The notes beneath the pieces were generated by a model. That model worked only from the letters and a program-made list of their open reading frames with translations, searched no databases and was not told the DNA's origin. Source: an uncultured Erysipelotrichaceae bacterium (GTDB taxonomy: Bacteria > Bacillota_I > Bacilli_A > RF39 > UBA660). From it: DNA of 64,000 nucleotides. Positions within the stretch are counted from its first letter, which is position 1; the number at the start of each line of letters is the position of its first letter. The translations under genes and the position numbers were made by a program. Positions 1 through 64,000 of the stretch are shown piece by piece. The stretch is taken from positions 208,137 to 272,136 of the forward strand of contig CADBGE010000001.1 in assembly GCA_902794075.1 (NCBI GenBank). The letters are read 5' to 3'.

Positions 1-283
1 TGGATTATATTCATGCCATCGATGATCCACGTCAAGGAACTTAAAGAAATTAAAGTTATGGTCATTCACATATTGAAGCAGATCATCAAAATCCTTAAAT
101 TCAGTGGGTTCATTCTTTCCGTCATATAAAGAAATCTTATTCTTAACTACAACGACAGTTCCAACACTATTCAGATCATTATTAACAAGAGTCATTGTAC
201 AGTCTTCACTAATGTCAATAATCTGAGGGATGTTACGAGCGTTTTCCTTAGTCAGTTTCTTCGTTTCTTCTTTCTTTGCCATA
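1..283 (-). CDS. Hypothetical protein; ATG at 283-281, 3' end lies beyond the window start
   Basis: Minus-strand frame is open from the ATG at 283-281 to the window edge (94 codons, no stop; begins MAKKEETKKLTKENARNIPQ...). Absent from the ORF track because it has no in-window stop. Confidence 0.45.
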
Positions 284-355
284 ATTTTGTTTTTTAAGTT
301 TGTTTTACAATTATGTTTTTAAAATATAAATAACCAATTAAAAAATTCAAAAAAA

Positions 356-634
356 CTATGTTTTATTTGCACGTCCAACATAAAAATTGCAGGCTCTATC
401 AATAATCTTTTTAAGATTTGTTTCATCAAGATTTGCAACCATCATTGAAGGAGCCGCAGTTGCGCCAACCTTATCACAATAATTGCACCACTTATCCCAA
501 ATATGCTCACCAAGTGAATATTTCCAATCTTCACCAGGTTCATTAAAAATAATTCCGCATTCTACTTTATTCCACATGTTCCACATATAAATGTGATAAC
601 TTAGTGTTTCTTTTACTGCTGAATAATCAGTCAT
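356..634 (-). CDS. Hypothetical small protein (Trp/Cys-rich, 92 aa)
   Basis: Only sizeable ORF in this interval. Flanked by AT-rich intergenic DNA. Confidence 0.5.
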   Translation of the reverse strand: MTDYSAVKETLSYHIYMWNMWNKVECGIIFNEPGEDWKYSLGEHIWDKWCNYCDKVGATAAPSMMVANLDETNLKKIIDRACNFYVGRANKT

Positions 635-773
635 AATGATTAAGTTTAATAAGTGTTGAACAATTTATTTTTGTAATTCTAATATATAATTGTTATGCAA
701 AAAATTCAATTCTTAGACAAGAAAATTTTCAATATTTTTATATATAATAAAAATGAATTTTGCTTATTGAGAC

Positions 774-2384
774 ATGGCTGAAAAACTAAATGTAGATACT
801 ATAAAACGAATTTCCGAATTAACTACTGTTAAAAAAATATCTGATCTTCAAACAATTCCAATAATAGAAAATGTAAATGGAACATATGTAACAACACAAC
901 AGTATAATAATTCTTATTTATTATCATCAACATATTTTCCAGATAACACATCTTATGGTAGATACATTAATTATAAAGTTAAGATATCTGATGTTACATA
1001 TTATTTATCTACTTTGGGTTCAGAAGATTTAAATTCATTTAAAGCAACATTCAATAATTTCATTAATAATTTATGTGAAAATACTAAAAACTCATATGTT
1101 CAGCTCGTTAAAAATCAAGATGCGACAGATGATTATTCATATACTTTTAAATATCAGTTAAGTTCTATTATGCCAGAATCGCACTCTCCATTTAGTTATA
1201 ATGATGGAGAAAATTCTACTTATGCATATACTAATAAATTAACTGATGGTATTGTAACAAATTACGTTCTTGAGGAATATATTCGTGAAACATTAGGAAG
1301 AATTCTTGGAGTTCCATCAACACCGGCATATATTTCTGAAGCAATAGATTCAGTTATAGAATTTGTTGATTGGTTTAAGGGATACACAAAAGATAAAGAT
1401 GGGTTAAATGAATTACTCACAAAAATTGATAACAAAGATAATGAAATAATAGCATCATATACGAATGCAGATCAAGATATAATAGATTCATATACAGCAG
1501 CAGATACTGAAATTATTAATAAAATAAATAACATAAATATTAAACCAAAAGCCGGAACAAATATTTCTATTGGAGAAGACAATAGTGTAAATTGCGATAT
1601 TGGATTAGATTCAACCAATAATAAATCATTCACGATTGGTAATAGTAAATATTCTTTAAATTTTGTTGGAGGACAATTTTATATAAGTGAAGTAAATAAT
1701 CCATATGTTCAAATAACATTAACATTAAATTCACCAAGTTCGGCAACATTACCTCCCATTGAATATGGGGATGAAAATGCATTAACCACAATAAATTTGA
1801 GTGCAACACCTTCTAAAGATTGTACAATTATAAGCGGCACATCATCAAATTGGGCAACAGTGAGTTCAACAACCCAATCAGCAGGTACAGCAATTAAAGC
1901 AAACAATGTACCATGTTCCACAACATCAAATTTTTCAGCATCATTAAAAGTTAAAGAAATATTAACACAAGATGAAATTGATTATGGGGGCAATACAGCA
2001 AAAACAGCAGACATCACGGTAAAAAGAAATATAATATATGATAGTTGGAGATATTTTAATGTTACTGCATTAGATCTTACTAATGGATTAACATCAACAG
2101 ATTTTGCTAATTTTAGTAAATTAAATAATAAAAATTCAAATGGCTATTCATCACAATATATTTTTACAGATTCTGAAATGTCGGGTGGTAAATATGTATA
2201 TATATTAATAAAAAAATCAAGCGGTACATTTATTCTTGGAAGCGAAACAACGCCAGGACAATTTCCAGGTGGCGTTACAAATACAGAAAAAACATATAAA
2301 CCTTATGGTTCAAGTGGACCAACATATTATTTATATAGGGTTACAGAAAGGCAATCAGGTGCTTTTAATATAACAGTTTCTTAA
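774..2384 (+). CDS. Putative virion structural / fibre-associated protein (536 aa)
   Basis: Starts the plus-strand structural operon. Carries the ADxxII.SYT decapeptide motif twice (IASYTNADQDIIDSYTAADTEIIN), which is also tandemly repeated in fibre 33903-35525. Ser/Thr/Asn-rich beta-type composition. Confidence 0.7.
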   Translation: MAEKLNVDTIKRISELTTVKKISDLQTIPIIENVNGTYVTTQQYNNSYLLSSTYFPDNTSYGRYINYKVKISDVTYYLSTLGSEDLNSFKATFNNFINNLCENTKNSYVQLVKNQDATDDYSYTFKYQLSSIMPESHSPFSYNDGENSTYAYTNKLTDGIVTNYVLEEYIRETLGRILGVPSTPAYISEAIDSVIEFVDWFKGYTKDKDGLNELLTKIDNKDNEIIASYTNADQDIIDSYTAADTEIINKINNINIKPKAGTNISIGEDNSVNCDIGLDSTNNKSFTIGNSKYSLNFVGGQFYISEVNNPYVQITLTLNSPSSATLPPIEYGDENALTTINLSATPSKDCTIISGTSSNWATVSSTTQSAGTAIKANNVPCSTTSNFSASLKVKEILTQDEIDYGGNTAKTADITVKRNIIYDSWRYFNVTALDLTNGLTSTDFANFSKLNNKNSNGYSSQYIFTDSEMSGGKYVYILIKKSSGTFILGSETTPGQFPGGVTNTEKTYKPYGSSGPTYYLYRVTERQSGAFNITVS

Positions 2385-2417
2385 ATATAAATTAAAAAAT
2401 AATTAGTAAACAATCAT

Positions 2418-5400
2418 ATGGCCAAAACAGAAGATAAATCAAATAAATTATATGGCACAGGCGTTGGTGAAAATAATATTACTCCAACAACAAATAATTT
2501 AACAAATATTGGTTCAAAAATAACGTCATTAAATCCAGGTGATGAATATGCAATGATTGATGCGTTCAACATTGATTGGGAAAGCGGTGAATATAAATAT
2601 TCAGATGATAGTGATGATATTATTCATTCTACCGGTCATTTTGTTGAAATTGTTAAACAAAAGGCTGCCGAAGGCGGTGCTGATGTATGGGATGATATAA
2701 AAGTAAGTAATTATATAACTTCTCAAATAATTATTTATGCAACAAGTAATGTAAAAACACCACCTGAATGTGATTTTTCTGGTGAACCAATAAACATAAA
2801 TAATTATGATAAACAAGTTTATGCTAACCTTCCTGAAGGGTGGGTAGAATCATTAGACAATGTTGAAAGTAATTATTATGTATTCCAAACATCTGTTTAT
2901 GAGGTAAGAACATTAAATAATGAACGCATAGGTTATCATGAGCCAATTGGTGAAGTGATTTATTTACTTGGAGAAAATGGTATAAATGGCAATTTTAAGA
3001 GTACTGTATTTTGTAGAACAAATGAAACACCTGTTGCACCAAAACAAGGAGCATATTACAATACGGGGCTTCCGAGTGACATAAAAGTATATAGAGATAA
3101 TAATAGTTCACAAGAATCAGAAATATCTAACGCAGAATGGTCAGACGGTATTCCAGAAGGTCAAGAAATTCTTTGGGCATCAACAGCTATAATTTCAGAT
3201 AATAATGGAAGTGAAGATGAGACGGCAGTTTGGACTACTCCAAGACAAATGACTGATACTGCCACATATGACGTTGAATTTTCACCTTACTCTAACTCAA
3301 ATAATACTGCCCCATTGACACTTCCATCAGATAACGATAATGAAAATGGAAATAGACATAATACTTCTCTTTCAAGAAATCAACGTTGGTTTGATTTAAC
3401 ATTAGATAATGAATTACGAAACGGGATAAGTAATGTTGATGAAAATGGACAAATTCCTATATCTGGAGGCAATAAGCCAACTTGGAAATCTATGATTTGG
3501 CGTGCTGAACGTGAGTGTATAAATGGCGTTTGGTCTAATTGGACAATAAGTAGAATTAAAGGTGAGCAAGGAACTGCTGGTATTAAGGGAGATTTTAAAT
3601 CAACTGTATTTAAGCGTTCTGAAAATATGCCTGACCGTCCGTCTGATAATGACGGTACCTATAACAATCCTGTTCCAAGTGGTTGGTCTGATGGTATTCC
3701 TAATGGAATAGGTCCAGTATGGTCAACATGGAGAACATTTAGTGTGAATGACAATAATTCTAGTTGGACAACACCGACACTTGTTGCTGATACTCCAACT
3801 TATGATGTTGAATTTAGTCAATTACAATCAGAATACGGTAATCCAACAGACAACCCAAATAACTGGTTTGATCCCACAAAAGATACATTACCAGAAGACA
3901 TAACATGGGAAGACATGATTTGGCGTGCTGAACGTAATCGAGCAACATCTCAGGATGAATGGTCAGAATGGGTAATCACAAAAATAAAAGGTGAAGATGG
4001 TACAATAGGTTTAAATTCTCCATACTTTGAACAACGTTGGGGTGTATTTGATAAAACAATTACTCCAACAGCACCAGATAATAATGCTATAACATTAAAT
4101 ACAGATCACACTACTTGGAAACTAACTCCACAATATACTCCAGGAAAGAACACATGGATGACTGCTCGTAAAGTTATTTATACTATTAACAATAATGAGC
4201 AGTCTGCTCAATATGATGAAGATTCTACATGGAGTACACCAATGCGTATGTCTGGAGTTGATGGAGTTTCTCAACCAATACAACCCGTACTTAAATATCA
4301 ATGGACAGCTTCTAACATAGTCACACCTCAGTTAGATCAGAATGGAAATACTGAAAATCCTGGAAATGCATGGAAAGAAGCACCAGGAAATCCCACATCA
4401 ACAAATAAATATCTTTGGATGATTCAGGGCCAACGTCAAAATGGTTCAATGATAACTTGGGATGCTAATTCAGATGAAACAGTTGGAACTAATGAATATT
4501 GGACGTCACCTGTTTGCTTAAGTGGAGCCGATGGTCAACCAGGTAAAGATGGAGATGATTTAGAATTCATATATCATGTGTATGATGAAGTGCCTGCATT
4601 CAGCAATGATAACAATAATCCAGCATATTGGGAAGTTAGTTCACAAGATAATTATTTAGGACCAGAAAATAACAAATGGAATAATAATCCAACTGGTGTT
4701 ACTATAACAGATAAATATGAATATTGTTCATATCGTAGAAAAACAGGAAATCCAAAGGCTTGGACAAAATTTAGCATGCCATTTCCTTGGTCTATATATG
4801 GAGAAAACGGTATAGATGGAGACGGAGTCGAATACATATATGCAGTTACTCCAACAGATACAGCACCAACTCAACCAGAAATAACTTCAGACAATTATAC
4901 ATCATCACAACAATCAGAATGGGGCGTTGATGAAAATATTAATGGAGTTATATGGCATGATGATCCACAACAATTAAATAATGAAAACCAAAAATATCAA
5001 TGGGTATCAGTAAGAAAATATAGATATCCAAAACAAAATGAAACGCTTGGTGGTAATGCATTAGATCATAATAAGAAATATTGGTTTAATTATTCAACAC
5101 CGCAACTTTGGAATTGGTATATAAATAACGGTACAAATGCTCCAAGAATTGTGATGGCATATAAACGTACAAGTTCAAACGATATATCATCATTATATTC
5201 TGTTGGAACAACAGATATTCTTTATCCTAATGATGGACATATATGGATAAGCGGTGAGCATAGTTATGATCAAAATTGGTGTGAAAGCCCAGGAAACAAT
5301 ACACAAGATACTGGTGATGAATTTCTATGGATGATTCAAGCATATTATACAAATGTTGAAAATAATGTCCGCGCAAATGGTGGAACATTTAATAAATATA

Positions 5401-8400
5401 CATTAGAAGGATCATGGTCAACACCAATATGTCTAACAGGCGAACCTGGGCATGAAGGTGAAGATGGTTCTGATATAGAATTCATATATTATAGAACTGC
5501 TGATGATAATAAAGTGCCAACAGTTCCTGATTCAGAAAATTTTGAGGACGGACAGTATAATGAATCAGATTGGCCATTTGTCAATCTAAAAAGAACTCAT
5601 GATGAAATAACTAATTCATCAGTTTTTGATTCAACAATAACTAAAGATGGAATAAAATATTTGATTAATGACAATAAATATGATATTCTTGAAGATGAAA
5701 CAATATATAATAGTTATTCTGATAATTTTACACAAATACCATCTGACATGCTTCATGATGTTTGGACTGACAATCCTCTTGGTGTAACATCAACATATGA
5801 TTATGAATATGCAGCAGTTCGTAGAAAACCTGCTGGAAGTAATTCGCAATGGGGTGAATTTTCACCAGTGTTCCTGTGGTCAAAATATGGTGAAGACGGT
5901 GTAGACGGTGATGGAGTTGAGTATATATATTATTTAAGTTCAGATGAAAATGAAGTAACATTTGATGCATTATCAGAAACAAGTAATAATTCATCAAACA
6001 ATCCAGCAAATTGGGAAATTAGTCAAAATCCAGAATATATAGCAAATAATGGATGGACTGATGATCCATCAGGAGTTTCCATAGATAATAGATGGGAATA
6101 CGTATCTGTCCGTCATAAAAGATTTGATGCAGAATCTAATACTACAACATGGGGTAAATATTCTGAACCATCGCTTTGGGCTCATTTTGCAGTAGACGGA
6201 CTTGCAACAAATCTTGTTCTTGAATCAGATAATGACAATATAACTGTTGGTATAACAAGTGAAGGAACTATAAATAATAATTATAGTGATTCAGTTAATT
6301 TTACTCTTGTATTTAATACAAGGCCACTTAATTTAGATACTGACTATACATTAAAAATTTTAACTGAACCAACACCATCTGGTGAAAGTAATTATAATCC
6401 ATTTGGAACAAAAACAGATACTACAATACCGTTTAATAATGATTTATTCCAAGGAAATTTCGCATCTTTAACAAATAACACATTAACAGTCAATATACCT
6501 GAAGGTTTTGACATGAGTCAATATGATTACATTATGTCTATAACTCTTGAGGCAAAAATTATACGAAACGATATTGATGGATTAGAAATAGATACTCCAG
6601 CAATATTTACATTAAAAATATCTGGTGTTGAACTATCAATTAATGACATATATAAGTTAAATATTGATAGACAGGTTATTAAATTAGACCCAAATGATCA
6701 GAAATATGATACTTTAAACATAAGTTTAAAATCGTTAACAAGTGTTAATTCTATAACAGAAAACAGTGAAGCAACAGATAAACATTTATATATAAGATAT
6801 AATATTTCTGAAAGAAACAATATAGATCCTGATGGTAATTTAATAAATGTTAATAATTATTATATACCAATTGGCGATTATACTCCAGATAAACATTATA
6901 ATAAGCATACATTTAGATTATATTATATATTAGATGATAGCTTTTTTGATGAACCTCGTTTTGATTATAAATTAACAGACAATGTATTAAATGCGCATGG
7001 TGCTGTATTATTAGACACTGAAACAATATCTGCTGTATGGGATGGCGCTAATGGTAACCCAGGAACTGATTCTAAATCACAAGAATATATATATTTTGTA
7101 ACAGATGACATATCTTATTTTGAAAGCGGAAATCACGCAAACATAAATCCAAATAATTGGGATACACACGAAAATGTTATCATAAATAATGTATCGTATT
7201 ACGCATATCTTACAGATGATTTTCCGTTTGTCAATGGACAAACTACATATCTTGGATGGGAAGATACTCACATAGGAATTAGTGAAGAACATCCATATCA
7301 GTTCATGTCCACTCGTGAATATAACACAACAACTAAAGAATGGGGTAAGTTTAGTTCTCCAGAATGTTCTCACAATTGGGGACACTCTGGTGAAGATGGA
7401 GATGGAGTTGAATATATCTATTATTTAAATGATTCTGCAACATTTAATGGTGATAAACCACAGACATGGTATAATGATACTAACTATCAAAATTCTGAAT
7501 ATATAAAAACAAATACAAATTGGACTGATAATCCATCAGGTGTTTCAGAAAATAAAAAATATGAATGGATTTCTGTTCGTAAATATAAATATGAATGCCC
7601 ATCAGATATACTATGGAATGCTATATTAAAAGAGGGAATATACAATGTAGACGAATGGCAAAAATTTGAAAATGATTTTAATATAAATAGTTATAATACA
7701 AAACAAGCATTTACATCGAAATATGAAGAAGAGGGCAGTCCAATTTCATTCCAGGATGTAGGAAACGATAATAGTAATATAAAACAATTTTTAGAAGATA
7801 ATCATGCGTTTTCTGATGGAAATCCATTTTGGGAAGCAATAAAATATGTATATAAATTATTTAGAACATATGATGAATTAGAAAATGTATTTAATCATAC
7901 AAAAAATAAAATATGGTCGCAATATTCAGAACCAACTCTTTGGGCAAAATATGGGGGAAAAGGTGCCACTGGAGATACTGGTGGTTCAGGGTTAACTTTT
8001 GATTTTGACAATCCAAGTATTCAGATTGCTGTAAATAGTAATGGAAAGATAAAAGATTATCAAGAAGTTACAACATATTTAAATGTTTATGAAGGCGCTT
8101 CAAAAATTTCTGCAAAAGATATAACATTATCCATAATTTCTAATGGTACTCATGATGCATTTGAACATTCATATAGTGATACTGATAAATATGGATATAC
8201 ATTATTTAACAGTAATAGTAGTAACAATGGAACATCAACATATTATACTTGGAAAATTGGTGATGTAGATATTGATAATATTGGAAATAATAATATTGTA
8301 CAGCTCACAGAAAATTCAAGTATAGAATTTAATATAAGTTATAAAGGCAATGATTATGTAAAGCGCGTTTCATTAGTTCCAATCAAATATGGTGAAGATG

Positions 8401-11400
8401 GGGCAAATGCTGTTGTGTTTGATTTATATTGTCCTACGTCAGTAATTCATTATAATGCAATGGATAACACTCCATCGTTTAACCCAACTACTATATCTGA
8501 CATAAAGGTTAGAAAAATAGAAAATAGTAATGTTGAATATAAAATTACTGAAGGAAATAATGAAAATGAAAATGGATTTTCAATAAGTTATTATATGGAA
8601 TTTCCATTAGCTACTTCTCAAGCAACAGGCGGAAATGCTGGTGAAATTGGAGGAAGTATAGTTAGACCAAAGTCATCACCACAAATGGCAGCAAAAAATA
8701 TTTCTGGCTACATATATAATGAAACATTAGATATTAATGACAAAATAAATAATGCTTTAAACGATGATAAGAACTATGATATTCCTAAAACAGTAAAACT
8801 TTCATTATATCATACAGAAAGCGATACTACAGCATTATGGGATGAAACAGATCTTGAGATTATATATGATGGCATAAATGGTGTTGACGGACGATATGAA
8901 GAATATATTTATTATTGTCCACAAAACTCAAATCAAATAAATTGGACAACAATAAATGATGCTTTGAATCCTACAACATGGGCAGCAAATTCAACAAATA
9001 AAGACAATGAAAAACTTTCCGATGTTGATGATTTCATTAAGTCAGGTCAAGAAGAAAATTGGTATGACCATCCAACAGGCGTTGATGAAACACATGTGTA
9101 TGAATATTTTGCACATCGTACATTCAATAAAACAACCGGTAAATGGAACATTTATGATACGGTAGGAATATGGTCACATTGGGGAAGTGACGGTAAAGAT
9201 GGCGATGGTGTTGAATATATATATGCTGTTGGAAATAATTCAGATTGGAAAACAGCAATAGGGTGGAGCGATGGAGCTATACAAAATGCAGATAGAGACC
9301 CAAGAAGATGGATTTTGTTTAAAGGTGGAAATCAATCAACATTATCTACAATAGCTTGGAACGACAATTATCAAACAACAGAATATCATAGAACAGATTC
9401 AAATTTTTCAACAGTATGGGAAGATGACCCAATTAAAAATTTATCTGAAGGTTATTATCAATTTTGTTCAACAAGAAAATATAAATTATTAACGCAAGAA
9501 TACGTTAATAACATAACTATATCAACATTACAATCAGAATTTGGATTTATATCTATAGAATCAACACAAGAAAAATTAAATACTGTTAAATCAATTTTAT
9601 CGTCATATATTGGACAAAAAATATGGCTCCCATATTCCGAACCAACTATTTGGTCAAGTAATATACCTGGGCAGCCCGGGCAAAAAGGTGCTGATGCAGT
9701 AGTATTAGATTGGACAAATGACCAGATTAATTTAGCTGTTGATGAAAATGGAAAAATATATAATGGTGTTCCACAATATAAATCAACAACATTAAAATTA
9801 TTAAATTCAGGTAATGATTTAACAATAACTGATTTAAACTGTTATGGCGATAATGATTATTTTGAAATTAATCTAACAAACTCAGCCGGAGGAGAAGGTG
9901 ATACAATTGAAGTTAATGATAAAATAAACATATATTCATCTTACTCAGAAAGTGATAAAGATTTTACAATAAATATTTCTATTGCTAGTAATTTTAATGA
10001 AGACATAACAATTCCTGAGAATGGTTTAGAAGTAACATTTACTGTTACATTATCTAATAGTAAAACATTAACAAAGGTACTTAAAATCTGTGGTCAACAT
10101 ATTCCAAGTGACGGTATTAATGGACAAAACGCCGTTACTTATGAATTAGATGTTACACCAAATTCATTATCATATTCATCTTTTTCACCAAATGTAAATG
10201 TTACGATAAATGTATTAAAATATAATGGAACATCTGTAACGAGATTAAGTACATCAGAAGACTTTGGCGCAAATAATATATATTTTACAACATCATTTTA
10301 TGATATAACGTTTGAACATACTGTAGTAGACACATATAATCAATCAAATTCTAAATCAATACCTAAAACATTTAGAGGACGAGATATTTATAATACAGGA
10401 TATGTTGTAATTAAAATGTATTATAAAAATGATGGAACTTATATCCAAATTGATTCAGAAACAATACCTGTGATTTGTGACGGTGAACAAGGTGCTCAAG
10501 GATTTACTGGACCTGTTGTTAGAAACTGTGGAGAATATTCTCACTCAAGAAAATACGGTAATGGCAATTATAATAAATCTAATGCTGGACCACAATATGA
10601 TGAAACTTCAATATTATATAAAGATATTGTATCATATACAAATAGAATAGGTACAAAATTTTATACTCCTTCAACATCAACAACATATATAACAGAAACA
10701 AATAATACATATCTATGTAAAGGAAGTGCATATATTGTTGGAACATATCCTGCTCCACCAAATACTAATTCAATAAATACGGGTTGGACAGTAGCTACTC
10801 AGTTTGATTTCATTGCCACAAAACTTCTATATGCTGACCAAGCGTTGATTAACCAAATATCAACACATGATTTGATTGCTACTAATAAGGATGGTTATCC
10901 TGTTGCAGGTGTAACCAGTGGTTCAAAGATGTACGATAAGAATAACAATGAAATTACATCATATCTTTCAACACTTGGAACAGTAAATTATTCAGAAAAC
11001 GCCGTATCATCTCAGAATGATCCGTCAAATGTTCGTATCTTTGCTGGAGAAATATGGGATGGTAATAATTCATATTCATTAACATATGCGCCATTTAATG
11101 TTCGTCAAGACGGTACGGCATATATGAGTAAAGCTATTATTGAAGGTACTGTTACAGCTAGTAATTTAAAACTTAAAGAAAATGTAAATGCAAATACGCT
11201 CGACCAAAAAGGTTCGTTTACATATTGGGATATATTAAATGGAGACAGATACGTACCGAATCTTAATGAAGGTGAGGTTGGTTTATACTATATATTATCA
11301 ATATATGGAAATAGTAATAGTAATATACATATAAAAACACCATATCCAGGAAATGGTATTCCACGTAATGCATTCTTTAAAAAATCAATAAATGGTAAAT

Positions 11401-11885
11401 CTGTTTTATCTGATGATGCTTATTACATGAGGCCTCCAAAGAATACATTATGTCAATTAGTTGGAATCAATGCAGATAATATAACATATTGGAATATTAT
11501 TGAGACACCATTAGCAGAACAAAAAATACCAGATACAATTCTTGAGCATTATGATTGTACAGATGATGTAATTTTATTTGCATATAACTTAGGAGATTAT
11601 TATACTAAAAATAATAATGGAAATGATGTTAAAATAAGTTATTTATGCACACGAGCAGATGATTATGATGGTTTTCTGCCAATACGTAGAGTTACCTTTG
11701 AAGGCGGAAACGGAACTGATGCGGACGATGTTTGGGTAGAATATACTTTTTTAACATATTTACAAAGTGATTCATCTAAACATACTACTAATGGCGCATA
11801 TGCTAATTTGGGTTTTTTGAGATATGTTAAGGATGAGTATAAGTCTTGGCGACCAGAAGGAGAATCAGTAAATCCAAATTCATAA
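2418..11885 (+). CDS. Giant (3155 aa) repeat-containing virion protein, putative tail fibre / adhesin
   Basis: Single uninterrupted ORF. About 10 iterations of W(S/T)xP...G(E/A)DG.DG.GVEYIY(Y/A): short collagen-like Gly-X-Y runs followed by an EYIY strand, e.g. YGENGIDGDGVEYIYAV, YGEDGVDGDGVEYIYYL, GADGQPGKDGDDLEFIYHV. The C-terminal region resembles fibre tips. Confidence 0.8.
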   Translation: MAKTEDKSNKLYGTGVGENNITPTTNNLTNIGSKITSLNPGDEYAMIDAFNIDWESGEYKYSDDSDDIIHSTGHFVEIVKQKAAEGGADVWDDIKVSNYITSQIIIYATSNVKTPPECDFSGEPININNYDKQVYANLPEGWVESLDNVESNYYVFQTSVYEVRTLNNERIGYHEPIGEVIYLLGENGINGNFKSTVFCRTNETPVAPKQGAYYNTGLPSDIKVYRDNNSSQESEISNAEWSDGIPEGQEILWASTAIISDNNGSEDETAVWTTPRQMTDTATYDVEFSPYSNSNNTAPLTLPSDNDNENGNRHNTSLSRNQRWFDLTLDNELRNGISNVDENGQIPISGGNKPTWKSMIWRAERECINGVWSNWTISRIKGEQGTAGIKGDFKSTVFKRSENMPDRPSDNDGTYNNPVPSGWSDGIPNGIGPVWSTWRTFSVNDNNSSWTTPTLVADTPTYDVEFSQLQSEYGNPTDNPNNWFDPTKDTLPEDITWEDMIWRAERNRATSQDEWSEWVITKIKGEDGTIGLNSPYFEQRWGVFDKTITPTAPDNNAITLNTDHTTWKLTPQYTPGKNTWMTARKVIYTINNNEQSAQYDEDSTWSTPMRMSGVDGVSQPIQPVLKYQWTASNIVTPQLDQNGNTENPGNAWKEAPGNPTSTNKYLWMIQGQRQNGSMITWDANSDETVGTNEYWTSPVCLSGADGQPGKDGDDLEFIYHVYDEVPAFSNDNNNPAYWEVSSQDNYLGPENNKWNNNPTGVTITDKYEYCSYRRKTGNPKAWTKFSMPFPWSIYGENGIDGDGVEYIYAVTPTDTAPTQPEITSDNYTSSQQSEWGVDENINGVIWHDDPQQLNNENQKYQWVSVRKYRYPKQNETLGGNALDHNKKYWFNYSTPQLWNWYINNGTNAPRIVMAYKRTSSNDISSLYSVGTTDILYPNDGHIWISGEHSYDQNWCESPGNNTQDTGDEFLWMIQAYYTNVENNVRANGGTFNKYTLEGSWSTPICLTGEPGHEGEDGSDIEFIYYRTADDNKVPTVPDSENFEDGQYNESDWPFVNLKRTHDEITNSSVFDSTITKDGIKYLINDNKYDILEDETIYNSYSDNFTQIPSDMLHDVWTDNPLGVTSTYDYEYAAVRRKPAGSNSQWGEFSPVFLWSKYGEDGVDGDGVEYIYYLSSDENEVTFDALSETSNNSSNNPANWEISQNPEYIANNGWTDDPSGVSIDNRWEYVSVRHKRFDAESNTTTWGKYSEPSLWAHFAVDGLATNLVLESDNDNITVGITSEGTINNNYSDSVNFTLVFNTRPLNLDTDYTLKILTEPTPSGESNYNPFGTKTDTTIPFNNDLFQGNFASLTNNTLTVNIPEGFDMSQYDYIMSITLEAKIIRNDIDGLEIDTPAIFTLKISGVELSINDIYKLNIDRQVIKLDPNDQKYDTLNISLKSLTSVNSITENSEATDKHLYIRYNISERNNIDPDGNLINVNNYYIPIGDYTPDKHYNKHTFRLYYILDDSFFDEPRFDYKLTDNVLNAHGAVLLDTETISAVWDGANGNPGTDSKSQEYIYFVTDDISYFESGNHANINPNNWDTHENVIINNVSYYAYLTDDFPFVNGQTTYLGWEDTHIGISEEHPYQFMSTREYNTTTKEWGKFSSPECSHNWGHSGEDGDGVEYIYYLNDSATFNGDKPQTWYNDTNYQNSEYIKTNTNWTDNPSGVSENKKYEWISVRKYKYECPSDILWNAILKEGIYNVDEWQKFENDFNINSYNTKQAFTSKYEEEGSPISFQDVGNDNSNIKQFLEDNHAFSDGNPFWEAIKYVYKLFRTYDELENVFNHTKNKIWSQYSEPTLWAKYGGKGATGDTGGSGLTFDFDNPSIQIAVNSNGKIKDYQEVTTYLNVYEGASKISAKDITLSIISNGTHDAFEHSYSDTDKYGYTLFNSNSSNNGTSTYYTWKIGDVDIDNIGNNNIVQLTENSSIEFNISYKGNDYVKRVSLVPIKYGEDGANAVVFDLYCPTSVIHYNAMDNTPSFNPTTISDIKVRKIENSNVEYKITEGNNENENGFSISYYMEFPLATSQATGGNAGEIGGSIVRPKSSPQMAAKNISGYIYNETLDINDKINNALNDDKNYDIPKTVKLSLYHTESDTTALWDETDLEIIYDGINGVDGRYEEYIYYCPQNSNQINWTTINDALNPTTWAANSTNKDNEKLSDVDDFIKSGQEENWYDHPTGVDETHVYEYFAHRTFNKTTGKWNIYDTVGIWSHWGSDGKDGDGVEYIYAVGNNSDWKTAIGWSDGAIQNADRDPRRWILFKGGNQSTLSTIAWNDNYQTTEYHRTDSNFSTVWEDDPIKNLSEGYYQFCSTRKYKLLTQEYVNNITISTLQSEFGFISIESTQEKLNTVKSILSSYIGQKIWLPYSEPTIWSSNIPGQPGQKGADAVVLDWTNDQINLAVDENGKIYNGVPQYKSTTLKLLNSGNDLTITDLNCYGDNDYFEINLTNSAGGEGDTIEVNDKINIYSSYSESDKDFTINISIASNFNEDITIPENGLEVTFTVTLSNSKTLTKVLKICGQHIPSDGINGQNAVTYELDVTPNSLSYSSFSPNVNVTINVLKYNGTSVTRLSTSEDFGANNIYFTTSFYDITFEHTVVDTYNQSNSKSIPKTFRGRDIYNTGYVVIKMYYKNDGTYIQIDSETIPVICDGEQGAQGFTGPVVRNCGEYSHSRKYGNGNYNKSNAGPQYDETSILYKDIVSYTNRIGTKFYTPSTSTTYITETNNTYLCKGSAYIVGTYPAPPNTNSINTGWTVATQFDFIATKLLYADQALINQISTHDLIATNKDGYPVAGVTSGSKMYDKNNNEITSYLSTLGTVNYSENAVSSQNDPSNVRIFAGEIWDGNNSYSLTYAPFNVRQDGTAYMSKAIIEGTVTASNLKLKENVNANTLDQKGSFTYWDILNGDRYVPNLNEGEVGLYYILSIYGNSNSNIHIKTPYPGNGIPRNAFFKKSINGKSVLSDDAYYMRPPKNTLCQLVGINADNITYWNIIETPLAEQKIPDTILEHYDCTDDVILFAYNLGDYYTKNNNGNDVKISYLCTRADDYDGFLPIRRVTFEGGNGTDADDVWVEYTFLTYLQSDSSKHTTNGAYANLGFLRYVKDEYKSWRPEGESVNPNS

Positions 11886-11924
11886 GTAAAAAAATAAAAA
11901 ATATAATTTAATTTTATATATAAT

Positions 11925-12410
11925 ATGCCAAATCAAACAGTATATCCACAAATAGATCAACCAACAGTTATTACTGGAGACGGTATGCAAATACCTCTTG
12001 CATGGGGCGGTAAAGCTGGAGGTATATCATTTAATAAAATAGCAATACCACCTGGATTAACATTACATAAAATAGTTATACATTATTCAAAAAATAATGG
12101 TATTGGGTCAATTGATGGATTTCCAATTCACACAACTTATGTAATGCCAAATGCAGCATTTGCTGCTAGTGGAATTGCTGTAGAAAATGTTCCAACTGGC
12201 GGATATTCTCAAAGCAAATATATATCTTATATAGATTTATCAAATATTAATTCTTTTATGAATGAACAGGCTGATAATATAAATAAAATAACTCAAGAAG
12301 AATCAATAATTGATGCAGCAGGGGCATTATATGCAGCAGATAGTTGGGTTACAACAAATACGTTTTATGTAAAAAATGCAGAAACAGTAGACGCAAAGGA
12401 TCCTTCTTAA
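11925..12410 (+). CDS. Hypothetical structural-operon protein (161 aa)
   Basis: Follows the giant gene on the same strand. Ends just before a strong bidirectional terminator. Confidence 0.6.
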   Translation: MPNQTVYPQIDQPTVITGDGMQIPLAWGGKAGGISFNKIAIPPGLTLHKIVIHYSKNNGIGSIDGFPIHTTYVMPNAAFAASGIAVENVPTGGYSQSKYISYIDLSNINSFMNEQADNINKITQEESIIDAAGALYAADSWVTTNTFYVKNAETVDAKDPS

Positions 12411-12450
12411 ATTAATAAGAACTATTAAAAACAGTAACAAAAATTACATA

Positions 12451-12485
12451 AAAAATCCATGGAACTCGAGTTCCATGGATTTTTA
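12451..12485. terminator. Bidirectional rho-independent terminator
   Basis: Perfect palindrome AAAAATCCATGGAACTC|GAGTTCCATGGATTTTT between convergent genes (11925-12410 plus, 12510-13166 minus). A-tract and T-tract on both sides. Confidence 0.8.
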
Positions 12486-12509
12486 GTAAATATTATATAT
12501 CATTAAAAA

Positions 12510-13166
12510 TTATATGTTAATGAAATGCGATTCGTTAATGTTTTCTTTTTCATGATCATCTTCATAAATTTCTTCTTCAGGATTATCTTCATCAATGATT
12601 TTTTCAACATCACCTTCTATTGGTACATTAGTTTCTTCATCTTCTTTATCAACTTCTTCTATAATAACATCGGTTGTTTTATCATCCTTAAGATATGATG
12701 AATTTTTTGAATTATCTTCAAGATAGTTTGCGATCATTGCTGTCATGGCAAGCGCGACAATCGGGAGAACGGCTCCCACTATGTATGTGACTAATACTGT
12801 AGTGACATTATCAGGCAAATCAGTCCAAACAAAGATAGGCTCTTTAAAATATTGAAGATCCCCCACATTGTGCTGCATTAGATACTTATATGAACTAAAA
12901 ACATTACCAATTATTTGAACTAAAGTCAATAAAGTCATTAAAGCCCATGGCATAAATCTACTTCTATCTTTACTTGATGTTAGAATAGCAAATAGCACAG
13001 CAGCCTGTCCAATTTCAAATGCAGTACCAAGCATAATGCTCATACCAGTATTGTTTGCTAATCCAAAAAAACTAAAACTATGTATTAACGATACTAACGC
13101 AACAACTGCATATAGTATCGCAAATAATGTTATATATATGTTTCGTTTTGTAAAAAATTTTTTCAT
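12510..13166 (-). CDS. Integral membrane protein with highly acidic C-terminal tail
   Basis: About 4 hydrophobic helices (LFAILYAVVALVSLI, AAVLFAILTS, LMTLLTLVQIIG, VLPIVALAMTAMIA). The C-terminal 50 aa are D/E-rich. Confidence 0.65.
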   Translation of the reverse strand: MKKFFTKRNIYITLFAILYAVVALVSLIHSFSFFGLANNTGMSIMLGTAFEIGQAAVLFAILTSSKDRSRFMPWALMTLLTLVQIIGNVFSSYKYLMQHNVGDLQYFKEPIFVWTDLPDNVTTVLVTYIVGAVLPIVALAMTAMIANYLEDNSKNSSYLKDDKTTDVIIEEVDKEDEETNVPIEGDVEKIIDEDNPEEEIYEDDHEKENINESHFINI

Positions 13167-13216
13167 TTTAATTTTCTTTAACTTTCCTTAATCTTTTTTA
13201 ATTATTTTTTAACATT

Positions 13217-13309
13217 AACTATGTATCTTAGAACATCCCAGACTATATCCAGATCATCATCCAATGACTTTTTATAATCATTTTAATAAATTATATAGTT
13301 GCTATTTTT
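13217..13309. repeat. 93-bp intergenic element, copy A (second copy at 45160-45252)
   Basis: Aligned by eye with 45160-45252: 89/93 identical. Three of the four differences are C/T at the same position of an iterated TC(C/T)A submotif spaced about 11-12 bp apart. Lies between a gene stop (13324) and the next gene start (13166) on the minus strand. Confidence 0.8.
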
Positions 13310-13323
13310 TAATTCATTAGAAG

Positions 13324-13773
13324 TCATTTAATGAACATTTTTCTTATGTCATCAGGTATTTTTGGCGATCCTTTAAATATATTATTTGTCATACATCCTT
13401 TAGAAAGTTTCCATTTCATAATCCCATCAAGATCCTCAAGTTCAGGACATAAAGAAAACATATTGACCATGTTAAAAATATTTGAAATATCCCATGTATC
13501 AAGTCCAATTATTTGTTCAAGATTTGGACAATTACAGAACATATATTTTGTTTCTGTAAACATAGATGTGTTCCATCCTGTTACATTTATAATTTTAGAT
13601 TCATTTGTTAAGAATTGAAAATCCATTTCTTCAAAGGATCTGTCATTTTCAAAATATATGTCACTTAAATCTAAAATACCATTTTCTGTTGTTCTTTCTT
13701 TAACTATTTTTTGAAATTCAATTTTATTCTTTACACATGTAACACTTTTATAATCTTTATTTATCTTAATCAT
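13324..13773 (-). CDS. DUF285 / BspA-like repeat protein (149 aa)
   Basis: Contains the W-D-(V/I)-S-N...MF..C..(L/F)-x repeat signature (GWNTSMF...MFCNCPNLEQ...LDTWDISNIFNMVNMFSLCPELE), typical of DUF285 surface-protein repeats. Confidence 0.6.
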   Translation of the reverse strand: MIKINKDYKSVTCVKNKIEFQKIVKERTTENGILDLSDIYFENDRSFEEMDFQFLTNESKIINVTGWNTSMFTETKYMFCNCPNLEQIIGLDTWDISNIFNMVNMFSLCPELEDLDGIMKWKLSKGCMTNNIFKGSPKIPDDIRKMFIK

Positions 13774-13787
13774 TCATTTGCCATATT

Positions 13788-14303
13788 TTATTTGTCATAT
13801 TCACATGAATCATATTTGAAAACTATATCTGTGTCATTATATGAATTACTTTCATATGCATTAAAGATTTTGTCTAATGTTTCATCGATATTATCTTCTT
13901 CCTCAATCATTAGTTCAAACTTTGAAAACATCATTTTAAATCTTAGTTTTGTCAATCTAAAAGTAACAATTTTTGATTCATCAGGTGCATCTTTTCCAAG
14001 ATTATCGTCATATATTATATCAACAATGTCTTTCTTATAATCAAGTCTTTGAAAACTATCATATTCAAAATAAGCATCATTAATATATTTTACATTATTT
14101 CTAAAATACTTCTTAGCAATGTCTTGATTACTTGGCATCTGTTCTAATAATAGATCATCTATATATTGATGAATGTCATCTTCTTGAAAAGTCTCAGGAC
14201 AGTTAATAAGAATTTCATCTTTATTGCAGTTATATGTAACTTCAAGATTATTTATTGATTTCTGTTCAAATGCTTCTTTTAAATATGTAACTAAGTTTTT
14301 CAT
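13788..14303 (-). CDS. Hypothetical protein with CTS-like N-terminus (MKNLVTYLKE)
   Basis: ATG-start ORF of 171 aa. N-terminal decapeptide matches the MK.L..Y(I/L).E family signature. Confidence 0.6.
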   Translation of the reverse strand: MKNLVTYLKEAFEQKSINNLEVTYNCNKDEILINCPETFQEDDIHQYIDDLLLEQMPSNQDIAKKYFRNNVKYINDAYFEYDSFQRLDYKKDIVDIIYDDNLGKDAPDESKIVTFRLTKLRFKMMFSKFELMIEEEDNIDETLDKIFNAYESNSYNDTDIVFKYDSCEYDK

Positions 14304-14615
14304 TTAGATTTCTGTAATTCTTTTTCTCTCAAGTTCCTTTTGAACTGAAGCCCTAAGCCCATTGCTTTTGTATGTGTTATTCCAAAAATTATTTGAATCT
14401 TCTAATGAATACCAAAATTCCAATGAATCTGGTTCTGATGTATTTGTTGCTCGAGGCTTAAAAAGATATGCATAATCAATATCCTTTAATGTCTTAAGAG
14501 TATCTAATGCCTCTGATCTTGACTTTACTAATTTTCTATCAATACTTCCGTTTTTTGTTCTATATTCAAGATCATACATATTTATACTTTCTAAAAATTG
14601 TTTTAATGTTTTCAT
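14304..14615 (-). CDS. Hypothetical protein with CTS-like N-terminus (MKTLKQFLES)
   Basis: 103 aa. 4-nt ATGA overlap with the upstream sigma-like gene indicates translational coupling. Confidence 0.6.
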   Translation of the reverse strand: MKTLKQFLESINMYDLEYRTKNGSIDRKLVKSRSEALDTLKTLKDIDYAYLFKPRATNTSEPDSLEFWYSLEDSNNFWNNTYKSNGLRASVQKELERKRITEI

Positions 14616-15790
14616 TCGTCGTCTGAATTATTATTTTTAATGATATCGTTTGTGTTTAGACCGTCCTCAATAAGATCATCATCATGTTCATATTCATGTA
14701 AACATTCCTTCATAAGTTCATAAATCTCTTTCATTTTTGCCATGACAGTCTTATCGTTCTTAATAAAATTGTTTACTGTGTTACAGTAATATGTAACGAG
14801 TGATGGCTGACATCCAATCTTTTCAGCAATTTCTTTATTCTTTAGTTTCTCACGTCCATTAAGACCCATGAATGAATACCAAGCTTCAATGACCTTCTTA
14901 TCAAATTCTTTCTCAAGAATACGATATACATCAGCCCACAACTTGTCAAGATCTTGTTGGTCAAGTGTGCGTTCACCATCGTCTGTTCCTCCTACAAAAT
15001 CAAATAATGACTTCTTGCCACCATCGTCATCTTTACCAACCTTTTTATCGCCACTAATGGTGTTGTTTTTAGTAATAGATCCTTTCTCTTTCTTTTCTTT
15101 ACTGAGAACAGAAATTGGAATACGAACAAGACGTGAAGCATTATTAACTTCAGCAACAATTGCGAAACGTATCATATATGCAGCAAATTGTCCAAATGTA
15201 TATGTCTTTACAGCTTTCTCATCTTCTATATCTTTGTATGCTGATTTCTTTCCGTATGTATTCATTGCGTTAACAAATCCCTCTAATGCAGCGGACTTAA
15301 GCTGTTTGTCATCCAAGTTAACCTTGCCTTCCCATTGATGAATAATCTTGTATATTAGTTTCATATACTTTTGAACTAACGCATTACGTCCTTCTTCACT
15401 CTTAAGGTCAAGAATGATGCTATCGGGTGCTTCCTTACCTGAAATGATTGCATTAAACTGTTCCTTAGTCTGTAGTGTTGGAATCTCAAGAAGTCTGTTG
15501 TTCTTTTCAAGCTTAGACAGTGCTGCATAAAGATCCTTTAATTCTCCAGAGGATGGACGAGGATGAGAATAGAATGATACTAGACAATTGTCATTAGATC
15601 CCTTTCCAAGAGTTTCAACATAAGTTTTGTTGTTCTTAATCATATAATTAATTATGGTCATAGCCTCTTGAGAAAGAAAGTTCTTAGCAATTTCTACATA
15701 TTTCTTCAAATCTTCTACATCAATAAAATTAATTCCATTGTCCTGTACATCAAGTGTTCTACCTTCCAATAATTGAGTAAATTTCTTCAT
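14612..15790 (-). CDS. Sigma-70 family RNA polymerase sigma factor (phage-encoded)
   Basis: Region 2 signature FGQFAAYMIRFAIVAEVNNASRLVRIP (compare F.TYA.WWIRQAI.R.I..Q.R.IRIP). C-terminal region-4-like HTH at EKLKNKEIAEKIGCQPSLVTYYCNTV. Confidence 0.7.
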   Translation of the reverse strand: MKKFTQLLEGRTLDVQDNGINFIDVEDLKKYVEIAKNFLSQEAMTIINYMIKNNKTYVETLGKGSNDNCLVSFYSHPRPSSGELKDLYAALSKLEKNNRLLEIPTLQTKEQFNAIISGKEAPDSIILDLKSEEGRNALVQKYMKLIYKIIHQWEGKVNLDDKQLKSAALEGFVNAMNTYGKKSAYKDIEDEKAVKTYTFGQFAAYMIRFAIVAEVNNASRLVRIPISVLSKEKKEKGSITKNNTISGDKKVGKDDDGGKKSLFDFVGGTDDGERTLDQQDLDKLWADVYRILEKEFDKKVIEAWYSFMGLNGREKLKNKEIAEKIGCQPSLVTYYCNTVNNFIKNDKTVMAKMKEIYELMKECLHEYEHDDDLIEDGLNTNDIIKNNNSDDE

Positions 15791-15895
15791 ATGTTATATA
15801 TATAGTTATTTATTATATTATCTTATTATTTACAATTTGACAGTACAAAAATATAACATTTTTTCGACATATTAAAATTTTTTTATGATTTTTTC

Positions 15896-15926
15896 TTGTT
15901 AAATTTTGTTAAATTTTTGTTAAAGA
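15896..15926. promoter_or_regulatory. Divergent promoter region with three tandem TTGTTAAA(TTTT) units
   Basis: CTTGTTAAATTTTGTTAAATTTTTGTTAAAG lies between divergent genes (sigma-like minus at 15790; plus gene starting 15942/15999). TTTG-containing iterated motif. Confidence 0.4.
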
Positions 15927-15998
15927 AAATGTCATACTGTTTTGAATTTAATGTGCCCGAAATTATATTTTATATATATAAAAATATTATGTAATTTT

Positions 15999-16526
15999 AT
16001 GTTAGGCATTTTTAAGTATGGTATAATATATAGAACATACGATTTCATAAAATCATATATATCTTATAGAAAGACATTACGGAATATAAGGGAAGTTTTT
16101 TATGGAGATGACTTTAAGAATGTCGTACATAGGTATTTAAATGTTGAACTTGACAAGGATTGGCTTGGTCGTTTATATGGTGTGATAAATCCAAATATAG
16201 ATATAAATGGAAATTTTAATGTAGATAACGTAGTAATAGAAATAGATGGCAACAATACTAACACGGATGAATATGTAAAGAATTGGATATATAAACAGTT
16301 AAATCTTATGGGGCAATTGTTTAAAATGAAAAGTTTATATTCAAATATAAATTTGGAAATTGAGCACATTGAGCCAGTTGAGTATGATAATTATTTAATT
16401 GTGTTTGATATTGCTGATAGACCAATAATGGCTGATTCTTTTAAAAAATTATGTAAAACATTTGTGACATATACTATAATAGCAGGAACAACACTTGGCA
16501 TATTATTTGCCATGAATATCATATGA
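15999..16526 (+). CDS. Hypothetical protein with C-terminal TM helix; start uncertain
   Basis: The ORF-track start at 15942 is a TTG and reads through an AT-rich promoter-like leader. The first in-frame ATG giving protein-like sequence is at 15999 (MLGIFKYG...); another ATG lies at 15951. C-terminal hydrophobic segment TYTIIAGTTLGILFAMNII. Confidence 0.5.
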   Translation: MLGIFKYGIIYRTYDFIKSYISYRKTLRNIREVFYGDDFKNVVHRYLNVELDKDWLGRLYGVINPNIDINGNFNVDNVVIEIDGNNTNTDEYVKNWIYKQLNLMGQLFKMKSLYSNINLEIEHIEPVEYDNYLIVFDIADRPIMADSFKKLCKTFVTYTIIAGTTLGILFAMNII

Positions 16527-16555
16527 TAATTATATATAAATAAATTTTAAGTATT

Positions 16556-17044
16556 ATGAGTCTAGACAAACAGAAAGAACTTGATGAATTTAAGAAGAAA
16601 TGTCAGTCAATGACACGAGCAGAACTTGAGGAACTTGAGCAAGAGTATATCAAGAAAGCAGACGAAGTTGACAAGGAAACTGCCGAAGCAATGTTTGAGT
16701 TGCCTACAGAGAATTATAAGAATGTTGCGGCAGGCATTCGAATGTTCCTCAATAAACAAACAATCCAATGGCAGTATACTCTCGGAATGAAGGTACTGTA
16801 TGAGTATTGGAATCCTGATGTACAGCCTAAGGAAATTAATTATCCTACACTTGACAGTACTCTTCGTACAATTGGTGAGCTTCAGTTCACTGGTTATGAT
16901 GAGTGGTGCGCAGTCGTTGACATCAATAAGTTCATGGAACCTCTTCGTGACAAGTATGTTGAAGTTACAGAAAAGGTTTATGATGTAGCAGCTCATCACA
17001 ATATCATTATGGACGAATTGAAGTTAAATACTCCAATGAAGTAA
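16556..17044 (+). CDS. Hypothetical protein (162 aa)
   Basis: Clean ATG ORF followed by a hairpin terminator at 17064-17095. Confidence 0.65.
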   Translation: MSLDKQKELDEFKKKCQSMTRAELEELEQEYIKKADEVDKETAEAMFELPTENYKNVAAGIRMFLNKQTIQWQYTLGMKVLYEYWNPDVQPKEINYPTLDSTLRTIGELQFTGYDEWCAVVDINKFMEPLRDKYVEVTEKVYDVAAHHNIIMDELKLNTPMK

Positions 17045-17063
17045 TTATAATGAATATGTGTAT

Positions 17064-17095
17064 AGAGTGGGTTAGCGATAGCTCACTCTTTTTTA
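17064..17095 (+). terminator. Rho-independent terminator after gene 16556-17044
   Basis: AGAGTGGGTT-AGCGAT-AGCTCACTCT hairpin (10-bp stem including 2 G-U pairs) followed by TTTTTT. It lies inside the ORF-track N-terminus of ORF 17050-18033, showing that start is wrong. Confidence 0.65.
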
Positions 17096-17109
17096 AGATA
17101 ATAAAGAAA

Positions 17110-18033
17110 ATGATAAGTTTAATTGATTACATAAAAAGCATTACGACTTCAAAACATAGAAATGTATTCAATGAATCGTATGAAGAATTTTATAATAAAA
17201 CTAATAAGTCATATGATGAATACATTGAATCGTTTTATAAAAACAAAGAAATGTGTAGACGATTTAACTTTGATGTTGATGATGAATCATATGAAAAACA
17301 AATACAAGATTTATATGAAACATTATTAAGTTCTAGTTCAAATGATTATTTTATAGATTGTTTTAAACAACGATTTAGAAATGATTTTGTTCGAGCAGAC
17401 ATACCATCGTATATAGATAATCAAAAAGTAGACGGATGCGTTAAACTAAAAGTCAAAAAATCATTTGATGAAGAATCTGAACGGTTCAAAAGTTTTCTAA
17501 ATGTACATAATTATTATATAGTTAAGATTGATGAAGAAATAGCATATAAAATTATATATGTTGAACGATACATACAAGACAATTACACAAATGAAGTATA
17601 TGAAACATATAATGGAATATTATATCATGTGACAACAAAAAACAAAAAAGATAAGATATTGAAATTTGGATTACATCCTAAAGGAAATGAATATGAAAGG
17701 TCACATGTAAATTTAATTGGATTGGGAAATAAAGATGTGAAACATCCAAAAAGATTATATTTCTTTGCAAACAAAAAACATAGTGAAACACTATATAGAA
17801 CATTGCATAATAATATTGATGAAATATGTGTTTTAAGAATAGATTTAAAGAAATATAAAAACACAATAAGATTTTTTAGAGATGATTCATTTTCTGACTT
17901 AAGATCAATATTCACGTATGAGCCAATACCTCCATATTGCATAAGTGAAGTTAACAACACGAATGTTCTTATGAATAATGACATATTCATATCATTCGTA
18001 AATAAAATAAAGAAACTTTTTAAGATTTATTAA
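17110..18033 (+). CDS. ADP-ribosyltransferase-fold (Tpt1/KptA- or PARP-like) domain protein with CTS-like N-terminus (MISLIDYIKS)
   Basis: Corrected start at ATG 17110, downstream of the terminator. Motif YNGILYHVTTKNKKDKILKFGLHPKG...RSHVNL resembles the Tpt1 LYHGT...I...GL.P..R.HVHL pattern. Paralogous to 58033-58773 and 61847-62755. Confidence 0.55.
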   Translation: MISLIDYIKSITTSKHRNVFNESYEEFYNKTNKSYDEYIESFYKNKEMCRRFNFDVDDESYEKQIQDLYETLLSSSSNDYFIDCFKQRFRNDFVRADIPSYIDNQKVDGCVKLKVKKSFDEESERFKSFLNVHNYYIVKIDEEIAYKIIYVERYIQDNYTNEVYETYNGILYHVTTKNKKDKILKFGLHPKGNEYERSHVNLIGLGNKDVKHPKRLYFFANKKHSETLYRTLHNNIDEICVLRIDLKKYKNTIRFFRDDSFSDLRSIFTYEPIPPYCISEVNNTNVLMNNDIFISFVNKIKKLFKIY

Positions 18034-18036
18034 TAA

Positions 18037-19788
18037 ATGATACATTTTAAATTTTCAGAAAACGACACAAGATATGTTTTTCTAAAATGTGATACTAAAC
18101 TTGATGAAGTGAACATAGGAAATTTAATTAAACATATCAATCTTGTGGATCCTATATGCTATCTTCCTACATATAAGGGTATACCATATACACAAGACTT
18201 CATATGGAAATATGTTAAAAAAGATGGTAGAAAGCTGTGGTATGCTGCGATTGGAATGACACAACCAATCATTGAGTTTTTCAAAGCAAATGGCATAGAA
18301 TATGATGGAATAGAATCACATTATTTCAAAAGACGAATGATTCATACGTTTGAGGAGTTTACTGATATTGTTGATTCATGGAACTTAAAATATAAACCAC
18401 GCCCATACCAATATGAAGTAGCATACAAAGTATTAACATATTATCAATCATTAAGCATAGCAGCAACAAGAGCGGGAAAGACACTTATTAGCTATATTGT
18501 GTTCAGATATGCAATGGAATACTTAGGCGTTAAGAAGATACTTATGATAGTTCCAAGCATTGACTTGGTAAAGCAAGGGTATAATGACTTCAGTGATTAT
18601 GCAGAATTCTTTAAGACAGAATGCGTATGGGGTGGAGGAAAGTTAGTTGAGTCATCTAATCTTACTATAGGAACATTCCAAAGTCTAATTAAGTTCTTAG
18701 ATAAGAAGTCAAAGAAGTATAATCCACACTTCTATGATGACTATGATTGTGTGTTCGTTGATGAAGTTCATAGAGCGACTGCAGCTCAAACTAAGACAAT
18801 CATTAGTCAACCATTCATGAAGACTGCAAAGATAGTGTTTGGTATGACAGGAACATTGCCAAAGGAGCACACGATACCTCGGTATGTACTTCATAGTTTG
18901 CTTGGAAGTAAGATTCAGGAAATTACTCCAAGAGAACTTATGGATGCAGGATATATAGCAAATGTAGACATAAGACAGATAAGACTGAACTATAGTAATG
19001 TTGATGAGCAGAAGAAGCTCTGGATACGATGCGCAGAATATGCACTTTCAGATTTCATGTATCAGAAGAACGAAAAGACGGGAAGAAACGAAAAGATTAA
19101 GCTACCTAATGGTAAGTTTCTGTTGCAGAACATGAAGAAACTTCCGTCAGGCATACAGATAGCAAAGGAAAGGATCTATGAAAGAATGGGTGAGTTTGCT
19201 GCAGAGGAATCCTACATAGAAATGCTTAAGGGAACTATCAAGGAAAGTACAAAGAGCAATCTCCTACAGATAGAAAAGATGATGGTTCACTTTATGAAGC
19301 CACGTATCAAATTCTTATTAGACGACGTCATTCCAAAGTGCAATCATAACACTATTCTATTCTGTCATCATACAGAGTACTTACGATATGTTGAACAAAA
19401 GCTCAAAGAAACATTCCCGGAACGCCACATAGCAAGTATTAGTGGGGCAGTTGGTAGTAAAAGACGAGATGAGATTAAACAGATGCTAAAGGATTATAAT
19501 GATTGTATTCTTGTAGCTAGTTATGCATGTGTTGGAACAGGATTGACATTAAACAATTTATGTTACGGAATATTGTTTGAGAGCTTCAAGTCCGAGGTTA
19601 TAAACATGCAAAGTATCGGTAGAGGCCTGGGATTGTCAGACATGCGCGATACTTTCATATTGTATGATATTATTGATGTGTTTGATAAGAATGTACTAAG
19701 TAATAAACTATTCCTTCAGGGTCTTGCAAAGATTAAGATATACCAAGAAAACAAATATGCATATCATATAGAGAACATTAATCTATAA
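18037..19788 (+). CDS. SF2 DEAD/DExH-box DNA helicase (UvsW/Rad25-like)
   Basis: Motif I ATRAGKT, motif II VFVDEVHRA, motif III MTGT, motif VI QSIGRGLG. Confidence 0.8.
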   Translation: MIHFKFSENDTRYVFLKCDTKLDEVNIGNLIKHINLVDPICYLPTYKGIPYTQDFIWKYVKKDGRKLWYAAIGMTQPIIEFFKANGIEYDGIESHYFKRRMIHTFEEFTDIVDSWNLKYKPRPYQYEVAYKVLTYYQSLSIAATRAGKTLISYIVFRYAMEYLGVKKILMIVPSIDLVKQGYNDFSDYAEFFKTECVWGGGKLVESSNLTIGTFQSLIKFLDKKSKKYNPHFYDDYDCVFVDEVHRATAAQTKTIISQPFMKTAKIVFGMTGTLPKEHTIPRYVLHSLLGSKIQEITPRELMDAGYIANVDIRQIRLNYSNVDEQKKLWIRCAEYALSDFMYQKNEKTGRNEKIKLPNGKFLLQNMKKLPSGIQIAKERIYERMGEFAAEESYIEMLKGTIKESTKSNLLQIEKMMVHFMKPRIKFLLDDVIPKCNHNTILFCHHTEYLRYVEQKLKETFPERHIASISGAVGSKRRDEIKQMLKDYNDCILVASYACVGTGLTLNNLCYGILFESFKSEVINMQSIGRGLGLSDMRDTFILYDIIDVFDKNVLSNKLFLQGLAKIKIYQENKYAYHIENINL

Positions 19789-20418
19789 GTATAAATATCT
19801 TTTATTTAATGGAATCATTGACAGTAATTTATGAAATTCATTTTCAAGTTCATTGTTCGCAATTCCACATTTTTTATAAATTTTTAACAGATCAGAACCA
19901 AGCTTAATTTTATAAAATATATTTTTACAGCTATTGGGTATGCATTGGTTATAGATTAATTCCTTTATTTTTATATGATAATTAATTGATTCATACAAAA
20001 TTTTTGATGTATGTATTTCGCCGTTATAATAATAAGTTATTTCTTTAACTAATAAATTATTTTTATATTCTTTTTTATCATCTAATATTTTTTTTGTTTT
20101 GTTACAGATATCAACAAATAAATATTGTTTTTGTATATTGGATAATATTTGTTTAATCACATTATTTAAATACTTAAAAACATCGTTCAATTCACCCTCA
20201 TCAACGAGTTCCAAATTTTCATTATGTAAAACAATAATGTCTAAATCTTTATTTATGTTTCTTTTAACATCACGTAAATTATAAAATGGCTCATTATAAA
20301 GTAATGAGCCAACTAATACAAAACAATATTTATCTTTAAAATATTTAGAAACATTTTCATATATATGTATATAGATATTAAATCTACTGTTATTAATTCT
20401 ATCGTCCATCATATTCAA
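19783..20418 (-). CDS. Hypothetical protein, weak nucleotidyltransferase-like motif
   Basis: 211 aa. VLVGSLLYNEP...DLDIIVL loosely fits the GS...D.D pattern of Pol-beta-type nucleotidyltransferases. Convergent 6-nt overlap with the helicase stop. Confidence 0.45.
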   Translation of the reverse strand: MNMMDDRINNSRFNIYIHIYENVSKYFKDKYCFVLVGSLLYNEPFYNLRDVKRNINKDLDIIVLHNENLELVDEGELNDVFKYLNNVIKQILSNIQKQYLFVDICNKTKKILDDKKEYKNNLLVKEITYYYNGEIHTSKILYESINYHIKIKELIYNQCIPNSCKNIFYKIKLGSDLLKIYKKCGIANNELENEFHKLLSMIPLNKRYLYL

Positions 20419-22822
20419 TATAATTAACTAACTGAACAATTTTTGTTGTTTCATATGTATCATCAAAAGTAATTGTAATATTACTTTCATATTTAAAAAT
20501 TGCATCGTTTTGAGTATGACCATTATGCCACAAATTATCAATTTTTTCTGTATCACTCCCACTTAAATTATCGTATATATCATTCCATGTTGGAAATATC
20601 TTAGCACCGTATCCATCTACATAATCTTTTATAGTTATTTCAGACATAGTATTTAAGCATAATTGTATATTGTCAAAATACAAATTATCCCATTCTCCAT
20701 TTACAGTTGGATTAGCAAAATCATTTGATGAACTACCTCTATAATAAGTTTGAAAATGAATAGTTTTTATTTTAACAGGCACGGAAAAATTTATTACTAT
20801 TTTATGATGTTCTAACGTATTAATTATATCTGAAACATCATCGTCTTCAATTCTACGCCATTTATCATCACCATATTTTCTTATAGATTCATAAATATAT
20901 CCGTCTGTTACATTCACTGAACTATAATCAACCGCCGTAGGAGCAGTCATAGTTTCATCTGACATGATCCATGAAAGATTTCCTATTACTGTTCCAGTTC
21001 CAGAATAATTATCACGAATTTCACAATATAATGGATAATCTGTAGATTCACCATAATCAATGATGTTAGTATTATTATTTGAATGTATATCGCAACATAT
21101 ATAATATGACTTATGAGGCTCTAAAGTTACAGGTTTTAAATAGTTTGTAAGATCTGGTGAATAATTGGTTCCAACTGCTGTCATTGTCGTGGCGTCATAC
21201 ACTACAGGCTTAACGACATATGGGTTACTATTTGCACTTTCTCCAATAGGTTTACCAACAAAACATATATCTCTACTTTCTGAAGAAAAGTTAGTAAATT
21301 TTATATATTCTGATGATACAAATTCAATTATTGTTGGATCTTCATCATCAACATTATTATGACCTTCATATTTTCCTTGAGTCTTTTCAATATATATCAT
21401 TGGATTTACTGTATATTGAATACTACAAGAATTATCTCCAGCATATATTGTTGCTGTGTTTGTACCTGTTACATATGGATTTAATTTAACTATAATTCCC
21501 GACATTGCATAAACAGCATCATAAAGAAAGAGTGATGCGTTTTCTGATTCGCAAAAATCAGCAATATTATTTGTCGTTATTAATGATGGGTCAATCCATC
21601 CACCAGATGGATTAATTGTCCATAATGCATATATATCATCACCATACAAGAATTCAGTTTTACCATTATTTAATTTAGAATCTAATTGTAATGACATTGA
21701 GTTAATGTCATATATAGATGTAAAATCAAATTCTTTACGTATACAGTCTAAACCGTATGGATACTCTGATATGTTGCCAGGATCTACCCATTGTTCAAAA
21801 TTAATTATACAATGACCTTTTAAATCAGGAAGATTTGCGAAATATCTAAAAAGTGTTTTAGTTGGATAGTTCGTTTTATAATTTGCAACAAGATTGTTAT
21901 CTGAAAAACTATTTGAAACTATTTGCAATTTGGTTTCAGAAGTTTTTAATCGCGGATTACAGTTTGAAAAGTTAAAGAAGTCCGTTCCATCTAATAATTC
22001 ATCTTCTTTACGGGCATAAACGTATGAAACTGATTCATATCCTCTAACACATCCACCGGTATTACCAGACTGACTACTAGGAAATGATACTGTACTAATT
22101 GTGTATGAATAATCAGAATTTACAGTTATGTCATTATAGCTATAAGTATTTTCACCACTAGAATTATTTGGAACTACTGGGGTAAATCTTAAACCCTGTG
22201 TTGCCCACTTATTAGTACCATCAGTTGTTCCTACACTAAAAGTATGTCCATAAATATTATCTGTACCGAATACTAAATTATCAATATTACCTGATGCAAC
22301 TTCTTCAGAAATGTCAATCAATAAATATGTTATATTATTATTTTGTTTTTTATATTGTATTATAGATAAAGAATCTGAATATGATGTTACATCTTTTATT
22401 GTAACATTGCTTGGAGAAATAGTTGCATAAAAATTTAAATCATGATTAGCCTGATTAATTAATGTTAAATTATTATAATTTAAATGTATTTGTTTAATGC
22501 TGCCAATTGTTTCCCCATACGGAAAAACGCTTATGTCAGTTGCTGCAACAGTTCTAGTAATAATTTTAGTTTTTGCAGTTATTAATTCAATAGGCACAAG
22601 CCGTTTATTTTCATATTGACCATTAACAGATAAATATCCAATTGTGATAGTACCGTCTCCTCCAGAATCAGTTTCAACATTAACAGAATTAATAGTTTCA
22701 TATGTTAGACACCGATATGAATCATCATTATAATAATGTGTATTCCACCAATCCGAAAAAGTGGCATTTTCAAGATGTTTAATTAAAGTTCTTATTTTTG
22801 AAACGGTATTTATTTCTCCCAT
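20399..22822 (-). CDS. Large tail / receptor-binding structural protein (807 aa)
   Basis: First gene (distal end) of the minus-strand fibre cassette. Ser/Thr/Asn/Tyr-rich beta composition. Confidence 0.65.
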   Translation of the reverse strand: MGEINTVSKIRTLIKHLENATFSDWWNTHYYNDDSYRCLTYETINSVNVETDSGGDGTITIGYLSVNGQYENKRLVPIELITAKTKIITRTVAATDISVFPYGETIGSIKQIHLNYNNLTLINQANHDLNFYATISPSNVTIKDVTSYSDSLSIIQYKKQNNNITYLLIDISEEVASGNIDNLVFGTDNIYGHTFSVGTTDGTNKWATQGLRFTPVVPNNSSGENTYSYNDITVNSDYSYTISTVSFPSSQSGNTGGCVRGYESVSYVYARKEDELLDGTDFFNFSNCNPRLKTSETKLQIVSNSFSDNNLVANYKTNYPTKTLFRYFANLPDLKGHCIINFEQWVDPGNISEYPYGLDCIRKEFDFTSIYDINSMSLQLDSKLNNGKTEFLYGDDIYALWTINPSGGWIDPSLITTNNIADFCESENASLFLYDAVYAMSGIIVKLNPYVTGTNTATIYAGDNSCSIQYTVNPMIYIEKTQGKYEGHNNVDDEDPTIIEFVSSEYIKFTNFSSESRDICFVGKPIGESANSNPYVVKPVVYDATTMTAVGTNYSPDLTNYLKPVTLEPHKSYYICCDIHSNNNTNIIDYGESTDYPLYCEIRDNYSGTGTVIGNLSWIMSDETMTAPTAVDYSSVNVTDGYIYESIRKYGDDKWRRIEDDDVSDIINTLEHHKIVINFSVPVKIKTIHFQTYYRGSSSNDFANPTVNGEWDNLYFDNIQLCLNTMSEITIKDYVDGYGAKIFPTWNDIYDNLSGSDTEKIDNLWHNGHTQNDAIFKYESNITITFDDTYETTKIVQLVNYIEYDGR

Positions 22823-22840
22823 ATTTTAAAACATTAATTC

Positions 22841-23785
22841 TTATTTTTTCTCAAGTTCTTTAATTCTTTCCTCTAATTCAGTAATCTTATTTATTAATTT
22901 ACTAACAACTAATGACAAAGAAGAATTATAATCAACAGATTTAACATTATGTATTTCTCCAGAATTATCGGAAGATGTAGTCACAAGTTCAGGATGCATT
23001 TTTTCTAAGTCTTGAGCAACAAATCCATACATATGAGAACCATTCATATTGAACTCATACATATTTATTTCGTCAATGTTCGCAATCTTTTCAATATCCG
23101 TTTTTAATCTTTCATCAGAATTCTCCATGAATTTTGGAGCAACAATCTGACCAGAAGTGCTGTTGGCTTCTAAAGATATTTTATTATTTGGACCAATTCT
23201 AACATAAGTATATGATACACTACTGCTGACATTAAAGTGTAATCCATCAACATTAGTATAATCATTTATAGATATACCTGATCTTGACAAAATTGCTTCA
23301 GGGTATGTTTGTATAAATCCTTGTGAACCACCAATTGTAATAGATCCTTTGTTCCATCCTATGGAAGAATTAGTTATATGTAATCCATCTATATTTCCTG
23401 AATATTGACTCCAATGAATTTCTTGGTCAGTATCGACTTTATTTGAACCGCTCTTTGAAACATAATTAGATATTTGAGAAGAAGTTGATTCAACAGCATC
23501 AAGGCGAGAATTAAGAACAGCCAATCCAATTGCTGTTGTCTGTTCATTCTCAATCATCTTTGTGTATATAACTTTATTCTGAACAGGATTAGTTGAAGTA
23601 TTGTTTAGTGTATCGTCAACTTTAACATGTCCATATGCTGTAGTTGATGCATGAATATTATGATCATTCCATGCTTTTGTAAGAGATTTAGTTGTGCCAT
23701 TATCATTAATTTGAACTAATCCTGCATAAGTAATTGGAAGCAATATGTCACTACCATTTTGTAATTTAATTGGATATGTTGCCAT
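22841..23785 (-). CDS. Tail fibre with C-terminal intramolecular chaperone (peptidase S74-like) domain
   Basis: N-terminal IKL.NG..LLPIT anchor motif shared with the other fibres. C-terminus ...SDERLKTDIEKI....MYGFVAQDLEKMHPELV... matches the endosialidase-type self-cleaving chaperone domain. Confidence 0.75.
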   Translation of the reverse strand: MATYPIKLQNGSDILLPITYAGLVQINDNGTTKSLTKAWNDHNIHASTTAYGHVKVDDTLNNTSTNPVQNKVIYTKMIENEQTTAIGLAVLNSRLDAVESTSSQISNYVSKSGSNKVDTDQEIHWSQYSGNIDGLHITNSSIGWNKGSITIGGSQGFIQTYPEAILSRSGISINDYTNVDGLHFNVSSSVSYTYVRIGPNNKISLEANSTSGQIVAPKFMENSDERLKTDIEKIANIDEINMYEFNMNGSHMYGFVAQDLEKMHPELVTTSSDNSGEIHNVKSVDYNSSLSLVVSKLINKITELEERIKELEKK

Positions 23786-23837
23786 GAATAAATATTGTGA
23801 TTGTTTGTAAAAAACTAATTTTATTTTATATATAAAA

Positions 23838-23931
23838 ATATTTTCCTAAAATGATTTCGTGTATCTATAATAGACGATATATTTTCCTAAAATGATTTCG
23901 TGTATCTATAATAGACGATATATTCTTAAAA
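23838..23931. repeat. 41-bp direct tandem repeat (2.3 copies) in an intergenic region
   Basis: ATATTTTCCTAAAATGATTTCGTGTATCTATAATAGACGAT at 23838-23878 and 23879-23919, plus a partial third copy. Lies upstream of the fibre gene start at 23785 (minus). Confidence 0.85.
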
Positions 23932-23932
23932 A

Positions 23933-24763
23933 TTATCCTCCAGTAAATTCTACTGAAGTTGAACTAAAGTACATCTTATTTGTTACTTTATCTATAAACC
24001 CGTATCTTTGTAATGCTAAATTGCCAGGCATTAAACGAATTGGAACAAGATAATGAGCAATATCATTATTTTCTGGAAGGCCATTCCAAATCTTTACATA
24101 ATATATTCTACCTTTAAAGGGGACGTCTAAGTCAGACTTTGTATTTGATGATGTAGCAGTTGTATTTCCTCCACCTCGAGCAAACAAAAATAAATCCTTT
24201 GCAATAGTTGCATTATAATATGCTGAACCATTACCTGTTTTTTTTATTATTCCATTATGACGAATATCCCATGCTCCGTTTGTGTCATTAATGTTCCAAT
24301 TAAATACATAATTATTATTTATATTAATTGGATTCATTATACTGACTGCTCCTGACTTATTTGTTCCAGATGTACCACCTGTTGCATAATCATTATTTAA
24401 CGCCATATACCCATATAATCTATTTGGATTTTTTGCATCATTATAGCTAAACTTTAATAAACATAATGTATGATACCCAGTAGATCTATATGCTTGTCCA
24501 AAAACACTTTCTTGTGCGCGCTCTAAATCATTAAATTTATATTTTATTTCTAAACTTTGTTTACCTATGTTTAAAGGAATTTTAGTATTTATGTATGAAT
24601 TACCGTCACCTTCTATGTAGTTCACATATTCAAACATATTATCTATATGTAAATCATTATCATCTAAACATGTACTAGCAATTGGAAATAATTCATTACG
24701 TGTCATAATGAATTTATTTTTAAGATAATTTGCATGAAAATTAAATAATCTAAGATTTTTCAT
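23933..24763 (-). CDS. Receptor-binding protein with LamG/concanavalin-like lectin domain
   Basis: GRIYYVKIWNGLPENNDIAHYL... matches the LamG-type jelly-roll signature (vRiYNraLs..Ei). Confidence 0.6.
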   Translation of the reverse strand: MKNLRLFNFHANYLKNKFIMTRNELFPIASTCLDDNDLHIDNMFEYVNYIEGDGNSYINTKIPLNIGKQSLEIKYKFNDLERAQESVFGQAYRSTGYHTLCLLKFSYNDAKNPNRLYGYMALNNDYATGGTSGTNKSGAVSIMNPININNNYVFNWNINDTNGAWDIRHNGIIKKTGNGSAYYNATIAKDLFLFARGGGNTTATSSNTKSDLDVPFKGRIYYVKIWNGLPENNDIAHYLVPIRLMPGNLALQRYGFIDKVTNKMYFSSTSVEFTGG

Positions 24764-24804
24764 TTATTCTTATACATTTTTTAAAATTTTTTAAAAGTTA
24801 TAAT

Positions 24805-25692
24805 TTAGCCACCAATGAATATAGGTTCAGCTGGTTCTACAGATATAGCAGTTGGATCATTTTGTATTGTAGTACTATCTATTTGTGAAATATGTTCATT
24901 TATTTCAACACCGGATAAATTTTCATGAGTATGCCATGTATGATCTATAGTATCGTATAATCCGTATTGTCCGTCTGAATTATGTTTGCACGGAACTAAA
25001 TTATGAACAAGAACTCTATCATGATACATTTGAAGATGATGCAAGTATATCCATGATATATAAATAGCTGAATTTGATCCGAAATATCCATTAGTATTTT
25101 CAAAAAAACCTAATTTATTCCTGCTATACTGTTTAACAAATACATCATCTACATATAAATTAGCTGAATACTCTGTGGCACTTGAAGTTGATCTTGTAGT
25201 ATCAAATTTTAATACTTGTGGTTTTAATGGATCAGTTGATGCTAAAACAGTATTTATACCTATATTACCTTCAATTGAAAATAGTGTTTTTGAACCTGAT
25301 TGTGTTATACCGAAAACCCCACTAGTTTGTGCGTTACCAAAAAATTGGGATGCTGGACTGCTTCCACCTGTATTTCCAATTTTTGATTCTTGCCATGAAC
25401 ATTTTACAACCCATCTAATATGTGTTAATCCAGTATTTGATACCGCAAAACGACCTAATCCAGCCAATGAAGCAGTGTTATAAACATATCTGCATTTCGT
25501 GTATTCATCAGGAATTATGTCTGCTCCAAAGAATCCATTATTTTCTATATGGATATATTTACCATCATATGAATATGTATTAGTAGATGTATATGTAGAT
25601 ACTACAGGACATACATAACTCTGACGAATATTCAGATTTTCATTGGTATTTGCATTTGATAATGATGAATAATTAGATAATAAATATTTCAT
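24805..25692 (-). CDS. Putative tail fibre / receptor-binding protein
   Basis: Beta-rich and Gly/Ser/Thr/Asn-rich. Located within the fibre cassette. Confidence 0.6.
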   Translation of the reverse strand: MKYLLSNYSSLSNANTNENLNIRQSYVCPVVSTYTSTNTYSYDGKYIHIENNGFFGADIIPDEYTKCRYVYNTASLAGLGRFAVSNTGLTHIRWVVKCSWQESKIGNTGGSSPASQFFGNAQTSGVFGITQSGSKTLFSIEGNIGINTVLASTDPLKPQVLKFDTTRSTSSATEYSANLYVDDVFVKQYSRNKLGFFENTNGYFGSNSAIYISWIYLHHLQMYHDRVLVHNLVPCKHNSDGQYGLYDTIDHTWHTHENLSGVEINEHISQIDSTTIQNDPTAISVEPAEPIFIGG

Positions 25693-25714
25693 GTTTAGCT
25701 TATATATAAAATGT

Positions 25715-26362
25715 TTACTGTTGAGTTATTGTGATAGTTGGCTGTGTGATGTTTGAAAGTACCGTTAGTGTATTCGTAGGTGAAAATGTATGATTATGAT
25801 CTGGTATAGTAACAGTTTTATCTGGAATAGTAACTGAACATGATTGACCACCAACCGCAATTGTTTGTTCAGCTAATGTATATGTATATGATAATGTTGT
25901 TTCACTAGTTCCACCTGCTAAACCTAATGATGTATTATCAATGGTAACACTTATAGCATTATATTTTGTATATTTTAAATTAGAAACTGTTCCATTAATA
26001 TTTAGTGCAGGAATTGTTATGCTTTTTGTTCCTGTGGTTCCAGAAGCAGTGAATGATGCTAAAGTACCAGATAATGATTTACTTCCTATCGTTCCACCAG
26101 TTGTCTTATCGTATTTTGCTGTTCCACCACTAGCGGTTGCTCTATATGTTGGTATGGATGTTATATATCCAGCATCCTCTAATACTTCAACTCTATCATT
26201 AAGATCATTATATCCTGCAGCAGTTACTTCTTCATTCTCAAGAATTACATCCTTAACAGATTTAACCTGTCCATCAACAGACATTTGAACAACAGATGCA
26301 TCAGTTACTGGAATAAGAGTTACATTGTTGTTATCAGTTAGTTTTATGATTTTTGCGCTCAT
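25715..26362 (-). CDS. Tail fibre paralog (N-terminal anchor MSAKIIKLTDNNNVTLIPVTDASVVQ)
   Basis: Shares the IKL(T/K)...L.PvT.a.VvQ N-terminal motif with 22841, 27349, 30878 and 33903. Confidence 0.65.
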   Translation of the reverse strand: MSAKIIKLTDNNNVTLIPVTDASVVQMSVDGQVKSVKDVILENEEVTAAGYNDLNDRVEVLEDAGYITSIPTYRATASGGTAKYDKTTGGTIGSKSLSGTLASFTASGTTGTKSITIPALNINGTVSNLKYTKYNAISVTIDNTSLGLAGGTSETTLSYTYTLAEQTIAVGGQSCSVTIPDKTVTIPDHNHTFSPTNTLTVLSNITQPTITITQQ

Positions 26363-26468
26363 TTATACATATAAAAATTTTTGATATATTTAAAAATAAA
26401 ATATTCATAAAAAAATCCCTATCGTAAGATAAGGATATTATATATTTCATTATAATTGTGTTAATGAC

Positions 26469-27242
26469 TTATAAACCTAAATTAAACCTTTTATTGTCAA
26501 TCATTTGATTATGTCGCATTTCATCAGCAGATAATAATCTATTATAAATTCTTATAGAATATATATGTCCAACAAATTTTGTACCACTATTGTTTAACTC
26601 TCTGTTACCTATAGTATTTATTGTGTTATTACCTCCCCAATAATTACTTGCTATGCTTGTTCTATTGTTACTAAAATCTAATATACCAGCATTTTTGTTT
26701 ATGCTTATAGTATGCGGTACAGTGTTATATAAATCTGATGAAAATACATGTTCTGCATTTGCAACACTTCCGCCAGCATTTGGGTTAGCAGGATATATGC
26801 ACGCTCTACGTCCATTATCAAAGTATCCATAGGAAATTGATCCTACGGTCTTTTGTAGGAATAATAAACATCTTTTATTAGCTACAGTTGGCTTATATGT
26901 AATTTCAATCGTTGAAGATAAGTAATTAAAATCAATAGTGTCAGAGTTTTTAAGATACCCATTAGCATCTGACGTAAATATAAATGAATTATTGTCAGAA
27001 GTTATAGAACTATTGTTCTTTGTAAAGACATGCCCACCAATCAAATCTGTCCAAGCATTTGCCGTAGACCCCTTATCTATGCCGTCCAAATGAAATACTA
27101 AACCATTCTCTATATAATTTCTACCGTATATAACTGACAAAGGATTTCTGACTGTTATCACAACTGGTAAACTTGACACTGCTGATGAAAGACTGTCTGA
27201 ATTCTTATCAGCTTCTGTATCGTATACTCTTAAATACTTCAT
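26469..27242 (-). CDS. Receptor-binding protein with LamG-like lectin domain
   Basis: C-terminal GHIYSIRIYNRLLSADEMRHN is a classic LamG-type motif. Confidence 0.65.
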   Translation of the reverse strand: MKYLRVYDTEADKNSDSLSSAVSSLPVVITVRNPLSVIYGRNYIENGLVFHLDGIDKGSTANAWTDLIGGHVFTKNNSSITSDNNSFIFTSDANGYLKNSDTIDFNYLSSTIEITYKPTVANKRCLLFLQKTVGSISYGYFDNGRRACIYPANPNAGGSVANAEHVFSSDLYNTVPHTISINKNAGILDFSNNRTSIASNYWGGNNTINTIGNRELNNSGTKFVGHIYSIRIYNRLLSADEMRHNQMIDNKRFNLGL

Positions 27243-27260
27243 AAATTACGTTTCGTTAAA

Positions 27261-27274
27261 TATAATTAAAAATA
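27261..27274 (-). promoter_or_regulatory. Recurrent promoter-like motif (minus-strand reading ...TTTTTAATTATA...)
   Basis: One of at least 6 near-identical ATTTTTAATTATAT(A) motifs 25-50 nt upstream of minus-strand ATGs (also near 29178, 33817, 39341, 45529, 50595). Confidence 0.4.
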
Positions 27275-27288
27275 TTAATCAATTATAT

Positions 27289-27326
27289 AAAAAATCCTCC
27301 AAACGCGCGCGTTTGGAGGATTTTTG
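27289..27326. terminator. Bidirectional rho-independent terminator
   Basis: AAAAAATCCTCCAAACGCGC|GCGTTTGGAGGATTTTT, a perfect GC-rich palindrome with A and T tracts. Downstream of fibre gene 27349-29148. Confidence 0.8.
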
Positions 27327-27348
27327 TAAATTATATTTAATATAATTT

Positions 27349-29148
27349 TTAGCTTATTGTTGCTGTAACTTGTGTAAGATCTGCTAAACTAATTGTTTGA
27401 GTAAATTGACTATCTGCAAATAAACTAAAATCATTTGTTGTATCAGGACCAATTTTAACTTTTAATCCACTATCATGTGGAGTTACTTTTATAGTTGGCG
27501 CAGAACCAGCTGTTACATGGCCTTGATCATCAACAGCAAATTTATATAATCCTTCTGTTTTTGTTTTTCCAGTATTAGCATGAGCAATTGTTAACTTATC
27601 TTTATCTGTTGTAGTTAATTGTATACCATTGCTTGGAACAAAATAAACTTTACTATTTGAACCACTTAAATTTAATTCATAATTTCCTGATGTTCCAGCG
27701 GTCTTATTAACAAATGCATGTGTTTGGTCTTGAGGAGTGTCAGTTGAATAAATATTAGCTGCAGTATATGCAGTAATATGACCGTATTCATTAATTGTTA
27801 AACCAGTAATTACTTTTTGCTTATTAGTGCTACCGGTTACATCCTTATCTGATGGAGTAACATTTGACACACTATGAGTATTATGATTAATGTGATTATT
27901 ACTTGAATCAATAGTTATTTCATTTCCACTATAATATAATGTATTCTTTGAATAAATATCAGCAGCAGTATATGATGTAACATGACCATAACTATTTACT
28001 GTAATACCTGTAATTACTTTTTGCTGTCCTGTTGTACCAGTTACATCTTTATTAGATGCTTGAGGATTACTTGTTCCTGCCGAAGTTGTTTCATGAGTAA
28101 TATGTACGTCATCTGCAAGTGTTTCATCTGTAACAACAATAGCAGTATTATCTGAAATAATTTTTATAGTTTTATTCGCCTTTGCAGAAGAATCACCTAA
28201 TTCATTCCAAGAATTGCCATTCCAAATATATTCTTTTTTATCTGCTCCAGCACCTGATAATACAATATCTCCATTTTTTGGAGTTATTGATTCATTATTA
28301 ATTGTTATAGGTTTAGTAGTTGCACCATCTGTTAATGTTGTAGATGTAACACCACGATAATTCATTGCAGAAATAACAAGACTGTCAGCATGTGCAATTG
28401 CTTCAGCCTTAGCTTTATCAATAGCATTTTGAGTAGGAACACTATAATGTTTAACATTATTCGCAGTAACAGATTCACCATTTGAACCAGACATTGTTAT
28501 TGTTTCACTCTTAAGAACATCTACAGAATATGTAGTTACCGCAACAGATTCAGCTGAACTTTTAGGGGTAATTGACGCTGAAGTTAACTTATGATCTTCA
28601 TCAGTTCCCCAATCAATAGTAGTTCCATTATATTTTAATACTTGACCTGATGCAGTTGGAGCATTAATAAATCCAGTTGTATCAGCTCCAGTTTGATATG
28701 CTATTTTTTTAGCTCCACCACCCTTAATATTAGTTGATTTGTTAACTGTTGGAGATAAAGATGTACCTAATGGAGTAGATGATAATGTAATATCTCCAGT
28801 AAAACCAATATTATGATTATGATCATTTTTTGCAATATTATAACCACTTATAACAAATTTATTTGCGGTAGTATTATCAATACTAATATATGCTCCACCT
28901 TCAATTGAAACTGATCCTGTTGCATTATGTGCACCGCTTAATGAAATATTATATGAATTTGCAGCTTTAGTTAATGAAATGCCTGTTGTTATATGATCAT
29001 TTACAGAACCAGCTGTTATACCAATTGCTTCTTGTACAGATGTATATGAATTTGTTCCATAATCATATTGCACAGCAGCTGCAACAGTTACTGGCACATA
29101 TGTTAAGGTGCCGTTAGTTAATTTTATTATTTTTGTATTTGTTGCCAT
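27349..29148 (-). CDS. Long tail fibre paralog (599 aa)
   Basis: N-terminus MATNTKIIKLTNGTLTYVPVT matches the anchor motif. The body is Thr/Ser/Gly/Asn-rich with internal repeats (KDVTGTTGQQKVITGITVNSYGHVTSYTAADIYS occurs twice). Confidence 0.7.
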   Translation of the reverse strand: MATNTKIIKLTNGTLTYVPVTVAAAVQYDYGTNSYTSVQEAIGITAGSVNDHITTGISLTKAANSYNISLSGAHNATGSVSIEGGAYISIDNTTANKFVISGYNIAKNDHNHNIGFTGDITLSSTPLGTSLSPTVNKSTNIKGGGAKKIAYQTGADTTGFINAPTASGQVLKYNGTTIDWGTDEDHKLTSASITPKSSAESVAVTTYSVDVLKSETITMSGSNGESVTANNVKHYSVPTQNAIDKAKAEAIAHADSLVISAMNYRGVTSTTLTDGATTKPITINNESITPKNGDIVLSGAGADKKEYIWNGNSWNELGDSSAKANKTIKIISDNTAIVVTDETLADDVHITHETTSAGTSNPQASNKDVTGTTGQQKVITGITVNSYGHVTSYTAADIYSKNTLYYSGNEITIDSSNNHINHNTHSVSNVTPSDKDVTGSTNKQKVITGLTINEYGHITAYTAANIYSTDTPQDQTHAFVNKTAGTSGNYELNLSGSNSKVYFVPSNGIQLTTTDKDKLTIAHANTGKTKTEGLYKFAVDDQGHVTAGSAPTIKVTPHDSGLKVKIGPDTTNDFSLFADSQFTQTISLADLTQVTATIS

Positions 29149-29177
29149 TTATATCTTAAACAATATTTTTTTTATTT

Positions 29178-29190
29178 TATAATTAAAAAT
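29178..29190 (-). promoter_or_regulatory. Promoter-like ATTTTTAATTATA motif upstream of gene start at 29148
   Basis: Same motif family as 27261. Immediately follows terminator 29194-29217 in the direction of transcription. Confidence 0.4.
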
Positions 29191-29193
29191 AAA

Positions 29194-29217
29194 ATGGGTG
29201 GGTGCGCACCCACCCAT
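29194..29217. terminator. Rho-independent terminator (palindrome ATGGGTGGGTGC|GCACCCACCCAT)
   Basis: 12-bp perfect inverted repeat, followed on the minus strand by TTTTATTTTT. Downstream of 29245-30834. Confidence 0.75.
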
Positions 29218-29244
29218 AATTATATTGTTATTTTATTATATCTA

Positions 29245-30834
29245 TTATGCTTCTGGATTAAATATGTTTGCAACTTCACCATTCCATGATGCAACCTGTT
29301 CATATTGTAATTTAGAAACATTTCCAAGAGCGCTATCATCAACAGTTAATGTAACATTATTACCGTCTTTTGCAGCAGAAATCTTAACATATGTATTGTC
29401 ATTGTCGCCAATAATACTGGTTACAGCATTTCCACCATTATCCGAAATCTTATTGGCAATCTTATTTAATGCATCATGTAAATTAGTTGGAAGATTTCCG
29501 CTGCCAAGTAATTTATAAAGACCTGATTCAGAATTAAATGTAGTAGTCTTAACATTTTCATCAGTTAAACCAATATATGAAGCAGCTGTTAACTTACCAT
29601 CAGTCTCTGTTACACCCGTCATTACATAGCTGAAATTGTTTTCTGTCTTAGCAGCAATTTCAGAATCAAGACCAGCAATTAAATCACCAGTATATGCGTT
29701 AGCATTAGCTTCAGCGGTATTAATAGCAGATTGAACACCACTTAACTTAATACCATCAGATTCAACTGTCAAGAATTCTTCAGAACTAGCGTCTAAACCA
29801 ACAGCAATTGTAGAACCAGTTTTTACAATACCATTTCCACGTTCTGCTTGTGTAAAGAATTTAGATATATCAATCTTAGTTATAGAATACGTGCCATTTG
29901 CAAGTTTATGAACAAAATTCATACTTTGTGCGTCATCAACACTATTCTTTGTTACAGTACCAGTTGTAGCATCAACCGTATCGTTATTTGCGCCAAGATA
30001 TACTTCTACTAATGTGCTGTCTGCTGGTATATCAATAGTTTCTGCAACAGCAGTTGCAGTGCCTCCATTTATTGATTGCATTAATTGGTATCTTGCACCT
30101 ACAGTTGCAGGTAGATCAGTTGTTACTTTATTAATAGTATAACGAGCAGCATCACCAACAGCAGCGTCAATCTCAGTTTGTAAATGTTCAAGTGTTGCCT
30201 GTGTACTTAATGTTGTAGCAGGACTATCACCAGCAATATTAAATTTATTATTACTGTTATCTACATCAACATATTGTGCGTCAATATTGCCTGGAGTTGC
30301 AGTAACAAGACCGTCAGTTTCAGAAACAGAAATAATTGCCTTTCCTGCTGAAGTCATTTCAGATTTATCAAGTCCTTGAATAGCATTTGTAATTTGTGTT
30401 TGAACACTGCCTTCACCATCACCGGCAAGACCTGCTAATGTTGCTTGAAGACCTTCAATAGCAGATTTAACGTTACTGTTACCATTGTATGAAACAACAG
30501 AAGCATCAAGCCAAATTTGATTATATGAAGTTAATTTACCGGCAGCTTCAGTTATGCTTCCAAATACATATCCATTATCTGCTGTAATTGTAGAATTAAG
30601 ACCATTTATGGAATCACTAGTATATGATTTTGCTGTTTCTAAATCACTATTACCCTTATTTAGTAAATATGTAAGAGCATCTTGAACACTTAACGCATTA
30701 TCTACATTATATCCAGAAAATTTTGTTTTATCGGCATTAGCAAGTTCAATCAATTTAGCTTTAGAAATAGGAAGAATTTGTTCTGTTCCATTATTAAGAA
30801 GAACTGCTAATGAAGCATTATATTTATTTCCCAT
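29245..30834 (-). CDS. Tail fibre paralog (529 aa)
   Basis: N-terminus ...VLLNNGTEQILPISKAKLIEL is an anchor-motif variant. Ala/Thr/Gly/Asn-rich fibre-like body. Confidence 0.65.
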   Translation of the reverse strand: MGNKYNASLAVLLNNGTEQILPISKAKLIELANADKTKFSGYNVDNALSVQDALTYLLNKGNSDLETAKSYTSDSINGLNSTITADNGYVFGSITEAAGKLTSYNQIWLDASVVSYNGNSNVKSAIEGLQATLAGLAGDGEGSVQTQITNAIQGLDKSEMTSAGKAIISVSETDGLVTATPGNIDAQYVDVDNSNNKFNIAGDSPATTLSTQATLEHLQTEIDAAVGDAARYTINKVTTDLPATVGARYQLMQSINGGTATAVAETIDIPADSTLVEVYLGANNDTVDATTGTVTKNSVDDAQSMNFVHKLANGTYSITKIDISKFFTQAERGNGIVKTGSTIAVGLDASSEEFLTVESDGIKLSGVQSAINTAEANANAYTGDLIAGLDSEIAAKTENNFSYVMTGVTETDGKLTAASYIGLTDENVKTTTFNSESGLYKLLGSGNLPTNLHDALNKIANKISDNGGNAVTSIIGDNDNTYVKISAAKDGNNVTLTVDDSALGNVSKLQYEQVASWNGEVANIFNPEA

Positions 30835-30877
30835 AATTTTTTATAATTTATTAATATATTTTTTCTTAATTTATTTT

Positions 30878-32563
30878 TTAAGGATTTGTAGTTTCTGAAG
30901 TAATACCGTGCATCTGCAAGAAACCTTCAGTTACACCATCAGTTGATGTTCCAGAATCATATTTAAGTGAGCTAGTTAAACTAACAACACCATTAGAAAC
31001 AGTTCCAGCAGTTCCATCAAGAGTTACACCAGTTATGTGTGATACAGAAGCAGTCTCAAGTGCCTCAACTTTAGTCTCAAGAGTATCAACACGATCTTCA
31101 AGAGCACTTACCTTAGTATCAATTTCATTAGTAACAGTTCCAAGAATGCTCTTAATAGAAACTACAGAATAAGACTTAGCATTATCAACCTTCCAAATAA
31201 ATACCAAAGCAGGAAGTTCTGCAAGTTCTTCAGTGGATAATGTCATACCACTTGGAAGTTTGGTTGCAACATCACTTTGAGAATTTATATAGTATACAGA
31301 ATCCAAGAACTGATCTTTAGGAATATTAATAGTTCCAATTGTTTCAGAATTCTGAGTTAGTGTATAAACCTTTGCAAAGTCTGTACTATCTGATGGAGTT
31401 ACAGTAACTTTATACTTACCATCAAGCGCAGTTGCATTAGATGCAGCTGCAAGTTCTTTAATCTTACTATCATATTCATCATAGAACTCTTGAACTGTCT
31501 TTTGTCCATCAGTATGCTCAACTGGAGTACCTTCTACAGTAACTGTATAACTATAAGTAACATTAATGTTATCTGCGTCTAATCCACCTTCTATTTGTGA
31601 AGGCTGAATCATACCAGAGATATTGTTTGCATATGTAGTTACACCTGTAAGATCTAACTTAGATTCATCAATCGTTAAACCAGAACTTGTTTCCTTTAAT
31701 TTTCCATCAGAATTTAAAATTAAACCAACTGATACTGCACCATTCTTTTCTATTCCGTCGCCAGTACCTTGAACAAGTATTGTATTAGGTGTTGATGATG
31801 CAACTGAATTAACTGCTCCTTTTACGGCATTATCAATTGTTCTGTCTAATGCATTTACCTTAGTTTCTAATGCATCAAGTGCACCATCTACATTAGTAAC
31901 ACTATTAAATATAGTTGTTGTATTAGAAGGTTCAAATGAAACAGCTGACGCGTCTATTGAAAGATTTCCTTCAGGGAATAAATCATTAACCTTTGCATAA
32001 GCATATTCAAGGTCAGATTTAGCATCAGTTAAATCACTTTCCAATGTACCTACTCGGCTTTCTAATGAATCAATATCAGATTCTGCTGTAGTAACTCGTG
32101 TTGTTAATCCGTCAACATTACCATTAATTGTTGAAATGCTAGAATTCAGTTCTGTTTTATTATTGTCTATCTTTGTATCAATAGCCTCTATAACCTTTTG
32201 AACTGATACATAAGATATTCCATCAGGTCCTCCATTATAATCATTTTCAAGATCACTAAAATAAGAACTATTATCAAATACTATATATGAAGCATAATCT
32301 GGTTTTTGAACGTATGATGAAAAATAAGCAAATGCTTCATTAATAGAATCAGTAAGTGTATTAAATCGTGTATCCTGATTTGTTAATGTTGAATTAATGT
32401 CATCGATATAGCTGTTGACATTATTTAAATCACCACTTAAAGTATCAAGATAACTTCTTACGTCTATACCATTTTTATATTCTACATAGTACGATAACGT
32501 AATTGGTAACAACGCATTACCTTGATTGTCTTTCAGTAATATATTTTTATAGTTTGTTGCCAT
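30878..32563 (-). CDS. Tail fibre paralog (561 aa)
   Basis: N-terminus MATNYKNILLKDNQGNALLPITLSYYVEY. Coiled-coil-like segments (LESRVGTLESDLTDAKSDLEYAYAKVNDL). Confidence 0.65.
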   Translation of the reverse strand: MATNYKNILLKDNQGNALLPITLSYYVEYKNGIDVRSYLDTLSGDLNNVNSYIDDINSTLTNQDTRFNTLTDSINEAFAYFSSYVQKPDYASYIVFDNSSYFSDLENDYNGGPDGISYVSVQKVIEAIDTKIDNNKTELNSSISTINGNVDGLTTRVTTAESDIDSLESRVGTLESDLTDAKSDLEYAYAKVNDLFPEGNLSIDASAVSFEPSNTTTIFNSVTNVDGALDALETKVNALDRTIDNAVKGAVNSVASSTPNTILVQGTGDGIEKNGAVSVGLILNSDGKLKETSSGLTIDESKLDLTGVTTYANNISGMIQPSQIEGGLDADNINVTYSYTVTVEGTPVEHTDGQKTVQEFYDEYDSKIKELAAASNATALDGKYKVTVTPSDSTDFAKVYTLTQNSETIGTINIPKDQFLDSVYYINSQSDVATKLPSGMTLSTEELAELPALVFIWKVDNAKSYSVVSIKSILGTVTNEIDTKVSALEDRVDTLETKVEALETASVSHITGVTLDGTAGTVSNGVVSLTSSLKYDSGTSTDGVTEGFLQMHGITSETTNP

Positions 32564-32601
32564 ATTTTTTTGTAATATATATTATGTATTTTAGTTTTTT
32601 A

Positions 32602-33783
32602 TTATTCTTGTGACTGTATAAATGCATCACTTAACTTATAATCTTTTCCAAATGTATCGTATTCTGAATACTTACTTACATATGTATATATATTAGTTAC
32701 TTCAGTATTCATATCATTTCTAAGTTGTGCAATATCATCTGCATTATTATTTATTAATGTTGTTAAGTCGTTCTTTGCATCACTAATACTATTGTCAATA
32801 TAGTTCTTGACATTTGACATGTCACCAACCCAATTTCCGTTCTCATCTATGAACTTAAACTTACTTTCAGCATTTGCAAGAACAACTTCATTGTTTACTA
32901 CAAGTTGTCCAAGTTCATTAATATATATAGATCTATTATCTACTATCTCAGACGTATTTACACTAACTTTATTGTCATCACTAATGTTTATACCAAAACC
33001 TGCTGTATATGAATGTATATACGATAATATATTAGTTACATCTATTGTATGCTGAGCAGCAAGTTCATCAACAACTCCAGACAATTCACTATTAAGTTGG
33101 ATTAAGTATTCTCGAAGTTGAGTTAGCTTATCATCAGTTTCATTTGATAACTTTTCAATGTTTGACGAAGTATATGCGTATGCTAAATCATTATTTCCAG
33201 ATACTATTCCTTGAAGTTGCGCAACTTCATTATCTATTTCAGTTAACTTATCTGATGTTTCACTAAATAATGAATAAGCATATTCATATGACAAATCCTG
33301 TGCCTCATTTATGTCACGTGATAATTCATAATGCTTTTGAGCAGATCTTTCTTCAAGATCATTTACTAATGACTGAGATCGTGAATATGAATATTCTAAG
33401 TTTCTTTCTATTAATTCATTGGCCTGATTTATTTTATTAAATGCATCAGATAGACCACTAGTTATTTGAGAATTAAGAATAGCAAGTTCATCATCTAAAT
33501 TCTTAGTGTTGTCAATAAGAACATATGCTGATGAAGTTATTGGATATAATTTTCCATCTTCATTATTATTTATCATCACAGGAGTACCTGCTCCAGTTGA
33601 TGCGAAAATATCGTCAATCTTATCAAATCTTGGAAAATTCTTGGTAAATTCATATGAAGTATGAAGACTATCTATGATTTCATTGATTTTTCCAACTGTT
33701 GCATTATATTCATATGCATGAAGTATATTACCACGATACTTTATTGGAATGTTAAGATGTTCAATATATGTTAATTCTGCCAT
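32602..33783 (-). CDS. Fibre-associated coiled-coil protein (paralog of 35573-36226)
   Basis: Shares the N-terminal motif NIPIKYRGNILHAYEYNATVGKINEIIDSLH with TIPRKFKGDTLHALEFNDVVDKINEIRRHLN of 35573. Confidence 0.6.
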   Translation of the reverse strand: MAELTYIEHLNIPIKYRGNILHAYEYNATVGKINEIIDSLHTSYEFTKNFPRFDKIDDIFASTGAGTPVMINNNEDGKLYPITSSAYVLIDNTKNLDDELAILNSQITSGLSDAFNKINQANELIERNLEYSYSRSQSLVNDLEERSAQKHYELSRDINEAQDLSYEYAYSLFSETSDKLTEIDNEVAQLQGIVSGNNDLAYAYTSSNIEKLSNETDDKLTQLREYLIQLNSELSGVVDELAAQHTIDVTNILSYIHSYTAGFGINISDDNKVSVNTSEIVDNRSIYINELGQLVVNNEVVLANAESKFKFIDENGNWVGDMSNVKNYIDNSISDAKNDLTTLINNNADDIAQLRNDMNTEVTNIYTYVSKYSEYDTFGKDYKLSDAFIQSQE

Positions 33784-33816
33784 ACAGTTAAGTGATATGA
33801 AACTATTTTATATATA

Positions 33817-33832
33817 ATATAATTAAAAATAA
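33817..33832 (-). promoter_or_regulatory. Promoter-like ATTTTTAATTATAT motif upstream of start at 33783
   Basis: Motif family as above. Downstream of terminator 33852-33877 in the direction of transcription. Confidence 0.4.
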
Positions 33833-33851
33833 TTTAGAATGAAAGCATAAA

Positions 33852-33877
33852 AAATCCTGGTCTTAAGACCAGGATTT
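33852..33877. terminator. Rho-independent terminator (AAATCCTGGTCTTAAGACCAGGATTT)
   Basis: Perfect 11-bp stem. On the minus strand it is followed by TTTTTTAT. Downstream of fibre 33903-35525. Confidence 0.75.
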
Positions 33878-33902
33878 GTTCATTTATGTTAAATTAGAAT
33901 TT

Positions 33903-35525
33903 TTAGAGAGATACATCATCAATATTGGTGAAACCTGTAGCTTCCTCAAAATATACACCAGCAGCAAGTACTTCATCAACAGTATGAGTAGTTGCAGATG
34001 TATCAGAACCAATCTTGTAAGTATTTGAAGTATTAATCTGATTAGCATTAACTGTAACTTCACCGTTTGCATTAGGTGCTTGGTTATTTACTTTCTTAAC
34101 TGCAGCGCCGTTAAGTGTATCGATGCGAGCTGCAAGTTTTCCTAATGTGTTGTTATCTGTATTAGCATTACCAAGTAATTCTGTCTTAACTGCAGCAGCA
34201 GCTCCCGCAGCTTCAACTTCAACAGAATCAACGGCAGTAATCTTACCATCAACTTCAGTAACACCACTTACAACGAATGTACCATTATGCTGTGCTGTAC
34301 CGGTTGCATCAAGATCTGCATCAAGTGCTTCAATAGCAGTTTGGATTTGAGTAGCAACTGAACCACCATTACCAAGTTCACCTTCAATACGTGCGATTGC
34401 CTGTGCAACAGTTTCCTCAGTAACATTGTTTTGAGCATCAGCTTCACGATAAATAATCTTGGACGCAGCAATCTTACCAATTGTCGCTGTAATCTTATGA
34501 TTTGCATCCTGTGATAATGTTACTTCAGCGGTAGATTCTACTGAGTTATATTCAATAAGTGAAGCAACATCAATATAGAACGGATTACCATTTTGAATTG
34601 TCAACTTAATGAATGTACCATCATTGTTCTCACCATCTTTATATACAATTTCACCACTAACTGCAACTAAGTCCTTAGGAATATTGATAGTACCTATAGA
34701 ATTACCGCCTTGAGAAATTGTGTACACTTTAAGAACATCACCTGAGCCAGCTGCTTCAGTTAATGATACAGTGTAACTTGATTTAAGAGCATTAATTTCA
34801 CTAGTTAATGCAGCATCAGCAGCCTGATAAGCAGTAATGATTGCACTATCAGCAGCGGTATAAGAAGAAATAATAGCAGTATCTGCTTGAGTATAACCAG
34901 TGATGATTGCAGCATCAGCGTTTTCATAAGCAGTAATGATAGCAGAATCAGCCTCTTCAGAAGCAGTCTTTGTAATATAAGCAGCCTCAATAGCATTTAC
35001 CTTATTTGTAAGAGTTTGTAAACCTTCTGAAGTTGCAATAGAACCAAGATCTACATAGCGACCGTTTGTCTCATCACTTGCAACAGTAACAAACGTATCA
35101 TTCAACTTAACTTTTGATAAGAACTTGCCATCAGCATAATCTTTAGCATTTTGCTCAGCAGCATTTGCTTTTGTTTCAGCCCATGCATAAGAATTTGCTT
35201 GAGCAGCAGCAGCATCAGCAGCAGATTGAGCATATGCAAGTGCAAGATATGCAGTGTCTTGTGCATCTACATAATTAGCAACAGCACGTTGATTTTCAAG
35301 AACTCCTTCAAGAGCATTCTTTATTTTGGTTAAATCAGCATCCCAAGCTGCTTTGTTAGTGTTGACATAACTTACAAGAGCCTGCAATGCGTCTTGTACT
35401 GATTTGGAGGTCCAGCCACCATCAATGTCTAAACCTGTAATTGCAGATACTTGTACAAGTTGTGATCTGGTCAACGGTAGTACAACACTACCTTGACGAT
35501 CTTTAAGTTTTATAACTTTTGCCAT
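33903..35525 (-). CDS. Tail fibre paralog with intragenic 10-aa tandem repeat
   Basis: N-terminus MAKVIKLKDRQGSVVLPLTRSQLVQV. Contains 5 copies of AD(S/A/T)AII(T/S).Y..., encoded by a 30-bp DNA tandem repeat at about 34806-34960. The C-terminal 'NIPKD' beta module is shared with 30878. Confidence 0.7.
   Translation of the reverse strand: MAKVIKLKDRQGSVVLPLTRSQLVQVSAITGLDIDGGWTSKSVQDALQALVSYVNTNKAAWDADLTKIKNALEGVLENQRAVANYVDAQDTAYLALAYAQSAADAAAAQANSYAWAETKANAAEQNAKDYADGKFLSKVKLNDTFVTVASDETNGRYVDLGSIATSEGLQTLTNKVNAIEAAYITKTASEEADSAIITAYENADAAIITGYTQADTAIISSYTAADSAIITAYQAADAALTSEINALKSSYTVSLTEAAGSGDVLKVYTISQGGNSIGTINIPKDLVAVSGEIVYKDGENNDGTFIKLTIQNGNPFYIDVASLIEYNSVESTAEVTLSQDANHKITATIGKIAASKIIYREADAQNNVTEETVAQAIARIEGELGNGGSVATQIQTAIEALDADLDATGTAQHNGTFVVSGVTEVDGKITAVDSVEVEAAGAAAAVKTELLGNANTDNNTLGKLAARIDTLNGAAVKKVNNQAPNANGEVTVNANQINTSNTYKIGSDTSATTHTVDEVLAAGVYFEEATGFTNIDDVSL
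34806..34960. repeat. 30-bp period intragenic tandem repeat (about 5 copies) within fibre gene
   Basis: Repeating GCAGCATCAGC...GTAATGATNGCA units are visible directly in the sequence. They encode the decapeptide repeat ADxAIIxxYx. Confidence 0.7.
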
Positions 35526-35572
35526 AGTATTTTTATAATTTTATTATATATATTTCTATTATTTAAAAAATA

Positions 35573-36226
35573 TTAATCATGATATTCACCATCATATAGA
35601 TCATCATTATTGTCATATATGATTTTTTGTTCAACTGTTGGTTCAGTTCTTACATCATAATCAAATGTAAGAGTCGTGTCATTTATATGAGTGTATAAAC
35701 GTGTGTATGATTCATCAGTATATTCTTTTGCTTGTTCTACAGATGATTGAACTGCAGCTGTATATGAATTTTCTATTCTATCATCTACAGTATTTAATTC
35801 ATCCTTCATATCGTTTATTTCATTACCATATATACCTAAAGTTTCACCAATTGAATCAAGATTAGATAATATATCATTAATGTTTGAACTATTTGTAGAA
35901 ATTTTTTCATCTGATGAATTAAGCTTAATATTTATTTCATTTAATTCATCAAGTATTGATTTTGTGGAATTTTCATTAATAGGTATATTATCTGCTCTTA
36001 ATGACAATTGAACATTATTTATCTTATCCAATATATATGAAGTTGTTTCTGTTATTGTGTCGCGGACTGGTCCATTTAAATGTCTGCGTATTTCATTTAT
36101 CTTATCTACAACATCATTAAATTCTAATGCGTGTAGTGTGTCACCCTTAAATTTTCTAGGTATAGTTAAACTATCTATAAAGGTCATTGTTTCATTGATA
36201 TTGTCATATATATCGTTCATACACAA
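35573..36226 (-). CDS. Fibre-associated coiled-coil protein (paralog of 32602-33783)
   Basis: See 32602-33783. It opens the fibre cassette in the direction of transcription. Confidence 0.6.
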   Translation of the reverse strand: MCMNDIYDNINETMTFIDSLTIPRKFKGDTLHALEFNDVVDKINEIRRHLNGPVRDTITETTSYILDKINNVQLSLRADNIPINENSTKSILDELNEINIKLNSSDEKISTNSSNINDILSNLDSIGETLGIYGNEINDMKDELNTVDDRIENSYTAAVQSSVEQAKEYTDESYTRLYTHINDTTLTFDYDVRTEPTVEQKIIYDNNDDLYDGEYHD

Positions 36227-36408
36227 TTATTACAAGCAAATATTATAAGTTATATATTTAATAATAAATTTAGTTTAGTTAAAATTACAAAAAACAATAA
36301 AAATGGATCATCTCATTTCACAATGGGACAATCCAATTAAAATGTGTTTCTTTATTTTAATATTTCCTTGTTCTTCTAACTATTCGTTTCACAACGAAAA
36401 TTTATTGT

Positions 36409-36846
36409 TCAATCTTCTTTTTTGTCATCCTTCTTTGTTCTTTTTCTAGTAACTTTCTTTTTAGGTTTTTCGTCTTTTTCTGTCTGTTGAGATTCCGCAG
36501 AAACATTCTTTGAATTCTTTTCTACTTTTTCAGATAATTGTTGTTTATTAGATTTCTTAGTATATGTTCGTTTAACTTTATCTGTTTTTTCAGTATTTTT
36601 TATAGTATTGTTGATCTTTTCAATTTTTTTGCTTTCATTGATAACCTCTTTCTTAACATTGTCATTGATTGTTTCCTCTTTTGTTACTTTAGCATTGTCA
36701 ATGTTCTTTTCAAATAGCTTTGAATTATCATTGTTATTATTCACAACTGCGGGCTTGTTATTAATCTCAACAGGATCTTTGCATGTGCAAACTTTATTAT
36801 TCTTTTTAAATAATTTTTTCAACCAATTAGTAAAATTTTTGAACAT
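36409..36846 (-). CDS. Lysine-rich, highly basic low-complexity protein (possible DNA-binding / internal virion protein)
   Basis: 145 aa and strongly K-rich (..KKVTRKRTKKDDKKED). A CTCK motif lies near the N-terminus. Confidence 0.55.
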   Translation of the reverse strand: MFKNFTNWLKKLFKKNNKVCTCKDPVEINNKPAVVNNNNDNSKLFEKNIDNAKVTKEETINDNVKKEVINESKKIEKINNTIKNTEKTDKVKRTYTKKSNKQQLSEKVEKNSKNVSAESQQTEKDEKPKKKVTRKRTKKDDKKED

Positions 36847-36903
36847 AATATATTATCTTTATTTATATATATAAAAATATAAACTTTTTCTAAAAATCAA
36901 CGG

Positions 36904-37233
36904 TTATTTCGTACCAAATGTTTCATCTAATATTTCTTGATTAATTTCATCCGAAATTTCTTTTCCATATTTTACTGGGATGTCAGAATCATTAACTACT
37001 ATTTTTTCGGATGACTCAATTCCATAGTTAAGTCCTTTATAAAAACCCGCGTTATATAATGTTTCAAGAAATTTTATTATTGGAAACATATCATTTAATT
37101 CATTTATTAACTTTGTACACTTGAATACTTCGGTTATTTTCATAAGAGCAGATAAAAAATATTCCTGTCTATCTTTTTCCATCTCAATTCTATATTCTGC
37201 TCCTATTTTGTCAAGATGTTCATCAAGTGTCAT
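36904..37233 (-). CDS. Hypothetical protein (109 aa)
   Basis: ATG ORF located between two terminator-flanked units. Confidence 0.55.
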   Translation of the reverse strand: MTLDEHLDKIGAEYRIEMEKDRQEYFLSALMKITEVFKCTKLINELNDMFPIIKFLETLYNAGFYKGLNYGIESSEKIVVNDSDIPVKYGKEISDEINQEILDETFGTK

Positions 37234-37260
37234 AAACTAAAAAATAAATTTTTATATTTA

Positions 37261-37286
37261 AAAGTGCGATCATATGATCGCACTTT
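37261..37286. terminator. Rho-independent terminator (AAAGTGCGATCATATGATCGCACTTT)
   Basis: Perfect palindrome downstream of the ssb stop (37309). T-tract on the minus strand. Confidence 0.75.
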
Positions 37287-37308
37287 CATATGATATATTT
37301 ATCAATCC

Positions 37309-38385
37309 TTAGAATGGAAGATCATCATCTTCAGGTGCATTTGTCTGAGGTGCAGCGGGTTGCGGAGCACTTGTTGAACTTAATCCAAAGGGATCATTGT
37401 CTGGAGTCGGATCTGTTGTTACATTACCATAAGTAGCAGGATCCTCACCCTTAAGAACAATGTCAATCCAATTCTGTACTCGCTTTTTCTGTTCATCAGT
37501 CCACTCCTTATATCCAAGTTCCTCAATCAGGTTAGGTGCAAATGACTTGATTTGCTCAAGTACTCGCTTGTAGATTTCACCAAGCTTCTTGGTGTTCTCC
37601 TGAGCATTAATTTCCTTAGTCTTGTTCATACGGAACTCTGGATCGCGAGAACGCCAAACCTCCTTCATTGCATTTACATAAGTATCAAGTACTTGCTGTT
37701 CCTCAGCATTCAGAAGAGGACTTCCGTCAGGATTTTTACAGCTTACAATATCCTCAGAGATCTCACCCATGTAAGAAATCTCACGAAGTTTGCGCTCAGG
37801 TGCGTTACGATCATCAGGTCCAGGATGTACCTCAAGATAAATCTCACGTCCAAAGAGGAAGTCCATTACAGGAACAGGAGCACGACCACTATCCTTTGAA
37901 GGATTCATCTTTGCATTAATAATCTCGTACACTGACTTCGGAAGTTTCCAAAACATATATTGTCCAACAAGGTCAGGATTATTCTTGTCCTCCATAATCT
38001 GAACAAGTACATAACGGCTAAAACGCTTTTGGAAAATTCCCTTCTTGTGCTGTTCATTAAGAACAGTTCCCTCTGGAGCATAACGGCACTTCTTCCATGC
38101 AGTAAAGATAGGACAACTTGTGTCATTGTTTGTCAACTTACTTACAACACTGAACCAACCATCCTTATCCTGCATTGCATAAACTTGCTGCTCAAGAATT
38201 GAGTTCTTTACATCAAAAGGATTGTAAATGATTTTAATTGTCGAATGATAAATTCCATCCTCAGTCTTACTATCTGCGGGACGAGGCTTGTAAATGTTTT
38301 GGTTTCCCGATGCATGGGGAGTTTCTTCACGATTAAATAAGTCTTGCGGGTTAAAACCCAAAATGTCTAATTCATTCATTTTCAA
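37309..38385 (-). CDS. ssb: Single-stranded DNA-binding protein
   Basis: C-terminal acidic tail ...APEDDDLPF (compare bacterial SSB DDDIPF). A Gln/Pro-rich linker precedes it. Sits in the replication neighbourhood. Confidence 0.75.
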   Translation of the reverse strand: MKMNELDILGFNPQDLFNREETPHASGNQNIYKPRPADSKTEDGIYHSTIKIIYNPFDVKNSILEQQVYAMQDKDGWFSVVSKLTNNDTSCPIFTAWKKCRYAPEGTVLNEQHKKGIFQKRFSRYVLVQIMEDKNNPDLVGQYMFWKLPKSVYEIINAKMNPSKDSGRAPVPVMDFLFGREIYLEVHPGPDDRNAPERKLREISYMGEISEDIVSCKNPDGSPLLNAEEQQVLDTYVNAMKEVWRSRDPEFRMNKTKEINAQENTKKLGEIYKRVLEQIKSFAPNLIEELGYKEWTDEQKKRVQNWIDIVLKGEDPATYGNVTTDPTPDNDPFGLSSTSAPQPAAPQTNAPEDDDLPF

Positions 38386-38524
38386 AAATTTTTAAAGTTA
38401 ATTTATTAAGTTATTTGTTCAATTATTTGTTCATTATATAACGAACAATAGTTTTATATAATTTTAATATATTATTTGCAAAAGTATTTTTTCAAATTTT
38501 TTTAAATAATTGTTAAAAAATGTT

Positions 38525-38857
38525 TCATCTAATTCCTAATGTATTTGGTATTACACCATTTATAATAGGAGTATTTAGTGAATTAATCCTTGCTGTTTGA
38601 GTCGTAGGACTACCTACAGTTATTACTGTACCAAATATTTCCGAGTTCTTTATATAATAATCAATAGCAGAAGCAAATACTTCAGCCAACTGTTCTGATA
38701 CTAATTCATCAAAATTATTTGCAAAATCTTCTGCAACAGTGTCACCAATGTCAGACTTTGAAGGCCACATTCTTTTGAAGCATTCCTCAATGGCTGGTCT
38801 AACTATTGTTGACATACCATTTGCTAACTGATCTTTTAATGTCTCTTTATCAAGCAT
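38525..38857 (-). CDS. Hypothetical protein (110 aa)
   Basis: ATG ORF co-oriented in the gene block. Confidence 0.55.
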   Translation of the reverse strand: MLDKETLKDQLANGMSTIVRPAIEECFKRMWPSKSDIGDTVAEDFANNFDELVSEQLAEVFASAIDYYIKNSEIFGTVITVGSPTTQTARINSLNTPIINGVIPNTLGIR

Positions 38858-38860
38858 ATC

Positions 38861-39316
38861 TTATCTATTTATTACCCAGCATGCAAATTCAAACAGTCCT
38901 GCATATACGTCATCAACAACTTTCTTGTCCATTTTTCCATAAGGACGAATATATGTATCTACATATTCTCCAACAATCTTATGAAGATGAAGCTGCATAT
39001 CCATTGGAACACTCTTTGAAGGCAATTCTGGAACTTTCTTTTCATTCTTAATTGCTTCATTATGAATTTCATCACCAGCTTCCTTAATGTCTTTAATGAT
39101 GTCCTTCAAATCAAAACCAAATATTGTACTAAAAAGTAATCTTGTCAAATTATTTACTGAATCGTCGTTATTGCAAATCTTATCACATTCATCAACGTAT
39201 TTATTAAACTTTGCATAATCTTCGTCTTTAGTAAGATCTAATTTTTCTATATCTTCAGTGTCATTAACAGTTGAAAATACATCTTCCAATAATTTCAAAA
39301 TTCCGTCGTTGTTCAT
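38861..39316 (-). CDS. Hypothetical acidic protein (151 aa)
   Basis: ATG ORF with the promoter-like motif at 39341-39357 upstream. Confidence 0.55.
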   Translation of the reverse strand: MNNDGILKLLEDVFSTVNDTEDIEKLDLTKDEDYAKFNKYVDECDKICNNDDSVNNLTRLLFSTIFGFDLKDIIKDIKEAGDEIHNEAIKNEKKVPELPSKSVPMDMQLHLHKIVGEYVDTYIRPYGKMDKKVVDDVYAGLFEFACWVINR

Positions 39317-39340
39317 AATATAAAAGTTTGATATAATTTA

Positions 39341-39357
39341 TATATAATTAAAATATA
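39341..39357 (-). promoter_or_regulatory. Promoter-like ATTTTAATTATATA motif upstream of start at 39316
   Basis: Motif family as above. Confidence 0.35.
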
Positions 39358-39392
39358 TTATTGTTCTTTTTTAAAATTCAAAATTAGTTTAA

Positions 39393-39701
39393 CTAAAACA
39401 ATGCAGGTAAGGTAACTATAGCTCCAAGTATAACACCTGTAACATCAGCATATAAATCATCAATATCTGCACAACCATCACGAAAAATATCATCAATAAG
39501 ATATTCCTTTATTACTCCGATTAACAATGTCAAAAAAGTTGCCCATACAATAGCAAATCCTGGAACTAATATTAGCTGTAATATATTAAATAAAAGTACA
39601 AATATTAATGCTGATACTCCGGCATGAATAATTAAGTCTGTTCTTATTGAGCCCAATTTGTCATTTATGTAATTAAATGTGTTCTTTACAAAATTTTTCA
39701 T
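39393..39701 (-). CDS. Small membrane protein, VanZ-like
   Basis: Hydrophobic helices plus KEYLIDDIFRDGCADIDDLYADVTGVILG, which resembles the VanZ-family conserved E...R..D.DD....G motif. Confidence 0.45.
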   Translation of the reverse strand: MKNFVKNTFNYINDKLGSIRTDLIIHAGVSALIFVLLFNILQLILVPGFAIVWATFLTLLIGVIKEYLIDDIFRDGCADIDDLYADVTGVILGAIVTLPALF

Positions 39702-39715
39702 AATATTTTAAAAAG

Positions 39716-40078
39716 TTAAATTTTTCCTAATTTTTTTAACATCTTTTCAACATCTTCTTTACTATTATATTTCATAGGAACCTTTTTAAATTCTTCTTTG
39801 ACTATATCATATAATTTCTTTATCTCATCATATGTTTCCATTATATATATTTGATTATTGTCATGTACAAGAAGTTCGGATATATTACAATATTTTTTAA
39901 ATCCATCATCTTGTATTTCACCATTGTGTATTACTTTATAACCAAATGTAGTATCATCAATAAATCTTCCATATATCATTTGACATCTTTGATATACTTC
40001 ATATTTATTGTTAAGTCCATATTTAACCTTTATGGTATAAAAGTATTTGTTTACTGGAATTTTTGATGATATTTGCAT
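39716..40078 (-). CDS. Hypothetical protein (120 aa)
   Basis: ATG ORF. Confidence 0.5.
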   Translation of the reverse strand: MQISSKIPVNKYFYTIKVKYGLNNKYEVYQRCQMIYGRFIDDTTFGYKVIHNGEIQDDGFKKYCNISELLVHDNNQIYIMETYDEIKKLYDIVKEEFKKVPMKYNSKEDVEKMLKKLGKI

Positions 40079-40129
40079 AATGATATAAGTTTCCTACTAA
40101 AATATTATATATAAAAATATTTTCGTAGT

Positions 40130-40408
40130 TCATAAATCACGTTCTTTTCTAAATATGCATATAGGCTCATTATTTCTATTAAAATACATACTCAATAATC
40201 GAACTTTTTCATATGCTTCTTCCGTCCAAGGTTTTGACTTTAGATCATCAAAAAATTTTCCTTTATAAAAAATGAACTCTTTATATATTGGCTCATAAGA
40301 TTCTTTGTTCTCATTAAATAAATATGTCTGCCAATATCCATAACAAACATCAAGATCTAATATGTTCTTGATGTCTGTCATAATGAGATGTTTTTTATCT
40401 TCAGCCAT
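40130..40408 (-). CDS. Hypothetical protein (92 aa)
   Basis: ATG ORF. Confidence 0.5.
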   Translation of the reverse strand: MAEDKKHLIMTDIKNILDLDVCYGYWQTYLFNENKESYEPIYKEFIFYKGKFFDDLKSKPWTEEAYEKVRLLSMYFNRNNEPICIFRKERDL

Positions 40409-40429
40409 ATTTCTTTTTTTAAAAACTTC

Positions 40430-40753
40430 TTAGATAATTAATTTGTTTTCAGGTGAATTGCTTTCATTAACAGTATCGTGTCCATCATCAGTTAATTTAT
40501 AATATTCACGATCCTTCTTAAGTATTGTTCCACATTTTGAACACACTAGAATCTGGTCAGGCATTAATTGTGTCTTATTTGGACTGCCCAACAGTACTCC
40601 AGGAATCTTCTTAATAATCATTGCAGTAGTGAATGCTACATTTCCACACTTATCGCAGCACAATGAAGGATACTCCGTAGGATCTACTTGCGGCATCTGA
40701 AAGTTCTTATTGCTGTTTGCTGCGTCAATAATTTTTCCAAAATCTTCTGTCAT
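40430..40753 (-). CDS. C4 zinc-ribbon protein
   Basis: CCDKCGN...(29 aa)...CSKCGT pairs of CxxC. Confidence 0.55.
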   Translation of the reverse strand: MTEDFGKIIDAANSNKNFQMPQVDPTEYPSLCCDKCGNVAFTTAMIIKKIPGVLLGSPNKTQLMPDQILVCSKCGTILKKDREYYKLTDDGHDTVNESNSPENKLII

Positions 40754-40863
40754 AATCTTTCTTATTTTTTATTTATATATATTAAAATATTAATTTTATT
40801 TGCAAAAATTTAATGATATCCTTAACAAAAAATATTTCTGATTTCATTAAAATTCTTTAACAT

Positions 40864-43800
40864 ATGTTAAAATATTATAATAAAATCAAAGAAAATAGCA
40901 AATATAATTTAAATCATTTTATGGTGAATAATTCATTATCCAAATCATTAGGTACATATTTAAAACAAATTTCTGACAAGTATAAGAATAAAGAAAATGG
41001 CGACTTAACAGGAATCTTAAGTTCCTTTAGTCAAATGAGTAAAGATTATTCGGAATTCACAAACACTAAGCAGGATGAATTCGCATATTCAAATTATGAA
41101 TATTCTAAATGTAGTGAAGTTGAGAAAAAAGATTTTATAAATCAACAACTACAGTTCATTGAATGTCTTGTTCTTGATAATATATATAATATGTCAGGAA
41201 CTATTCGTAATTGGTATGAAATTTATTCATTGATGACAAATAAGTTATATAAGAACGTTGAGAAGAAAAATCGTAAAGTCATATATTCTTGTACTTCAAC
41301 ATCACGTCCTGTAGGAGAAAAGTCTTATATGACCTGGAATGGATTTCAGATTATAGACCTTGATATTAAAAATTCTAAATTGTCTGATGATTTAAAACCG
41401 TTATTATTTAATGAACTATGCAAATATAATTGGTTTCTTGGTGTATATAAATCGGCATCAGGAAAAGGACTTCATATATGGACAAAGATAAAGCCACTTT
41501 CACTTGACCAAAGAGGAAAACGTATTGAATACTTATGTAATTTCCGTCATAAATATTCTTATGTATATATAGTATTATTAAAATACGCATCAAAATTTAA
41601 CTACACAAAGGATGACATTTTGCAGTATATGGATATGGCAATGGCAAAACCGCAGCAAGGATCATTCATATCATACGACAATACTGCTTTGATGTCGACT
41701 AATTTTAAAGATTTTAGACTTGATGTAAATTTTGAAAGTTCAATCACAAATGGTATAGAAACTATTGATTGGATTGCCCATCCTGATTTGAAGATGATTT
41801 TTAGAAAACTTGATTGGTTTGCAAATGAATCATTTGACAAATCTTCTAATGTTGATGTGTCTGACATTGAGGAAGTCTCAAACAGAGATAAGAAAAAGTC
41901 AAATGGACGTAAGCACTATAAACATGCTCAACGATGGCAGATTGCAAACACTCTTGTTTCTATATATGGAGAGAAAAAGGCACTTGATTTAATTATAGAA
42001 ATATGTAAAGATACTCCGTATCGCGAGTTGGCAGGTGACATTAGAACTGCAAGTATTCATAATAAGCCAATTTCTATATGGGCTATAAAAGAACTAAATG
42101 CGCAACATGGTTTTAACATTAAGATAAATAATACGAATATATATAGTGATGAATTAGAAGAAATTGAGAAAAAGATGTCTGAAGATGCATCAAACTTAGA
42201 TGATCCAACTCGTGTTCTTAATGATTCTACTGTTGCTACTACTATATATATAAAAAGTAATCAATATCTTTCTGATGTGAAAGATCAGATATTGGAAAAT
42301 TTATCACATATTACATTGCTTGAAGCCGGCGCAGGATATGGAAAGACTGAAATGATTAAAGCGTTCAAAGCTAAGACATTACTTATTCTTCCATTTACTT
42401 CAACAATTAAAGCAAAAGTAGAATCAAGTGAGACAACAAAAGATTGGTTATATTTCTATGGAAACAAAAGACCAACACTTGACAATATATTTGATAATAG
42501 ATCTATGACTATGACAATTGATAAGTTCTCAAGACTAAATATTATGGAACTTAATCAAGCAGGATTTGATTATATAGTTGTGGATGAAAGCCACTTATTG
42601 TTCACAAGTTCATATAGGGATGTCATGAGTCCTGCCATTCAAAGACTTGCGAATAGTTCTGCAAAAGTAATTATGATGACAGGAACTCCTACAGGTGAAA
42701 TGCTGTTTTTTCCAAATATTAGACATATAAAGGTCATAAAGGAAGACACACGAATAAAACAATGCACCGTTCATACATACCCATATAAACTTGAGACATT
42801 TTATAGAATGTGCGAGATGATGGCAAATGACATCATTAATGGTTATAAAGTATTATATCCATCAAATAAAGGAAATTTATATTTTGAGACTGTCACAGGA
42901 TTCATTCAGTACATATTAAATAATTCTAAAGATAAAGATACAGGAAAACCAATATCTCATAAGTTAAAGGCATTTTATTATAAAAAATCAAACTATGGTG
43001 AGGAAAGTATGGAAAACATAAATATCAATAAGACTTATGGAGATAATGACATCATATTCTGTTCAAGTTATTTAAGTGTTGGTGTTGATATTTGTGATGA
43101 CAAGACTTTCTCAATATATTTTACGGATCTTATGATTCCGCAGGACATTGAACAATATGCAAACCGACTTCGTAATAATGACTTATTTATTCATATAATG
43201 CTACCAAGAAATGATGATGATGGTACACCAATAAGATATGACATTGTGAAGCCTCTTGATCTTAACTTTGATGAAGCTGATTTATTGTTTATACGAGACT
43301 TATTAAGAACAATGAATGATATGCTCGAACGTAATTCCGAAGAATCAAAATATTCACCAATTCTTAGTTCAATTCTTGCAGCACATAAGGCACTGAAATA
43401 TGATGAAAACGAATGTAAATATTATATAGATGAAACAACATATAAATTAAACATTTTTGAAGAAAGATATAATGAATATTCTAAGCAACTTAAGGTATTG
43501 ACAAAAGGATTACGTTATTATGGATACACAATAGACTTTGACAATAATGAAAAAGTAATGACAGAAAGTGGACGAGCATATATTGAAGATTTTAAAAGAA
43601 CTTGTAGAAATATAAAACATAATGCAGATACAGCAAAGACATTTGAACTTCTTGACCATATTAATGATGAGAACATTGAAATATATAAAGAATTTATGAA
43701 AGGTTCATATGAAATATTCAGGGCTCCGGAATATTCAGAAGAACGAATAAGTAATAAACTATTTGTGAAGGACATTGAAATAATTGGAAAGAATATGCCA

Positions 43801-44598
43801 ATCATCATCTCATTATATAAATTCTATAATATTGATACTATAAAAGACATATATAAGTTTTGTGTTAATTATAGATCAAATGCTATCAACTATACTCAAC
43901 TTAAAAGAATTAGACAGTTCATTAAAATTGAAGCAAATAGAAGATATAAGAGAGTTGATTTTCCTGTCATAAAATTTATTAATGAAGCAAAAAAGTTCGC
44001 GACAGATAATTCATCAACTAATCAGTCAGCAATTGATATGTTCCTTGCTGATTATGCAACAAGATATGCAAACTCAATTAAAGATGTCGTCGTTGAAGAC
44101 CTTCAGTATCATCAATACATTTATGAATTAGTTAGAGAACTTTGGAAAGTCATAATCGTTGAGACTAAATCAAGAAAAGGAAGTATAAATATAAAGCCAT
44201 TTGAATTGTTATGGGAGGAAAAAGATAAGACAAAGAATTTATTTGGTGATGAAATGACACAACAGTTCTTCTTGGTTGATGAACTTATGGAAAACATGAA
44301 GGATGAAAATGGAAATATATTGAATATTGATAAAGTCGTTGATGAAAGTGAAACTGAACAAGAATTTGAACATACTTCAAAGAAAAGAATTTCTGACATT
44401 AAAAATGAAATTCCAACAATTGTTCATAGTGATTTTGATTACGAAAAGTATTCAGAACTTGATGGATCTAATGAACGATTCATCCGTAAACAGAAAAACA
44501 CAAATCATTTGGTTGATAGTGTGTTTGCAATGGAAGAACGTGATAATGATTTAAGAAATGCTGAACTAAAAGAAATGACATTATTTGATGAAGAATGA
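40864..44598 (+). CDS. AEP-family primase (PrimPol-like) fused to a DExH helicase, replicative primase-helicase
   Basis: N-terminal AEP motif I FQIIDLDIK (hhhDhD) and motif II SGKGLHIW (sG.G.H). Downstream Walker A GAGYGKTEM and Walker B/DExH IVVDESHLL. 1244 aa. Confidence 0.75.
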   Translation: MLKYYNKIKENSKYNLNHFMVNNSLSKSLGTYLKQISDKYKNKENGDLTGILSSFSQMSKDYSEFTNTKQDEFAYSNYEYSKCSEVEKKDFINQQLQFIECLVLDNIYNMSGTIRNWYEIYSLMTNKLYKNVEKKNRKVIYSCTSTSRPVGEKSYMTWNGFQIIDLDIKNSKLSDDLKPLLFNELCKYNWFLGVYKSASGKGLHIWTKIKPLSLDQRGKRIEYLCNFRHKYSYVYIVLLKYASKFNYTKDDILQYMDMAMAKPQQGSFISYDNTALMSTNFKDFRLDVNFESSITNGIETIDWIAHPDLKMIFRKLDWFANESFDKSSNVDVSDIEEVSNRDKKKSNGRKHYKHAQRWQIANTLVSIYGEKKALDLIIEICKDTPYRELAGDIRTASIHNKPISIWAIKELNAQHGFNIKINNTNIYSDELEEIEKKMSEDASNLDDPTRVLNDSTVATTIYIKSNQYLSDVKDQILENLSHITLLEAGAGYGKTEMIKAFKAKTLLILPFTSTIKAKVESSETTKDWLYFYGNKRPTLDNIFDNRSMTMTIDKFSRLNIMELNQAGFDYIVVDESHLLFTSSYRDVMSPAIQRLANSSAKVIMMTGTPTGEMLFFPNIRHIKVIKEDTRIKQCTVHTYPYKLETFYRMCEMMANDIINGYKVLYPSNKGNLYFETVTGFIQYILNNSKDKDTGKPISHKLKAFYYKKSNYGEESMENININKTYGDNDIIFCSSYLSVGVDICDDKTFSIYFTDLMIPQDIEQYANRLRNNDLFIHIMLPRNDDDGTPIRYDIVKPLDLNFDEADLLFIRDLLRTMNDMLERNSEESKYSPILSSILAAHKALKYDENECKYYIDETTYKLNIFEERYNEYSKQLKVLTKGLRYYGYTIDFDNNEKVMTESGRAYIEDFKRTCRNIKHNADTAKTFELLDHINDENIEIYKEFMKGSYEIFRAPEYSEERISNKLFVKDIEIIGKNMPIIISLYKFYNIDTIKDIYKFCVNYRSNAINYTQLKRIRQFIKIEANRRYKRVDFPVIKFINEAKKFATDNSSTNQSAIDMFLADYATRYANSIKDVVVEDLQYHQYIYELVRELWKVIIVETKSRKGSINIKPFELLWEEKDKTKNLFGDEMTQQFFLVDELMENMKDENGNILNIDKVVDESETEQEFEHTSKKRISDIKNEIPTIVHSDFDYEKYSELDGSNERFIRKQKNTNHLVDSVFAMEERDNDLRNAELKEMTLFDEE

Positions 44599-44649
44599 TT
44601 TAAAAAATTTATATATTTGCTATTATTTTATAATACTGTGAAAAAATTA

Positions 44650-44687
44650 GAACCTGTATTGTTGCGAAACAACGCAGGTTCATTTTA
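44650..44687 (+). terminator. Candidate terminator after primase-helicase gene
   Basis: GAACCTG...(18 nt)...CAGGTTC 7-bp stem followed by ATTTTAATAAT. Imperfect inner region. Confidence 0.4.
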
Positions 44688-44710
44688 ATAATATATATAA
44701 AGTAATATCT

Positions 44711-44914
44711 TTAATCAATTATCATATTCATTTCATAACATTCACGAATGAACACAAACATATCAAGATTAGTGTTTAGACCACTGCAATTCAATTTTCC
44801 TGGAGAAGATATAAGTTTCCAACCTTCTTGACCAAGTTTGTTCAATTCTTCGCATATGCCCATTGATGACAAGCCATCAAAGCATCGCATAAGATATTCA
44901 TATTTAGTTTTCAT
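44711..44914 (-). CDS. Hypothetical small protein (67 aa)
   Basis: ATG ORF. Overlaps the next ORF by 11 nt. Confidence 0.4.
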   Translation of the reverse strand: MKTKYEYLMRCFDGLSSMGICEELNKLGQEGWKLISSPGKLNCSGLNTNLDMFVFIRECYEMNMIID

Positions 44915-45122
44915 AAAGTCTCATTAAATCTATTTCTATAACCTCAGGTTCCATTTCCCAAGTCATCTTTGAGTGAGATATCATATTGTCTATATTCTTC
45001 TGTACAATTGAATTTACATAAGGTCTTGTTGATACCCATGTCCCAGAATTCATGCATCGTGTTGGCTCAACCGTATGAAGAGATACTTTTCTATTCTTAT
45101 TAACTCCGATAAATATCTGCAT
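44904..45122 (-). CDS. Hypothetical small protein (72 aa)
   Basis: ATG ORF whose start lies 38 bp downstream of repeat copy B. Confidence 0.45.
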   Translation of the reverse strand: MQIFIGVNKNRKVSLHTVEPTRCMNSGTWVSTRPYVNSIVQKNIDNMISHSKMTWEMEPEVIEIDLMRLYEN

Positions 45123-45159
45123 ATTATTTTTTATAAAAAATGTTAAAAATATTAAAGTG

Positions 45160-45252
45160 AACTATGTATCTTAGAACATCCTAGACTATATCTAGATCAT
45201 CATCTAATGACTTTTTATAATCATTTTAATAAATTATATAGTTGCCATTTTT
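45160..45252. repeat. 93-bp intergenic element, copy B (copy A at 13217-13309)
   Basis: See copy A. The flanking sequences are unrelated, so this is a discrete element. Confidence 0.8.
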
Positions 45253-45279
45253 AGAGGCTGTCTAAGATGATATATGAAC

Positions 45280-45510
45280 TTATTCTTTAACGCAATCACC
45301 ATATACATATACTACGTTTGATAATGCAATTTGAGTGATTTCATATTCATCAATTAGTTCATCATCCATTGCCTTTATTACCTTTGCTTGTACATCAGCT
45401 GGGTCAACAGCATCAACAAGATGAGTTTCTTTTACTTTCTTTACTTTCCCATTTGAATCTTCTTGTGTGAACGATATGGTTGCTGTGTAAAATTTATTAA
45501 TTGGTTGCAT
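45280..45510 (-). CDS. Hypothetical small protein (76 aa)
   Basis: ATG ORF with the promoter-like motif 45529-45544 upstream. Confidence 0.5.
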   Translation of the reverse strand: MQPINKFYTATISFTQEDSNGKVKKVKETHLVDAVDPADVQAKVIKAMDDELIDEYEITQIALSNVVYVYGDCVKE

Positions 45511-45528
45511 AAGTCATAATCTTATTTT

Positions 45529-45544
45529 TATATAATTAAAAATA
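45529..45544 (-). promoter_or_regulatory. Promoter-like ATTTTTAATTATATA motif upstream of start at 45510
   Basis: Motif family as above. Immediately downstream (in transcript direction) of the dnaJ terminator. Confidence 0.4.
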
Positions 45545-45548
45545 AAAA

Positions 45549-45572
45549 AAGATCTACATAAAGTAGATCTTC
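45549..45572 (-). terminator. Rho-independent terminator of dnaJ
   Basis: AAGATCTAC-ATAAA-GTAGATCTT hairpin. On the minus strand it is followed by TTTTTTTATTTTT. Abuts the dnaJ stop at 45577. Confidence 0.7.
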
Positions 45573-45576
45573 ATTT

Positions 45577-46650
45577 TCATTTATGTTCTTTACGAATTTT
45601 TTCAAGCAATTTTCTTTCTTCTTTATTGATTGATGTAGGCATGATTACATTTATTATATATCTATATTCATATCCATTTATTGTACCTCCATATATGTTC
45701 GCTTCATTTTGCGTGCATTCCTTTAACTTTAGATTAATTGTCTTTCCATTTGGAATTGTCATTTTCATTTCTTTACCAATAATTGCGTCATAATATGGAA
45801 CATCAATCTTTTCATATATTGTTCTTCCTTGTACAAGATATTTATTCTTATCATACTGATGAAGCAATATGACTTGTAAATCTCCAGTAGGTGCTCCAGG
45901 AGTCTTACTTTCACATCCTGCACCATTTATAACAAGTGTATGTCCATTTTGACATCCTTTAGGAATATTAATCGTTACACTATTTTCTTTACTAATTAGA
46001 CCTTCACCATGGCATTTTTTACATTTATTCTTAATGATTTTTCCAGTGGCGCCACAGTATTGGCATGGATGAGAATTCTGTACCATTCCAAATCCAGTTC
46101 TATGAATCTCTGTGATCATACCAGTTCCATGACAATGCGGGCAAGTATCAACTCCAGTACCACCAGTTCCGTTACAGTCAGTACATCTTACATTACGATT
46201 ATATTTAAATGTTTTTTCTCCACCGTCAAGAATCTCCTTAATTCCAATTCCAACTTGTATTCTCAAGTTCTGACCAGGTTCTGGTCCTCTTGGTTGCTGT
46301 TGACGAGGTCTTCCACTGCCTCCAAAGAAACGTTCGAATCCTCCTAAATCAAAATCATCAAAGAATGAACTGAAATGAGAGAACATATCCGCACCACCAG
46401 ACCAGCCTTGCCCATAATTGTCCATACTTCCGTATCGGTCATAATGCGCTCTCTTGTTAGCATCAGACAAGCATTCATATGCTTCCTGGACATCCTTGAA
46501 GTTTTCCTCAGCTTTCTTTTTCTCATCATCTGACTTTCCTGCCTGTCTATCCGGATGATACTTCAAACACATTTTCTTATACTGCTTCTTTAAGTCATCT
46601 TCTGTGAAGTTCTTATCAACTCCTAAAATTTTATAGTAGTCTTTAGCCAT
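45577..46650 (-). CDS. dnaJ: DnaJ (Hsp40) co-chaperone, full type I
   Basis: J domain with HPD (DYYKILGV...YHPDRQ). G/F-rich region. Four CxxCxGxG zinc-finger repeats (CTDCNGTG, CPHCHGTG, CQYCGATG, CKKCHGEG). C-terminal substrate-binding domains. Confidence 0.9.
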   Translation of the reverse strand: MAKDYYKILGVDKNFTEDDLKKQYKKMCLKYHPDRQAGKSDDEKKKAEENFKDVQEAYECLSDANKRAHYDRYGSMDNYGQGWSGGADMFSHFSSFFDDFDLGGFERFFGGSGRPRQQQPRGPEPGQNLRIQVGIGIKEILDGGEKTFKYNRNVRCTDCNGTGGTGVDTCPHCHGTGMITEIHRTGFGMVQNSHPCQYCGATGKIIKNKCKKCHGEGLISKENSVTINIPKGCQNGHTLVINGAGCESKTPGAPTGDLQVILLHQYDKNKYLVQGRTIYEKIDVPYYDAIIGKEMKMTIPNGKTINLKLKECTQNEANIYGGTINGYEYRYIINVIMPTSINKEERKLLEKIRKEHK

Positions 46651-46712
46651 AATATTAAAAAAATCTTATATAAAAATTAACAATATTAAAATATTAATTT
46701 TATTATTAAATT

Positions 46713-47258
46713 TCAATCGTTATACAATATAATGATTTTAAATTTTTCTATATTGTCAACATCAAACTTTCCTCTCTTAAAAAGTGATCTTCCTATTATA
46801 TACATCAGCACATCATCATCTTTTATACGAATAAGCTGTACGTTGTTCTTTGATGCTCGAGAATTTGATTGAAACAACAATTCAGATAAATCTTCTTCAT
46901 TTGCAATAGTAATAATTTCTTTCAACATTTTATTCTTCCCATAATTGTCAGGGCGATACTTATGATACCATAATAATTTGATATGATCATATTCATTAAT
47001 GTTATTTATTATTTCATCAGCAAAATTAAGTAATCTATTGGTAACACCTCCATCTTTATCTGTGACCCATAGCCAGGTATATTGGATTGCATCTTTTGAA
47101 ACTTTCGCATCAATATTTTGCGGATCACACCATATTTTCTTTGCAAGTTCCAATAATTGACTTGCCGTATCTATGTAATCTTTGTTGATAATTAATTTTT
47201 CATCAAATCGTTTATTGATGATAAGACGTTCTTCTATATGCTGAGACAATGATTTCAT
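46713..47258 (-). CDS. Hypothetical protein with CTS-like N-terminus (MKSLSQHIEE)
   Basis: 181 aa. The N-terminus carries the family signature followed by the (E)KLIINK(D/N)(Y/F) second motif shared with 47255, 50630 and 54273. Confidence 0.6.
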   Translation of the reverse strand: MKSLSQHIEERLIINKRFDEKLIINKDYIDTASQLLELAKKIWCDPQNIDAKVSKDAIQYTWLWVTDKDGGVTNRLLNFADEIINNINEYDHIKLLWYHKYRPDNYGKNKMLKEIITIANEEDLSELLFQSNSRASKNNVQLIRIKDDDVLMYIIGRSLFKRGKFDVDNIEKFKIIILYND

Positions 47259-47950
47259 TTTTCTAGTACATCAAATATTTCTTTAGTATATTTATACATT
47301 TTTTCACATTCTTCATATATATCAAATATTTCTCTTAATGACTTTGGATGAACTGCTTTACCATTTGGTGTTTTTAACTTATTTTCACGAATGAATTTTC
47401 GTGCTTCCTTTGATGAATTGAACAGCATACCGTTAAACGTGGTATAAAAGCCATGTGCTGTTTTTCCTAAATTATTTATTCTTGATGATGTATCTATAAA
47501 ATTCCATTTTGCATAAAAACCGAACAAGTTATCAAGAAGATAATCGCCAAGTTTATCTTTTAATCTATATAAACCCCATATCCAATTGTCCATACCATAT
47601 CTGCTGTCATACGGTGAATCATTTAGATTTGTTTTGTTTTCTTTTTTAATGAATAAATGCGGTTCTCCATCAACATCATATACCTTATAAATGAACTTAT
47701 AAATCATTTTATTCTCTTCATAATATTGGTTCATTATATCTGCAACTGATGTAGATATTTTAGTTGTGTCTTTTAATGAATCTATATCAAATTCTTTAAA
47801 ATCTTTATTAACTATTAACTTTTCAGCAATATTTACATTTTGATGTAAAGCTTTGCTTTCAGCAATATTTACATTTTGATGTAAAGCTTTGCTTTCAGCA
47901 ATATATTTTTCAACAATATTTTCATTAATATATTTGACTAATGATTTCAT
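47255..47950 (-). CDS. Hypothetical protein with CTS-like N-terminus (MKSLVKYINE) and internal 12-aa duplication
   Basis: 231 aa. AESKALHQNVNI is repeated twice, encoded by a 36-bp DNA tandem repeat at 47822-47893. ATGA overlap with the downstream gene. Confidence 0.6.
   Translation of the reverse strand: MKSLVKYINENIVEKYIAESKALHQNVNIAESKALHQNVNIAEKLIVNKDFKEFDIDSLKDTTKISTSVADIMNQYYEENKMIYKFIYKVYDVDGEPHLFIKKENKTNLNDSPYDSRYGMDNWIWGLYRLKDKLGDYLLDNLFGFYAKWNFIDTSSRINNLGKTAHGFYTTFNGMLFNSSKEARKFIRENKLKTPNGKAVHPKSLREIFDIYEECEKMYKYTKEIFDVLEK
47822..47905. repeat. 36-bp in-frame tandem duplication (2.3 copies) inside CDS 47255-47950
   Basis: TTCAGCAATATTTACATTTTGATGTAAAGCTTTGCT occurs twice, plus a partial third copy. 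Confidence 0.8.
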
Positions 47951-47960
47951 ATTTTATAAT

Positions 47961-48497
47961 TTATATATATTTCTTGTCAGTTTCACAGAATATTGGTTTG
48001 ATGTTCTTTATGTTTGCCCATTTACAGAATTTTCCAAATGTATCATATAACTGCACTCGTGGAAGATATTCATTAACTAACAATACATAATGAATTTTAC
48101 CATTATGACGAATCATCTTTAGTTCCATTGTTTCATTTTGTATTGATAACTGTTGTCCTTCGCCAAGTTGCGTCAATGCTGTTGTCATTTGTTTTTGAAC
48201 TTTATGAGATGGAAGCATTGAAATGATTGCTGCTTTTTCATCAGTACTTAAGTTTGATGATTTTCTTGCAATGTATTTTTTATTATTTCTTTCCCATGTT
48301 TCATCCGTATCCTGGAACTGTTTGTTGACTATCATACAAGCGTTTTCATAAGTTATAAGATGATAGCTTTCATTTTCCATTTCATACACACGTCTATCAT
48401 CACCATCATTCCATGGTGAAATCTGCAGATAATGAGTTGGTAGCATCTTAAACACTTTGTTATCTGCAGTACATATGTAATAGGAATTTTCTTTCAT
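47961..48497 (-). CDS. Hypothetical protein (178 aa)
   Basis: ATG ORF between dnaK and the MKSL genes. No recognisable GrpE features. Confidence 0.55.
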   Translation of the reverse strand: MKENSYYICTADNKVFKMLPTHYLQISPWNDGDDRRVYEMENESYHLITYENACMIVNKQFQDTDETWERNNKKYIARKSSNLSTDEKAAIISMLPSHKVQKQMTTALTQLGEGQQLSIQNETMELKMIRHNGKIHYVLLVNEYLPRVQLYDTFGKFCKWANIKNIKPIFCETDKKYI

Positions 48498-48570
48498 TTG
48501 CTTTATAAAATATTATATATAAAAATCAAAAATCAAGCTTTTTCATTTTAATGAAAATAAAAATCAAAAA

Positions 48571-48603
48571 ATAGTGAGTGGGCTCAATTGCCACACCCAC
48601 TAT
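48571..48603 (-). terminator. Terminator downstream of the Hsp70 gene
   Basis: ATAGTGAGTGGGC-TCAATTG-CCACACCCACTAT imperfect hairpin. On the minus strand it is followed by TTTTTTGATTTTTATTTT. Confidence 0.55.
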
Positions 48604-48631
48604 TTCATTAGTCATAATCTTATATAGTGTA

Positions 48632-50548
48632 TCATTTGACTTCCTCAGCTTGTACATCTTCAGCATCCTTGAATGGATTGTCTCCACCCATCTGAGCAAA
48701 TGGATTGCTCTGCGCTTGCTGAGACTGTTCACCTTGCTTTGGAGCAGATTCCTGATAGATTCTAGTGATGATTGGTTGATAGTAATCCTCAAGTGCCTTA
48801 CGAGCAGGCTCAATCTTCTCGAGATCCTTTGTCTGCAGTTGTTCATCAAATTCTTTCAGAAGTTCATTAATCTTCTCTTTCTCCTCATCAGTGAACTTGC
48901 TGCCCATGTGCTCATCCTTCAATGATGCTTCAACGGCATACTTATATCCTTCTGCAGTATTCAGCTTGTCAATCTCTTCTTTCTTTTTCTTGTCCTCTTC
49001 AGCATGATCTGCAGCATCTTTCTTGATACGGTCAATTTCTTCTTGAGATAGCGAATTGCCCTTCTCAATAGTGATGTGTTGTTCCTTTTGAGTACCAAGA
49101 TCCTTTGCAGTGACTGTCAAGATACCGTTAGCATCCATCTCAAATGTAACCTCAATCTGAGGAACGCCACGAGGAGCAGGAGCAATGCCGTCCAAGTTGA
49201 ATTGACCAATGATCTTATTGTCACGACTCATAGGACGCTCACCCTGAAGAACAATGATACTTACTGCAGGTTGGTTATCAACAGCAGTTGTGAATACTTG
49301 AGACTTACGAACAGGAATAGTTGTGTTTGCATCAATCAATTTACCCATCTGACTTCCGTTCACCTCGATACCGAGTGAGATAGGTGTTACATCAAGAAGA
49401 AGAACATCAGTGTCAGAAGTGTTGCCCACCAAGATGTTTGCCTGGATTGCAGCACCTTCAGCTACAGCAAGGTCAAGGTCAGCTTTATGAATTAATTCAA
49501 CACCGAACTTATCGGTAAGACGCTTCTGAAGAAGAGGAATACGGCAAGAACCACCAACCAAGATAATACCATCAAGAGTACAGTTTGCCTTTTCACGAGC
49601 ATCCTCAGCACACTTGATTACTTTATCTACATACTTGCTTGCGATATTCTCAAATGCTGCTTTGTTAAGTTTCTTAACAAAGTGTTTAGGCATACCGTCA
49701 ATTGCTGTAATATATGGTAGGTTAATTTCAGTCTCAGTAACTCCTGACAGTTCAATCTTTGCTTTCTCTGCAGCCTCAACTACACGTTGCATAGCCATAG
49801 GATCCTTGCTTAAGTCAAAATTCTCCTGTTTCTTGAACTCATCAACGATCCATTGTGCGACTGCATTGTCAATATCTGCACCACCAAGCCATGTATCGCC
49901 ATAACTTGAAAGTACTTCAATCAGTTGAGAATCTTTGTCATAATCAAGAACAGTTACATCTGTAGTGGAACCACCAAAATCCACAACAGCATACTTACCT
50001 GATTTCTCCAGTTTACTTGCAAGACATGCCGCAGTAGGCTCATTGATGATACGCAATACATTTAGACCAGCAAGTTCACCAGCCTCTTTAGTAGCATTAC
50101 GCTGTGAATCATCAAACAATGCAGGAACTGTAATGACAGCATCTTCGACGGAATGGCCAAGATATTCCTCAGCCTGCTTCTTTAGTTCTTGAAGAATCCA
50201 TGAACTGATTTCTTGTGGAGAATACTCCTTATCGTTAATCTTTACATAGGGATAGCCATTATGATTCACAACATCATAATGCAAGTGCTTGATAGCATCC
50301 TGAGCTTCTTCCCAGTTGCGTCCAATTAGTCTCTTAATTAAATTGATTGTTTGTTTAGGTTTCATCAACATTTGACGCTTTGCTGATGAGCCTACACGAC
50401 GCTCACCATTGTCATCGATGTTGACTACTGATGGAAATGTTTTAGAACCTTCTGCGGTAAGTACAATAGCCGGACGGCCGTTTTCCATCACACATACTTC
50501 CGACATTGTTGACCCAAGGTCAACACCAATTGCTTTCTTGTTGCTCAT
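48632..50548 (-). CDS. dnaK: Hsp70-family chaperone (divergent DnaK homolog)
   Basis: 638 aa. N-terminal phosphate-1 motif AIGVDLGSTMSEV (compare IGIDLGTTNS). DFGGSTTDVTVL (compare DLGGGTFD). ILVGGSCRIPLLQ (compare LVGGQTRMP). A substrate-binding domain and a charged C-terminal tail follow. Confidence 0.85.
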   Translation of the reverse strand: MSNKKAIGVDLGSTMSEVCVMENGRPAIVLTAEGSKTFPSVVNIDDNGERRVGSSAKRQMLMKPKQTINLIKRLIGRNWEEAQDAIKHLHYDVVNHNGYPYVKINDKEYSPQEISSWILQELKKQAEEYLGHSVEDAVITVPALFDDSQRNATKEAGELAGLNVLRIINEPTAACLASKLEKSGKYAVVDFGGSTTDVTVLDYDKDSQLIEVLSSYGDTWLGGADIDNAVAQWIVDEFKKQENFDLSKDPMAMQRVVEAAEKAKIELSGVTETEINLPYITAIDGMPKHFVKKLNKAAFENIASKYVDKVIKCAEDAREKANCTLDGIILVGGSCRIPLLQKRLTDKFGVELIHKADLDLAVAEGAAIQANILVGNTSDTDVLLLDVTPISLGIEVNGSQMGKLIDANTTIPVRKSQVFTTAVDNQPAVSIIVLQGERPMSRDNKIIGQFNLDGIAPAPRGVPQIEVTFEMDANGILTVTAKDLGTQKEQHITIEKGNSLSQEEIDRIKKDAADHAEEDKKKKEEIDKLNTAEGYKYAVEASLKDEHMGSKFTDEEKEKINELLKEFDEQLQTKDLEKIEPARKALEDYYQPIITRIYQESAPKQGEQSQQAQSNPFAQMGGDNPFKDAEDVQAEEVK

Positions 50549-50576
50549 AATAAAATATGTTAATAAATTTGTAGCT

Positions 50577-50594
50577 CAGGTTGTTGCCAACCTG
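50577..50594 (-). other. Hairpin in the 5' leader of the Hsp70 gene
   Basis: CAGGTTG-TTGC-CAACCTG (7-bp stem). Lies between the promoter-like motif (50595-50610) and the ATG at 50548. No adjacent T-tract on either strand. Confidence 0.4.
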
Positions 50595-50610
50595 TATATA
50601 ATTAAAAATA
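50595..50610 (-). promoter_or_regulatory. Promoter-like ATTTTTAATTATATA motif upstream of Hsp70
   Basis: Motif family as above, about 47 nt upstream of the ATG. Confidence 0.4.
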
Positions 50611-50629
50611 TAATTTTAGTCAAAAAAAT

Positions 50630-51136
50630 TTAATGATGTATCTCATTAAAAATTTCTTTTAATGAATCAAATATTTCTTTGTCTATTATAAAATAATTTA
50701 CTGCTGTTCCAGGATATTCTAATGAGGACTTGTTAAATAATGATATGTTTTTTAATTGCTGTGCTTCTACATAACGAATTTGAACATCATTAATGTATCT
50801 AATTCGAATGTCATCATATAAATTTACATATTTGTCATGTCTTTGTAAACGATGAACTAAAAATAAATTTTGTATAACTTCATTAAAGCCACATACATAT
50901 TCACCTTCATTGGCAATGACATTCATCTTATTGAATGATATCTCTTTACCAGACCTTTTTATATAATTAATTATGTCTTTAAACGCATTTTTATCTTTTG
51001 TGTTAATTGTATATAAATGAGATGACCATGAATAGCTTCTTAAAGTATCTTCAAAACTTTCTGATTTGAAATTTTTGTTGATGACAAGTTTTTCATTAAA
51101 AAATGACTCATGCAAATGCTGTTTTAATGATTTCAT
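50630..51136 (-). CDS. Hypothetical protein with CTS-like N-terminus (MKSLKQHLHE)
   Basis: The ORF-track start at 51172 is a GTG that overlaps the upstream stop. The first ATG (51136) gives the family N-terminus MKSLKQHLHESFFNEKLVINKNF, so it was preferred. Confidence 0.55.
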   Translation of the reverse strand: MKSLKQHLHESFFNEKLVINKNFKSESFEDTLRSYSWSSHLYTINTKDKNAFKDIINYIKRSGKEISFNKMNVIANEGEYVCGFNEVIQNLFLVHRLQRHDKYVNLYDDIRIRYINDVQIRYVEAQQLKNISLFNKSSLEYPGTAVNYFIIDKEIFDSLKEIFNEIHH

Positions 51137-51168
51137 TACATATTGAACATATTTTTCAATTAAAAATA

Positions 51169-51597
51169 TCACTTCATTTGCCTTATAATTTCAATAACTT
51201 TACTACCATCTGCTGCAGGATATTTATCTTTCACATATCCCATGATGTGCTTCATGTTTTGTGGCTTAGGTTCATAACCACTATCAATGATTGCTTGCTT
51301 CAATTCATCTTGACTAGGAACCTTAGGCAAGAAACTTTGAAGAATATTCAATCGTTCAGTTAGTTCTGTGACATCCCTATTTGCTTTAATGAACATATCT
51401 CTCTCATCCTGCCATGACTTTTCCATCTTCATAAGAATTGAGATCTCTTTTGCGTCATTGAAATCACTTTTCTTGAATCCCTTGCTTGTCTTATATTCAA
51501 GAAATTTTGCCTTAATCATTTTCAGTACATAAAGACGATTTGCATCTTTTGACTTCATCGCGTCTGCAATTTCCTTATTAATGTTCTCTCTAAGCAT
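51169..51597 (-). CDS. GatB/YqeY-domain protein
   Basis: 142 aa. MLRENINKEIADAMKSKDANRLYVLKMIKAKFLEY... resembles the YqeY/GatB C-terminal domain family. Confidence 0.55.
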   Translation of the reverse strand: MLRENINKEIADAMKSKDANRLYVLKMIKAKFLEYKTSKGFKKSDFNDAKEISILMKMEKSWQDERDMFIKANRDVTELTERLNILQSFLPKVPSQDELKQAIIDSGYEPKPQNMKHIMGYVKDKYPAADGSKVIEIIRQMK

Positions 51598-51623
51598 AAT
51601 TTTAATTATTTTTTTTTAATTTA

Positions 51624-51809
51624 TTAATTACAACGTACCGCTGTATCACATAATGTTGCCTTTTCAATATGAAGCAAGTTCTTGTAATAACTATTTTCAA
51701 TATATTGTTCACATGCTTCTTTATCGGTTGTCCAATGAGTTTCTGCACTCTTGTAATTATAATTATCAATGCATACAACACGATAAATTTCTTGAATTGT
51801 AAATGTCAT
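51624..51809 (-). CDS. Hypothetical small Cys-containing protein (61 aa)
   Basis: ATG ORF directly downstream of rtcB. Confidence 0.4.
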   Translation of the reverse strand: MTFTIQEIYRVVCIDNYNYKSAETHWTTDKEACEQYIENSYYKNLLHIEKATLCDTAVRCN

Positions 51810-51813
51810 AATT

Positions 51814-53034
51814 TTAATTATTTGCTTTAAAATTGTAAAGTGGTTTAATTTGCTTGATAATATCTACTGTATCACCAATTGCATTGATAATTGATTCCAT
51901 AGGCTTATATGCCATAGGTGCTTCATCAATAGTATCAGTGTTGACTGAAGTAGTATAAATACCCTTCATAGAATTTTTGAAATCTTCCATGTTCAATTCA
52001 GCTTTTGCCTTAGAACGACTCATTATACGACCTGCTCCATGAGGTGCAGAATAATTCCAATCCGCATTACCCCTACCAACACAAATCAATGAACCATCTC
52101 TCATGTTCATGGTGATAATCAAATTTTCACCATCCGCCGCAGAAACAGCTCCTTTACGAAGCATCATATATTCATCAATATAATTATGAGTAGTAAATAT
52201 ATGTTCATCGAATTTCCAATTCATATATTTACCAATTACCTGACAAATAGTTTCATGATTTATATATGCGAATTGTGAACACTTCCACATATCATTAATG
52301 TAACCTGAAAAATCATCGCCATCGAGATTCTTATCAAGATATGCCATTTCATTAGAAACTGCAGGGCGTTTAATTTTCTTAAGTTCTGACTGAATCTCCT
52401 TTTCACGTCCTTCTGCTTTCAAACGCTTAATAAGTTCATCAACTTCACCCTTCTTTGATGTTCTATTCTGAATTGCCTTAGTCTGCCAATACTTGCACAC
52501 TTCAACACCTAAATGACGAGAACCACAATGAATAAGAAGATATACTTCATTTGTCTCCTCGCACCATTCTACAGAAATAAAATGATTACCTCCGCCAAGT
52601 GTTCCTAAAGAATATAGTGTATATCTCTTATTAATTGGACATTTAATCTCGTCAAGAAAATTTACACATTGTTTTTGCATACTCGCAGGAACATCATCAA
52701 GTACATTACGAATATTGGTTCCTGAAGGAATATGCTCATGAATCACATTATCTAATTTTTCTTTAACAGTATCAAACCACTGCTTTCCATTTACCTTCTT
52801 AGGTAACTTAATGCGATGTGCTGATACGGTACATCCGATGTCGACGCCAACGAAATTAGGAGTAATCTTATCAGTAATCTGCATGGTTGTACCAACAGTA
52901 CAGCCTTTACCAGCATGGCAATCAGGCATCATACGAATAATGTTGTTCTTATATGCATCTGACTTAGCCATTGCATAAATCTGGTTCAGAGCCTCGGGCT
53001 CAACAATCTCTGCATATATCTTTAAAGTTTCCAT
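51814..53034 (-). CDS. rtcB: RtcB-family RNA 3'-phosphate/2',3'-cyclic phosphate ligase
   Basis: Signature motifs CHAGKGCTVG, GGGNHFISVEW and HGAGR (APHGAGRIMS) are present. 406 aa. Confidence 0.9.
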   Translation of the reverse strand: METLKIYAEIVEPEALNQIYAMAKSDAYKNNIIRMMPDCHAGKGCTVGTTMQITDKITPNFVGVDIGCTVSAHRIKLPKKVNGKQWFDTVKEKLDNVIHEHIPSGTNIRNVLDDVPASMQKQCVNFLDEIKCPINKRYTLYSLGTLGGGNHFISVEWCEETNEVYLLIHCGSRHLGVEVCKYWQTKAIQNRTSKKGEVDELIKRLKAEGREKEIQSELKKIKRPAVSNEMAYLDKNLDGDDFSGYINDMWKCSQFAYINHETICQVIGKYMNWKFDEHIFTTHNYIDEYMMLRKGAVSAADGENLIITMNMRDGSLICVGRGNADWNYSAPHGAGRIMSRSKAKAELNMEDFKNSMKGIYTTSVNTDTIDEAPMAYKPMESIINAIGDTVDIIKQIKPLYNFKANN

Positions 53035-53106
53035 AATTTATTTATTTATTGTATAAATAAAATAAAAAAGTTCCCTAAAAAATTCAATTTTTAAAGAACC
53101 TTATTT

Positions 53107-53445
53107 CTATAAATTATCAATTAGTTTTTTATTTTCTTTTAGTTTGTGTTTTATCTTATCACAATATTTTTTATACATTTTCTTTATTGTTGTCTTATCA
53201 ATGCACCACATTATGTAATCATCATAATCAATTAAGTTTCTAACATATTCATATGAATTTTTCTTATACACATTTATACGTTCTTTAACATAAGTATAAT
53301 GTTCTTTATGTTTTAATGATAAACATATTTGTTCCGAATATTGTGATTTTTCAATATTAAAGATTTCGTATATTTCTATATCTCCTGTCTGAAAATTACA
53401 ACGATAAATTATATTTCCTATATGCAGACTTTCAAATGTCTTCAT
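53107..53445 (-). CDS. Hypothetical protein (112 aa)
   Basis: ATG ORF. 1-nt overlap with the upstream gene. Confidence 0.5.
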   Translation of the reverse strand: MKTFESLHIGNIIYRCNFQTGDIEIYEIFNIEKSQYSEQICLSLKHKEHYTYVKERINVYKKNSYEYVRNLIDYDDYIMWCIDKTTIKKMYKKYCDKIKHKLKENKKLIDNL

Positions 53446-53837
53446 TACATACTTTGAATAATGCGTTTTTTATTTTCATCAAACAACACAAGAGCTGAAT
53501 CAGTTCCTGGATGCCATTTTCCAAATTTAATTGAATCCAATAAATGATCAGCATCTAATGATACAATATCTGCTTCAATGTTGTTACGCTTACAGAAATC
53601 AATAACCTCCTGCATAATCAAACGATGAAGATAATTGAATTTTTCATTAAGTGATTCATTTTCCCATTCATCCCATTCATAAAAATGAGCATGATTTAGC
53701 ACACGTTTTTCATCATAAAGTTTCTTTTGGAAATCATCAGGACGCTCAACATATGTATGAAGGTGAGCATATTCAGAATAATCATTCCCTTCGTGCCCAC
53801 ACATTCCAGCCAATTCAGCAAAAAGTTCATTTTCCAT
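53445..53837 (-). CDS. Hypothetical His-rich protein (130 aa)
   Basis: ATG ORF with several His/Trp clusters (HAHFYEWDEW, HPGTDSA). No confident family assignment. Confidence 0.5.
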   Translation of the reverse strand: MENELFAELAGMCGHEGNDYSEYAHLHTYVERPDDFQKKLYDEKRVLNHAHFYEWDEWENESLNEKFNYLHRLIMQEVIDFCKRNNIEADIVSLDADHLLDSIKFGKWHPGTDSALVLFDENKKRIIQSM

Positions 53838-53925
53838 AATCTTAAAAATCTTAAAGTTTATTATATAATTTAATATATAACTTCATTATGTAACAATTCA
53901 ATAATCATTGGAGAGAAAATATATA

Positions 53926-54276
53926 TTATGATTCTAATTTTTCCAATGCGTCAGGCCCTTCATATTCATAATCACCCCATAAATCATTTTCATCAACCCA
54001 ATTCAAAAAATTAATTAATGGAATAATGTCATCTTTTATATTATTTCTATTTATGACTGGCCAATTATTTGTATCATCAAGAACATCATATAGATCGTTC
54101 ATTTGTTGTTTTTCTTCATCAGATAATACATTCCAATATTCAGAATACTTTTTTATTTCAGAATCTTCACCAATATTTCCTGTTAATAGACCGACCAAGG
54201 ATGCTATAGCGTCTCTTTCACTTTCTGTTAGTTTAAAATATCTTGTTTCATTTATATAAGTTATTAATGATTTCAT
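53926..54276 (-). CDS. Hypothetical acidic protein with CTS-like N-terminus (MKSLITYINE)
   Basis: 116 aa. Last gene of a 3-gene overlapping MKSL array. Confidence 0.6.
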   Translation of the reverse strand: MKSLITYINETRYFKLTESERDAIASLVGLLTGNIGEDSEIKKYSEYWNVLSDEEKQQMNDLYDVLDDTNNWPVINRNNIKDDIIPLINFLNWVDENDLWGDYEYEGPDALEKLES

Positions 54277-55073
54277 TCTACTCCTTTTGGTTTATATTTA
54301 TTTACTATATTGCAATTACTGAACATTTTGTCCGTTTTTGCTGTATCTTTAATTTTCCATTTACTTAAGTTACAATTAAAATTTTCGCACCATCCAAACA
54401 TCCAAGAAAAATTCTCTCCTTTACTAACATTCCATTTACTTAAATCATAATTAAATTTTGAACAACCATAAAACATTGAATCAAAGTTTGTTGAATTACT
54501 TACATCCCATTTACTTAAATCTGAATTGAAATTTGGGCAGTTAAAGAACATTTTTTTAAAAGTCTGGCCGTTTCTAACATTCCATTTTCTTAAATCGCCA
54601 TTAAATTTTATACAGTCTTCAAACATCCAATAAAAAAATTCTCCATTACTTACATCCCATTCGCTTAAGTTTTGATTAAATTTTTTACATTCATAAAACA
54701 TTGCTCCAAAATTCTCTCCATTGCGAACATCCCAATTGCTTAAGTCGCAATTGAATTTTTTACACCCATAAAACATATAATAAAAATCCTTACCATTACT
54801 TACATCCCATTTACTAATATCAAAATCTTTATTTCCGGTATTTTTATCTTGTAGAAACAATTTGCTAAAATCAGTTATTTCGGATACGTCTATATCATTT
54901 AAGTCATATATGCCTTTATTATAATGTTCACGTATTGCTAATTCTAATTCATTTCTGTCTTTTGGGTGATAATTATAAATGTCACTATAATTTTTATTAA
55001 TGACAAGTTTTTCATCTACTTGTGATGGAATAATGATAAGTTTTTCAGATATGTAATTTATTAATGACTTCAT
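54273..55073 (-). CDS. DUF285 / BspA-like repeat protein with CTS-like N-terminus (MKSLINYISE)
   Basis: About 7 tandem 23-aa repeats SKWDVSNG..F..MF..C.KFN.DL. The N-terminus has the family motif plus EKLVINKNY. Confidence 0.7.
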   Translation of the reverse strand: MKSLINYISEKLIIIPSQVDEKLVINKNYSDIYNYHPKDRNELELAIREHYNKGIYDLNDIDVSEITDFSKLFLQDKNTGNKDFDISKWDVSNGKDFYYMFYGCKKFNCDLSNWDVRNGENFGAMFYECKKFNQNLSEWDVSNGEFFYWMFEDCIKFNGDLRKWNVRNGQTFKKMFFNCPNFNSDLSKWDVSNSTNFDSMFYGCSKFNYDLSKWNVSKGENFSWMFGWCENFNCNLSKWKIKDTAKTDKMFSNCNIVNKYKPKGVE

Positions 55074-55453
55074 TTCATAAAATTAAATTTTTTTCTATTA
55101 AAAACTACAATACCAATATTATCATTAAGTATTGTATCATAATTATATATCTCACGATCATCATCAACATTAACTATAATTCCGTTATCTGAACTTTCAT
55201 ATTTATATATATTTGATGTATCAACAATATTATAATATGAAGAATCTGTTTCAATAATTTTACAGATTACATATTCATTGTCATTACCAAATTCTTTATT
55301 TTCTAATTTATTAAATATTCTTTTAATGCTATTTTCATTTTCAATAGCAATTCCTAAAACAATATTATCTGGTATTCTATTACCACTTTCTGAACATTTA
55401 AGTCTGAATGGTGCTGGGCCGCGTTCATTAATGTATTCTACTAAACTTTTCAT
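55070..55453 (-). CDS. Hypothetical protein with CTS-like N-terminus (MKSLVEYINE)
   Basis: The ORF-track start at 55495 adds 14 AT-rich codons. The internal ATG at 55453 gives a near-consensus family N-terminus, so it was preferred. Confidence 0.55.
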   Translation of the reverse strand: MKSLVEYINERGPAPFRLKCSESGNRIPDNIVLGIAIENENSIKRIFNKLENKEFGNDNEYVICKIIETDSSYYNIVDTSNIYKYESSDNGIIVNVDDDREIYNYDTILNDNIGIVVFNRKKFNFMK

Positions 55454-55550
55454 TTTTATGTTGATAAAATTTATATATATAAAAATAAAATCCATAAAGT
55501 ATATGCGTATATATCACAAATATTTTTAAATATATACTTCATTAAATATC

Positions 55551-56372
55551 ATGAGAACTACAGTAAAACTAAATAGTAAGGGCGAAGATGTAAAGTATCT
55601 TCAGAAGCTTCTTGGTTTGACAGCTGATGGAGCTTTTGGTCCAAAGACAGACTCTGCAGTAAAAAAGTTCCAGAAAGATCATAGTCTTGTTGCTGACGGT
55701 ATAGTCGGAGCAAAGACGTGGGCAGAACTTGAGAAACTAAACGCGTCAAAGCCCGCTGTTTCAACAGTTAATTCAAAGCAAGTTGACCCATCAGTAATAT
55801 ATGCACCTCTTAAATGCTGCTTATCAAAACTTGCGAATAGACAAATCAAATACATAGCAATTCATTACACTGCAGGTGGAAGTTCTACACCAGGCCGTGC
55901 AATCAGCATGAAGAATTCTTGGGAGAACACAAAGAGAGCTTCAGCGGACTTTGGTGTTGATGACAGAGACATAGTCCAATTCAACCCAGATCCTAAGAAC
56001 TATTATTGCTGGTCAGTCGGTGACAAGAAGGCAGCTCATGTAAATGTTCCTGATGGACGAAATAGTAACACAATAAATATTGAGATATGTTCAAATCTTA
56101 GAAAAGGAACAAGTGCAGCAGTACCAAATCATGAAGGTTGGTACTATACAGACAAGGCAATTGAGAATGCAATCAAGTTAACGAAGATCCTGATGAAGAA
56201 GTATAATATTCCTGTTGAAAGAGTCGTTCGTCATTATGACATCAGTGGTAAACTTTGCCCGGGTATCATTGGTTGGAATGATGGTCAACTATACGACACA
56301 AATGGAAAGTTATTAGTAGGAAAAAGAAACAATAGTAATAAATGGAAAAAATTTAAGAATAAGCTGAAATGA
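55551..56372 (+). CDS. Endolysin: N-terminal peptidoglycan-binding domain + N-acetylmuramoyl-L-alanine amidase (Amidase_2/PGRP)
   Basis: PG_binding_1-like LGLTADGAFGPKTDSAVKKFQKDHSLVADGIVGAKTW. Amidase_2 features IAIHYTAGG...RVVRHYDISGKLCPG. Confidence 0.85.
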   Translation: MRTTVKLNSKGEDVKYLQKLLGLTADGAFGPKTDSAVKKFQKDHSLVADGIVGAKTWAELEKLNASKPAVSTVNSKQVDPSVIYAPLKCCLSKLANRQIKYIAIHYTAGGSSTPGRAISMKNSWENTKRASADFGVDDRDIVQFNPDPKNYYCWSVGDKKAAHVNVPDGRNSNTINIEICSNLRKGTSAAVPNHEGWYYTDKAIENAIKLTKILMKKYNIPVERVVRHYDISGKLCPGIIGWNDGQLYDTNGKLLVGKRNNSNKWKKFKNKLK

Positions 56373-56390
56373 TAAAATCAACATATGCAA

Positions 56391-56420
56391 AACGGACTGC
56401 TCATATATGAGCAGTCCGTT
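56391..56420. terminator. Bidirectional terminator (AACGGACTGCTCATATATGAGCAGTCCGTT)
   Basis: Perfect 12-bp stem between the convergent lysin (plus) and 56423-56803 (minus). A/T tracts on both sides. Confidence 0.8.
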
Positions 56421-56422
56421 CT

Positions 56423-56803
56423 TTAATATTCCATGTATTGCTTACACCATTCTCCAAACTGACGAGCCTTTGTTTCAAGATATTCAATACTATGCTTAGG
56501 ATAATCCAAGTGCAAGTCAATTCGTTCATCCGTGTCTCTGGAGATCATAATCACTGGCTCAATAGAATACATTGATTCCTGAGGAACTCTGTCAGCATAA
56601 TCTTCAAAATTCCATATCTTAAGAATTAGTTGATTAATGGCTCGTGTATCACCATACTTATCATCATCATATTCAATTACTTTATATAAATAGTGTGTGC
56701 CGTTTGAGTTTATCTTTTCATCAAACTTAAAGTTCTTTTTATATCCTTTTAGCTCAAGTTCCTTACATGTATCAATAAATTCTGCTCTTGTCATAATATG
56801 CAT
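56423..56803 (-). CDS. Hypothetical protein (126 aa)
   Basis: ATG ORF. Confidence 0.55.
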   Translation of the reverse strand: MHIMTRAEFIDTCKELELKGYKKNFKFDEKINSNGTHYLYKVIEYDDDKYGDTRAINQLILKIWNFEDYADRVPQESMYSIEPVIMISRDTDERIDLHLDYPKHSIEYLETKARQFGEWCKQYMEY

Positions 56804-56812
56804 TATTTTAAA

Positions 56813-57181
56813 TTATTTATACACAAAATACTTTATTCTATACTTATGCCGTGATAATGGAATATATGATGTTACTAAATTAACTGTATCATTGACATTA
56901 ACATAATTATATACATCATATGAATTTAATGTTGTGACATTATTACCATCGCTCACACGGACAATTGGCTTATTTAGTATCTTTTCTTTTGATGTAACTA
57001 CAACAATTATTGTGTCATTAATAGGTGTAAAATATTCTGTCTTATACATATCAAAAAAATGATTGACATTCCAGACATTTTGTCCATTTCTTTGTCCAAT
57101 AATTGTCTTCGGAGTACTAAAAAGTTCACCTGCAATAATTACTATAATTAAAAATAGAATTGCGAATAATGTCTTTTTCAT
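56813..57181 (-). CDS. Secreted/exported protein with N-terminal signal peptide
   Basis: MKKTLFAILFLIIVIIAGELFS hydrophobic leader. No lipobox Cys. Confidence 0.55.
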   Translation of the reverse strand: MKKTLFAILFLIIVIIAGELFSTPKTIIGQRNGQNVWNVNHFFDMYKTEYFTPINDTIIVVVTSKEKILNKPIVRVSDGNNVTTLNSYDVYNYVNVNDTVNLVTSYIPLSRHKYRIKYFVYK

Positions 57182-57184
57182 AAC

Positions 57185-57487
57185 TTATTTATTCTTAATA
57201 TATAATTTAATGATTTCATAAATGGATACAATCAACCATACTATATTAAACGCTGGTACAAAAATAGCAATATAAGCGTTTAGCCAATTAATCTTTGATG
57301 CATATTTATAATCACATACTGAATTATATGTACTATATAATGCATCAGAAAACATCAAAGCATCTTTATATTTTTCTTTAATAACATCATTGTTAAAACC
57401 ACTGAAATGCATTATAAGTTCAATATTTACAAGTGCTGCAAAGAAATGTACACTTAATAATGTCAATAAAAATGTGACTGAATCCAT
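57185..57487 (-). CDS. Small two-TM membrane protein (holin-like candidate)
   Basis: Two hydrophobic helices (FLLTLLSVHFFAALV and IAIFVPAFNIVWLIVSI) with a charged C-terminus. About 1.1 kb from the endolysin. Confidence 0.45.
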   Translation of the reverse strand: MDSVTFLLTLLSVHFFAALVNIELIMHFSGFNNDVIKEKYKDALMFSDALYSTYNSVCDYKYASKINWLNAYIAIFVPAFNIVWLIVSIYEIIKLYIKNK

Positions 57488-57514
57488 ATTGTAAAAATTG
57501 TAAATATTAATTTT

Positions 57515-58024
57515 TTAATCCCACCAATCACGCATATATCTTTCACGTAACATATGATATAGTCTCCAAGCTTTTTCAACTCTTAATTGAGTTTTCCAAA
57601 AATTTGGACTTTCTTTTATTCTAGTCTCTTTAAGCCATGGCAAATATCTGTGCCAATTGTTAATGTTAACATAAGCATCAACAACATAACAATTATCTGA
57701 TAATTTATTATATCTATGGTTCTCATCAAACCACTTATAATCATCAGGGAAATTAATATGCCACCATTCGTTCTTTTCTAAAATAATGTCAAGTAATGAA
57801 ATAGCCAATTTCATTTGTTTGACTACAGTATCTCCAGATGTACAATGACCATAATTATTTGTTTCATACCAATGAACCATATTTTTTAACTTATTATATT
57901 CTAGTTCTAGCATAAAACCATAATCCCACTCTCTATCTTTCCATAGTGTAGGAATCCATCTGATTATATTTCTGATGTTCTTGAAGAAGTGAGTAATTTT
58001 GTTCATAATACTATTCATAATCAA
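57515..58024 (-). CDS. Hypothetical Trp-rich protein (169 aa)
   Basis: ATG ORF with unusually high Trp content. Confidence 0.55.
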   Translation of the reverse strand: MIMNSIMNKITHFFKNIRNIIRWIPTLWKDREWDYGFMLELEYNKLKNMVHWYETNNYGHCTSGDTVVKQMKLAISLLDIILEKNEWWHINFPDDYKWFDENHRYNKLSDNCYVVDAYVNINNWHRYLPWLKETRIKESPNFWKTQLRVEKAWRLYHMLRERYMRDWWD

Positions 58025-58032
58025 ACCAATAT

Positions 58033-58773
58033 TTAAAATGATTTTACAAATTTAATAAGTTCAGCAGGAATATTGTGATATGTGAATATTGCTTCCTCTT
58101 CTTTCATTGCAGTATCTTTATATATTGGAATATTGTGAACATGGTTAAAATCAATTTTTAATACTGAAATATTATCATTGCAATTTAATATCTTATCACA
58201 AAAATCTTTTACTTTATCGGTTAATTTTCCATTGTTAAATATTCTTTCATTTGTTTTATATAAGAAAATACGTTCAGGAAAATTACGATATTTTGCCTTT
58301 TTACATCTTAGCCCATTCTTTAATATACTCTCCACATTTTTTGTATATGTAAAATGATAACAAATATTATGATATTCATTTAAATCAACAGTTTTAGAGT
58401 ATGTTGGTTCAATGAATAATAACTTTGTTTTAATATCAACACCAGACAAATAATACCCATAAAATTCTAAAATTCTTTTGAATTTTTTGTCGTTTGATAA
58501 ATATATGTAATTTGATTTATTTACCTTTATTGTGAATGAGCCATTATCATAATCATCAAATTCTATTTCATATTCATTATTGAATTCTTGAAATAACTTT
58601 GATTTTAGTTTTTCAACATCATGTGAATTTAAAGCTTCAAGAATATAATCAATGTTTGCGTCAATATTATTGGGATCTAAATCTTCATTAAAAAAATCAC
58701 ATAATGATTCATAGTATTGTCTCCACCAAAATTTCTTTGAACTTTCATTAATAAATTCTTTTAATGTTTTCAT
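58033..58773 (-). CDS. ADP-ribosyltransferase-fold (Tpt1/PARP-like) protein with CTS-like N-terminus (MKTLKEFINE)
   Basis: Paralog of 61847-62755 (ILEFYGYYLSG...HNICYHFTYTKNVESILKNGLRCKKAKYRNFPERIFLY versus IIEFYGYYISG...HNICYHFTDNKSAESILKNGLRCKSGSYREYPERIYLY). H-x-T...GL...R pattern. Confidence 0.55.
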   Translation of the reverse strand: MKTLKEFINESSKKFWWRQYYESLCDFFNEDLDPNNIDANIDYILEALNSHDVEKLKSKLFQEFNNEYEIEFDDYDNGSFTIKVNKSNYIYLSNDKKFKRILEFYGYYLSGVDIKTKLLFIEPTYSKTVDLNEYHNICYHFTYTKNVESILKNGLRCKKAKYRNFPERIFLYKTNERIFNNGKLTDKVKDFCDKILNCNDNISVLKIDFNHVHNIPIYKDTAMKEEEAIFTYHNIPAELIKFVKSF

Positions 58774-58806
58774 AAAAAATTATCGTATTTTTTAAGTAAT
58801 AATATT

Positions 58807-59301
58807 TTATAACTTAAATTCATCATCAATGACAAGTTCAAGTTCTTTAATCGTGCAGTCATGCCAATCATCCCATTTATGTTCATAATATTCAATATAC
58901 TTTTCCCAATCATCGGCAGTATACTTATTGTCATAATGGGTTGTTAAATAATTAATGCACCATTCATTATATTTATCTCCTAAATAATCACAGAGTTTAT
59001 TTATTGTTTCCTGTTGTTCATCTGTTCTATGAAGTTCATCATCATTATTTGGAATATTATGTTCCTCACAAAACTTATTAAGTTCAATATCAAAGAAATC
59101 ATCATAAAAATGATTGTCTACTTCATTGAAAATTTCATCAGTTAATGAATGATCATAAATATGTGATTTATCAACCTCTTTAGCAAATTCATAAGCATCA
59201 TCTTTATTTGTGAAGCACTTCTCAACCCATTCACAATAGTCATCATATGAACCTTTGCTTGATACGACGGCATAAATTGTAACTGTTTTATTCATAACCA
59301 A
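58807..59301 (-). CDS. Highly acidic Trp-rich protein (possible DNA-mimic / anti-restriction candidate)
   Basis: 164 aa, about 30% Asp+Glu, with many aromatic residues. Confidence 0.5.
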   Translation of the reverse strand: MVMNKTVTIYAVVSSKGSYDDYCEWVEKCFTNKDDAYEFAKEVDKSHIYDHSLTDEIFNEVDNHFYDDFFDIELNKFCEEHNIPNNDDELHRTDEQQETINKLCDYLGDKYNEWCINYLTTHYDNKYTADDWEKYIEYYEHKWDDWHDCTIKELELVIDDEFKL

Positions 59302-59373
59302 ATATTTTTTAATTTACAAAAATAAAATATAAATGAAACGTCAAAAATTCAATAGTGAGTCAATAATCTTTTA

Positions 59374-59592
59374 TTAATCTCCTTTAATTCCAATTTTCCA
59401 CTTAATTAGTTCAACAGCATCTTTATATGCAGGATCTTTATTGATGATTTCAAGTACCGCCCATACACCAGAACAATATCCTTCGCAATAAATTTTTCTT
59501 AAATTTTGATAAAAGTCAGAATTCTTATATTCATCAAGATTCAATTCAGCATCTTCTTCTGCGTTTTGCCAAAGAGTTTTCATAAATTTCAT
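59374..59592 (-). CDS. Hypothetical small protein (72 aa)
   Basis: ATG ORF. Confidence 0.45.
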   Translation of the reverse strand: MKFMKTLWQNAEEDAELNLDEYKNSDFYQNLRKIYCEGYCSGVWAVLEIINKDPAYKDAVELIKWKIGIKGD

Positions 59593-59604
59593 TAAGTGAT
59601 TTTA

Positions 59605-59913
59605 TTAAAATTCAAGAGCATCATCATTAAGAATAGTCTCAGTAAATTCATCAATCATATTTCTATGATTTTTGTATGCTAGTTGAAGAAATCCTCGTGG
59701 ACTGTCATTGACAAACTCATCCATGATCATCTTGATAGTTTTTGCCTGATATTTAGCTCCGACCAGTGATTCACCAATTGTGAACTTAATCAGGCCACGT
59801 TCATTATTAATCTCAGGAATAATGTTCTGTGAACTTAGCACACGACGCTTAGAACCATTCAAAATCATCATATTGTCCTTGTCATTAAATCCTTGAAAAA
59901 TAATTGTTGCCAT
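59605..59913 (-). CDS. Hypothetical protein (102 aa)
   Basis: ATG ORF. Confidence 0.5.
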   Translation of the reverse strand: MATIIFQGFNDKDNMMILNGSKRRVLSSQNIIPEINNERGLIKFTIGESLVGAKYQAKTIKMIMDEFVNDSPRGFLQLAYKNHRNMIDEFTETILNDDALEF

Positions 59914-59983
59914 TTTCTTAAAGTTTTTAGAATGTTACACAATCAAATTAACAAATACAAAATAGAAATGTTGCTTCAAAAAT

Positions 59984-60568
59984 TCAAAATTTACTTCTAT
60001 ATTTTTCTAATAATTCTTCAATATTATTTTTAATTTCTGGATATCGGCACCTCAGTCTCCATCTAAACTTCAGTTCATCATTCATACGAATTGCATTGAC
60101 TACTTCAACACCGTTCAATATATCAACGCATATTTTAGCATCACGTTCTGTGATTCCCTCATAAGTATCTGTCTGAACAAAATTGAACAACTGATAATCA
60201 CACATATCGGAATCATCATCAAGAATTACATAACTATCCACTTCAGGATGTTCATTCATATAGAATCTGATTTCATCACCACGCAATCCGCCAATGCTTT
60301 CCGTCATTCCAATAATGTTGTTAATGAACTTGTCAAACTCTTTTTTAAAGTGATCTAAATATTGGTTCTTGATGAAGTACTGTTTCAAAGATTCATGAAA
60401 AGCAGACACAACATTAGCATAACCAATTCTCCAAGAAGATGTAACAACAATCTTTGCATCCGTTTTGTCGCAGATATCATTGATTATCTTAACATTATTC
60501 ATATCAATCTTCCACCGTGTATTAAGTGTGGTTATCACACCATCAAAATCAAGAAATAGTATTTTCAT
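59984..60568 (-). CDS. HAD-superfamily phosphatase (polynucleotide 3'-phosphatase / nucleotidase-like)
   Basis: HAD motif I ILFLDFDGVITT (DxDGV), motif II IVVTSSW, motif IV VILDDDSD. Confidence 0.6.
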   Translation of the reverse strand: MKILFLDFDGVITTLNTRWKIDMNNVKIINDICDKTDAKIVVTSSWRIGYANVVSAFHESLKQYFIKNQYLDHFKKEFDKFINNIIGMTESIGGLRGDEIRFYMNEHPEVDSYVILDDDSDMCDYQLFNFVQTDTYEGITERDAKICVDILNGVEVVNAIRMNDELKFRWRLRCRYPEIKNNIEELLEKYRSKF

Positions 60569-60592
60569 AATCCTTATAAAAATGTTAAATAT

Positions 60593-61567
60593 TTATACCT
60601 TATATTTTTCTAATCGTTTAACATCAAACAATATGTCATTTGAATTAATATATAAAGTTGTGTTCTTTCGTCTTTTTAATAATAAATCACAAACAATTTT
60701 TGGTAATAACTGATTGAATTTTTTATAAAACTTATTCCATGCATTTGTAAATTCTTTTCTTAATTTACTAAATGTTACGTTCTTGTTCCATTCTTTATTA
60801 TATGCATCAACAAAATGTTTCTTATCATCTTCGGACATTGAATTCATTTTCACAATAAATGTTCCACAATCAAAATATATTTTCCACACCCCAGATTTTT
60901 GTAATTTTTCCCTAAATTTTGTATAATCAAAATGCGTGATGTTATATTGGTCAAGTAATTTATCGCATGTTTCTTCAAGCTGTCCAAAATATGCTCGTTG
61001 TTCCTTGTCATTCAAGAAATATTTACATTGGCCGAGTATTCTATATTCATATATATTAGATTTAACATTTCTAAATGCCTTAATATATTCATCTGAAAAA
61101 TAATCAAATATTGATGGTTCTCCATTATTGATTCTATTTATATCCTCATAGGCATGCATAAGCTCATGAAGAAGAGCACTTTTTATTTCCCATTCATTTG
61201 GAATTCCATTATTTATGTATAAATCAAATTCAACAACATTATTCTTTATTCCTTTGTAACTGCCATAAACATATTTGTCAGTTATAACGTGTAAATTTAT
61301 TTTTTTGAAAAATATGTTAAATTTGCTACAATCAATTAATATTTCATAATCTTTATTTTCTTTATATCTTTCGTTTTCAAATATTCCATAATATGATATA
61401 AAATCAATAAGATCTTTATAGTTTGAAAAATGTCCAAGTTCTTCATTTATCATCCCATAAAAATCATTGTAGTTCGCAAATAATTCAATGTTTATATGTT
61501 CTTTAAGAATGTTGAATAATTTATCCTCAAAATTCTTTGATATTATATGTTCTTTAAAATTTTTCAT
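60593..61567 (-). CDS. Putative zinc metallopeptidase with HExxH motif (SprT/Wss1- or ImmA-like)
   Basis: ALLHELMHAY at about residue 135 of 324 aa. N-terminus MKNFKEHIIS loosely resembles the family leader. Confidence 0.45.
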   Translation of the reverse strand: MKNFKEHIISKNFEDKLFNILKEHINIELFANYNDFYGMINEELGHFSNYKDLIDFISYYGIFENERYKENKDYEILIDCSKFNIFFKKINLHVITDKYVYGSYKGIKNNVVEFDLYINNGIPNEWEIKSALLHELMHAYEDINRINNGEPSIFDYFSDEYIKAFRNVKSNIYEYRILGQCKYFLNDKEQRAYFGQLEETCDKLLDQYNITHFDYTKFREKLQKSGVWKIYFDCGTFIVKMNSMSEDDKKHFVDAYNKEWNKNVTFSKLRKEFTNAWNKFYKKFNQLLPKIVCDLLLKRRKNTTLYINSNDILFDVKRLEKYKV

Positions 61568-61761
61568 TAATTTTTAATATTTATTTCATCCTTAATTACT
61601 TTTAATTTATATATATTATTAATGTTTGAATGTCCTTCGCACATAAACTTTTCTGTCTCATATTGTATGCTGTCTATTTCATCAGAATCAGCACCAATAT
61701 ACGTCTGTGTGACATCAGAATAATATGGATCTATTGCTGTGTATTTGACTATTCTTTTCAT
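61567..61761 (-). CDS. Hypothetical small protein (64 aa)
   Basis: ATG ORF. 1-nt overlap with the downstream gene. Confidence 0.45.
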   Translation of the reverse strand: MKRIVKYTAIDPYYSDVTQTYIGADSDEIDSIQYETEKFMCEGHSNINNIYKLKVIKDEINIKN

Positions 61762-61846
61762 TATTTATTTTAAACTTTTCATCAGTTCAGTAATTCGTTC
61801 CTTTGTGTTTGGATGAATGAATTTAAATGTCTGAAAAATGCTTTAA

Positions 61847-62755
61847 TCATCTTATATAAATTTTTGCTATGCATTCCGCAGGAATATTAGTATATGTGAA
61901 TACACTCTTGTTATCATCTATCATCATTGTGTCTCTATATACAGAAACACCAATATGATTCAAATCAATTTTCAATACAGCTAACCCGTATTTGTGTATC
62001 ATATTGTGATCGCAGATTATGTCAACCATATTTTTGATGTCTGTTCTTAAGTGCATGTTCTTGTCAGTAACATATAAATCACAATATAGATATATACGCT
62101 CAGGATATTCCCTATAACTTCCTGACTTACATCTCAACCCATTCTTAAGTATACTTTCAGCTGATTTATTGTCCGTAAAATGATAGCATATATTGTGTGA
62201 TTTAGTCAATATGTCGTCAGCATTTTTTGAATATTTTGGCTCAATTGTGAGTATTATTGCTGCTTGTTTATCAACAGTAAGTATATAATCTTTTAAATTA
62301 TGTATCTTATCTAATTTGAATATTGATATGTCTCCTAAACCATTTTTACCATATATTCCTGAGATGTAATATCCATAAAACTCAATGATTGATAAAAATT
62401 TCTTGCCTTTTATTATGTTGGCTAATTCATCATCATACTTTAGTATAATTTCAAATGAATCAATTGTTTCATCATCGTTGTTTTTCTCAATACTTATGAG
62501 TGAACTTCCTAAAAATTCATGAAGCTTCTTACTGATTTTAGAAAAATCATGAGAATTTAATGTCTCAAGTATAAAATCAAATCCTGATGAATTATTGAAT
62601 GTTTTGTAATAATTCGCAACATCATCAATCAGATTATCAGGACATGTATCATCAATTGATTCTCCATAAAAATTGATTATGTCATTTCTGATTAAGCTTC
62701 CTTTCTGTATTGGAACATATTTGTTAGTTCTTATATATTCTGTAAACCTTTTCAT
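61847..62755 (-). CDS. ADP-ribosyltransferase-fold (Tpt1/PARP-like) protein, paralog of 58033-58773
   Basis: See 58033-58773. N-terminus MKRFTEYIRT is a leader variant. 302 aa. Confidence 0.55.
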   Translation of the reverse strand: MKRFTEYIRTNKYVPIQKGSLIRNDIINFYGESIDDTCPDNLIDDVANYYKTFNNSSGFDFILETLNSHDFSKISKKLHEFLGSSLISIEKNNDDETIDSFEIILKYDDELANIIKGKKFLSIIEFYGYYISGIYGKNGLGDISIFKLDKIHNLKDYILTVDKQAAIILTIEPKYSKNADDILTKSHNICYHFTDNKSAESILKNGLRCKSGSYREYPERIYLYCDLYVTDKNMHLRTDIKNMVDIICDHNMIHKYGLAVLKIDLNHIGVSVYRDTMMIDDNKSVFTYTNIPAECIAKIYIR

Positions 62756-62756
62756 A

Positions 62757-63008
62757 TTAATTATCTTTAGCTTTAGTTAATGTATTTTCAACAATTTCAC
62801 AAAGTTTCTTATATCTGACATTGTTCAATGTCTTAAAAAGATATGTATCATCCTCTTTATAATACAATTCAAAATTGTCTAACATTGCTGTCGCAGCTTT
62901 TAACTGTTCATTTGTCTTACAAGACTCAATGACATTTTTCACCTTTGTGAATGCGTCATATTTGTTGTGAAGTTCGTATTTCATATTGTTAAATTTAAAA
63001 TTTATCAA
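62757..63008 (-). CDS. Hypothetical protein (83 aa)
   Basis: ATG ORF. Confidence 0.45.
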   Translation of the reverse strand: MINFKFNNMKYELHNKYDAFTKVKNVIESCKTNEQLKAATAMLDNFELYYKEDDTYLFKTLNNVRYKKLCEIVENTLTKAKDN

Positions 63009-63023
63009 ATTTTTATAATCTTA

Positions 63024-63221
63024 TTATTTTTTATCGTTTTCTTTTGAACCTTTCTTCCATAGATAGATACCAGTTATCATTGTCAACACAATCAATATAC
63101 CACCAATAACTTCTCCTCTTAAAAATGTCCACAAGAGAACTACAAGTGCTACAAGTCCTATCAACCCACTGAAAATCATAAGCACGAAGCCTATGATTTG
63201 TTTAAAGTTCCAATCTTCCAT
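63024..63221 (-). CDS. Small single/double-TM membrane protein (65 aa)
   Basis: Hydrophobic core IGFVLMIFSGLIGLVALVVLLWTFL...ILIVLTMITGIYLW. Confidence 0.5.
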   Translation of the reverse strand: MEDWNFKQIIGFVLMIFSGLIGLVALVVLLWTFLRGEVIGGILIVLTMITGIYLWKKGSKENDKK

Positions 63222-63257
63222 GTAATTACAACTTTATAATGTCACATTTAAAAATTA

Positions 63258-63596
63258 TTAATCCTTTAAAACGTTCAACATTTCAGTAAATTTACGTTGA
63301 TATTCGACGGCAATGTTGTTAATCAGTTCCTGAACGGCAAATTTATCCCACCAAATTTCAGTATTGTTGTCTTCGGTACATTCAGCATCATACCAATATG
63401 AATCAATAAAATATCCGTGTGTTCCGTGAAGTGTACCTTCTTCTACGATGTCTTCCGTTTTAATAACTGTGCCAGAATGCACTTCTTCAATCGCAGTAAC
63501 CTTTTCCTTTTGAATCCTTATAGGTGTGCCTGAGTCAGATGCGTAAATAATCTTATACACAGTATCGCCAACCTTCAAATCCTTAAACTTCTTCAT
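63258..63596 (-). CDS. Hypothetical protein (112 aa)
   Basis: ATG ORF. Confidence 0.5.
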   Translation of the reverse strand: MKKFKDLKVGDTVYKIIYASDSGTPIRIQKEKVTAIEEVHSGTVIKTEDIVEEGTLHGTHGYFIDSYWYDAECTEDNNTEIWWDKFAVQELINNIAVEYQRKFTEMLNVLKD

Positions 63597-63600
63597 AATT

Positions 63601-63984
63601 TTATAATTTTAATTCAAAATATTCGTCAAATTCATCCTTGAACCAATGTTCAATATTTTCAATTAGGCAATGAATACTTGTCTCCAAGCCTGACGTCAAT
63701 ATAACATTTGTTCTTAGACAAAATATTCCATAAGGGTCCGTATCAGTGCTATCTGAAACGATTTCCCAACAGCCATCGGAATAGTTGCGATTAACAGCTC
63801 GGGCAAGCCTGCTTAATACGCCCAAGTTATAACACTTGAACCAAATTCTGAACACATCCTTGCCATGTCCGCTACAGGATTCAAATGTTATGACATACGG
63901 AATATTATTTAGTGCATTACACAGTTCAACACATTCCTTATCCATATGTCCATCATAATTTAGACAATTGTCTTGTAATTTCAT
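63601..63984 (-). CDS. Hypothetical Cys-rich protein (127 aa)
   Basis: ATG ORF with scattered Cys/His residues (CVELC, CSGHG). Confidence 0.5.
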   Translation of the reverse strand: MKLQDNCLNYDGHMDKECVELCNALNNIPYVITFESCSGHGKDVFRIWFKCYNLGVLSRLARAVNRNYSDGCWEIVSDSTDTDPYGIFCLRTNVILTSGLETSIHCLIENIEHWFKDEFDEYFELKL

Positions 63985-64000
63985 AATATTTAGTCTTTAT

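What the first reader, a model, noticed from the sequence alone, without database searches (positions are those of the whole stretch)
2418..11885. 3155-aa giant protein built from about 10 collagen-like GxxGxxG / EYIY repeat modules
One uninterrupted 9.5-kb ORF. The recurring module is W(S/T)xP(x)L(W/S)..(Y)GEDG.DGDGVEYIY(Y/A)(L/V), with weaker variants (GEQGTAGIKGDFKSTVFKR; GANGNPGTDSKSQEYIYFV). The modules are separated by 150-350 aa spacer domains.

The architecture suggests a long modular fibre or adhesin in which short triple-helix-like Gly triplets nucleate trimerisation before each beta-domain.

Such giant proteins are uncommon. The gene sits with two other structural genes in a separate plus-strand operon, away from the main fibre cassette.
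Basis: seen in the sequence. Interest (0 to 1): 0.55.

Follow-up and report, generated by a model that had tools for sequence, protein, structure and literature searches.

The report
Giant modular fibre protein of megaphage
A 3155-residue protein of a roughly 400-kb gut phage is a string of about 18 beta-rich modules joined by very short collagen-like glycine triplets. It is most likely a long three-chain virion fibre for sticking to host cells, built from domain families that no curated database yet describes.

Summary
ORF 2418..11885 (+) is intact at 3155 aa, and the identical protein occurs on 11 independent contigs, eight of them 0.2-1 Mb. G..G..G occurs 21 times against 1.1 expected, and E[YF]IY 8 times against 0.09.

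The layout is N, A, A, A3, C, B-B, C, B-B, S, B-B, S, B-B, S, T. The eight "EYIY" modules (B) come in four adjacent pairs. The "FKSTVF" modules (A) belong to a different family.

Neither family is in Pfam, PHROGs, NCBIfam or PDB. A B-module profile nevertheless finds 1900 cluster representatives, with up to 30 copies in one protein, mostly in crAss-like and other Bacteroidota phages.

At the same junction in relatives the Gly-X-Y run ranges from 3 to 18 glycines, and the glycines are invariant among orthologues. The short triplets are therefore minimal forms of a real collagen-like connector.

Orthologues are strongly mosaic: identity is 91-97% in some modules and 27-41% in S1, B7 and B8, and the distal tip is swapped. 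This is typical of host-recognition fibres.

AlphaFold monomer models were poor, so trimer state, fold and virion location remain inferred. I judge it a new variant of a known kind and moderately interesting.

The parts
774..2384 (+). Upstream gene of the same operon (536 aa), function unknown. Its C-terminal half is conserved in the two genes upstream of the orthologue in locus L001.
   Evidence: E=4e-10 and 3e-7 to L001 338-aa and 468-aa proteins. No Pfam, PHROG, PDB or phage hit. The gap to the giant ORF is 33 nt.
2418..11885 (+). Giant ORF, 3155 aa plus stop codon.
2418..2969 (+). N domain (aa 1-184), found only in the orthologue group. Presumed virion-attachment end.
   Evidence: Helices at aa 72-97 followed by strands in the model. 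The attachment role is inferred.
2970..3989 (+). Two A modules (aa 185-381 and 382-524). Each has Gly triplets, then FKSTVF.R, WSDGIP, W.TP, YDVEF, W.DP, MIWRAER and IKGE.
   Evidence: This is the most widely shared part of the protein (about 112 of 120 homologues). It matches the pb4-type straight-fibre region of a T5-like Aeromonas phage. pLDDT is 70-84.
3990..4214 (+). A3 module (aa 525-599), a shortened A-like unit that starts with GEDGTIG.
4215..4523 (+). C1 module (aa 600-702). It ends W.SPVCLSG and leads into a Gly run.
   Evidence: aa 652-720 versus 954-1025, 40% identity, E=5e-12.
4524..5129 (+). B1-B2 pair (aa 703-794 and 795-904). Each has Gly triplets, an E[YF]IY strand, W.D.P.GV, YEY.S.R and W..FS.P..W.
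   Evidence: G703, G706, G709, G795, G798, G801 and G803 are invariant in 21 orthologues.
5130..5438 (+). C2 module (aa 905-1007).
   Evidence: Only 46% identical to P0001, while its neighbouring modules are 85-93% identical.
5439..6209 (+). B3-B4 pair (aa 1008-1157 and 1158-1264).
6210..7043 (+). S1 spacer module (aa 1265-1542), beta-rich. It is the most divergent part among close orthologues.
   Evidence: 27% identity to P0001, flanked by modules at 54-97%.
7044..7952 (+). B5-B6 pair (aa 1543-1654 and 1655-1845; B6 carries a long insertion).
7953..8870 (+). S2 spacer module (aa 1846-2151). It begins with the longest Gly run in the protein, GGKGATGDTGGSG.
8871..9668 (+). B7-B8 pair (aa 2152-2255 and 2256-2417).
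   Evidence: 34% and 41% identical to P0001, which indicates a swapped cassette.
9669..10481 (+). S3 spacer module (aa 2418-2688). It begins PGQPGQKG.
   Evidence: strands only, pLDDT 30-45.
10482..11258 (+). T1 (aa 2689-2947), the conserved proximal part of the C-terminal domain. It starts GEQGAQGFTG and has 72 invariant columns.
   Evidence: 52-72% identity across orthologues.
11259..11882 (+). T2 (aa 2948-3155), the variable distal tip. Candidate receptor-binding end.
   Evidence: Identity is 24-30% in distant orthologues but 92% in P0002, whose T1 is only 69% identical, which indicates tip exchange. No homologue is found outside the orthologue group.
11925..12410 (+). Downstream gene of the operon (161 aa), function unknown. 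Its N-terminal motif is shared with the two genes downstream of the orthologue in L001.
   Evidence: E=3e-6 and 5e-4. No hit elsewhere.
12451..12484 (.). Perfect 15-bp-stem hairpin between the convergent operon end and the minus-strand gene 12510-13166. Probable bidirectional terminator.

Best explanation
The gene encodes a very long, probably homotrimeric, virion-surface fibre of an uncultured ~400-kb phage. The phage is related to the Lak/Mahaphage megaphages and is probably hosted by gut Bacteroidota.

The chain is a series of about 18 beta-rich modules. Nearly every module begins directly after 2-4 Gly-X-Y triplets. I propose that these triplets form short collagen-type triple-helical staples. 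The staples would keep three chains in register between successive trimeric modules and give the shaft defined hinge and spacer points.

The proposed roles of the parts are as follows. The N domain fixes the fibre to the particle. The A, C and B-B modules form the shaft. The S modules and the distal T2 tip are exchanged between related phages and would be the ligand-binding parts that adhere to host surface glycans or proteins.

**Shown:** the module anatomy, the conservation of the glycines, the variable length of the collagen run in relatives, the mosaicism, the phage context and the phage-restricted distribution.

**Inferred:** the trimeric state, the triple-helical conformation of the short runs, the presence in the virion, the tail rather than head location, and which modules bind ligand.
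For: **Intact, conserved gene.** The ORF is intact and the identical protein is found on 11 contigs. About 20 full-length orthologues of 2.3-3.8 kaa exist.

**Phage context.**
- The contig is 400 kb, with dense small ORFs.
- Its Hsp70 is 53% identical to those of Lak megaphages.
- No Shine-Dalgarno-like leaders are seen.
- Module relatives occur in Bacteroides and crAss-like phages.

**Collagen-like junctions.**
- Gly triplets sit at 14 module boundaries.
- They are among the invariant columns in 21 orthologues at 46-82% identity. This is unlike a passive linker.
- Of 1014 B-module starts in 219 family proteins, 307 have 3, 309 have 4 and 133 have 5-18 in-phase glycines.
- 100 of 256 family proteins carry runs of 6 or more glycines, with a charged X/Y composition rich in Pro, Gln and Thr.
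- P0124 passes Pfam Collagen with E=1e-8. A collagen triple helix requires three chains (established knowledge; phage precedent in PMC3368898).

**Models.** Monomer AlphaFold models give isolated beta modules at pLDDT 50-84. The Gly runs score below 50, and only three strands are predicted per B module. This is as expected if the fold is completed by other chains.

**Links to tail proteins.**
- BFVD matches reach E=3e-17 to 'tail protein', 'tail fiber protein', 'tip attachment protein J', 'straight fiber PB4' and a crAss 'collagen triple helix repeat protein'.
- cr6_1 gp08 is annotated as a straight-fibre tail protein.
- An A-module match lies in the pb4 region of a T5-like phage.

**Mosaicism.** Identity to P0001 is 91-97% in A3, C1, B1, B2, B5 and B6, but 27% in S1 and 34% and 41% in B7 and B8. 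The T2 tip is swapped independently of T1.

**Phage-restricted distribution.** The DGDGVEYIY coding pattern is found in 105 IMG/VR contigs. It is found in only 5 contigs of the species-representative genome collection, all of them MAG contigs.
Against: **No direct evidence.** Nothing here shows virion incorporation or oligomeric state.

**Short runs.** Two to four triplets are far shorter than any collagen helix known to be stable alone. The consensus GxxGxDGDG breaks strict periodicity after the third glycine. 265 of 1014 B modules (26%) have no run of three or more in-phase glycines, so the staple is not obligatory.

**Weak structural support.**
- The AlphaFold models are low confidence (mean pLDDT 54.5 and 47.4). 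The PDB fold search found nothing significant; the best phage hit, T5 pb4 7zn2_f, had E=0.17.
- The BFVD matches have TM-scores of about 0.1. They rest largely on homologous repeats, and the target annotations are automatic.

**Uninformative context.** The operon sits among replication and transcription genes rather than next to recognisable tail genes. Its two neighbouring genes are uninformative.
Confidence: 0.6

Rival explanations
1. The protein is a monomeric 'beads-on-a-string' decoration or adhesin. It would resemble Hoc-type or BACON/Ig-repeat proteins, with independent beta-sandwich domains joined by flexible Gly-rich linkers. It would bind mucus or host glycans from the capsid or tail surface without forming a triple helix.
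For: - The Gly runs in this protein are only 2-4 triplets.
- 26% of B modules in the family lack such a run.
- A modules are predicted as self-contained multi-strand beta units with pLDDT 70-84 from a monomer model.
- The Gly runs are predicted as unstructured.
Against: - The junction glycines are invariant across orthologues.
- Homologous junctions expand to 8-18 in-phase glycines, and these relatives meet the Pfam Collagen or Scl-type collagen models.
- No Ig, FN3, BACON or other known repeat model matches any module, even at E<=1.
- B modules show only three predicted strands in about 90 aa, too few for a standalone sandwich.
Confidence: 0.2
2. The protein is the central (straight) tail-tip fibre of the phage, the counterpart of T5 pb4 or of the distal part of lambda J. 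It would not be a side fibre or whisker.
For: - cr6_1 gp08, which carries B modules, is annotated 'straight fibre tail protein / Pb4'.
- An A-module match lies between 'central tail fiber J' and 'tail protein' fragments of a Demerecviridae genome.
- BFVD hits include 'Straight fiber protein PB4 spike domain' (E=1e-4), 'Central straight fiber' (E=5e-4) and 'Tip attachment protein J' (E=9e-8).
Against: - Profiles of the A, B and T modules do not detect T5 pb4 or any other PDB chain.
- The Foldseek match to T5 pb4 (7zn2_f) has E=0.17 and TM 0.07-0.11.
- The gene is not next to a tape-measure, hub or baseplate gene within 10 kb on either side.
- Megaphages of this clade are expected to be myovirus-like with a baseplate; this is my own knowledge and was not tested here.
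Confidence: 0.12
3. The protein is not a virion component. It would be a protein exported or displayed during infection, for example to modify the host surface or exclude superinfection. Alternatively it is a cellular adhesin on a mis-assembled contig.
For: There is no proteomic evidence for virion incorporation. The neighbouring genes are non-structural.
Against: - Identical gene order is seen on 11 contigs and in a 417-kb relative.
- The module family is essentially confined to viral contigs.
- The mosaic pattern is that of host-range determinants.
Confidence: 0.05

Closest known systems
Prophage collagen-like side-tail-fibre proteins of E. coli O157:H7 (EPclA/EPclB; Ghosh et al. 2012, PMC3368898)
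   Same: Both are phage-encoded fibre proteins in which Gly-X-Y repeats lie between non-collagen modules. In EPclA/EPclB trimerisation is provided by the flanking domains. Their proposed role is host attachment.
   Different: EPcl proteins are small. They have one long collagen domain plus a coiled coil and a C-terminal trimerisation domain. Here there are 14 micro-runs of 2-4 triplets spread over 3155 aa, there is no coiled coil, and the flanking domain families (A, B, C, S, T) are unrelated and undescribed.
B-module proteins of crAss-like and other Bacteroides phages (cr6_1 gp08 'straight fibre tail protein', 1692 aa; DAC15_37, 1018 aa; DAC23_160)
   Same: They carry true homologues of the C-B-B modules at about 28-33% identity. 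The host phylum and habitat are the same.
   Different: They are one third to one half the size. They lack the N, S and T domains. They belong to unrelated phage lineages (Crassvirales versus a Lak-related megaphage), which implies horizontal exchange of modules.
T5 pb4 central straight fibre (PDB 7ZN2 and related)
   Same: It is a trimeric tail-tip fibre made of a string of small beta domains. pb4-type annotation is attached to relatives of the A and B modules.
   Different: There is no detectable sequence or significant fold match to T5 pb4 itself. pb4 is about 670-690 aa.
Pfam PF19079 CFSR, 'collagen-flanked surface repeat'
   Same: It follows the same architectural principle, a small beta unit bracketed by Gly-X-Y runs. 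A family member, P0211, has a weak CFSR-like unit (E=4e-4, below cut-off) upstream of its C-B-B modules.
   Different: The giant protein itself has no CFSR match at E<=1. CFSR is a 49-residue unit that is different from A, B, C and S.
T4 long tail fibre proteins (gp34, gp37)
   Same: They are long trimeric fibres built from repeated beta modules with a variable distal tip (PMC5537660 abstract).
   Different: There is no homology. The T4 gp37-like protein of this phage is a different gene, at 22841-23785 on the minus strand.

Membership tests
Collagen triple-helix repeat proteins (Pfam PF01391; Scl-type NF038329) | A long uninterrupted (Gly-X-Y)n tract that matches the family model. | tested here: not met
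   The longest run in the giant protein is 5 in-phase glycines (aa 1846-1858); the others have 3-4. There is no Pfam or NCBIfam hit at E<=1. Relatives do meet the feature: P0124 hits PF01391 with E=1e-8 and NF038329 with E=1e-14.
Collagen triple-helix repeat proteins (Pfam PF01391; Scl-type NF038329) | Three chains wound into a triple helix (trimeric state, PPII-type CD signal). | not testable with these tools
   Only monomer AlphaFold was available. The Gly runs have pLDDT below 50.
Phage tail fibre / receptor-binding fibre (generic) | Conserved virion-proximal part with variable, horizontally exchanged distal or ligand-binding parts. | tested here: met
   Per-module identity to P0001 ranges from 27% to 97%. 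T1 is conserved and T2 is swapped. Module number and order differ among orthologues.
Phage tail fibre / receptor-binding fibre (generic) | Homology to proteins known or annotated as tail fibres. | tested here: inconclusive
   There are sequence and 3Di matches to proteins annotated as tail, tail fibre, J or pb4. Those annotations are automatic or HHpred-based. No PHROG tail family matches and no solved fibre structure matches.
Phage tail fibre / receptor-binding fibre (generic) | Presence in the virion, attached to the tail. | not testable with these tools
   The phage is uncultured and no proteomics or EM data exist.
T5 pb4-type central straight fibre | FN3-domain string plus beta-helical spike that is detectably similar to pb4. 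| tested here: not met
   No fn3 or pb4 model matches. The profiles do not find T5 pb4 in PDB. The Foldseek match to 7zn2_f has E=0.17.
T5 pb4-type central straight fibre | Gene adjacent to tape-measure, distal-tail or hub genes. | tested here: not met
   The neighbours within 10 kb are unknown small ORFs, a weak DNA polymerase B hit, a WYL protein, a sigma-like factor and a helicase.
Pfam PF19079 CFSR (collagen-flanked surface repeat) | A match to the 49-residue CFSR model. | tested here: not met
   The giant protein and the A and B module sets give no hit at E<=1. Only relative P0211 hits, and it is sub-threshold at 20.9 bits against a cut-off of 27.
Ig/FN3/BACON-type phage decoration repeats (Hoc-like) | A match to Ig-like, fn3, Big or BACON models. 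| tested here: not met
   The giant protein has no Pfam family at E<=1. A few distant family members carry precomputed Pfam families in other regions, such as PF13004 and PF02839.

The most novel reading that the evidence does not exclude
The protein may represent an undescribed architectural class of phage fibre, a 'collagen-stapled' multi-cassette trimer.

In this reading, micro-collagen junctions of 2-4 triplets register a series of trimeric beta modules. The junctions also mark the boundaries of exchangeable cassettes: the S modules, the B-B pairs and the T2 tip. A single 3155-aa fibre would then carry several independently swappable ligand-binding sites. This would give a megaphage combinatorial, multivalent host recognition.

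The B and A modules would be new trimeric folds. They would be shared horizontally between Crassvirales, ~180-kb Bacteroides phages and Lak-related megaphages.
Probability: 0.3. Interest if true: 0.62.

Novelty: new variant of a known kind. Interest (0 to 1): 0.45.

Why it matters
Lak-type megaphages and most crAss-like phages are uncultured, and how they recognise their hosts is essentially unknown.

This gene is a strong candidate for a host-recognition fibre. Its swappable modules (S1, B7-B8, T2) are concrete targets for predicting or testing host range.

The B module (at least 1900 clusters at 50% identity, up to 30 copies per protein) and the A module are abundant gut-virome domains. Pfam, PHROGs, NCBIfam and PDB all lack them. 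Defining them would improve annotation of thousands of 'hypothetical' phage proteins.

If the micro-collagen junctions are triple-helical, they would be among the shortest functional collagen segments known. They could also serve as a design principle for registering trimeric modules.

Tried and rejected
**Database scans that found nothing**
- Pfam, PHROGs and NCBIfam scans of the whole protein, of 33 B modules, of 21 A modules and of 9 T domains gave nothing usable.
- Sequence and profile searches of PDB with the whole protein and with the B, A and T profiles gave only chance-level hits, E>=0.13.

**Structure prediction and fold search**
- Two AlphaFold2 monomer jobs (aa 1-1200 and 2150-3155, each with 21-row alignments) gave mean pLDDT 54.5 and 47.4. 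I use them only for secondary structure and domain boundaries.
- Foldseek against PDB gave no hit at E<=0.001.
- The BFVD hits are local, with TM about 0.1. I treat them as annotation leads, not as fold assignments.

**Ideas tested and dropped**
- Common ancestry of the A and B modules: only an 18-column motif aligned, at probability 7%. Not claimed.
- A shared N-terminal anchor motif between the giant protein and neighbouring genes of L001: E=0.36. Rejected as insignificant.
- Paralogues of the modules elsewhere in the window: none.
- Identical DNA tracts at module junctions as recombination substrates: the copies are only 60-88% identical. Not supported.

**Searches that failed or were uninformative**
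- The T domain in the wider protein database gave only fragments of orthologues.
- The flanking genes have no homologue in 50,697 phage records or in PDB.
- The search for related loci with the B alignment failed because no conserved stretch was available. I replaced it with a degenerate DNA pattern.
- My first two self-BLAST attempts returned only the identity hit. I replaced them with a segment-wise search.
- No literature on 'collagen-flanked surface repeat' was found.
Full report

Yes. The ORF listing gives a single ORF at 2418..11885 on the plus strand, 3155 aa, starting at ATG. The translation has no internal stop.

The exact protein sequence is on record from 11 contigs of independent assemblies, eight of them 0.2-1 Mb. 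Orthologues of 3114 aa (70% identity) and 3063 aa (63% identity) preserve the frame over 99% of the length.

The motif counts are far above chance. G..G..G occurs 21 times against 1.08 +/- 1.10 (maximum 7) in 2000 shuffles. E[YF]IY occurs 8 times against 0.09.

Because a self-BLAST reports only the identity hit, I compared 150-aa segments against the whole protein. This gave 84 off-diagonal matches, down to E=4e-22. An HMM built from the EYIY modules recovers eight copies with E from 2e-24 to 4e-40.

At the DNA level the copies of the junction are only 60-88% identical. The repeats are therefore old, are kept by selection on the protein, and pose no assembly problem.

**2. Anatomy.**

HMMs of the recurrent pieces resolve the chain as follows:

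| Module | Residues (aa) |
|---|---|
| N | 1-184 |
| A | 185-381 |
| A | 382-524 |
| A3 | 525-599 |
| C | 600-702 |
| B-B pair | 703-794 / 795-904 |
| C | 905-1007 |
| B-B pair | 1008-1157 / 1158-1264 |
| S | 1265-1542 |
| B-B pair | 1543-1654 / 1655-1845 |
| S | 1846-2151 |
| B-B pair | 2152-2255 / 2256-2417 |
| S | 2418-2688 |
| T | 2689-3155 |

- **B module.** It is about 90-160 aa. It starts with 3-4 in-phase glycines, followed directly by the strand E[YF]IY, a variable loop, and then W-x-D-x-P-x-G-V, Y-E-Y-x-S-x-R and W-x-x-F-S-x-P-x-x-W (alignment A1). The second module of each pair always begins G..G.DGDGVEYIY.
- **A module.** Profile-profile comparison with B aligns only 18 columns, at 7% probability.
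- **Junctions.** Every A, B, S and T unit starts immediately after a Gly-X-Y run. The distances between runs are 92-385 aa.

**3. Context.**

The window belongs to a ~400-kb contig with dense, mostly unknown ORFs and about 30% GC. Other genes in the window are:
- an Hsp70 that is 53% identical to those of the Prevotella Lak megaphages and of the 735-kb LR756501 phage;
- RtcB, two helicases, a sigma-like factor and a gp32-like protein.

The phage is not in the phage collection at the DNA level.

The giant gene is the middle of a three-gene plus-strand unit (774-2384, 2418-11885, 11925-12410) with 33- and 39-nt gaps. The unit ends at a perfect 15-bp hairpin at 12451-12484.

A 417-kb relative has the same arrangement. 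Its upstream and downstream genes share domains with the window's neighbours.

The neighbours match nothing known, so calling them 'structural' is unsupported.

A distinct fibre cassette does exist on the minus strand. ORF 22841-23785 matches T4 gp37-type tail-fibre tips (phrog_1980, E=4e-19). ORF 30878-32563 is a coiled-coil protein with weak tail-needle hits.

**4. What are the modules?**

None is in Pfam, PHROGs or NCBIfam, and none matches a solved structure by sequence. They are nevertheless common:
- A profile of 33 B modules finds 1900 proteins at E<=1e-3 among 1.84 billion 50%-identity cluster representatives, 635 of them at E<=1e-30. One 7375-aa protein has up to 30 copies.
- Among annotated phages, the C-B-B region matches crAss-like phages and Bacteroides thetaiotaomicron phages of 99 kb and about 170-180 kb, at about 28-33% identity. 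One of these is cr6_1 gp08, 1692 aa, annotated 'straight fibre tail protein / Pb4'.
- The A modules match the frameshifted straight-fibre region of a T5-like Aeromonas phage.
- A degenerate DNA pattern for DGDGVEYIY hits 105 IMG/VR contigs, mostly 50-105 kb. It hits only 5 contigs in the collection of 185,579 species-representative genomes. All five are MAG contigs assigned to unrelated taxa and are probably mis-binned phage.

The family is therefore a phage family, concentrated in gut Bacteroidota phages. It is shared across unrelated phage lineages.

**5. Are the glycine triplets collagen?**

In this protein the runs are too short (3-5 glycines) to satisfy any collagen model. Three observations nevertheless argue that they are minimal versions of a real collagen-like connector rather than casual linkers.

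- The junction glycines are invariant in an alignment of 21 orthologues with 46-82% identity. Examples are G703, G706, G709, G795, G798, G801 and G803. The T-domain junction GE.G.QGFTG is equally conserved.
- I examined the junction immediately before the E[YF]IY strand at 1014 B-module starts in 219 proteins. The in-phase glycine run has 3 glycines in 307 cases, 4 in 309 and 5-18 in 133. An example is GNRGVDGAQGADGKDGAPGEKGETGSQGPQGEKGEKGEKGDKGDPGISGTDGTRFEFIY.
- 100 of 256 family proteins have runs of 6 or more glycines. Their X/Y composition is of the charged type rich in Pro, Gln and Thr. One relative passes Pfam Collagen and the Scl collagen-adhesin model.

A collagen helix needs three chains. 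Family members with long runs are therefore almost certainly trimers, and by homology the module array here probably is as well.

Against this, 26% of B modules have no run of three or more glycines. The oligomeric state could not be computed with the tools at hand.

In the characterised prophage collagen-like fibre proteins the flanking domains are the trimerisation modules (PMC3368898).

**6. Structure prediction.**

Two monomer AlphaFold2 runs with 21-sequence alignments were of low confidence: aa 1-1200 gave mean pLDDT 54.5 and aa 2150-3155 gave 47.4. They are useful only at a coarse level:
- the protein is almost all beta;
- A modules reach pLDDT 70-84 with about seven strands;
- B modules show only three strands (the EYIY, YEY.S.R and P..WS segments), at pLDDT about 60-79;
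- all Gly runs fall below 50.

A three-strand unit that a monomer model cannot close is what one would expect of a fold completed by symmetry mates. This is an inference, not a result.

Foldseek against PDB found nothing significant. Foldseek against predicted viral structures gave E-values down to 3e-17 to proteins named tail protein, tail fibre, tip attachment protein J, straight fibre PB4 and crAss 'collagen triple helix repeat protein'. The TM-scores were about 0.1, so these are local matches that largely reflect the same repeats.

**7. Evolutionary behaviour.**

Orthologues differ in module number and order. B copies range from 4 to 10, A modules are sometimes relocated near the C-terminus, and extra S modules occur.

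Identity to the closest orthologue, P0001, is a patchwork:

| Identity to P0001 | Modules |
|---|---|
| 91-97% | A3, C1, B1, B2, B5, B6 |
| 54% | B4 |
| 46% | C2 |
| 41% | B8 |
| 34% | B7 |
| 27% | S1 |

The C-terminal domain splits into two parts. T1 (aa 2689-2947) is conserved, with 72 invariant columns and 52-72% identity. T2 (aa 2948-3155) is variable, at 24-30% identity in distant orthologues. Yet T2 is 92% identical in P0002, whose T1 is only 69% identical.

Cassette exchange of this kind is the signature of phage host-recognition proteins. It points to S1-S3, B7-B8 and T2 as the parts under diversifying pressure.

**8. Best explanation and rivals.**

- **Best explanation (0.6).** The protein is a long, probably trimeric, virion fibre. 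It would be anchored by the N domain. Its shaft of A/C/B-B modules would be held in register by micro-collagen staples. The exchangeable S modules and the T2 tip would bind host surface structures.
- **Monomeric beads-on-a-string decoration protein (0.2).** This is favoured by the shortness of the runs and by the autonomous-looking A modules. It is disfavoured by the glycine invariance, by the long collagen runs at homologous junctions, and by the absence of any Ig/FN3-type signal.
- **pb4/J-like central tail-tip fibre (0.12).** This is suggested by annotations of relatives. It is not supported by any direct match to T5 pb4 or by gene neighbourhood.
- **Non-virion protein or artefact (0.05).**

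**9. Comparison with the known, and novelty.**

Collagen-like segments in phage fibres are known, as are giant repetitive fibres, so the kind is not new. What differs is the architecture:
- 14 very short, conserved Gly-X-Y junctions delimit about 18 modules in one 3155-aa chain;
- the chain is built from at least four domain families absent from every curated library;
- cassette-level exchange reaches inside the shaft;
- the modules are shared between Crassvirales, ~180-kb Bacteroides phages and a Lak-related megaphage.

I rate it a new variant of a known kind, with interest 0.45. It is useful for annotating the gut virome and as an entry point to megaphage host recognition. It would not startle a phage structural biologist unless the micro-collagen, multi-cassette model is confirmed.

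Noticed in passing
window 48632-50548 (-): A full-length Hsp70/DnaK homologue (PF00012, E=1e-193). It is 53% identical to those of Prevotella Lak megaphages and 50-51% identical to those of 635-735-kb uncultured phages. This places the ~400-kb source phage near the Lak/Mahaphage group, although ORFs here read through normally in code 11.
   Followed up: partly
window 22841-23785 (-), within the block 20399-35525 (-): A 314-aa protein matching T4 gp37-type tail-fibre distal tips (phrog_1980, E=4e-19). It sits in a run of large unknown minus-strand ORFs. ORF 30878-32563 is a coiled-coil protein (DUF7310) with weak tail-needle-knob hits. This is probably the phage's other fibre cassette.
   Followed up: partly
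window 51814-53034 (-): An RtcB-type tRNA-splicing ligase (phrog_1075, E=3e-121). No tRNA gene is found anywhere in the 64-kb window.
   Followed up: no
window 40864-44598 (+): A 1244-aa protein that combines a weak BT4734-like N-terminal domain hit with a DEAD/ResIII helicase core. Possibly a primase-helicase-type replication protein.
   Followed up: no
window 14612-15790 (-) and 37309-38385 (-): A sigma-factor-like protein (phrog_351, E=1e-15) and a weak gp32-like ssDNA-binding protein (PF08804, just below cut-off). They lie between the giant gene and the minus-strand fibre block.
   Followed up: no
window 12451-12484: A perfect 15-bp-stem, 4-nt-loop palindrome (AAAAATCCATGGAACTCGAGTTCCATGGATTTTT) between two convergent genes. 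Probable bidirectional terminator. It contains NcoI and XhoI-type palindromic sites.
   Followed up: no
L009-L013 (genome contigs): The DGDGVEYIY coding pattern occurs in MAGs assigned to Methanomassiliicoccaceae, Clostridium, Mollicutes, Roseburia (a 172-kb contig) and Agathobaculum. The taxonomic scatter suggests phage contigs mis-binned into MAGs.
   Followed up: no
P0121 (7375 aa) and P0124 (1257 aa): Extreme family members. P0121 has 30 B modules in 7375 aa, with 8-9-glycine collagen runs before many of them. P0124 packs 13 B modules into 1257 aa and passes Pfam Collagen.
   Followed up: partly
L001 20768-22348 (+) and window 13324-13773 (-): DUF285/BspA-like leucine-rich-repeat proteins lie next to the giant-fibre operon in both the window phage and its 417-kb relative. 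For the window this rests on PF03382, seen on the L002 copy. For the L001 526-aa protein it rests on my reading of the sequence. In L001 the N-terminus of that protein shares a motif with the window's 161-aa downstream gene.
   Followed up: no
L002 399-626 (-), upstream of the window region: An eIF-1a/IF1-like small protein (PF01176) is encoded about 9 kb upstream of the giant gene on the 400-kb contig. Translation-factor genes are a known trait of huge phages.
   Followed up: no

Follow-up and report, generated by a model that had tools for sequence, protein, structure and literature searches.

A repeated intergenic element with a promoter-like box and helically phased palindromic repeats in a megaphage lineage

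Multiple, partly palindromic sites of 13 to 17 bp occur at promoters in the lambdoid OR/OL regions and in the stoperators of mycobacteriophages, and variants of these sites tune the affinity of the repressor. Both belong to temperate-phage immunity, and the repressors are identified. Iteron origins carry phased short repeats beside an AT-rich core. For the uncultivated megaphages, with genomes of at least 400 kb, almost nothing is, to our knowledge, known about gene regulation.

In the parC region of plasmid R1, five plus five phased 11-bp repeats surround a promoter and constitute the operator of ParR, which is bound cooperatively by dimers (PMC2241845). The PeSLs (promoter-early stem-loops) of T4-type phages are composite promoter-terminator cassettes with a stem-loop upstream of a sigma-70-like -35/N17/-10 promoter, with a Shine-Dalgarno sequence and a start codon at the 3' end, and they are numerous and clustered in hyperplastic regions (PMC4122927). 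The intergenic element described here occurs twice in a 64,000-nucleotide stretch of DNA, referred to as the window. It resembles parC in architecture only, in having helically phased short repeats on both sides of a promoter-like core. With PeSLs and PmSLs it shares the form of a repeated intergenic cassette with a promoter-like box and an inverted repeat, as well as gene gain and loss and recombination between copies.

Anatomy and conservation of the element

The window is a slice of a megaphage genome of ~400 kb (ENA ERZ27280413, contig k141_844548). Two assemblies, which begin at different points, gave sizes of 400,026 and 399,786 bp. The genome, of 30% GC, follows the standard genetic code, and 5 of 70 genes stop at TAG. 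Its encoded proteins include DnaK, DnaJ, RtcB, and a sigma-70-like factor. The nearest relatives of its DnaK in INPHARED were from Lak megaphages and other huge phages, at ~50 to 53% identity. In the same database, no relatives were detected with 2-kb window DNA as the query, no match was obtained for the sigma-like protein, and the element gave AT-rich chance matches only. The protein search of IMG/VR returned no relatives, and four patterns, including the family-level box1-gap-box2 pattern, had zero matches in IMG/VR, the JGI metagenomes, and the GTDB genomes. The megaphage lineage is missing from these four collections and was recovered solely from ENA/Logan metagenome assemblies, via the ENA/Logan protein index. 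The relatives are metagenomic contigs throughout (L numbers), and loci at graded distances were obtained via homologues of the sigma-like protein and DnaJ. A C5 DNA methylase gene is located just beyond the window edge.

As originally predicted, the window contains a pair of 93-bp copies, A and B (Table 1), which are identical at 89 of 93 positions and have dissimilar flanks. The similarity reaches slightly past the 93 bp, covering 13209-13309 and 45152-45252 (101 nt, 93%). The shared context was also confirmed, with each copy following a minus-strand stop and preceding the next minus-strand start. Copy A is located 14 nt past the stop of 13324-13773(-) and 50 nt ahead of the start of 12510-13166(-), and copy B is located 27 nt past the stop of 45280-45510(-) and 37 nt ahead of the start of 44904-45122(-). 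A degenerate 52-nt core matched twice in the window, at copies A and B, and in 0 of 100 dinucleotide-preserving shuffles. The search for additional copies was positive for homologues in relatives but yielded none beyond A and B, since the nhmmer profile detected no degenerate further copies in the window plus 10 kb on each side (~84 kb of the ~400 kb). The A-type sequence was exact in three other assemblies and the B-type sequence in five, from different samples. This base-for-base recurrence in independent assemblies indicates that the differences between A and B are true alleles and not sequencing errors. The short-read contigs L003, L005, L006, L010, and L022 stop at or within the element, as is expected of a repeat.

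No terminator was found between the upstream gene and the element, and strong terminators follow the downstream genes; the one after gene 12510-13166 is a strong intrinsic terminator at 12451-12484. A further intrinsic terminator, at 45548-45572, lies ahead of the DUF4494 gene (45280-45510). The two small ORFs downstream of copy B had no family match; they close a leftward block, and both recur together in L026, L027, and L028. In L023 (83% relative), the DUF285 gene is missing at locus A, and the element directly follows the orthologue of a 171-aa gene. The 171-aa protein, like one of 103 aa, is encoded beside the sigma-like gene. Copy B is located ~560 bp from a gene for a 1244-aa helicase-like protein. 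No DNA-binding domain was detected by Pfam in the ten proteins neighbouring both copies.

The anatomy was read on the transcribed (minus) strand. In transcription order, each copy consists of box 1 (TATATAATTTATTAAAA), a 22-nt spacer, and four phased repeats. The core of box 1, ATAATTTAT(Y)A(R)AA, is AT-rich, resembles a -10 promoter element, and is invariant in 9 of 9 family members. The exact box 1 sequence was found within the window in copies A and B alone, and its near-matches occurred at about the chance level (15 observed versus 8.4 +/- 3.1 expected). The first repeat starts exactly 22 nt after ATAATTTAT. The repeats have the consensus TCT-R-(G)GAT, or more fully T(C)T-R-(R)(G)AT, and start at element positions 46, 57, 68, and 78 (spacings of 11, 11, and 10 bp), the fourth being the conserved right end, TTCTAAGAT. 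The original prediction of an array phased at about one helical turn was borne out, with four repeats instead of three, and L023 and L026 keep the phasing although their repeats read differently. With spacings of 10 to 12 bp, the four sites of the window lineage all look to the same side of the helix.

The repeat unit is a palindrome of the TCTAGA type, and the copy B array includes the 8-bp palindrome ATCTAGAT. The tetranucleotide CTAG is under-represented in the window (33 observed versus 65 expected) and yet is clustered in the elements, with 2 of the 33 sitting in the copy B array.

In most copies, an imperfect inverted repeat flanks box 1 on both sides. Its right arm is formed by the spacer and repeats 1 and 2, and its left arm lies outside the 93 bp, just past or overlapping the upstream stop codon. 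The arms of copy A (right arm, 13257-13275) are 19 nt long, 79% complementary, and 40 nt apart, and the bracketing stem is present in the minimum-free-energy fold (z = -1.9). Copy B has a weak left arm of 8 bp, whereas the corresponding arms of the diverged strain L009 reach 19 nt with 84% complementarity. The sequences of the arms vary by lineage with their complementarity kept, and the distance between them ranges from 26 to 54 nt across copies.

Table 1. Features of copies A and B and homologous loci in relatives
Feature	Position or locus	Strand	Remarks
Copy A of the 93-bp element	13217-13309	minus	identical in L011-L013
Copy B of the 93-bp element	45160-45252	minus	identical in L001, L002, L004, L007, L008
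Box 1 of copy A	13281-13297	minus	TATATAATTTATTAAAA
Box 1 of copy B	45224-45240	minus	
Array of copy A	13225-13264	minus	TTGGAT, CTGGAT, CTGGGAT, CTAAGAT
Array of copy B	45168-45207	minus	TTAGAT, CTAGAT, CTAGGAT, CTAAGAT
Left arm of copy A	13316-13334	minus	overlaps stop codon of 13324-13773
Weak left arm of copy B	45265-45272	minus	TATCATCT; pairs with AGATGATG at 45198-45205, 8 bp
Variable positions of copy A	13239, 13250, 13262; 13303	minus	G transcribed at first three; A at 13303
Variable positions of copy B	45182, 45193, 45205; 45246	minus	A transcribed at first three; G at 45246
Gene upstream of copy A	13324-13773	minus	DUF285, 149 aa
Gene downstream of copy A	12510-13166	minus	218-aa predicted membrane protein, acidic tail
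Gene upstream of copy B	45280-45510	minus	DUF4494, 76 aa
Genes downstream of copy B	44711-45122	minus	two overlapping small ORFs, 72 aa and 67 aa
L022	locus A		92% protein identity; window-type element, TAG/TGG states mixed
L009	locus B		diverged strain, adjacent DnaJ/DUF4494 DNA 92-94% identical; window-type, B-type TAG states
L023	locus A		83%; box and right end conserved, repeats TAGAG(G)
L026, L027	locus B		86%, 81%; box conserved, repeats TAGAG(G) / TAGATG
L024 and L028 (single contig)	loci A and B		72%, 66%; core signature conserved, one repeat in L024
L030	different locus		49%; diverged homologue

Conservation in relatives, one of the checks named with the original prediction, was found at the same two loci. 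Every lineage, as far as those with 66 to 72% protein identity, carries the family signature ATAATTT(T)AT-N22-T[A/G]GA at each of the two syntenic loci. The signature had no other occurrence in the sequence examined, was always on the transcribed strand, and would be expected ~0.1 times per shuffled window. The N22 spacing is invariant though the spacer sequences differ among lineages. The repeats are lineage specific: the window clade has T(A/G)GAT and the 83 to 86% lineages have TAGAG(G), with the 10- to 12-bp phasing retained. Between strains, the element is 95 to 97% identical, compared with 85 to 94% for the neighbouring genes, 68 to 87% for third codon positions, and 66 to 77% for the abutting noncoding DNA. 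Conservation above that of coding DNA, together with the invariant spacing, indicates a sequence-specific function and not mere homology.

The most distant homologue, L030 (genome of 439 kb; ERZ27280724, contig k141_1429952), matched the family profile with an E value of ~5e-5. A 27-nt inverted repeat surrounds its TATATAATTTA box, and each arm contains two ATCTAGA sites 10 bp apart. An intrinsic terminator is located ~25 nt past the element, with no gene after it. A box-1-like sequence in L031 (54%) was considered as an ancestral promoter and rejected, as its neighbours are not homologous to the genes downstream of copy B.

Differences between the copies and history of the two loci

The original prediction placed three of the four mismatches at a submotif. 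In fact, all four are the same change, CCA<->CTA on the plus strand and TGG<->TAG as transcribed. The fourth difference lies outside the repeat array and has the opposite direction from the other three; the T[A/G]G order is TAG, TGG, TGG, TGG in copy A and TGG, TAG, TAG, TAG in copy B. The TCCAGA/TCTAGA submotif itself was present but not strict, the sites being CCCAGA/CCTAGA, TCCAGA/TCTAGA, and TCCAAT/TCTAAT. The probability that four transitions all fall at T[A/G]G-type positions was ~5e-6 on the same strand and 7e-5 on either strand. A mutational hotspot for CCA-to-CTA was rejected, judging by the composition of the genome, in which CCA is not depleted (observed/expected, 1.12) and CTA is not enriched, and by the low share of CCA<->CTA-type changes, at most 2.6% of 1122 inter-strain substitutions.

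The suggestion that these changes are compensatory or covarying was not upheld. TAG was found in every lineage but window copy A, and TAGA was present at the first repeat in all lineages except that copy, indicating that the G states of copy A are derived. TAG is the ancestral state. Locus A of L022 (92% relative) is mixed (A, A(A), G), with G at the third site and TAA at the second. The derived states and this intermediate indicate that the changes in copy A are stepwise losses of palindrome cores rather than compensatory changes.

Copies A and B are 96% identical in the window genome and 59% identical in the L024/L028 genome, and orthologous copies are 57 to 65% identical between lineages. 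Locus A of L022 is nearer to window copy B (97%) than to window copy A (95%). The near-identity of A and B is a homogenisation limited to the window lineage. The two loci may be old paralogous sites across the clade, of which one copy would have overwritten the other in the window lineage, probably by gene conversion or copy replacement of ~93 to 101 bp. On the simplest account of the sequences, this conversion would have occurred after the split from the 83 to 86% lineages and before the 92% strains diverged. A C-to-T change at element position 44 is common to L022 (locus A) and L009 (locus B) and would fit continued exchange between the loci, provided that the two contigs belong to one lineage. 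After homogenisation, three sites of copy A would have lost the central TAG by stepwise A-to-G changes, which would break the palindromes and probably weaken or retune binding at locus A. The two loci offer a clean case of probable gene conversion between putative regulatory sites that lie far apart, with later divergence at individual sites, and the natural alleles TCTAGA and TCTGGA provide ready-made "mutants."

Possible functions of the element

With moderate confidence, the element is explained as a cis-acting, promoter/operator-like array of protein-binding sites of the megaphage. An AT-rich, promoter-like core (TATATAATTTAT...) is flanked by a dyad of short TCTAGA-type palindromic sites. 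A putative dimeric, sequence-specific protein would occupy the sites of the array, as well as the inverted copy ahead of the box, in a cooperative manner, and this binding would control transcription starting at or crossing the box. The likely targets would be the genes at the end of two leftward blocks, encoding the membrane protein at locus A and the two small proteins at locus B. The TATATAAT core is similar to a box, ATTTTTA(A/T)TATATA, found ahead of most window genes. This resemblance to a recurrent box, together with the terminators that close the units after the downstream genes, makes a promoter/operator role the most economical. The phased palindromes, the dyad, the invariant spacing, and the retained CTAG favour a DNA site for a dimeric protein. 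An invariant box, exact spacing, and helically phased palindromic hexamers are typical of DNA-protein recognition.

The promoter-plus-leader unit named in the original prediction is compatible with the promoter/operator reading. No -35/-10 pair of the sigma-70 type was detected on the transcribed strand of either copy, the TATAAT-like core standing alone, and direct reading of the sequence gave a poor match to the Bacteroidota TAnnTTTG consensus. The distance from the box to the next ATG is 112 to 125 nt, compared with 5 to 40 nt for other putative promoters in the window. A role as promoter of the next gene would also misfit the L030 copy, which is followed by a terminator and no downstream gene.

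The element may instead act at the RNA level, as a long imperfect hairpin in read-through transcripts, which we consider possible but unlikely. It would then serve as an RNase III-type processing or stability site, or as a leader or 3'-UTR whose UAG/UGG repeats are contacted by an RNA-binding protein. In L030, it could be a small RNA that ends at the terminator, with a length of roughly 125 nt counted from the box. The bracketing stem is part of the minimum-free-energy fold in 7 of 9 copies and is significant in L028B (z = -5.3), L009B (z = -4.0), and L023A (z = -2.8), but it is weak or absent in the window copy B, L022A, L024A, L026B, and L027B (z from -0.2 to -1.3). Transcripts could reach the element from the upstream gene, with no terminator between them, and the arms vary across lineages yet remain complementary. 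The A-to-G changes would be tolerable as G.U pairs; however, the arm mismatches comprised three G.U and three A.C, with no excess of G.U, and the variable sites are inconsistently paired, position 48 being opposite A in copy A and T in copy B. The small noncoding RNA suggested by the original prediction was not supported within the element. No Rfam match was obtained for the whole window at gathering thresholds, and permissive scans of the copies gave a chance miRNA match (E = 0.45). Single-copy folds of the 93 nt were not significant (z from -0.5 to -1.4), and the consensus fold of -0.58 kcal/mol had a covariation term of 0.02, that is, no covariation or conserved structure. A structured RNA inside the 93 nt was rejected on these weak folds and this covariation term. 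The invariant box, the exact 22-nt spacing, and the phased palindromic hexamers again point to recognition of DNA by a protein.

A bolder reading, which we regard as rather improbable, is that a new DNA-binding system specific to megaphages docks at the cassette and recognises TCTAGA palindromes spaced by one turn. Such a system could be a dedicated repressor or a complex of a centromere-like or genome-organising kind. In that case, the stepwise TAG-to-TGG changes at all three sites of one locus after homogenisation would be adaptive, retuning one target operon so that it is no longer coupled to the other.

The element could also be chiefly a recombination cassette, a portable patch of homology for gene shuffling with regulation as a secondary matter. 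A recombination site had originally been suggested, and the part of the suggestion that stood is that the copies are homogenised in the window lineage and that insertions and deletions abut the element. The window and L022 have DUF285, which L023 lacks; an additional gene of 144 aa lies downstream in L024; and the downstream flank of L009 is unrelated from element position 92 on. The breaks of short-read contigs at the element and the precedent of the PeSLs (PMC4122927) are in line with such a role. However, each lineage, at identities of 66% up to 100%, has the element at these two loci, and the cassette is hence not freely mobile. Only two copies were present in ~84 kb, conservation exceeds that of coding DNA, and the spacing is invariant. 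The anatomy also differs from that of PeSLs, as the dyad brackets the box and there is no -35/-10 pair and no Shine-Dalgarno sequence or start codon at the 3' end. We therefore find a recombination cassette an improbable explanation.

A similarly small chance is given to a DNA site with a nontranscriptional role, such as a centromere-like site, a replication origin, or a genome-organisation site, at which a phage protein would assemble on the phased palindromes beside an easily melted AT-rich core. Phased repeats and a dyad around an AT-rich core resemble parC (PMC2241845) and are likewise reminiscent of iteron origins. The L030 copy without a downstream gene and the helicase-like gene (1244 aa) at ~560 bp from copy B would suit such a site. 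In contrast, the GC skew tracks gene orientation with no inflection at A or B, and a replication origin was rejected on this absence of a GC-skew signal. Among the neighbours of the copies, none was recognisable as an initiator gene or as ParM/ParR/TubZ-like, and each genome has at least two copies. The element is also asymmetric and co-oriented with transcription at 3 of 3 independent loci.

It is highly improbable that the element is a functionless duplicate or a small coding gene, with the differences due to a mutational artefact such as methylation-driven CCA deamination or to synonymous change with TAG read as glutamine. Such a reading would draw on the C<->T nature of the four differences, which affect CCA/CTA on a single strand, on the C5 DNA methylase gene just beyond the window, and on a plus-strand ORF (ATG TAT CTT AGA ACA TCC CAG...) in which CAG would change to TAG once and TCC to TCT twice. 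However, CCA is not depleted nor CTA enriched, the change makes up no more than 2.6% of inter-strain substitutions, conservation of the element far exceeds that of neutral sites, TAG serves as a normal stop (5 of 70 genes), and no ORF is common to both copies or kept in relatives. Recoding of TAG (code 15) in this 18-codon plus-strand ORF was rejected because TAG stops 5 of 70 genes, the standard code leaves long ORFs unbroken, and relatives do not conserve the ORF.

Comparison with known systems

Diversity-generating retroelements and MITE-like elements gave a poor fit. The changes comprise three A-to-G and one G-to-A, with both copies intergenic, which differs from the pattern of a diversity-generating retroelement, in which a variable repeat at the 3' end of a target gene departs from its template only at adenines; only the TAG adenines vary among the ~40 adenines of the element. 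A 14-nt terminal inverted repeat (79% complementary) is present in the window type and is not kept in L023, no target-site duplication is visible, and all lineages have the element at the same two loci, unlike a MITE.

Like lambdoid OR/OL and the stoperators, the element has several copies of a short, partly palindromic site that differ from one another in sequence, but its unit of 6 to 8 bp at one-turn spacing differs from those longer operator sites. Arrays of short repeats bound by ribbon-helix-helix repressors are likewise among the systems nearest to the element.

The element is similar to parC in architecture, and the two plus two palindromes around the box of L030 are nearest in layout, but it is not a member of the parC family. 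There is no sequence relationship, and four (plus one) or two plus two sites are present instead of five plus five. The sites are palindromic hexamers and not direct 11-bp iterons. No ParR/ParM-like genes are adjacent according to Pfam searches of the ten flanking proteins, two or more copies occur per genome, and protein binding to the element is predicted from its sequence. Unlike a PeSL, the element has a dyad that brackets the box and a phased array after the box, and no Shine-Dalgarno sequence was found in the AT-rich DNA of 112 to 125 nt between the box and the next ATG. PeSLs have many copies per genome; of the element, two fixed loci were seen in ~84 kb of the ~400 kb, with insertions and deletions beside it. 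The element belongs to neither the parC nor the PeSL family.

With an invariant box, a fixed 22-nt spacer, phased TCTAGA-type palindromes, and two putative target operons, the element provides a findable cis-regulatory signature. It is a lineage-restricted example of a familiar kind and not new biology, although it is more structured than was first seen. Since operators of plasmids and phages already exemplify the concept, its value lies in being an entry point to the regulation of megaphages rather than a new principle.

Element architecture in two relatives

In L030, a 439-kb metagenome contig from a relative with 49% protein identity, a homologous cassette of the 93-bp intergenic element was found on the minus strand at another locus, where the helicase/MazG/Pyr_excise block ends. 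This cassette carries 2 + 2 ATCTAGA palindromes, a terminator comes immediately after the cassette, and the dyad architecture of the element is seen most clearly here. In the 86% relative (L026), a unit of about 37 bp, TTATTTTTCTTAAACA(G/C)ATTTTAA..., is tandemly duplicated in the spacer separating the element from the 72-aa gene.

Over the whole window, CTAG is approximately twofold underrepresented (33 observed, 65 expected). Just past the low-coordinate end of the window is a gene for a C5 cytosine DNA methylase (L018), and in the 54% relative (L031) an EcoRI_methylase-like gene adjoins DnaJ.

Repeats within genes and gaps

The window encodes a 3,155-aa protein with dispersed repeats that encode G-x-DG-x-DG-x-GVEYIY. 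No PHROG or Pfam match is recorded for this protein, which is probably a tail fiber or another large virion protein; a Peptidase_S74 protein is encoded nearby. A perfect in-frame 36-bp tandem duplication was present inside a second gene, whose product has 231 aa in the window versus 219 aa in the 400-kb assembly of the same phage (L001), indicating that the duplication is polymorphic between assemblies. A third gene contains at least five degenerate copies of a tandemly repeated unit of about 75 bp, with 67 to 72% identity. In one intergenic gap, the 41-bp unit ATATTTTCCTAAAATGATTTCGTGTATCTATAATAGACGAT is perfectly duplicated in tandem, and a ATTTTTATATATAA box comes right after the duplication.

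Coordinates of the features described (window positions unless a contig is named)
Feature	Position	Strand	Associated gene
Homologous cassette	L030 3969-4150	-	
37-bp duplication	L026 8412-8491		72-aa gene
C5 methylase gene	L018 19142-20279		
3,155-aa protein	2418-11885		
36-bp duplication	47821-47892		47255-47950(-); L001 7597-8256
75-bp repeats	54357-54826		54273-55073(-)
41-bp duplication	23838-23919		upstream of 22841-23785(-)
TTTAACAA(A)A repeats	15791-15950 (region)		sigma-like/191-aa
Terminator-box gaps (examples)	26363-26468, 27243-27348, 32564-32601, 45511-45576, 48498-48631		

Upstream motifs and intergenic layout

Between the divergently oriented sigma-like and 191-aa genes, TTTAACAA(A)A is repeated three times in tandem. 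Several start codons are immediately preceded by a recurring TTAACA-N-TTTT motif, among them the start codon downstream of the element copy at 45160-45252. Most intergenic gaps in the window share the same order, in which a terminator composed of a GC-rich hairpin and a T-run precedes an ATTTTTA(A/T)TATATA box 5 to 40 nt ahead of the start codon. This box is probably the main promoter class of the phage, and it is unlike the TTTG/TAnnTTTG consensus of Bacteroidota.

Follow-up and report, generated by a model that had tools for sequence, protein, structure and literature searches.

Leader-tagged genes and their cargo

The window, by which we mean the whole 64,000-nucleotide stretch of DNA analysed here, contains 71 open reading frames (ORFs), and eight of these begin with the strict leader MK[STN]L..[YFH][IL].E, against approximately 1 × 10−4 expected by chance (binomial P = 2 × 10−37). 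All eight lie on the minus strand (starts at 14303, 47258, 47950, 51136, 54276, 55073, 55453 and 58773). Weaker versions start five further ORFs (14615, 15790, 61567, 62755 and, on the plus strand, 17110). The ORFs and start codons of the preliminary description, including the internal ATGs at 51136 and 55453, all exist, and the enrichment of the leader at ORF starts that it proposed to look for is present in these counts. The leader genes and one associated element are as follows.

13788..14303, minus strand: leader ORF, 171 aa, MKNLVTYLKE, cargo without a known family
14304..14615, minus strand: divergent leader ORF, 103 aa, MKTLKQFLES, Glu at position 9
14612..15790, minus strand: sigma-70-like protein, 392 aa, weak leader-like start MKKFTQLLEG
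17110..18033, plus strand: divergent leader ORF, 307 aa from ATG 17110, MISLIDYIKS, Tpt1/KptA-like ADP-ribosyltransferase (ART) paralogue
46713..47258, minus strand: leader ORF, 181 aa, MKSLSQHIEE, then the ERLIINK/EKLIINK motif twice
47255..47950, minus strand: leader ORF, 231 aa, MKSLVKYINE
47960..47969, minus strand: promoter-like TATATATAAA, upstream of the operon 47950 > 47258
50630..51136, minus strand: leader ORF, 168 aa from ATG 51136, MKSLKQHLHE, then NEKLVINKNF
53926..54276, minus strand: leader ORF, 116 aa, MKSLITYINE
54273..55073, minus strand: leader ORF, 266 aa, MKSLINYISE with EKLIII/EKLVINK motifs, DUF285 repeat cargo
55070..55453, minus strand: leader ORF, 127 aa from ATG 55453, MKSLVEYINE
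58033..58773, minus strand: leader ORF, 246 aa, MKTLKEFINE, two-lobed Tpt1/KptA-like ART-fold cargo
60593..61567, minus strand: divergent leader ORF, 324 aa, MKNFKEHIIS, HELMH (HExxH) in the cargo
61847..62755, minus strand: divergent leader ORF, 302 aa, MKRFTEYIRT, Tpt1/KptA-like paralogue of 58033

Leave-one-out PSSM scores of the window leaders (12.2–22.1) are more than 4.5 s.d. above the background of the other 498 Met positions in the window (mean −8.6, s.d. 4.6, maximum 12.6). The top non-training position is the divergent leader of 14304..14615 (12.6), and the top score in the window belongs to 55070..55453, whose true start is probably not the in-frame ATG at 55495, upstream of 55453. 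The length of 168 aa for 50630..51136 agrees with the gene calls on other contigs. Immediately to the left of the window are two further strong leaders (MKSLVNYINE and MKKLVEYITE, at L124 8104–8706 and 6684–7334). Orthologues of 13788..14303 with 30–40% identity retain the leader as MKTLKEYINE (L010) or MKSLIMYINE (L198), and homologues of 47255..47950, a protein with a 12-aa tandem duplication ahead of its EKLIVNKDF motif, are mostly 194 aa and start MISLVEKLKVNKDF. The leaders at 61567, 62755 and +17110 lack Glu10; the three to four listed members without this residue count against the CTS (capsid-targeting sequence) reading discussed below, although such proteins may undergo targeting but no cleavage, or their leaders may have decayed. 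Homologues of 60593..61567 begin MKSLQEYIID or MRNPKEFIIQ, and those of 17110..18033 begin MISLLDYIDD or MMNLIDYIKN. The sigma-70-like gene (phrog_351 RNA polymerase sigma factor, E = 1 × 10−15) comes first in the operon 15790 > 14615 > 14303. Its leader-like start was absent from the preliminary list, and its membership of the family is uncertain.

It had been proposed that the proteins are unrelated after the leader. This holds for most of them; the exceptions are 58033, 61847 and 17110, which are mutually similar when the first 10 residues are removed (40% identity between the 61847..62755 and 58033 proteins). A short second motif, EKL[IV][IV]NK[DN][FY], is common to four other leader proteins. 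The cargo types suggested at the outset were all recovered. The 54273..55073 protein matches Pfam DUF285 (E = 3 × 10−52), and many of its orthologues and paralogues in relatives retain the leader and an EKLxLN motif. An ART fold is predicted for 58033..58773 by an AF2 model (pLDDT 83), for which Foldseek against the PDB returned KptA/Tpt1 (E = 4 × 10−6, probability 1.0) followed by DarT, and there is a weak Pfam PTS_2-RNA match. The HELMH motif is present in 60593..61567, a cargo with no family or PDB match; that of 13788..14303 has no Pfam or PHROG match. Neighbours of the window leader genes are chaperone, RNA-repair and small genes, and head genes are not adjacent, a setting that counts against the CTS reading.

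The TATATATAAA element also occurs at 15795–15804, 55470–55481 and 61606–61615, and precedes tail-fibre and other putative virion genes. TTATATATAA is found 10 times, compared with 1.1 expected; 17 of the 71 window genes have the promoter-like element in the 50 nt preceding them, and TATATATAA is common to the heads of four leader operons and the tail-fibre genes. We interpret the element as a putative late promoter.

Likeness to T4 and head genes of relatives

The window helicase is 59–60% identical to helicases of a clade of huge phages, and at least 12 window genes are shared with contigs that carry a major capsid protein (MCP) gene; we therefore place the genome in this clade. On one such contig, the sigma gene, a leader ORF and the helicase are syntenic and adjoin the MCP and protease genes. 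UvsW-like and gp32-like genes were found in this phage. Jug (jumbo gut) phages of Bacteroides/Phocaeicola, known from gut metagenomes, have genomes of 360–402 kb with approximately 30% GC, an IF-1A gene and T4-like marker genes including the MCP and prohead protease; the paper makes no mention of N-terminal leaders or injected proteins (PMC12880540). The size, GC content and IF-1A gene of our genome fit these phages (PMC12880540), and on its size, GC and gene content this roughly 400-kb phage is probably a Jug-like Bacteroides/Phocaeicola phage.

The leader was originally likened to the capsid-targeting sequence (CTS) of T4, and independent comparative tests support a T4-type CTS on diverse cargo. 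The T4 internal proteins IPI, IPII and IPIII, otherwise unrelated, likewise begin with a tag of 10 residues (MKTYQEFIAE), which the prohead protease gp21 cleaves. The window consensus, MK(S/T)LxxYINE, agrees with the T4 sequence in M-K-(S/T) at positions 1–3, in a hydrophobic or aromatic residue at both position 4 and position 7, and in the (I/L)-x-E of positions 8–10. Residues 4 and 7 of the T4 CTS govern targeting, and 8 and 10 govern cleavage (PMC9026906); the conserved leader positions, 4, 7, 8 and 10, are these functional positions. When the leader profile was applied to the T4 genome, in line with the suggested search of other phage genomes, a PSSM built only from the window recovered ipII and ipIII: of the 1,580 Met positions in T4, the four best-scoring include those of gp61.1, ipIII and ipII. 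Among 120 clade ORFs selected on residues 1–7 only, 96 have [ILVM]-x-E at positions 8–10, compared with 61 of 685 other ORFs, and most of the remaining clade ORFs have Glu at position 11. The leader is thus equivalent to the T4 CTS.

There are also differences. At least 10–15 genes are tagged in 84 kb here, compared with three internal proteins in the whole of T4; the cargo here is of greater size and in part consists of enzymes; and the probable host is Bacteroides/Phocaeicola, not Enterobacteria. About one-third of the leaders run on into an EKLx(I/L)N(K/S) motif, and this second motif (EKLxINK), which has no T4 counterpart, counts against the CTS reading. The cargo offers a parallel in its favour: T4 Alt is a capsid-packaged ART processed by gp21, and the window also encodes NAD-dependent enzymes of the ART superfamily, which, like Alt, are apparently bound for the capsid and would act early in the host. 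These have a two-lobed Tpt1/KptA (RNA 2′-phosphotransferase), DarT-like fold, not that of Alt, ModA or ModB, and tblastn with those three T4 proteins found nothing in the window. In the giant phages phiKZ, 201phi2-1 and SPN3US, many head-internal proteins are processed by a prohead protease related to that of T4, which cuts after Glu (PMC5694885). Unlike the short, shared leader with its T4-type (I/L)-x-E ending, the ejection and inner-body propeptides of those phages are mostly at least 100 residues long, share no decapeptide and are cut at (S/A/G)-x-E.

In T4-like contigs and in huge-phage relatives, the leader is associated with head genes. Contig L037 has gp20, then gp21 flanked by seven or eight leader ORFs (MKTFKEFIAE, MKSFSTYINE and similar), then gp22; on L069 and L123 an MKSFKQYINE ORF lies between gp20 and gp21. 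Across 32 capsid-anchored loci of the huge-phage clade, 30 leader ORFs lie upstream of the protease–MCP pair on the same strand, and none downstream. The clade protease is a gp21-type Peptidase_S77 (44.9 bits, cut-off 27) that retains the His (GELxHP) and Ser (SSRGxG) motifs; the capsid protein matches Gp23 (111 bits), and IHEIHE is present in clade capsid-protein N-termini. The gp21-like protease that the preliminary description called for is thus found in T4-like contigs and huge-phage relatives, but not at this locus: neither in the window nor within 10 kb on each side did clade HMMs detect a protease or capsid gene, and the capsid-profile search did not surface this genome's copy, which counts against the CTS reading. 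We infer that this genome nevertheless encodes such a protease.

A probable capsid-targeting propeptide and its cargo

We consider it likely (probability about 0.78) that M-K-(S/T)-(L/F)-x-x-(Y/F/H)-(I/L)-x-E serves a T4-like head-assembly system as its capsid-targeting propeptide. The tagged proteins, at least 8 to 13 and mostly unrelated in this approximately 400-kb T4-like gut phage, would be made together with virion genes. Binding of the leader to the prohead core would depend on its residues 4 and 7, and the proteins would be enclosed as the gp23-type shell forms, trimmed by the gp21-type protease after the Glu of (I/L)-x-E (Glu10) and later ejected into the host alongside the DNA, where they may act as anti-defence effectors. 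The tag would have spread to many unrelated cargo genes, including three Tpt1/KptA-like ART-fold enzymes, a DUF285 repeat protein and an HExxH protein. This appears to be a well-supported, new and much expanded form of the T4 internal-protein/CTS system already known, in what is probably a Jug-like Bacteroides phage, and the ten-residue tag would provide a sequence rule to predict the injected proteins of uncultured huge phages.

It is unlikely that the leader targets the prohead but that most cargo comprises assembly or core components like T4 gp67 and gp68, degraded or staying structural instead of being injected as effectors or anti-defence proteins. The leader ORFs of L069 and L123 do occupy the gp67/gp68 position, from portal to protease, and many in relatives encode small proteins directly upstream of the protease. 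The window cargo, however, with its Tpt1/KptA-like, DUF285 and HExxH proteins, is closer to T4 Alt and internal proteins than to scaffold, and its genes are scattered and hypervariable from strain to strain, a pattern expected for genes in an arms race.

Specificity and conservation of the peptide

A degenerate leader pattern matches more than 120 IMG/VR loci among the matches listed, approximately nine-tenths of which are true ORF starts of unrelated proteins. A permuted pattern of the same composition and codons gave 4 matches, and the leader is therefore specific and not compositional. Two of these four control matches are on T4-like contigs; such contigs are common in IMG/VR, a high base rate that counts against the CTS reading. 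In 596 Gb of prokaryote genomes, there were only 80 matches, mainly on MAG contigs.

These counts bear on a less probable alternative, in which the decapeptide has nothing to do with capsids and acts as a general N-terminal tag for expression or sorting: an enhancer of translation initiation on mRNAs without a Shine–Dalgarno sequence, a degron or a helix for docking to another complex. The leader is made up of AT-rich codons, the Shine–Dalgarno sequence is missing from most window genes, and relatives also tag housekeeping-type enzymes (P-loop kinase, HAD phosphatase, nucleotidyltransferase and ligase) that are not packaged in T4; as capsid cargo such enzymes are unusual, and they count against the CTS reading. 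Against a general tag, the permuted pattern is rare, across IMG/VR contigs of different GC the codons for Tyr, Ile and Glu change whereas the peptide stays constant, and S77 proteases adjoin clusters of leader ORFs. The [IL]-x-E ending, which fits the gp21 cleavage rule, is conserved even when unused for selection, and the leader-built PSSM picks out T4 internal proteins.

Synonymous differences had been taken to indicate protein-level selection, and codons within the leader indeed vary, with no conservation of the DNA on either side. That the leader is a DNA-level recombination linker or recent-duplication remnant that shuffles gene cassettes, with the peptide incidental, is hardly credible: leader genes do form tandem arrays, and Repoila et al. 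(1994) are cited as proposing that the CTS-coding sequence aids ip gene shuffling in T-even phages, but Ser3 is encoded by both TCA and AGT, orthologues at 30–45% identity retain the peptide, and conservation is lower at third codon positions (0.59) than at first and second positions (0.73). Mean pairwise nucleotide identity is only 0.68 across the 30-nt leader, falling to 0.39 in the 30 nt upstream and 0.29 in the next 30 nt.

The leader and its occurrence in the window

The window (~29% GC, with Shine–Dalgarno sequences nearly absent) contains 71 non-overlapping ORFs, eight of which, all on the minus strand, start with the strict leader, the decapeptide M-K-(S/T/N)-L-x-x-(Y/F/H)-(I/L)-x-E. 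The preliminary description had reported a leader common to many ORFs, and an enrichment test bears this out: ~1 × 10−4 strict leaders are expected from the amino acid composition of the window (P(≥8 of 71) = 2 × 10−37), which excludes chance as their source, and five further starts carry weaker versions. In leave-one-out scoring with a matrix (PSSM) built from the strict leaders, these score 12.2–22.1, compared with a mean of −8.6 (s.d. 4.6) for the other 498 Met positions.

Leader-bearing ORF starts in the window (strict, by N-terminal pattern; weaker, by N-terminal sequence)
14303, minus strand, strict leader
47258, minus strand, strict leader
47950, minus strand, strict leader
51136, minus strand, strict leader
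54276, minus strand, strict leader
55073, minus strand, strict leader
55453, minus strand, strict leader
58773, minus strand, strict leader
14615 (ORF 14304), weaker leader, Glu at position 9
15790, minus strand, weaker leader
61567 (ORF 60593), weaker leader, Glu10 absent
62755 (ORF 61847), weaker leader, Glu10 absent
17110, plus strand, weaker leader, Glu10 absent

The leader always occupies the extreme N-terminus, and its Met1 is in every instance an ATG 0–20 codons past an in-frame stop. Two more strong leaders lie directly to the left of the window (flank L124), and none was found among the 23 genes of the right flank (L127).

Conservation is limited to 30 coding bases: mean pairwise nucleotide identity reaches 0.68 across the leader, compared with 0.39 upstream of it and 0.29 over the 30 nt that follow. 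Codon positions 1 and 2 of the leader are 0.73 conserved, compared with 0.59 for the third; Ser3 is encoded by both TCA and AGT, and codon choice also differs for Leu, Tyr, Ile and Glu. Because codon usage varies, third positions are less conserved and flanks are unconserved, selection acts on the peptide, as had been proposed from synonymous differences, and the same values argue against a DNA-level element. A Sec or lipoprotein signal peptide would require a hydrophobic core of 10–20 residues; the sequence after the leader is polar or charged, with no hydrophobic stretch.

Correspondence with the T4 capsid-targeting sequence

We consider, at a probability of about 0.78, that the leader represents a T4-type capsid-targeting sequence (CTS), a reading that rests on sequence comparison and that predicts packaging, cleavage and injection of the tagged proteins. 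The CTS of T4 internal proteins is MKTYQEFIAE, in which genetics assigns targeting to residues 4 and 7 and cleavage to residues 8 and 10 (PMC9026906); Asp at position 10 blocks cleavage and leaves targeting intact (PMC9026906). The window leaders conserve exactly these four positions. Position 4 is Leu in 8/8 strict leaders (and L, I or F in all 99 distinct leader proteins gathered over the clade of huge-phage relatives described below), position 7 is Y, F or H, and (L/I)-x-E occupies residues 8–10 in 8/8. Members that lack Glu10 may be targeted yet uncleaved, or may bear decayed leaders.

The resemblance to the T4 CTS that had been noted from the sequence is also recovered by a matrix search. 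Run across the whole T4 genome, the PSSM made from the eight window leaders alone ranked ipIII and ipII at 3–4 and ipI at 16 of 1580 Met positions; rank 1 went to gp61.1 (MKTFKEFIKE). Gene 61.1 (AF158101, start 19130, minus strand; locus L167) encodes a hypothetical 54-aa protein that outscores ipII and ipIII, and judging from its N-terminus it may be an unrecognized CTS protein of T4. At least 10 types of internal protein are known in T-even phages, and Ip1–3 inhibit GmrSD enzymes (PMC12373910). Unrelated proteins with only an N-terminal packaging leader in common are the established paradigm for T-even internal proteins, and the same pattern is found here. Propeptides of the phiKZ type of giant phage fit poorly: they are ~100 aa or more, unshared and cut at (S/A/G)-x-E (PMC5694885), whereas the window proteins have in common a leader of 10 residues with an (I/L)-x-E ending.

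The proposal that the leader be sought in other phages proved productive. A degenerate DNA pattern for MK[ST][LF]xxYINE matched more than 120 IMG/VR loci on contigs of 20% to 64% GC, with codon choice tracking contig GC, and about nine in ten of these matches are true ORF starts of unrelated proteins. A codon-composition effect is rejected, as a permuted pattern of identical composition had 4 IMG/VR matches. In 596 Gb of prokaryote genomes there were 80 matches, mostly on MAG contigs; a 410-kb contig labelled 'Firmicutes' that is among them turns out to belong to a phage relative. T4 core genes occur on 45 of the 120 loci listed, a count to be read against a high base rate of T4-like contigs; because of that base rate, gene order at three of the loci is more telling. 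At L037, gp20 is followed by 7–8 leader ORFs on both sides of gp21 (MKTFKQFIVE, MKTFKEFIAE, MKSFSTYINE and similar) and then by gp22. At L069 and L123 the order is gp20, a MSIKSFKEFVAE ORF, an MKSFKQYINE ORF, gp21, gp22 and gp23. The marine prohead-core leader protein has no match in GenBank.

The protease and capsid genes were found in relatives of the window phage. Locus L111 encodes a 566-aa Peptidase_S77 protein (44.9 bits, cut-off 27) and, after it, a Gp23-family capsid protein (111 bits); with the latter as query we retrieved 32 IMG/VR loci, and nine of those contigs also carry homologues of window genes. One 142-kb contig has the sigma-like gene (49% identity), an orthologue of the leader ORF at 13788 (38%, leader kept) and the helicase (60%), and after the helicase come tail tube, sheath, capsid protein, S77 protease and a giant ORF. 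Clade proteases retain the GELxHP and SSRGxG motifs of T4 gp21, which we take to be the sites of the catalytic His and Ser, and clade capsid proteins have IHEIHE ~40 residues from the N-terminus. The capsid-anchored loci contain 30 leader ORFs, all upstream of the protease–capsid pair on the same strand and none downstream; a 410-kb relative has seven within 7 kb. Among clade ORFs chosen on residues 1–7 alone, 96/120 have [ILVM]-x-E at positions 8–10, compared with 61/685 other ORFs, and the exceptions among the 120 mostly have Glu at position 11. Orthologues at 30–47% identity retain the leader. An MCP and a prohead protease are also reported for Jug phages, jumbo gut phages of Bacteroides/Phocaeicola (PMC12880540).

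The rumen sequence ONIZ01000001.1 (loci L185, L214 and L231), an uncultured genome of 410,106 bp, is identical to IMGVR_UViG_2799112330_000002 (L074, L088, L112 and L149) and is titled 'uncultured Firmicutes bacterium isolate RUG343'. It carries a gp23-type capsid gene, the protease–MCP arrangement of the clade and at least seven leader ORFs; despite its bacterial title, the record is the genome of a huge T4-like phage. Giant ORFs (1885–2623 aa) unrelated to the 3155-aa ORF of the window lie directly upstream of the protease and capsid genes in the relatives.

Tagged cargo and its possible meaning

The proteins had been described as unrelated beyond the leader. This holds for most, but not for those at 58033, 61847 and 17110, Tpt1-like paralogues that are the only ones to match one another in leader-trimmed BLAST; paralogy is rejected as the source of the shared leader. 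The three cargo types named in the preliminary description were each recovered: DUF285 by Pfam, the HExxH protein by HELMH in its sequence, and the ADP-ribosyltransferase (ART) fold by modelling and structure search.

Cargo proteins and second motif in the window
54273, minus strand, DUF285 repeat protein (Pfam)
60593, HELMH-containing protein, no family match
47181–47231, second motif
47804–47824, second motif
51074–51094, second motif
54993–55046, second motif

For the protein at 58033 (AF2 model, pLDDT 83, pTM 0.72), the best 20 Foldseek matches in the PDB are all KptA/Tpt1 (E down to 4 × 10−6, probability 1.0), followed by DarT; the modelled structure is a two-lobed Tpt1/KptA fold of the NAD-dependent ADP-ribosyltransferase superfamily. 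Sequence scores of the ART-fold cargo are low (Pfam PTS_2-RNA, 17.2 bits, under the cut-off of 26; PDB profile match, E = 0.65), and PDB sequence searches gave no significant match for the ART paralogues and nothing for the HExxH protein. The catalytic tetrad of the fold is Arg-His-Arg-Arg. In the family alignment only H140 is fully invariant, with Y139, T142 and R168 close to it in conservation. The remaining cargo proteins are orphans; Pfam and PHROG searches were empty for most cargo. A sigma-70-like protein (phrog_351; 14612–15790, minus strand) starts with the leader-like MKKFTQLLEG, and its gene is the first of an operon that also contains two leader ORFs. Packaging of a sigma factor would be noteworthy, but the leader match here is weak.

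Four window proteins have the second motif, EKL[IV][IV]NK[DN][FY], at varying distances past the leader. In relatives it is often fused straight onto the leader (MKxLxxYIxEKLKI...), and the majority of homologues of the 47255 protein begin MISLVEKLKVNKDF. T4 internal proteins have no counterpart. On other contigs the tag also precedes kinase-, phosphatase-, nucleotidyltransferase- and ligase-like enzymes, and with the EKLxINK motif this indicates that the cargo concept may be broader than in T4. The 47255 gene (47255–47950, minus strand) has a tandem 12-residue duplication (AESKALHQNVNI ×2, residues ~17–41) between leader and EKLIVNK motif, which its homologues mostly lack (194 aa versus 231 aa); strain-level diversity of this gene is heavy, with 195 clusters at ~80% identity.

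These observations do not reveal a new mechanism; they are an expanded case of the T-even internal-protein paradigm. The case extends the host range to a huge phage that probably infects Bacteroides, and it is new in having at least 10–15 tagged genes within 84 kb, enzymes among the cargo, an extended motif and a wide spread of the tag among environmental T4-like phages; our literature search found no paper describing such an expanded leader set. Somewhat short of an even chance, in our view, is the broader proposal that huge T4-like gut and rumen phages preload their capsids through the CTS with dozens of proteins, including whole enzymes. Equally tentative is the cargo list that goes with it: Tpt1/KptA-like ADP-ribosyltransferases, P-loop kinases, HAD phosphatases, nucleotidyltransferases and perhaps a sigma factor. 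If the proposal is true, proteins that enter at injection would account for a large share of host takeover and counter-defence, and the decapeptide, together with the EKLxINK extension specific to the clade, would provide a metagenome-wide rule for the injected proteome of any T4-like phage.

Recent work showed that injected T-even internal proteins specifically inhibit host restriction systems (PMC12373910), and they have so far been catalogued in Tequatrovirus only. Here the same address tag appears, with a far larger and partly enzymatic cargo, in uncultured phages of 400 kb, probably infecting dominant gut bacteria, and in many environmental T4-like phages. The 10-residue motif would thereby offer a practical way to predict first-strike proteins from metagenomes. 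The three Tpt1/KptA-like enzymes are among the candidates for roles in anti-defence or host takeover, and the leader might be used to direct engineered cargo into phages of this type.

Genome context and a promoter-like element

Window proteins occur on gut-metagenome contigs of 400,026 and 399,786 bp. The window encodes a UvsW-type helicase (tblastn, 2518 phage records, T4-like groups leading), a gp32-like SSB, a tail-fibre array, DnaK, DnaJ and RtcB, and an IF-1A gene lies in its flank. Size, GC content and IF-1A would fit T4-like Jug phages of Bacteroides/Phocaeicola (PMC12880540), a paper that mentions neither leaders nor injected proteins. GenBank phages include no near match to the window, and the helicase shares only 29% identity with its closest relative at the protein level. 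Clade HMMs detected no S77 protease or MCP in the window ± 10 kb, and a capsid-profile search of 5.8 billion proteins gave 2127 matches, none of the best 120 being on a 400-kb contig. The capsid gene predicted by synteny at 26–28 kb is not there; as that position holds tail-fibre paralogues instead, gene order in this genome is rearranged in comparison with the relatives.

Other features of the window
22841–35525, minus strand, array of at least six paralogous ORFs (215–599 aa)
45577–46650, minus strand, DnaJ
48632–50548, minus strand, HSP70/DnaK
51169–51597, minus strand, YqeY
51814–53034, minus strand, RtcB

The paralogues of the array share the N-terminus M(A)xxxKIIKLxxGxxxLPVT and diverge beyond it, and ORF 22841–23785 matches several PHROG tail-fibre families (E = 4 × 10−19); we read the array as a probable multi-receptor tail-fibre module whose members share one attachment domain. 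The chaperone and RNA-repair block (45577–53034, minus strand) is interleaved with leader ORFs.

The palindrome TTATATATAA occurs 10 times in the window (1.1 expected), at 738, 11914, 16530, 23826, 25700, 33808, 39338, 40105, 48513 and 6786; 9/10 copies are intergenic, just upstream of genes. A looser TATATA[AT]A lies ≤50 nt upstream of 17/71 genes, including tail-fibre genes, the operon of the 536-aa and 3155-aa ORFs and the first genes of four leader operons (15790, 47950, 55453 and 61567). The T4 late promoter is TATAAATA, which the window element resembles. On this likeness TTATATATAA is a candidate late-promoter element, and the shared TATATATAA/TATATA[AT]A element suggests that leader operons are co-expressed with virion genes. 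A TTATATATAA element precedes the 536-aa ORF, and the 3155-aa ORF that follows (2418–11885, plus strand) matches nothing in Pfam or PHROG. In the left flank (L124, 5346–6587), a 413-aa ORF has a weak DNA_pol_B match alone; it may represent one part of a polymerase gene that has been split, which would fit the frequent introns and inteins reported in Jug phage genes.
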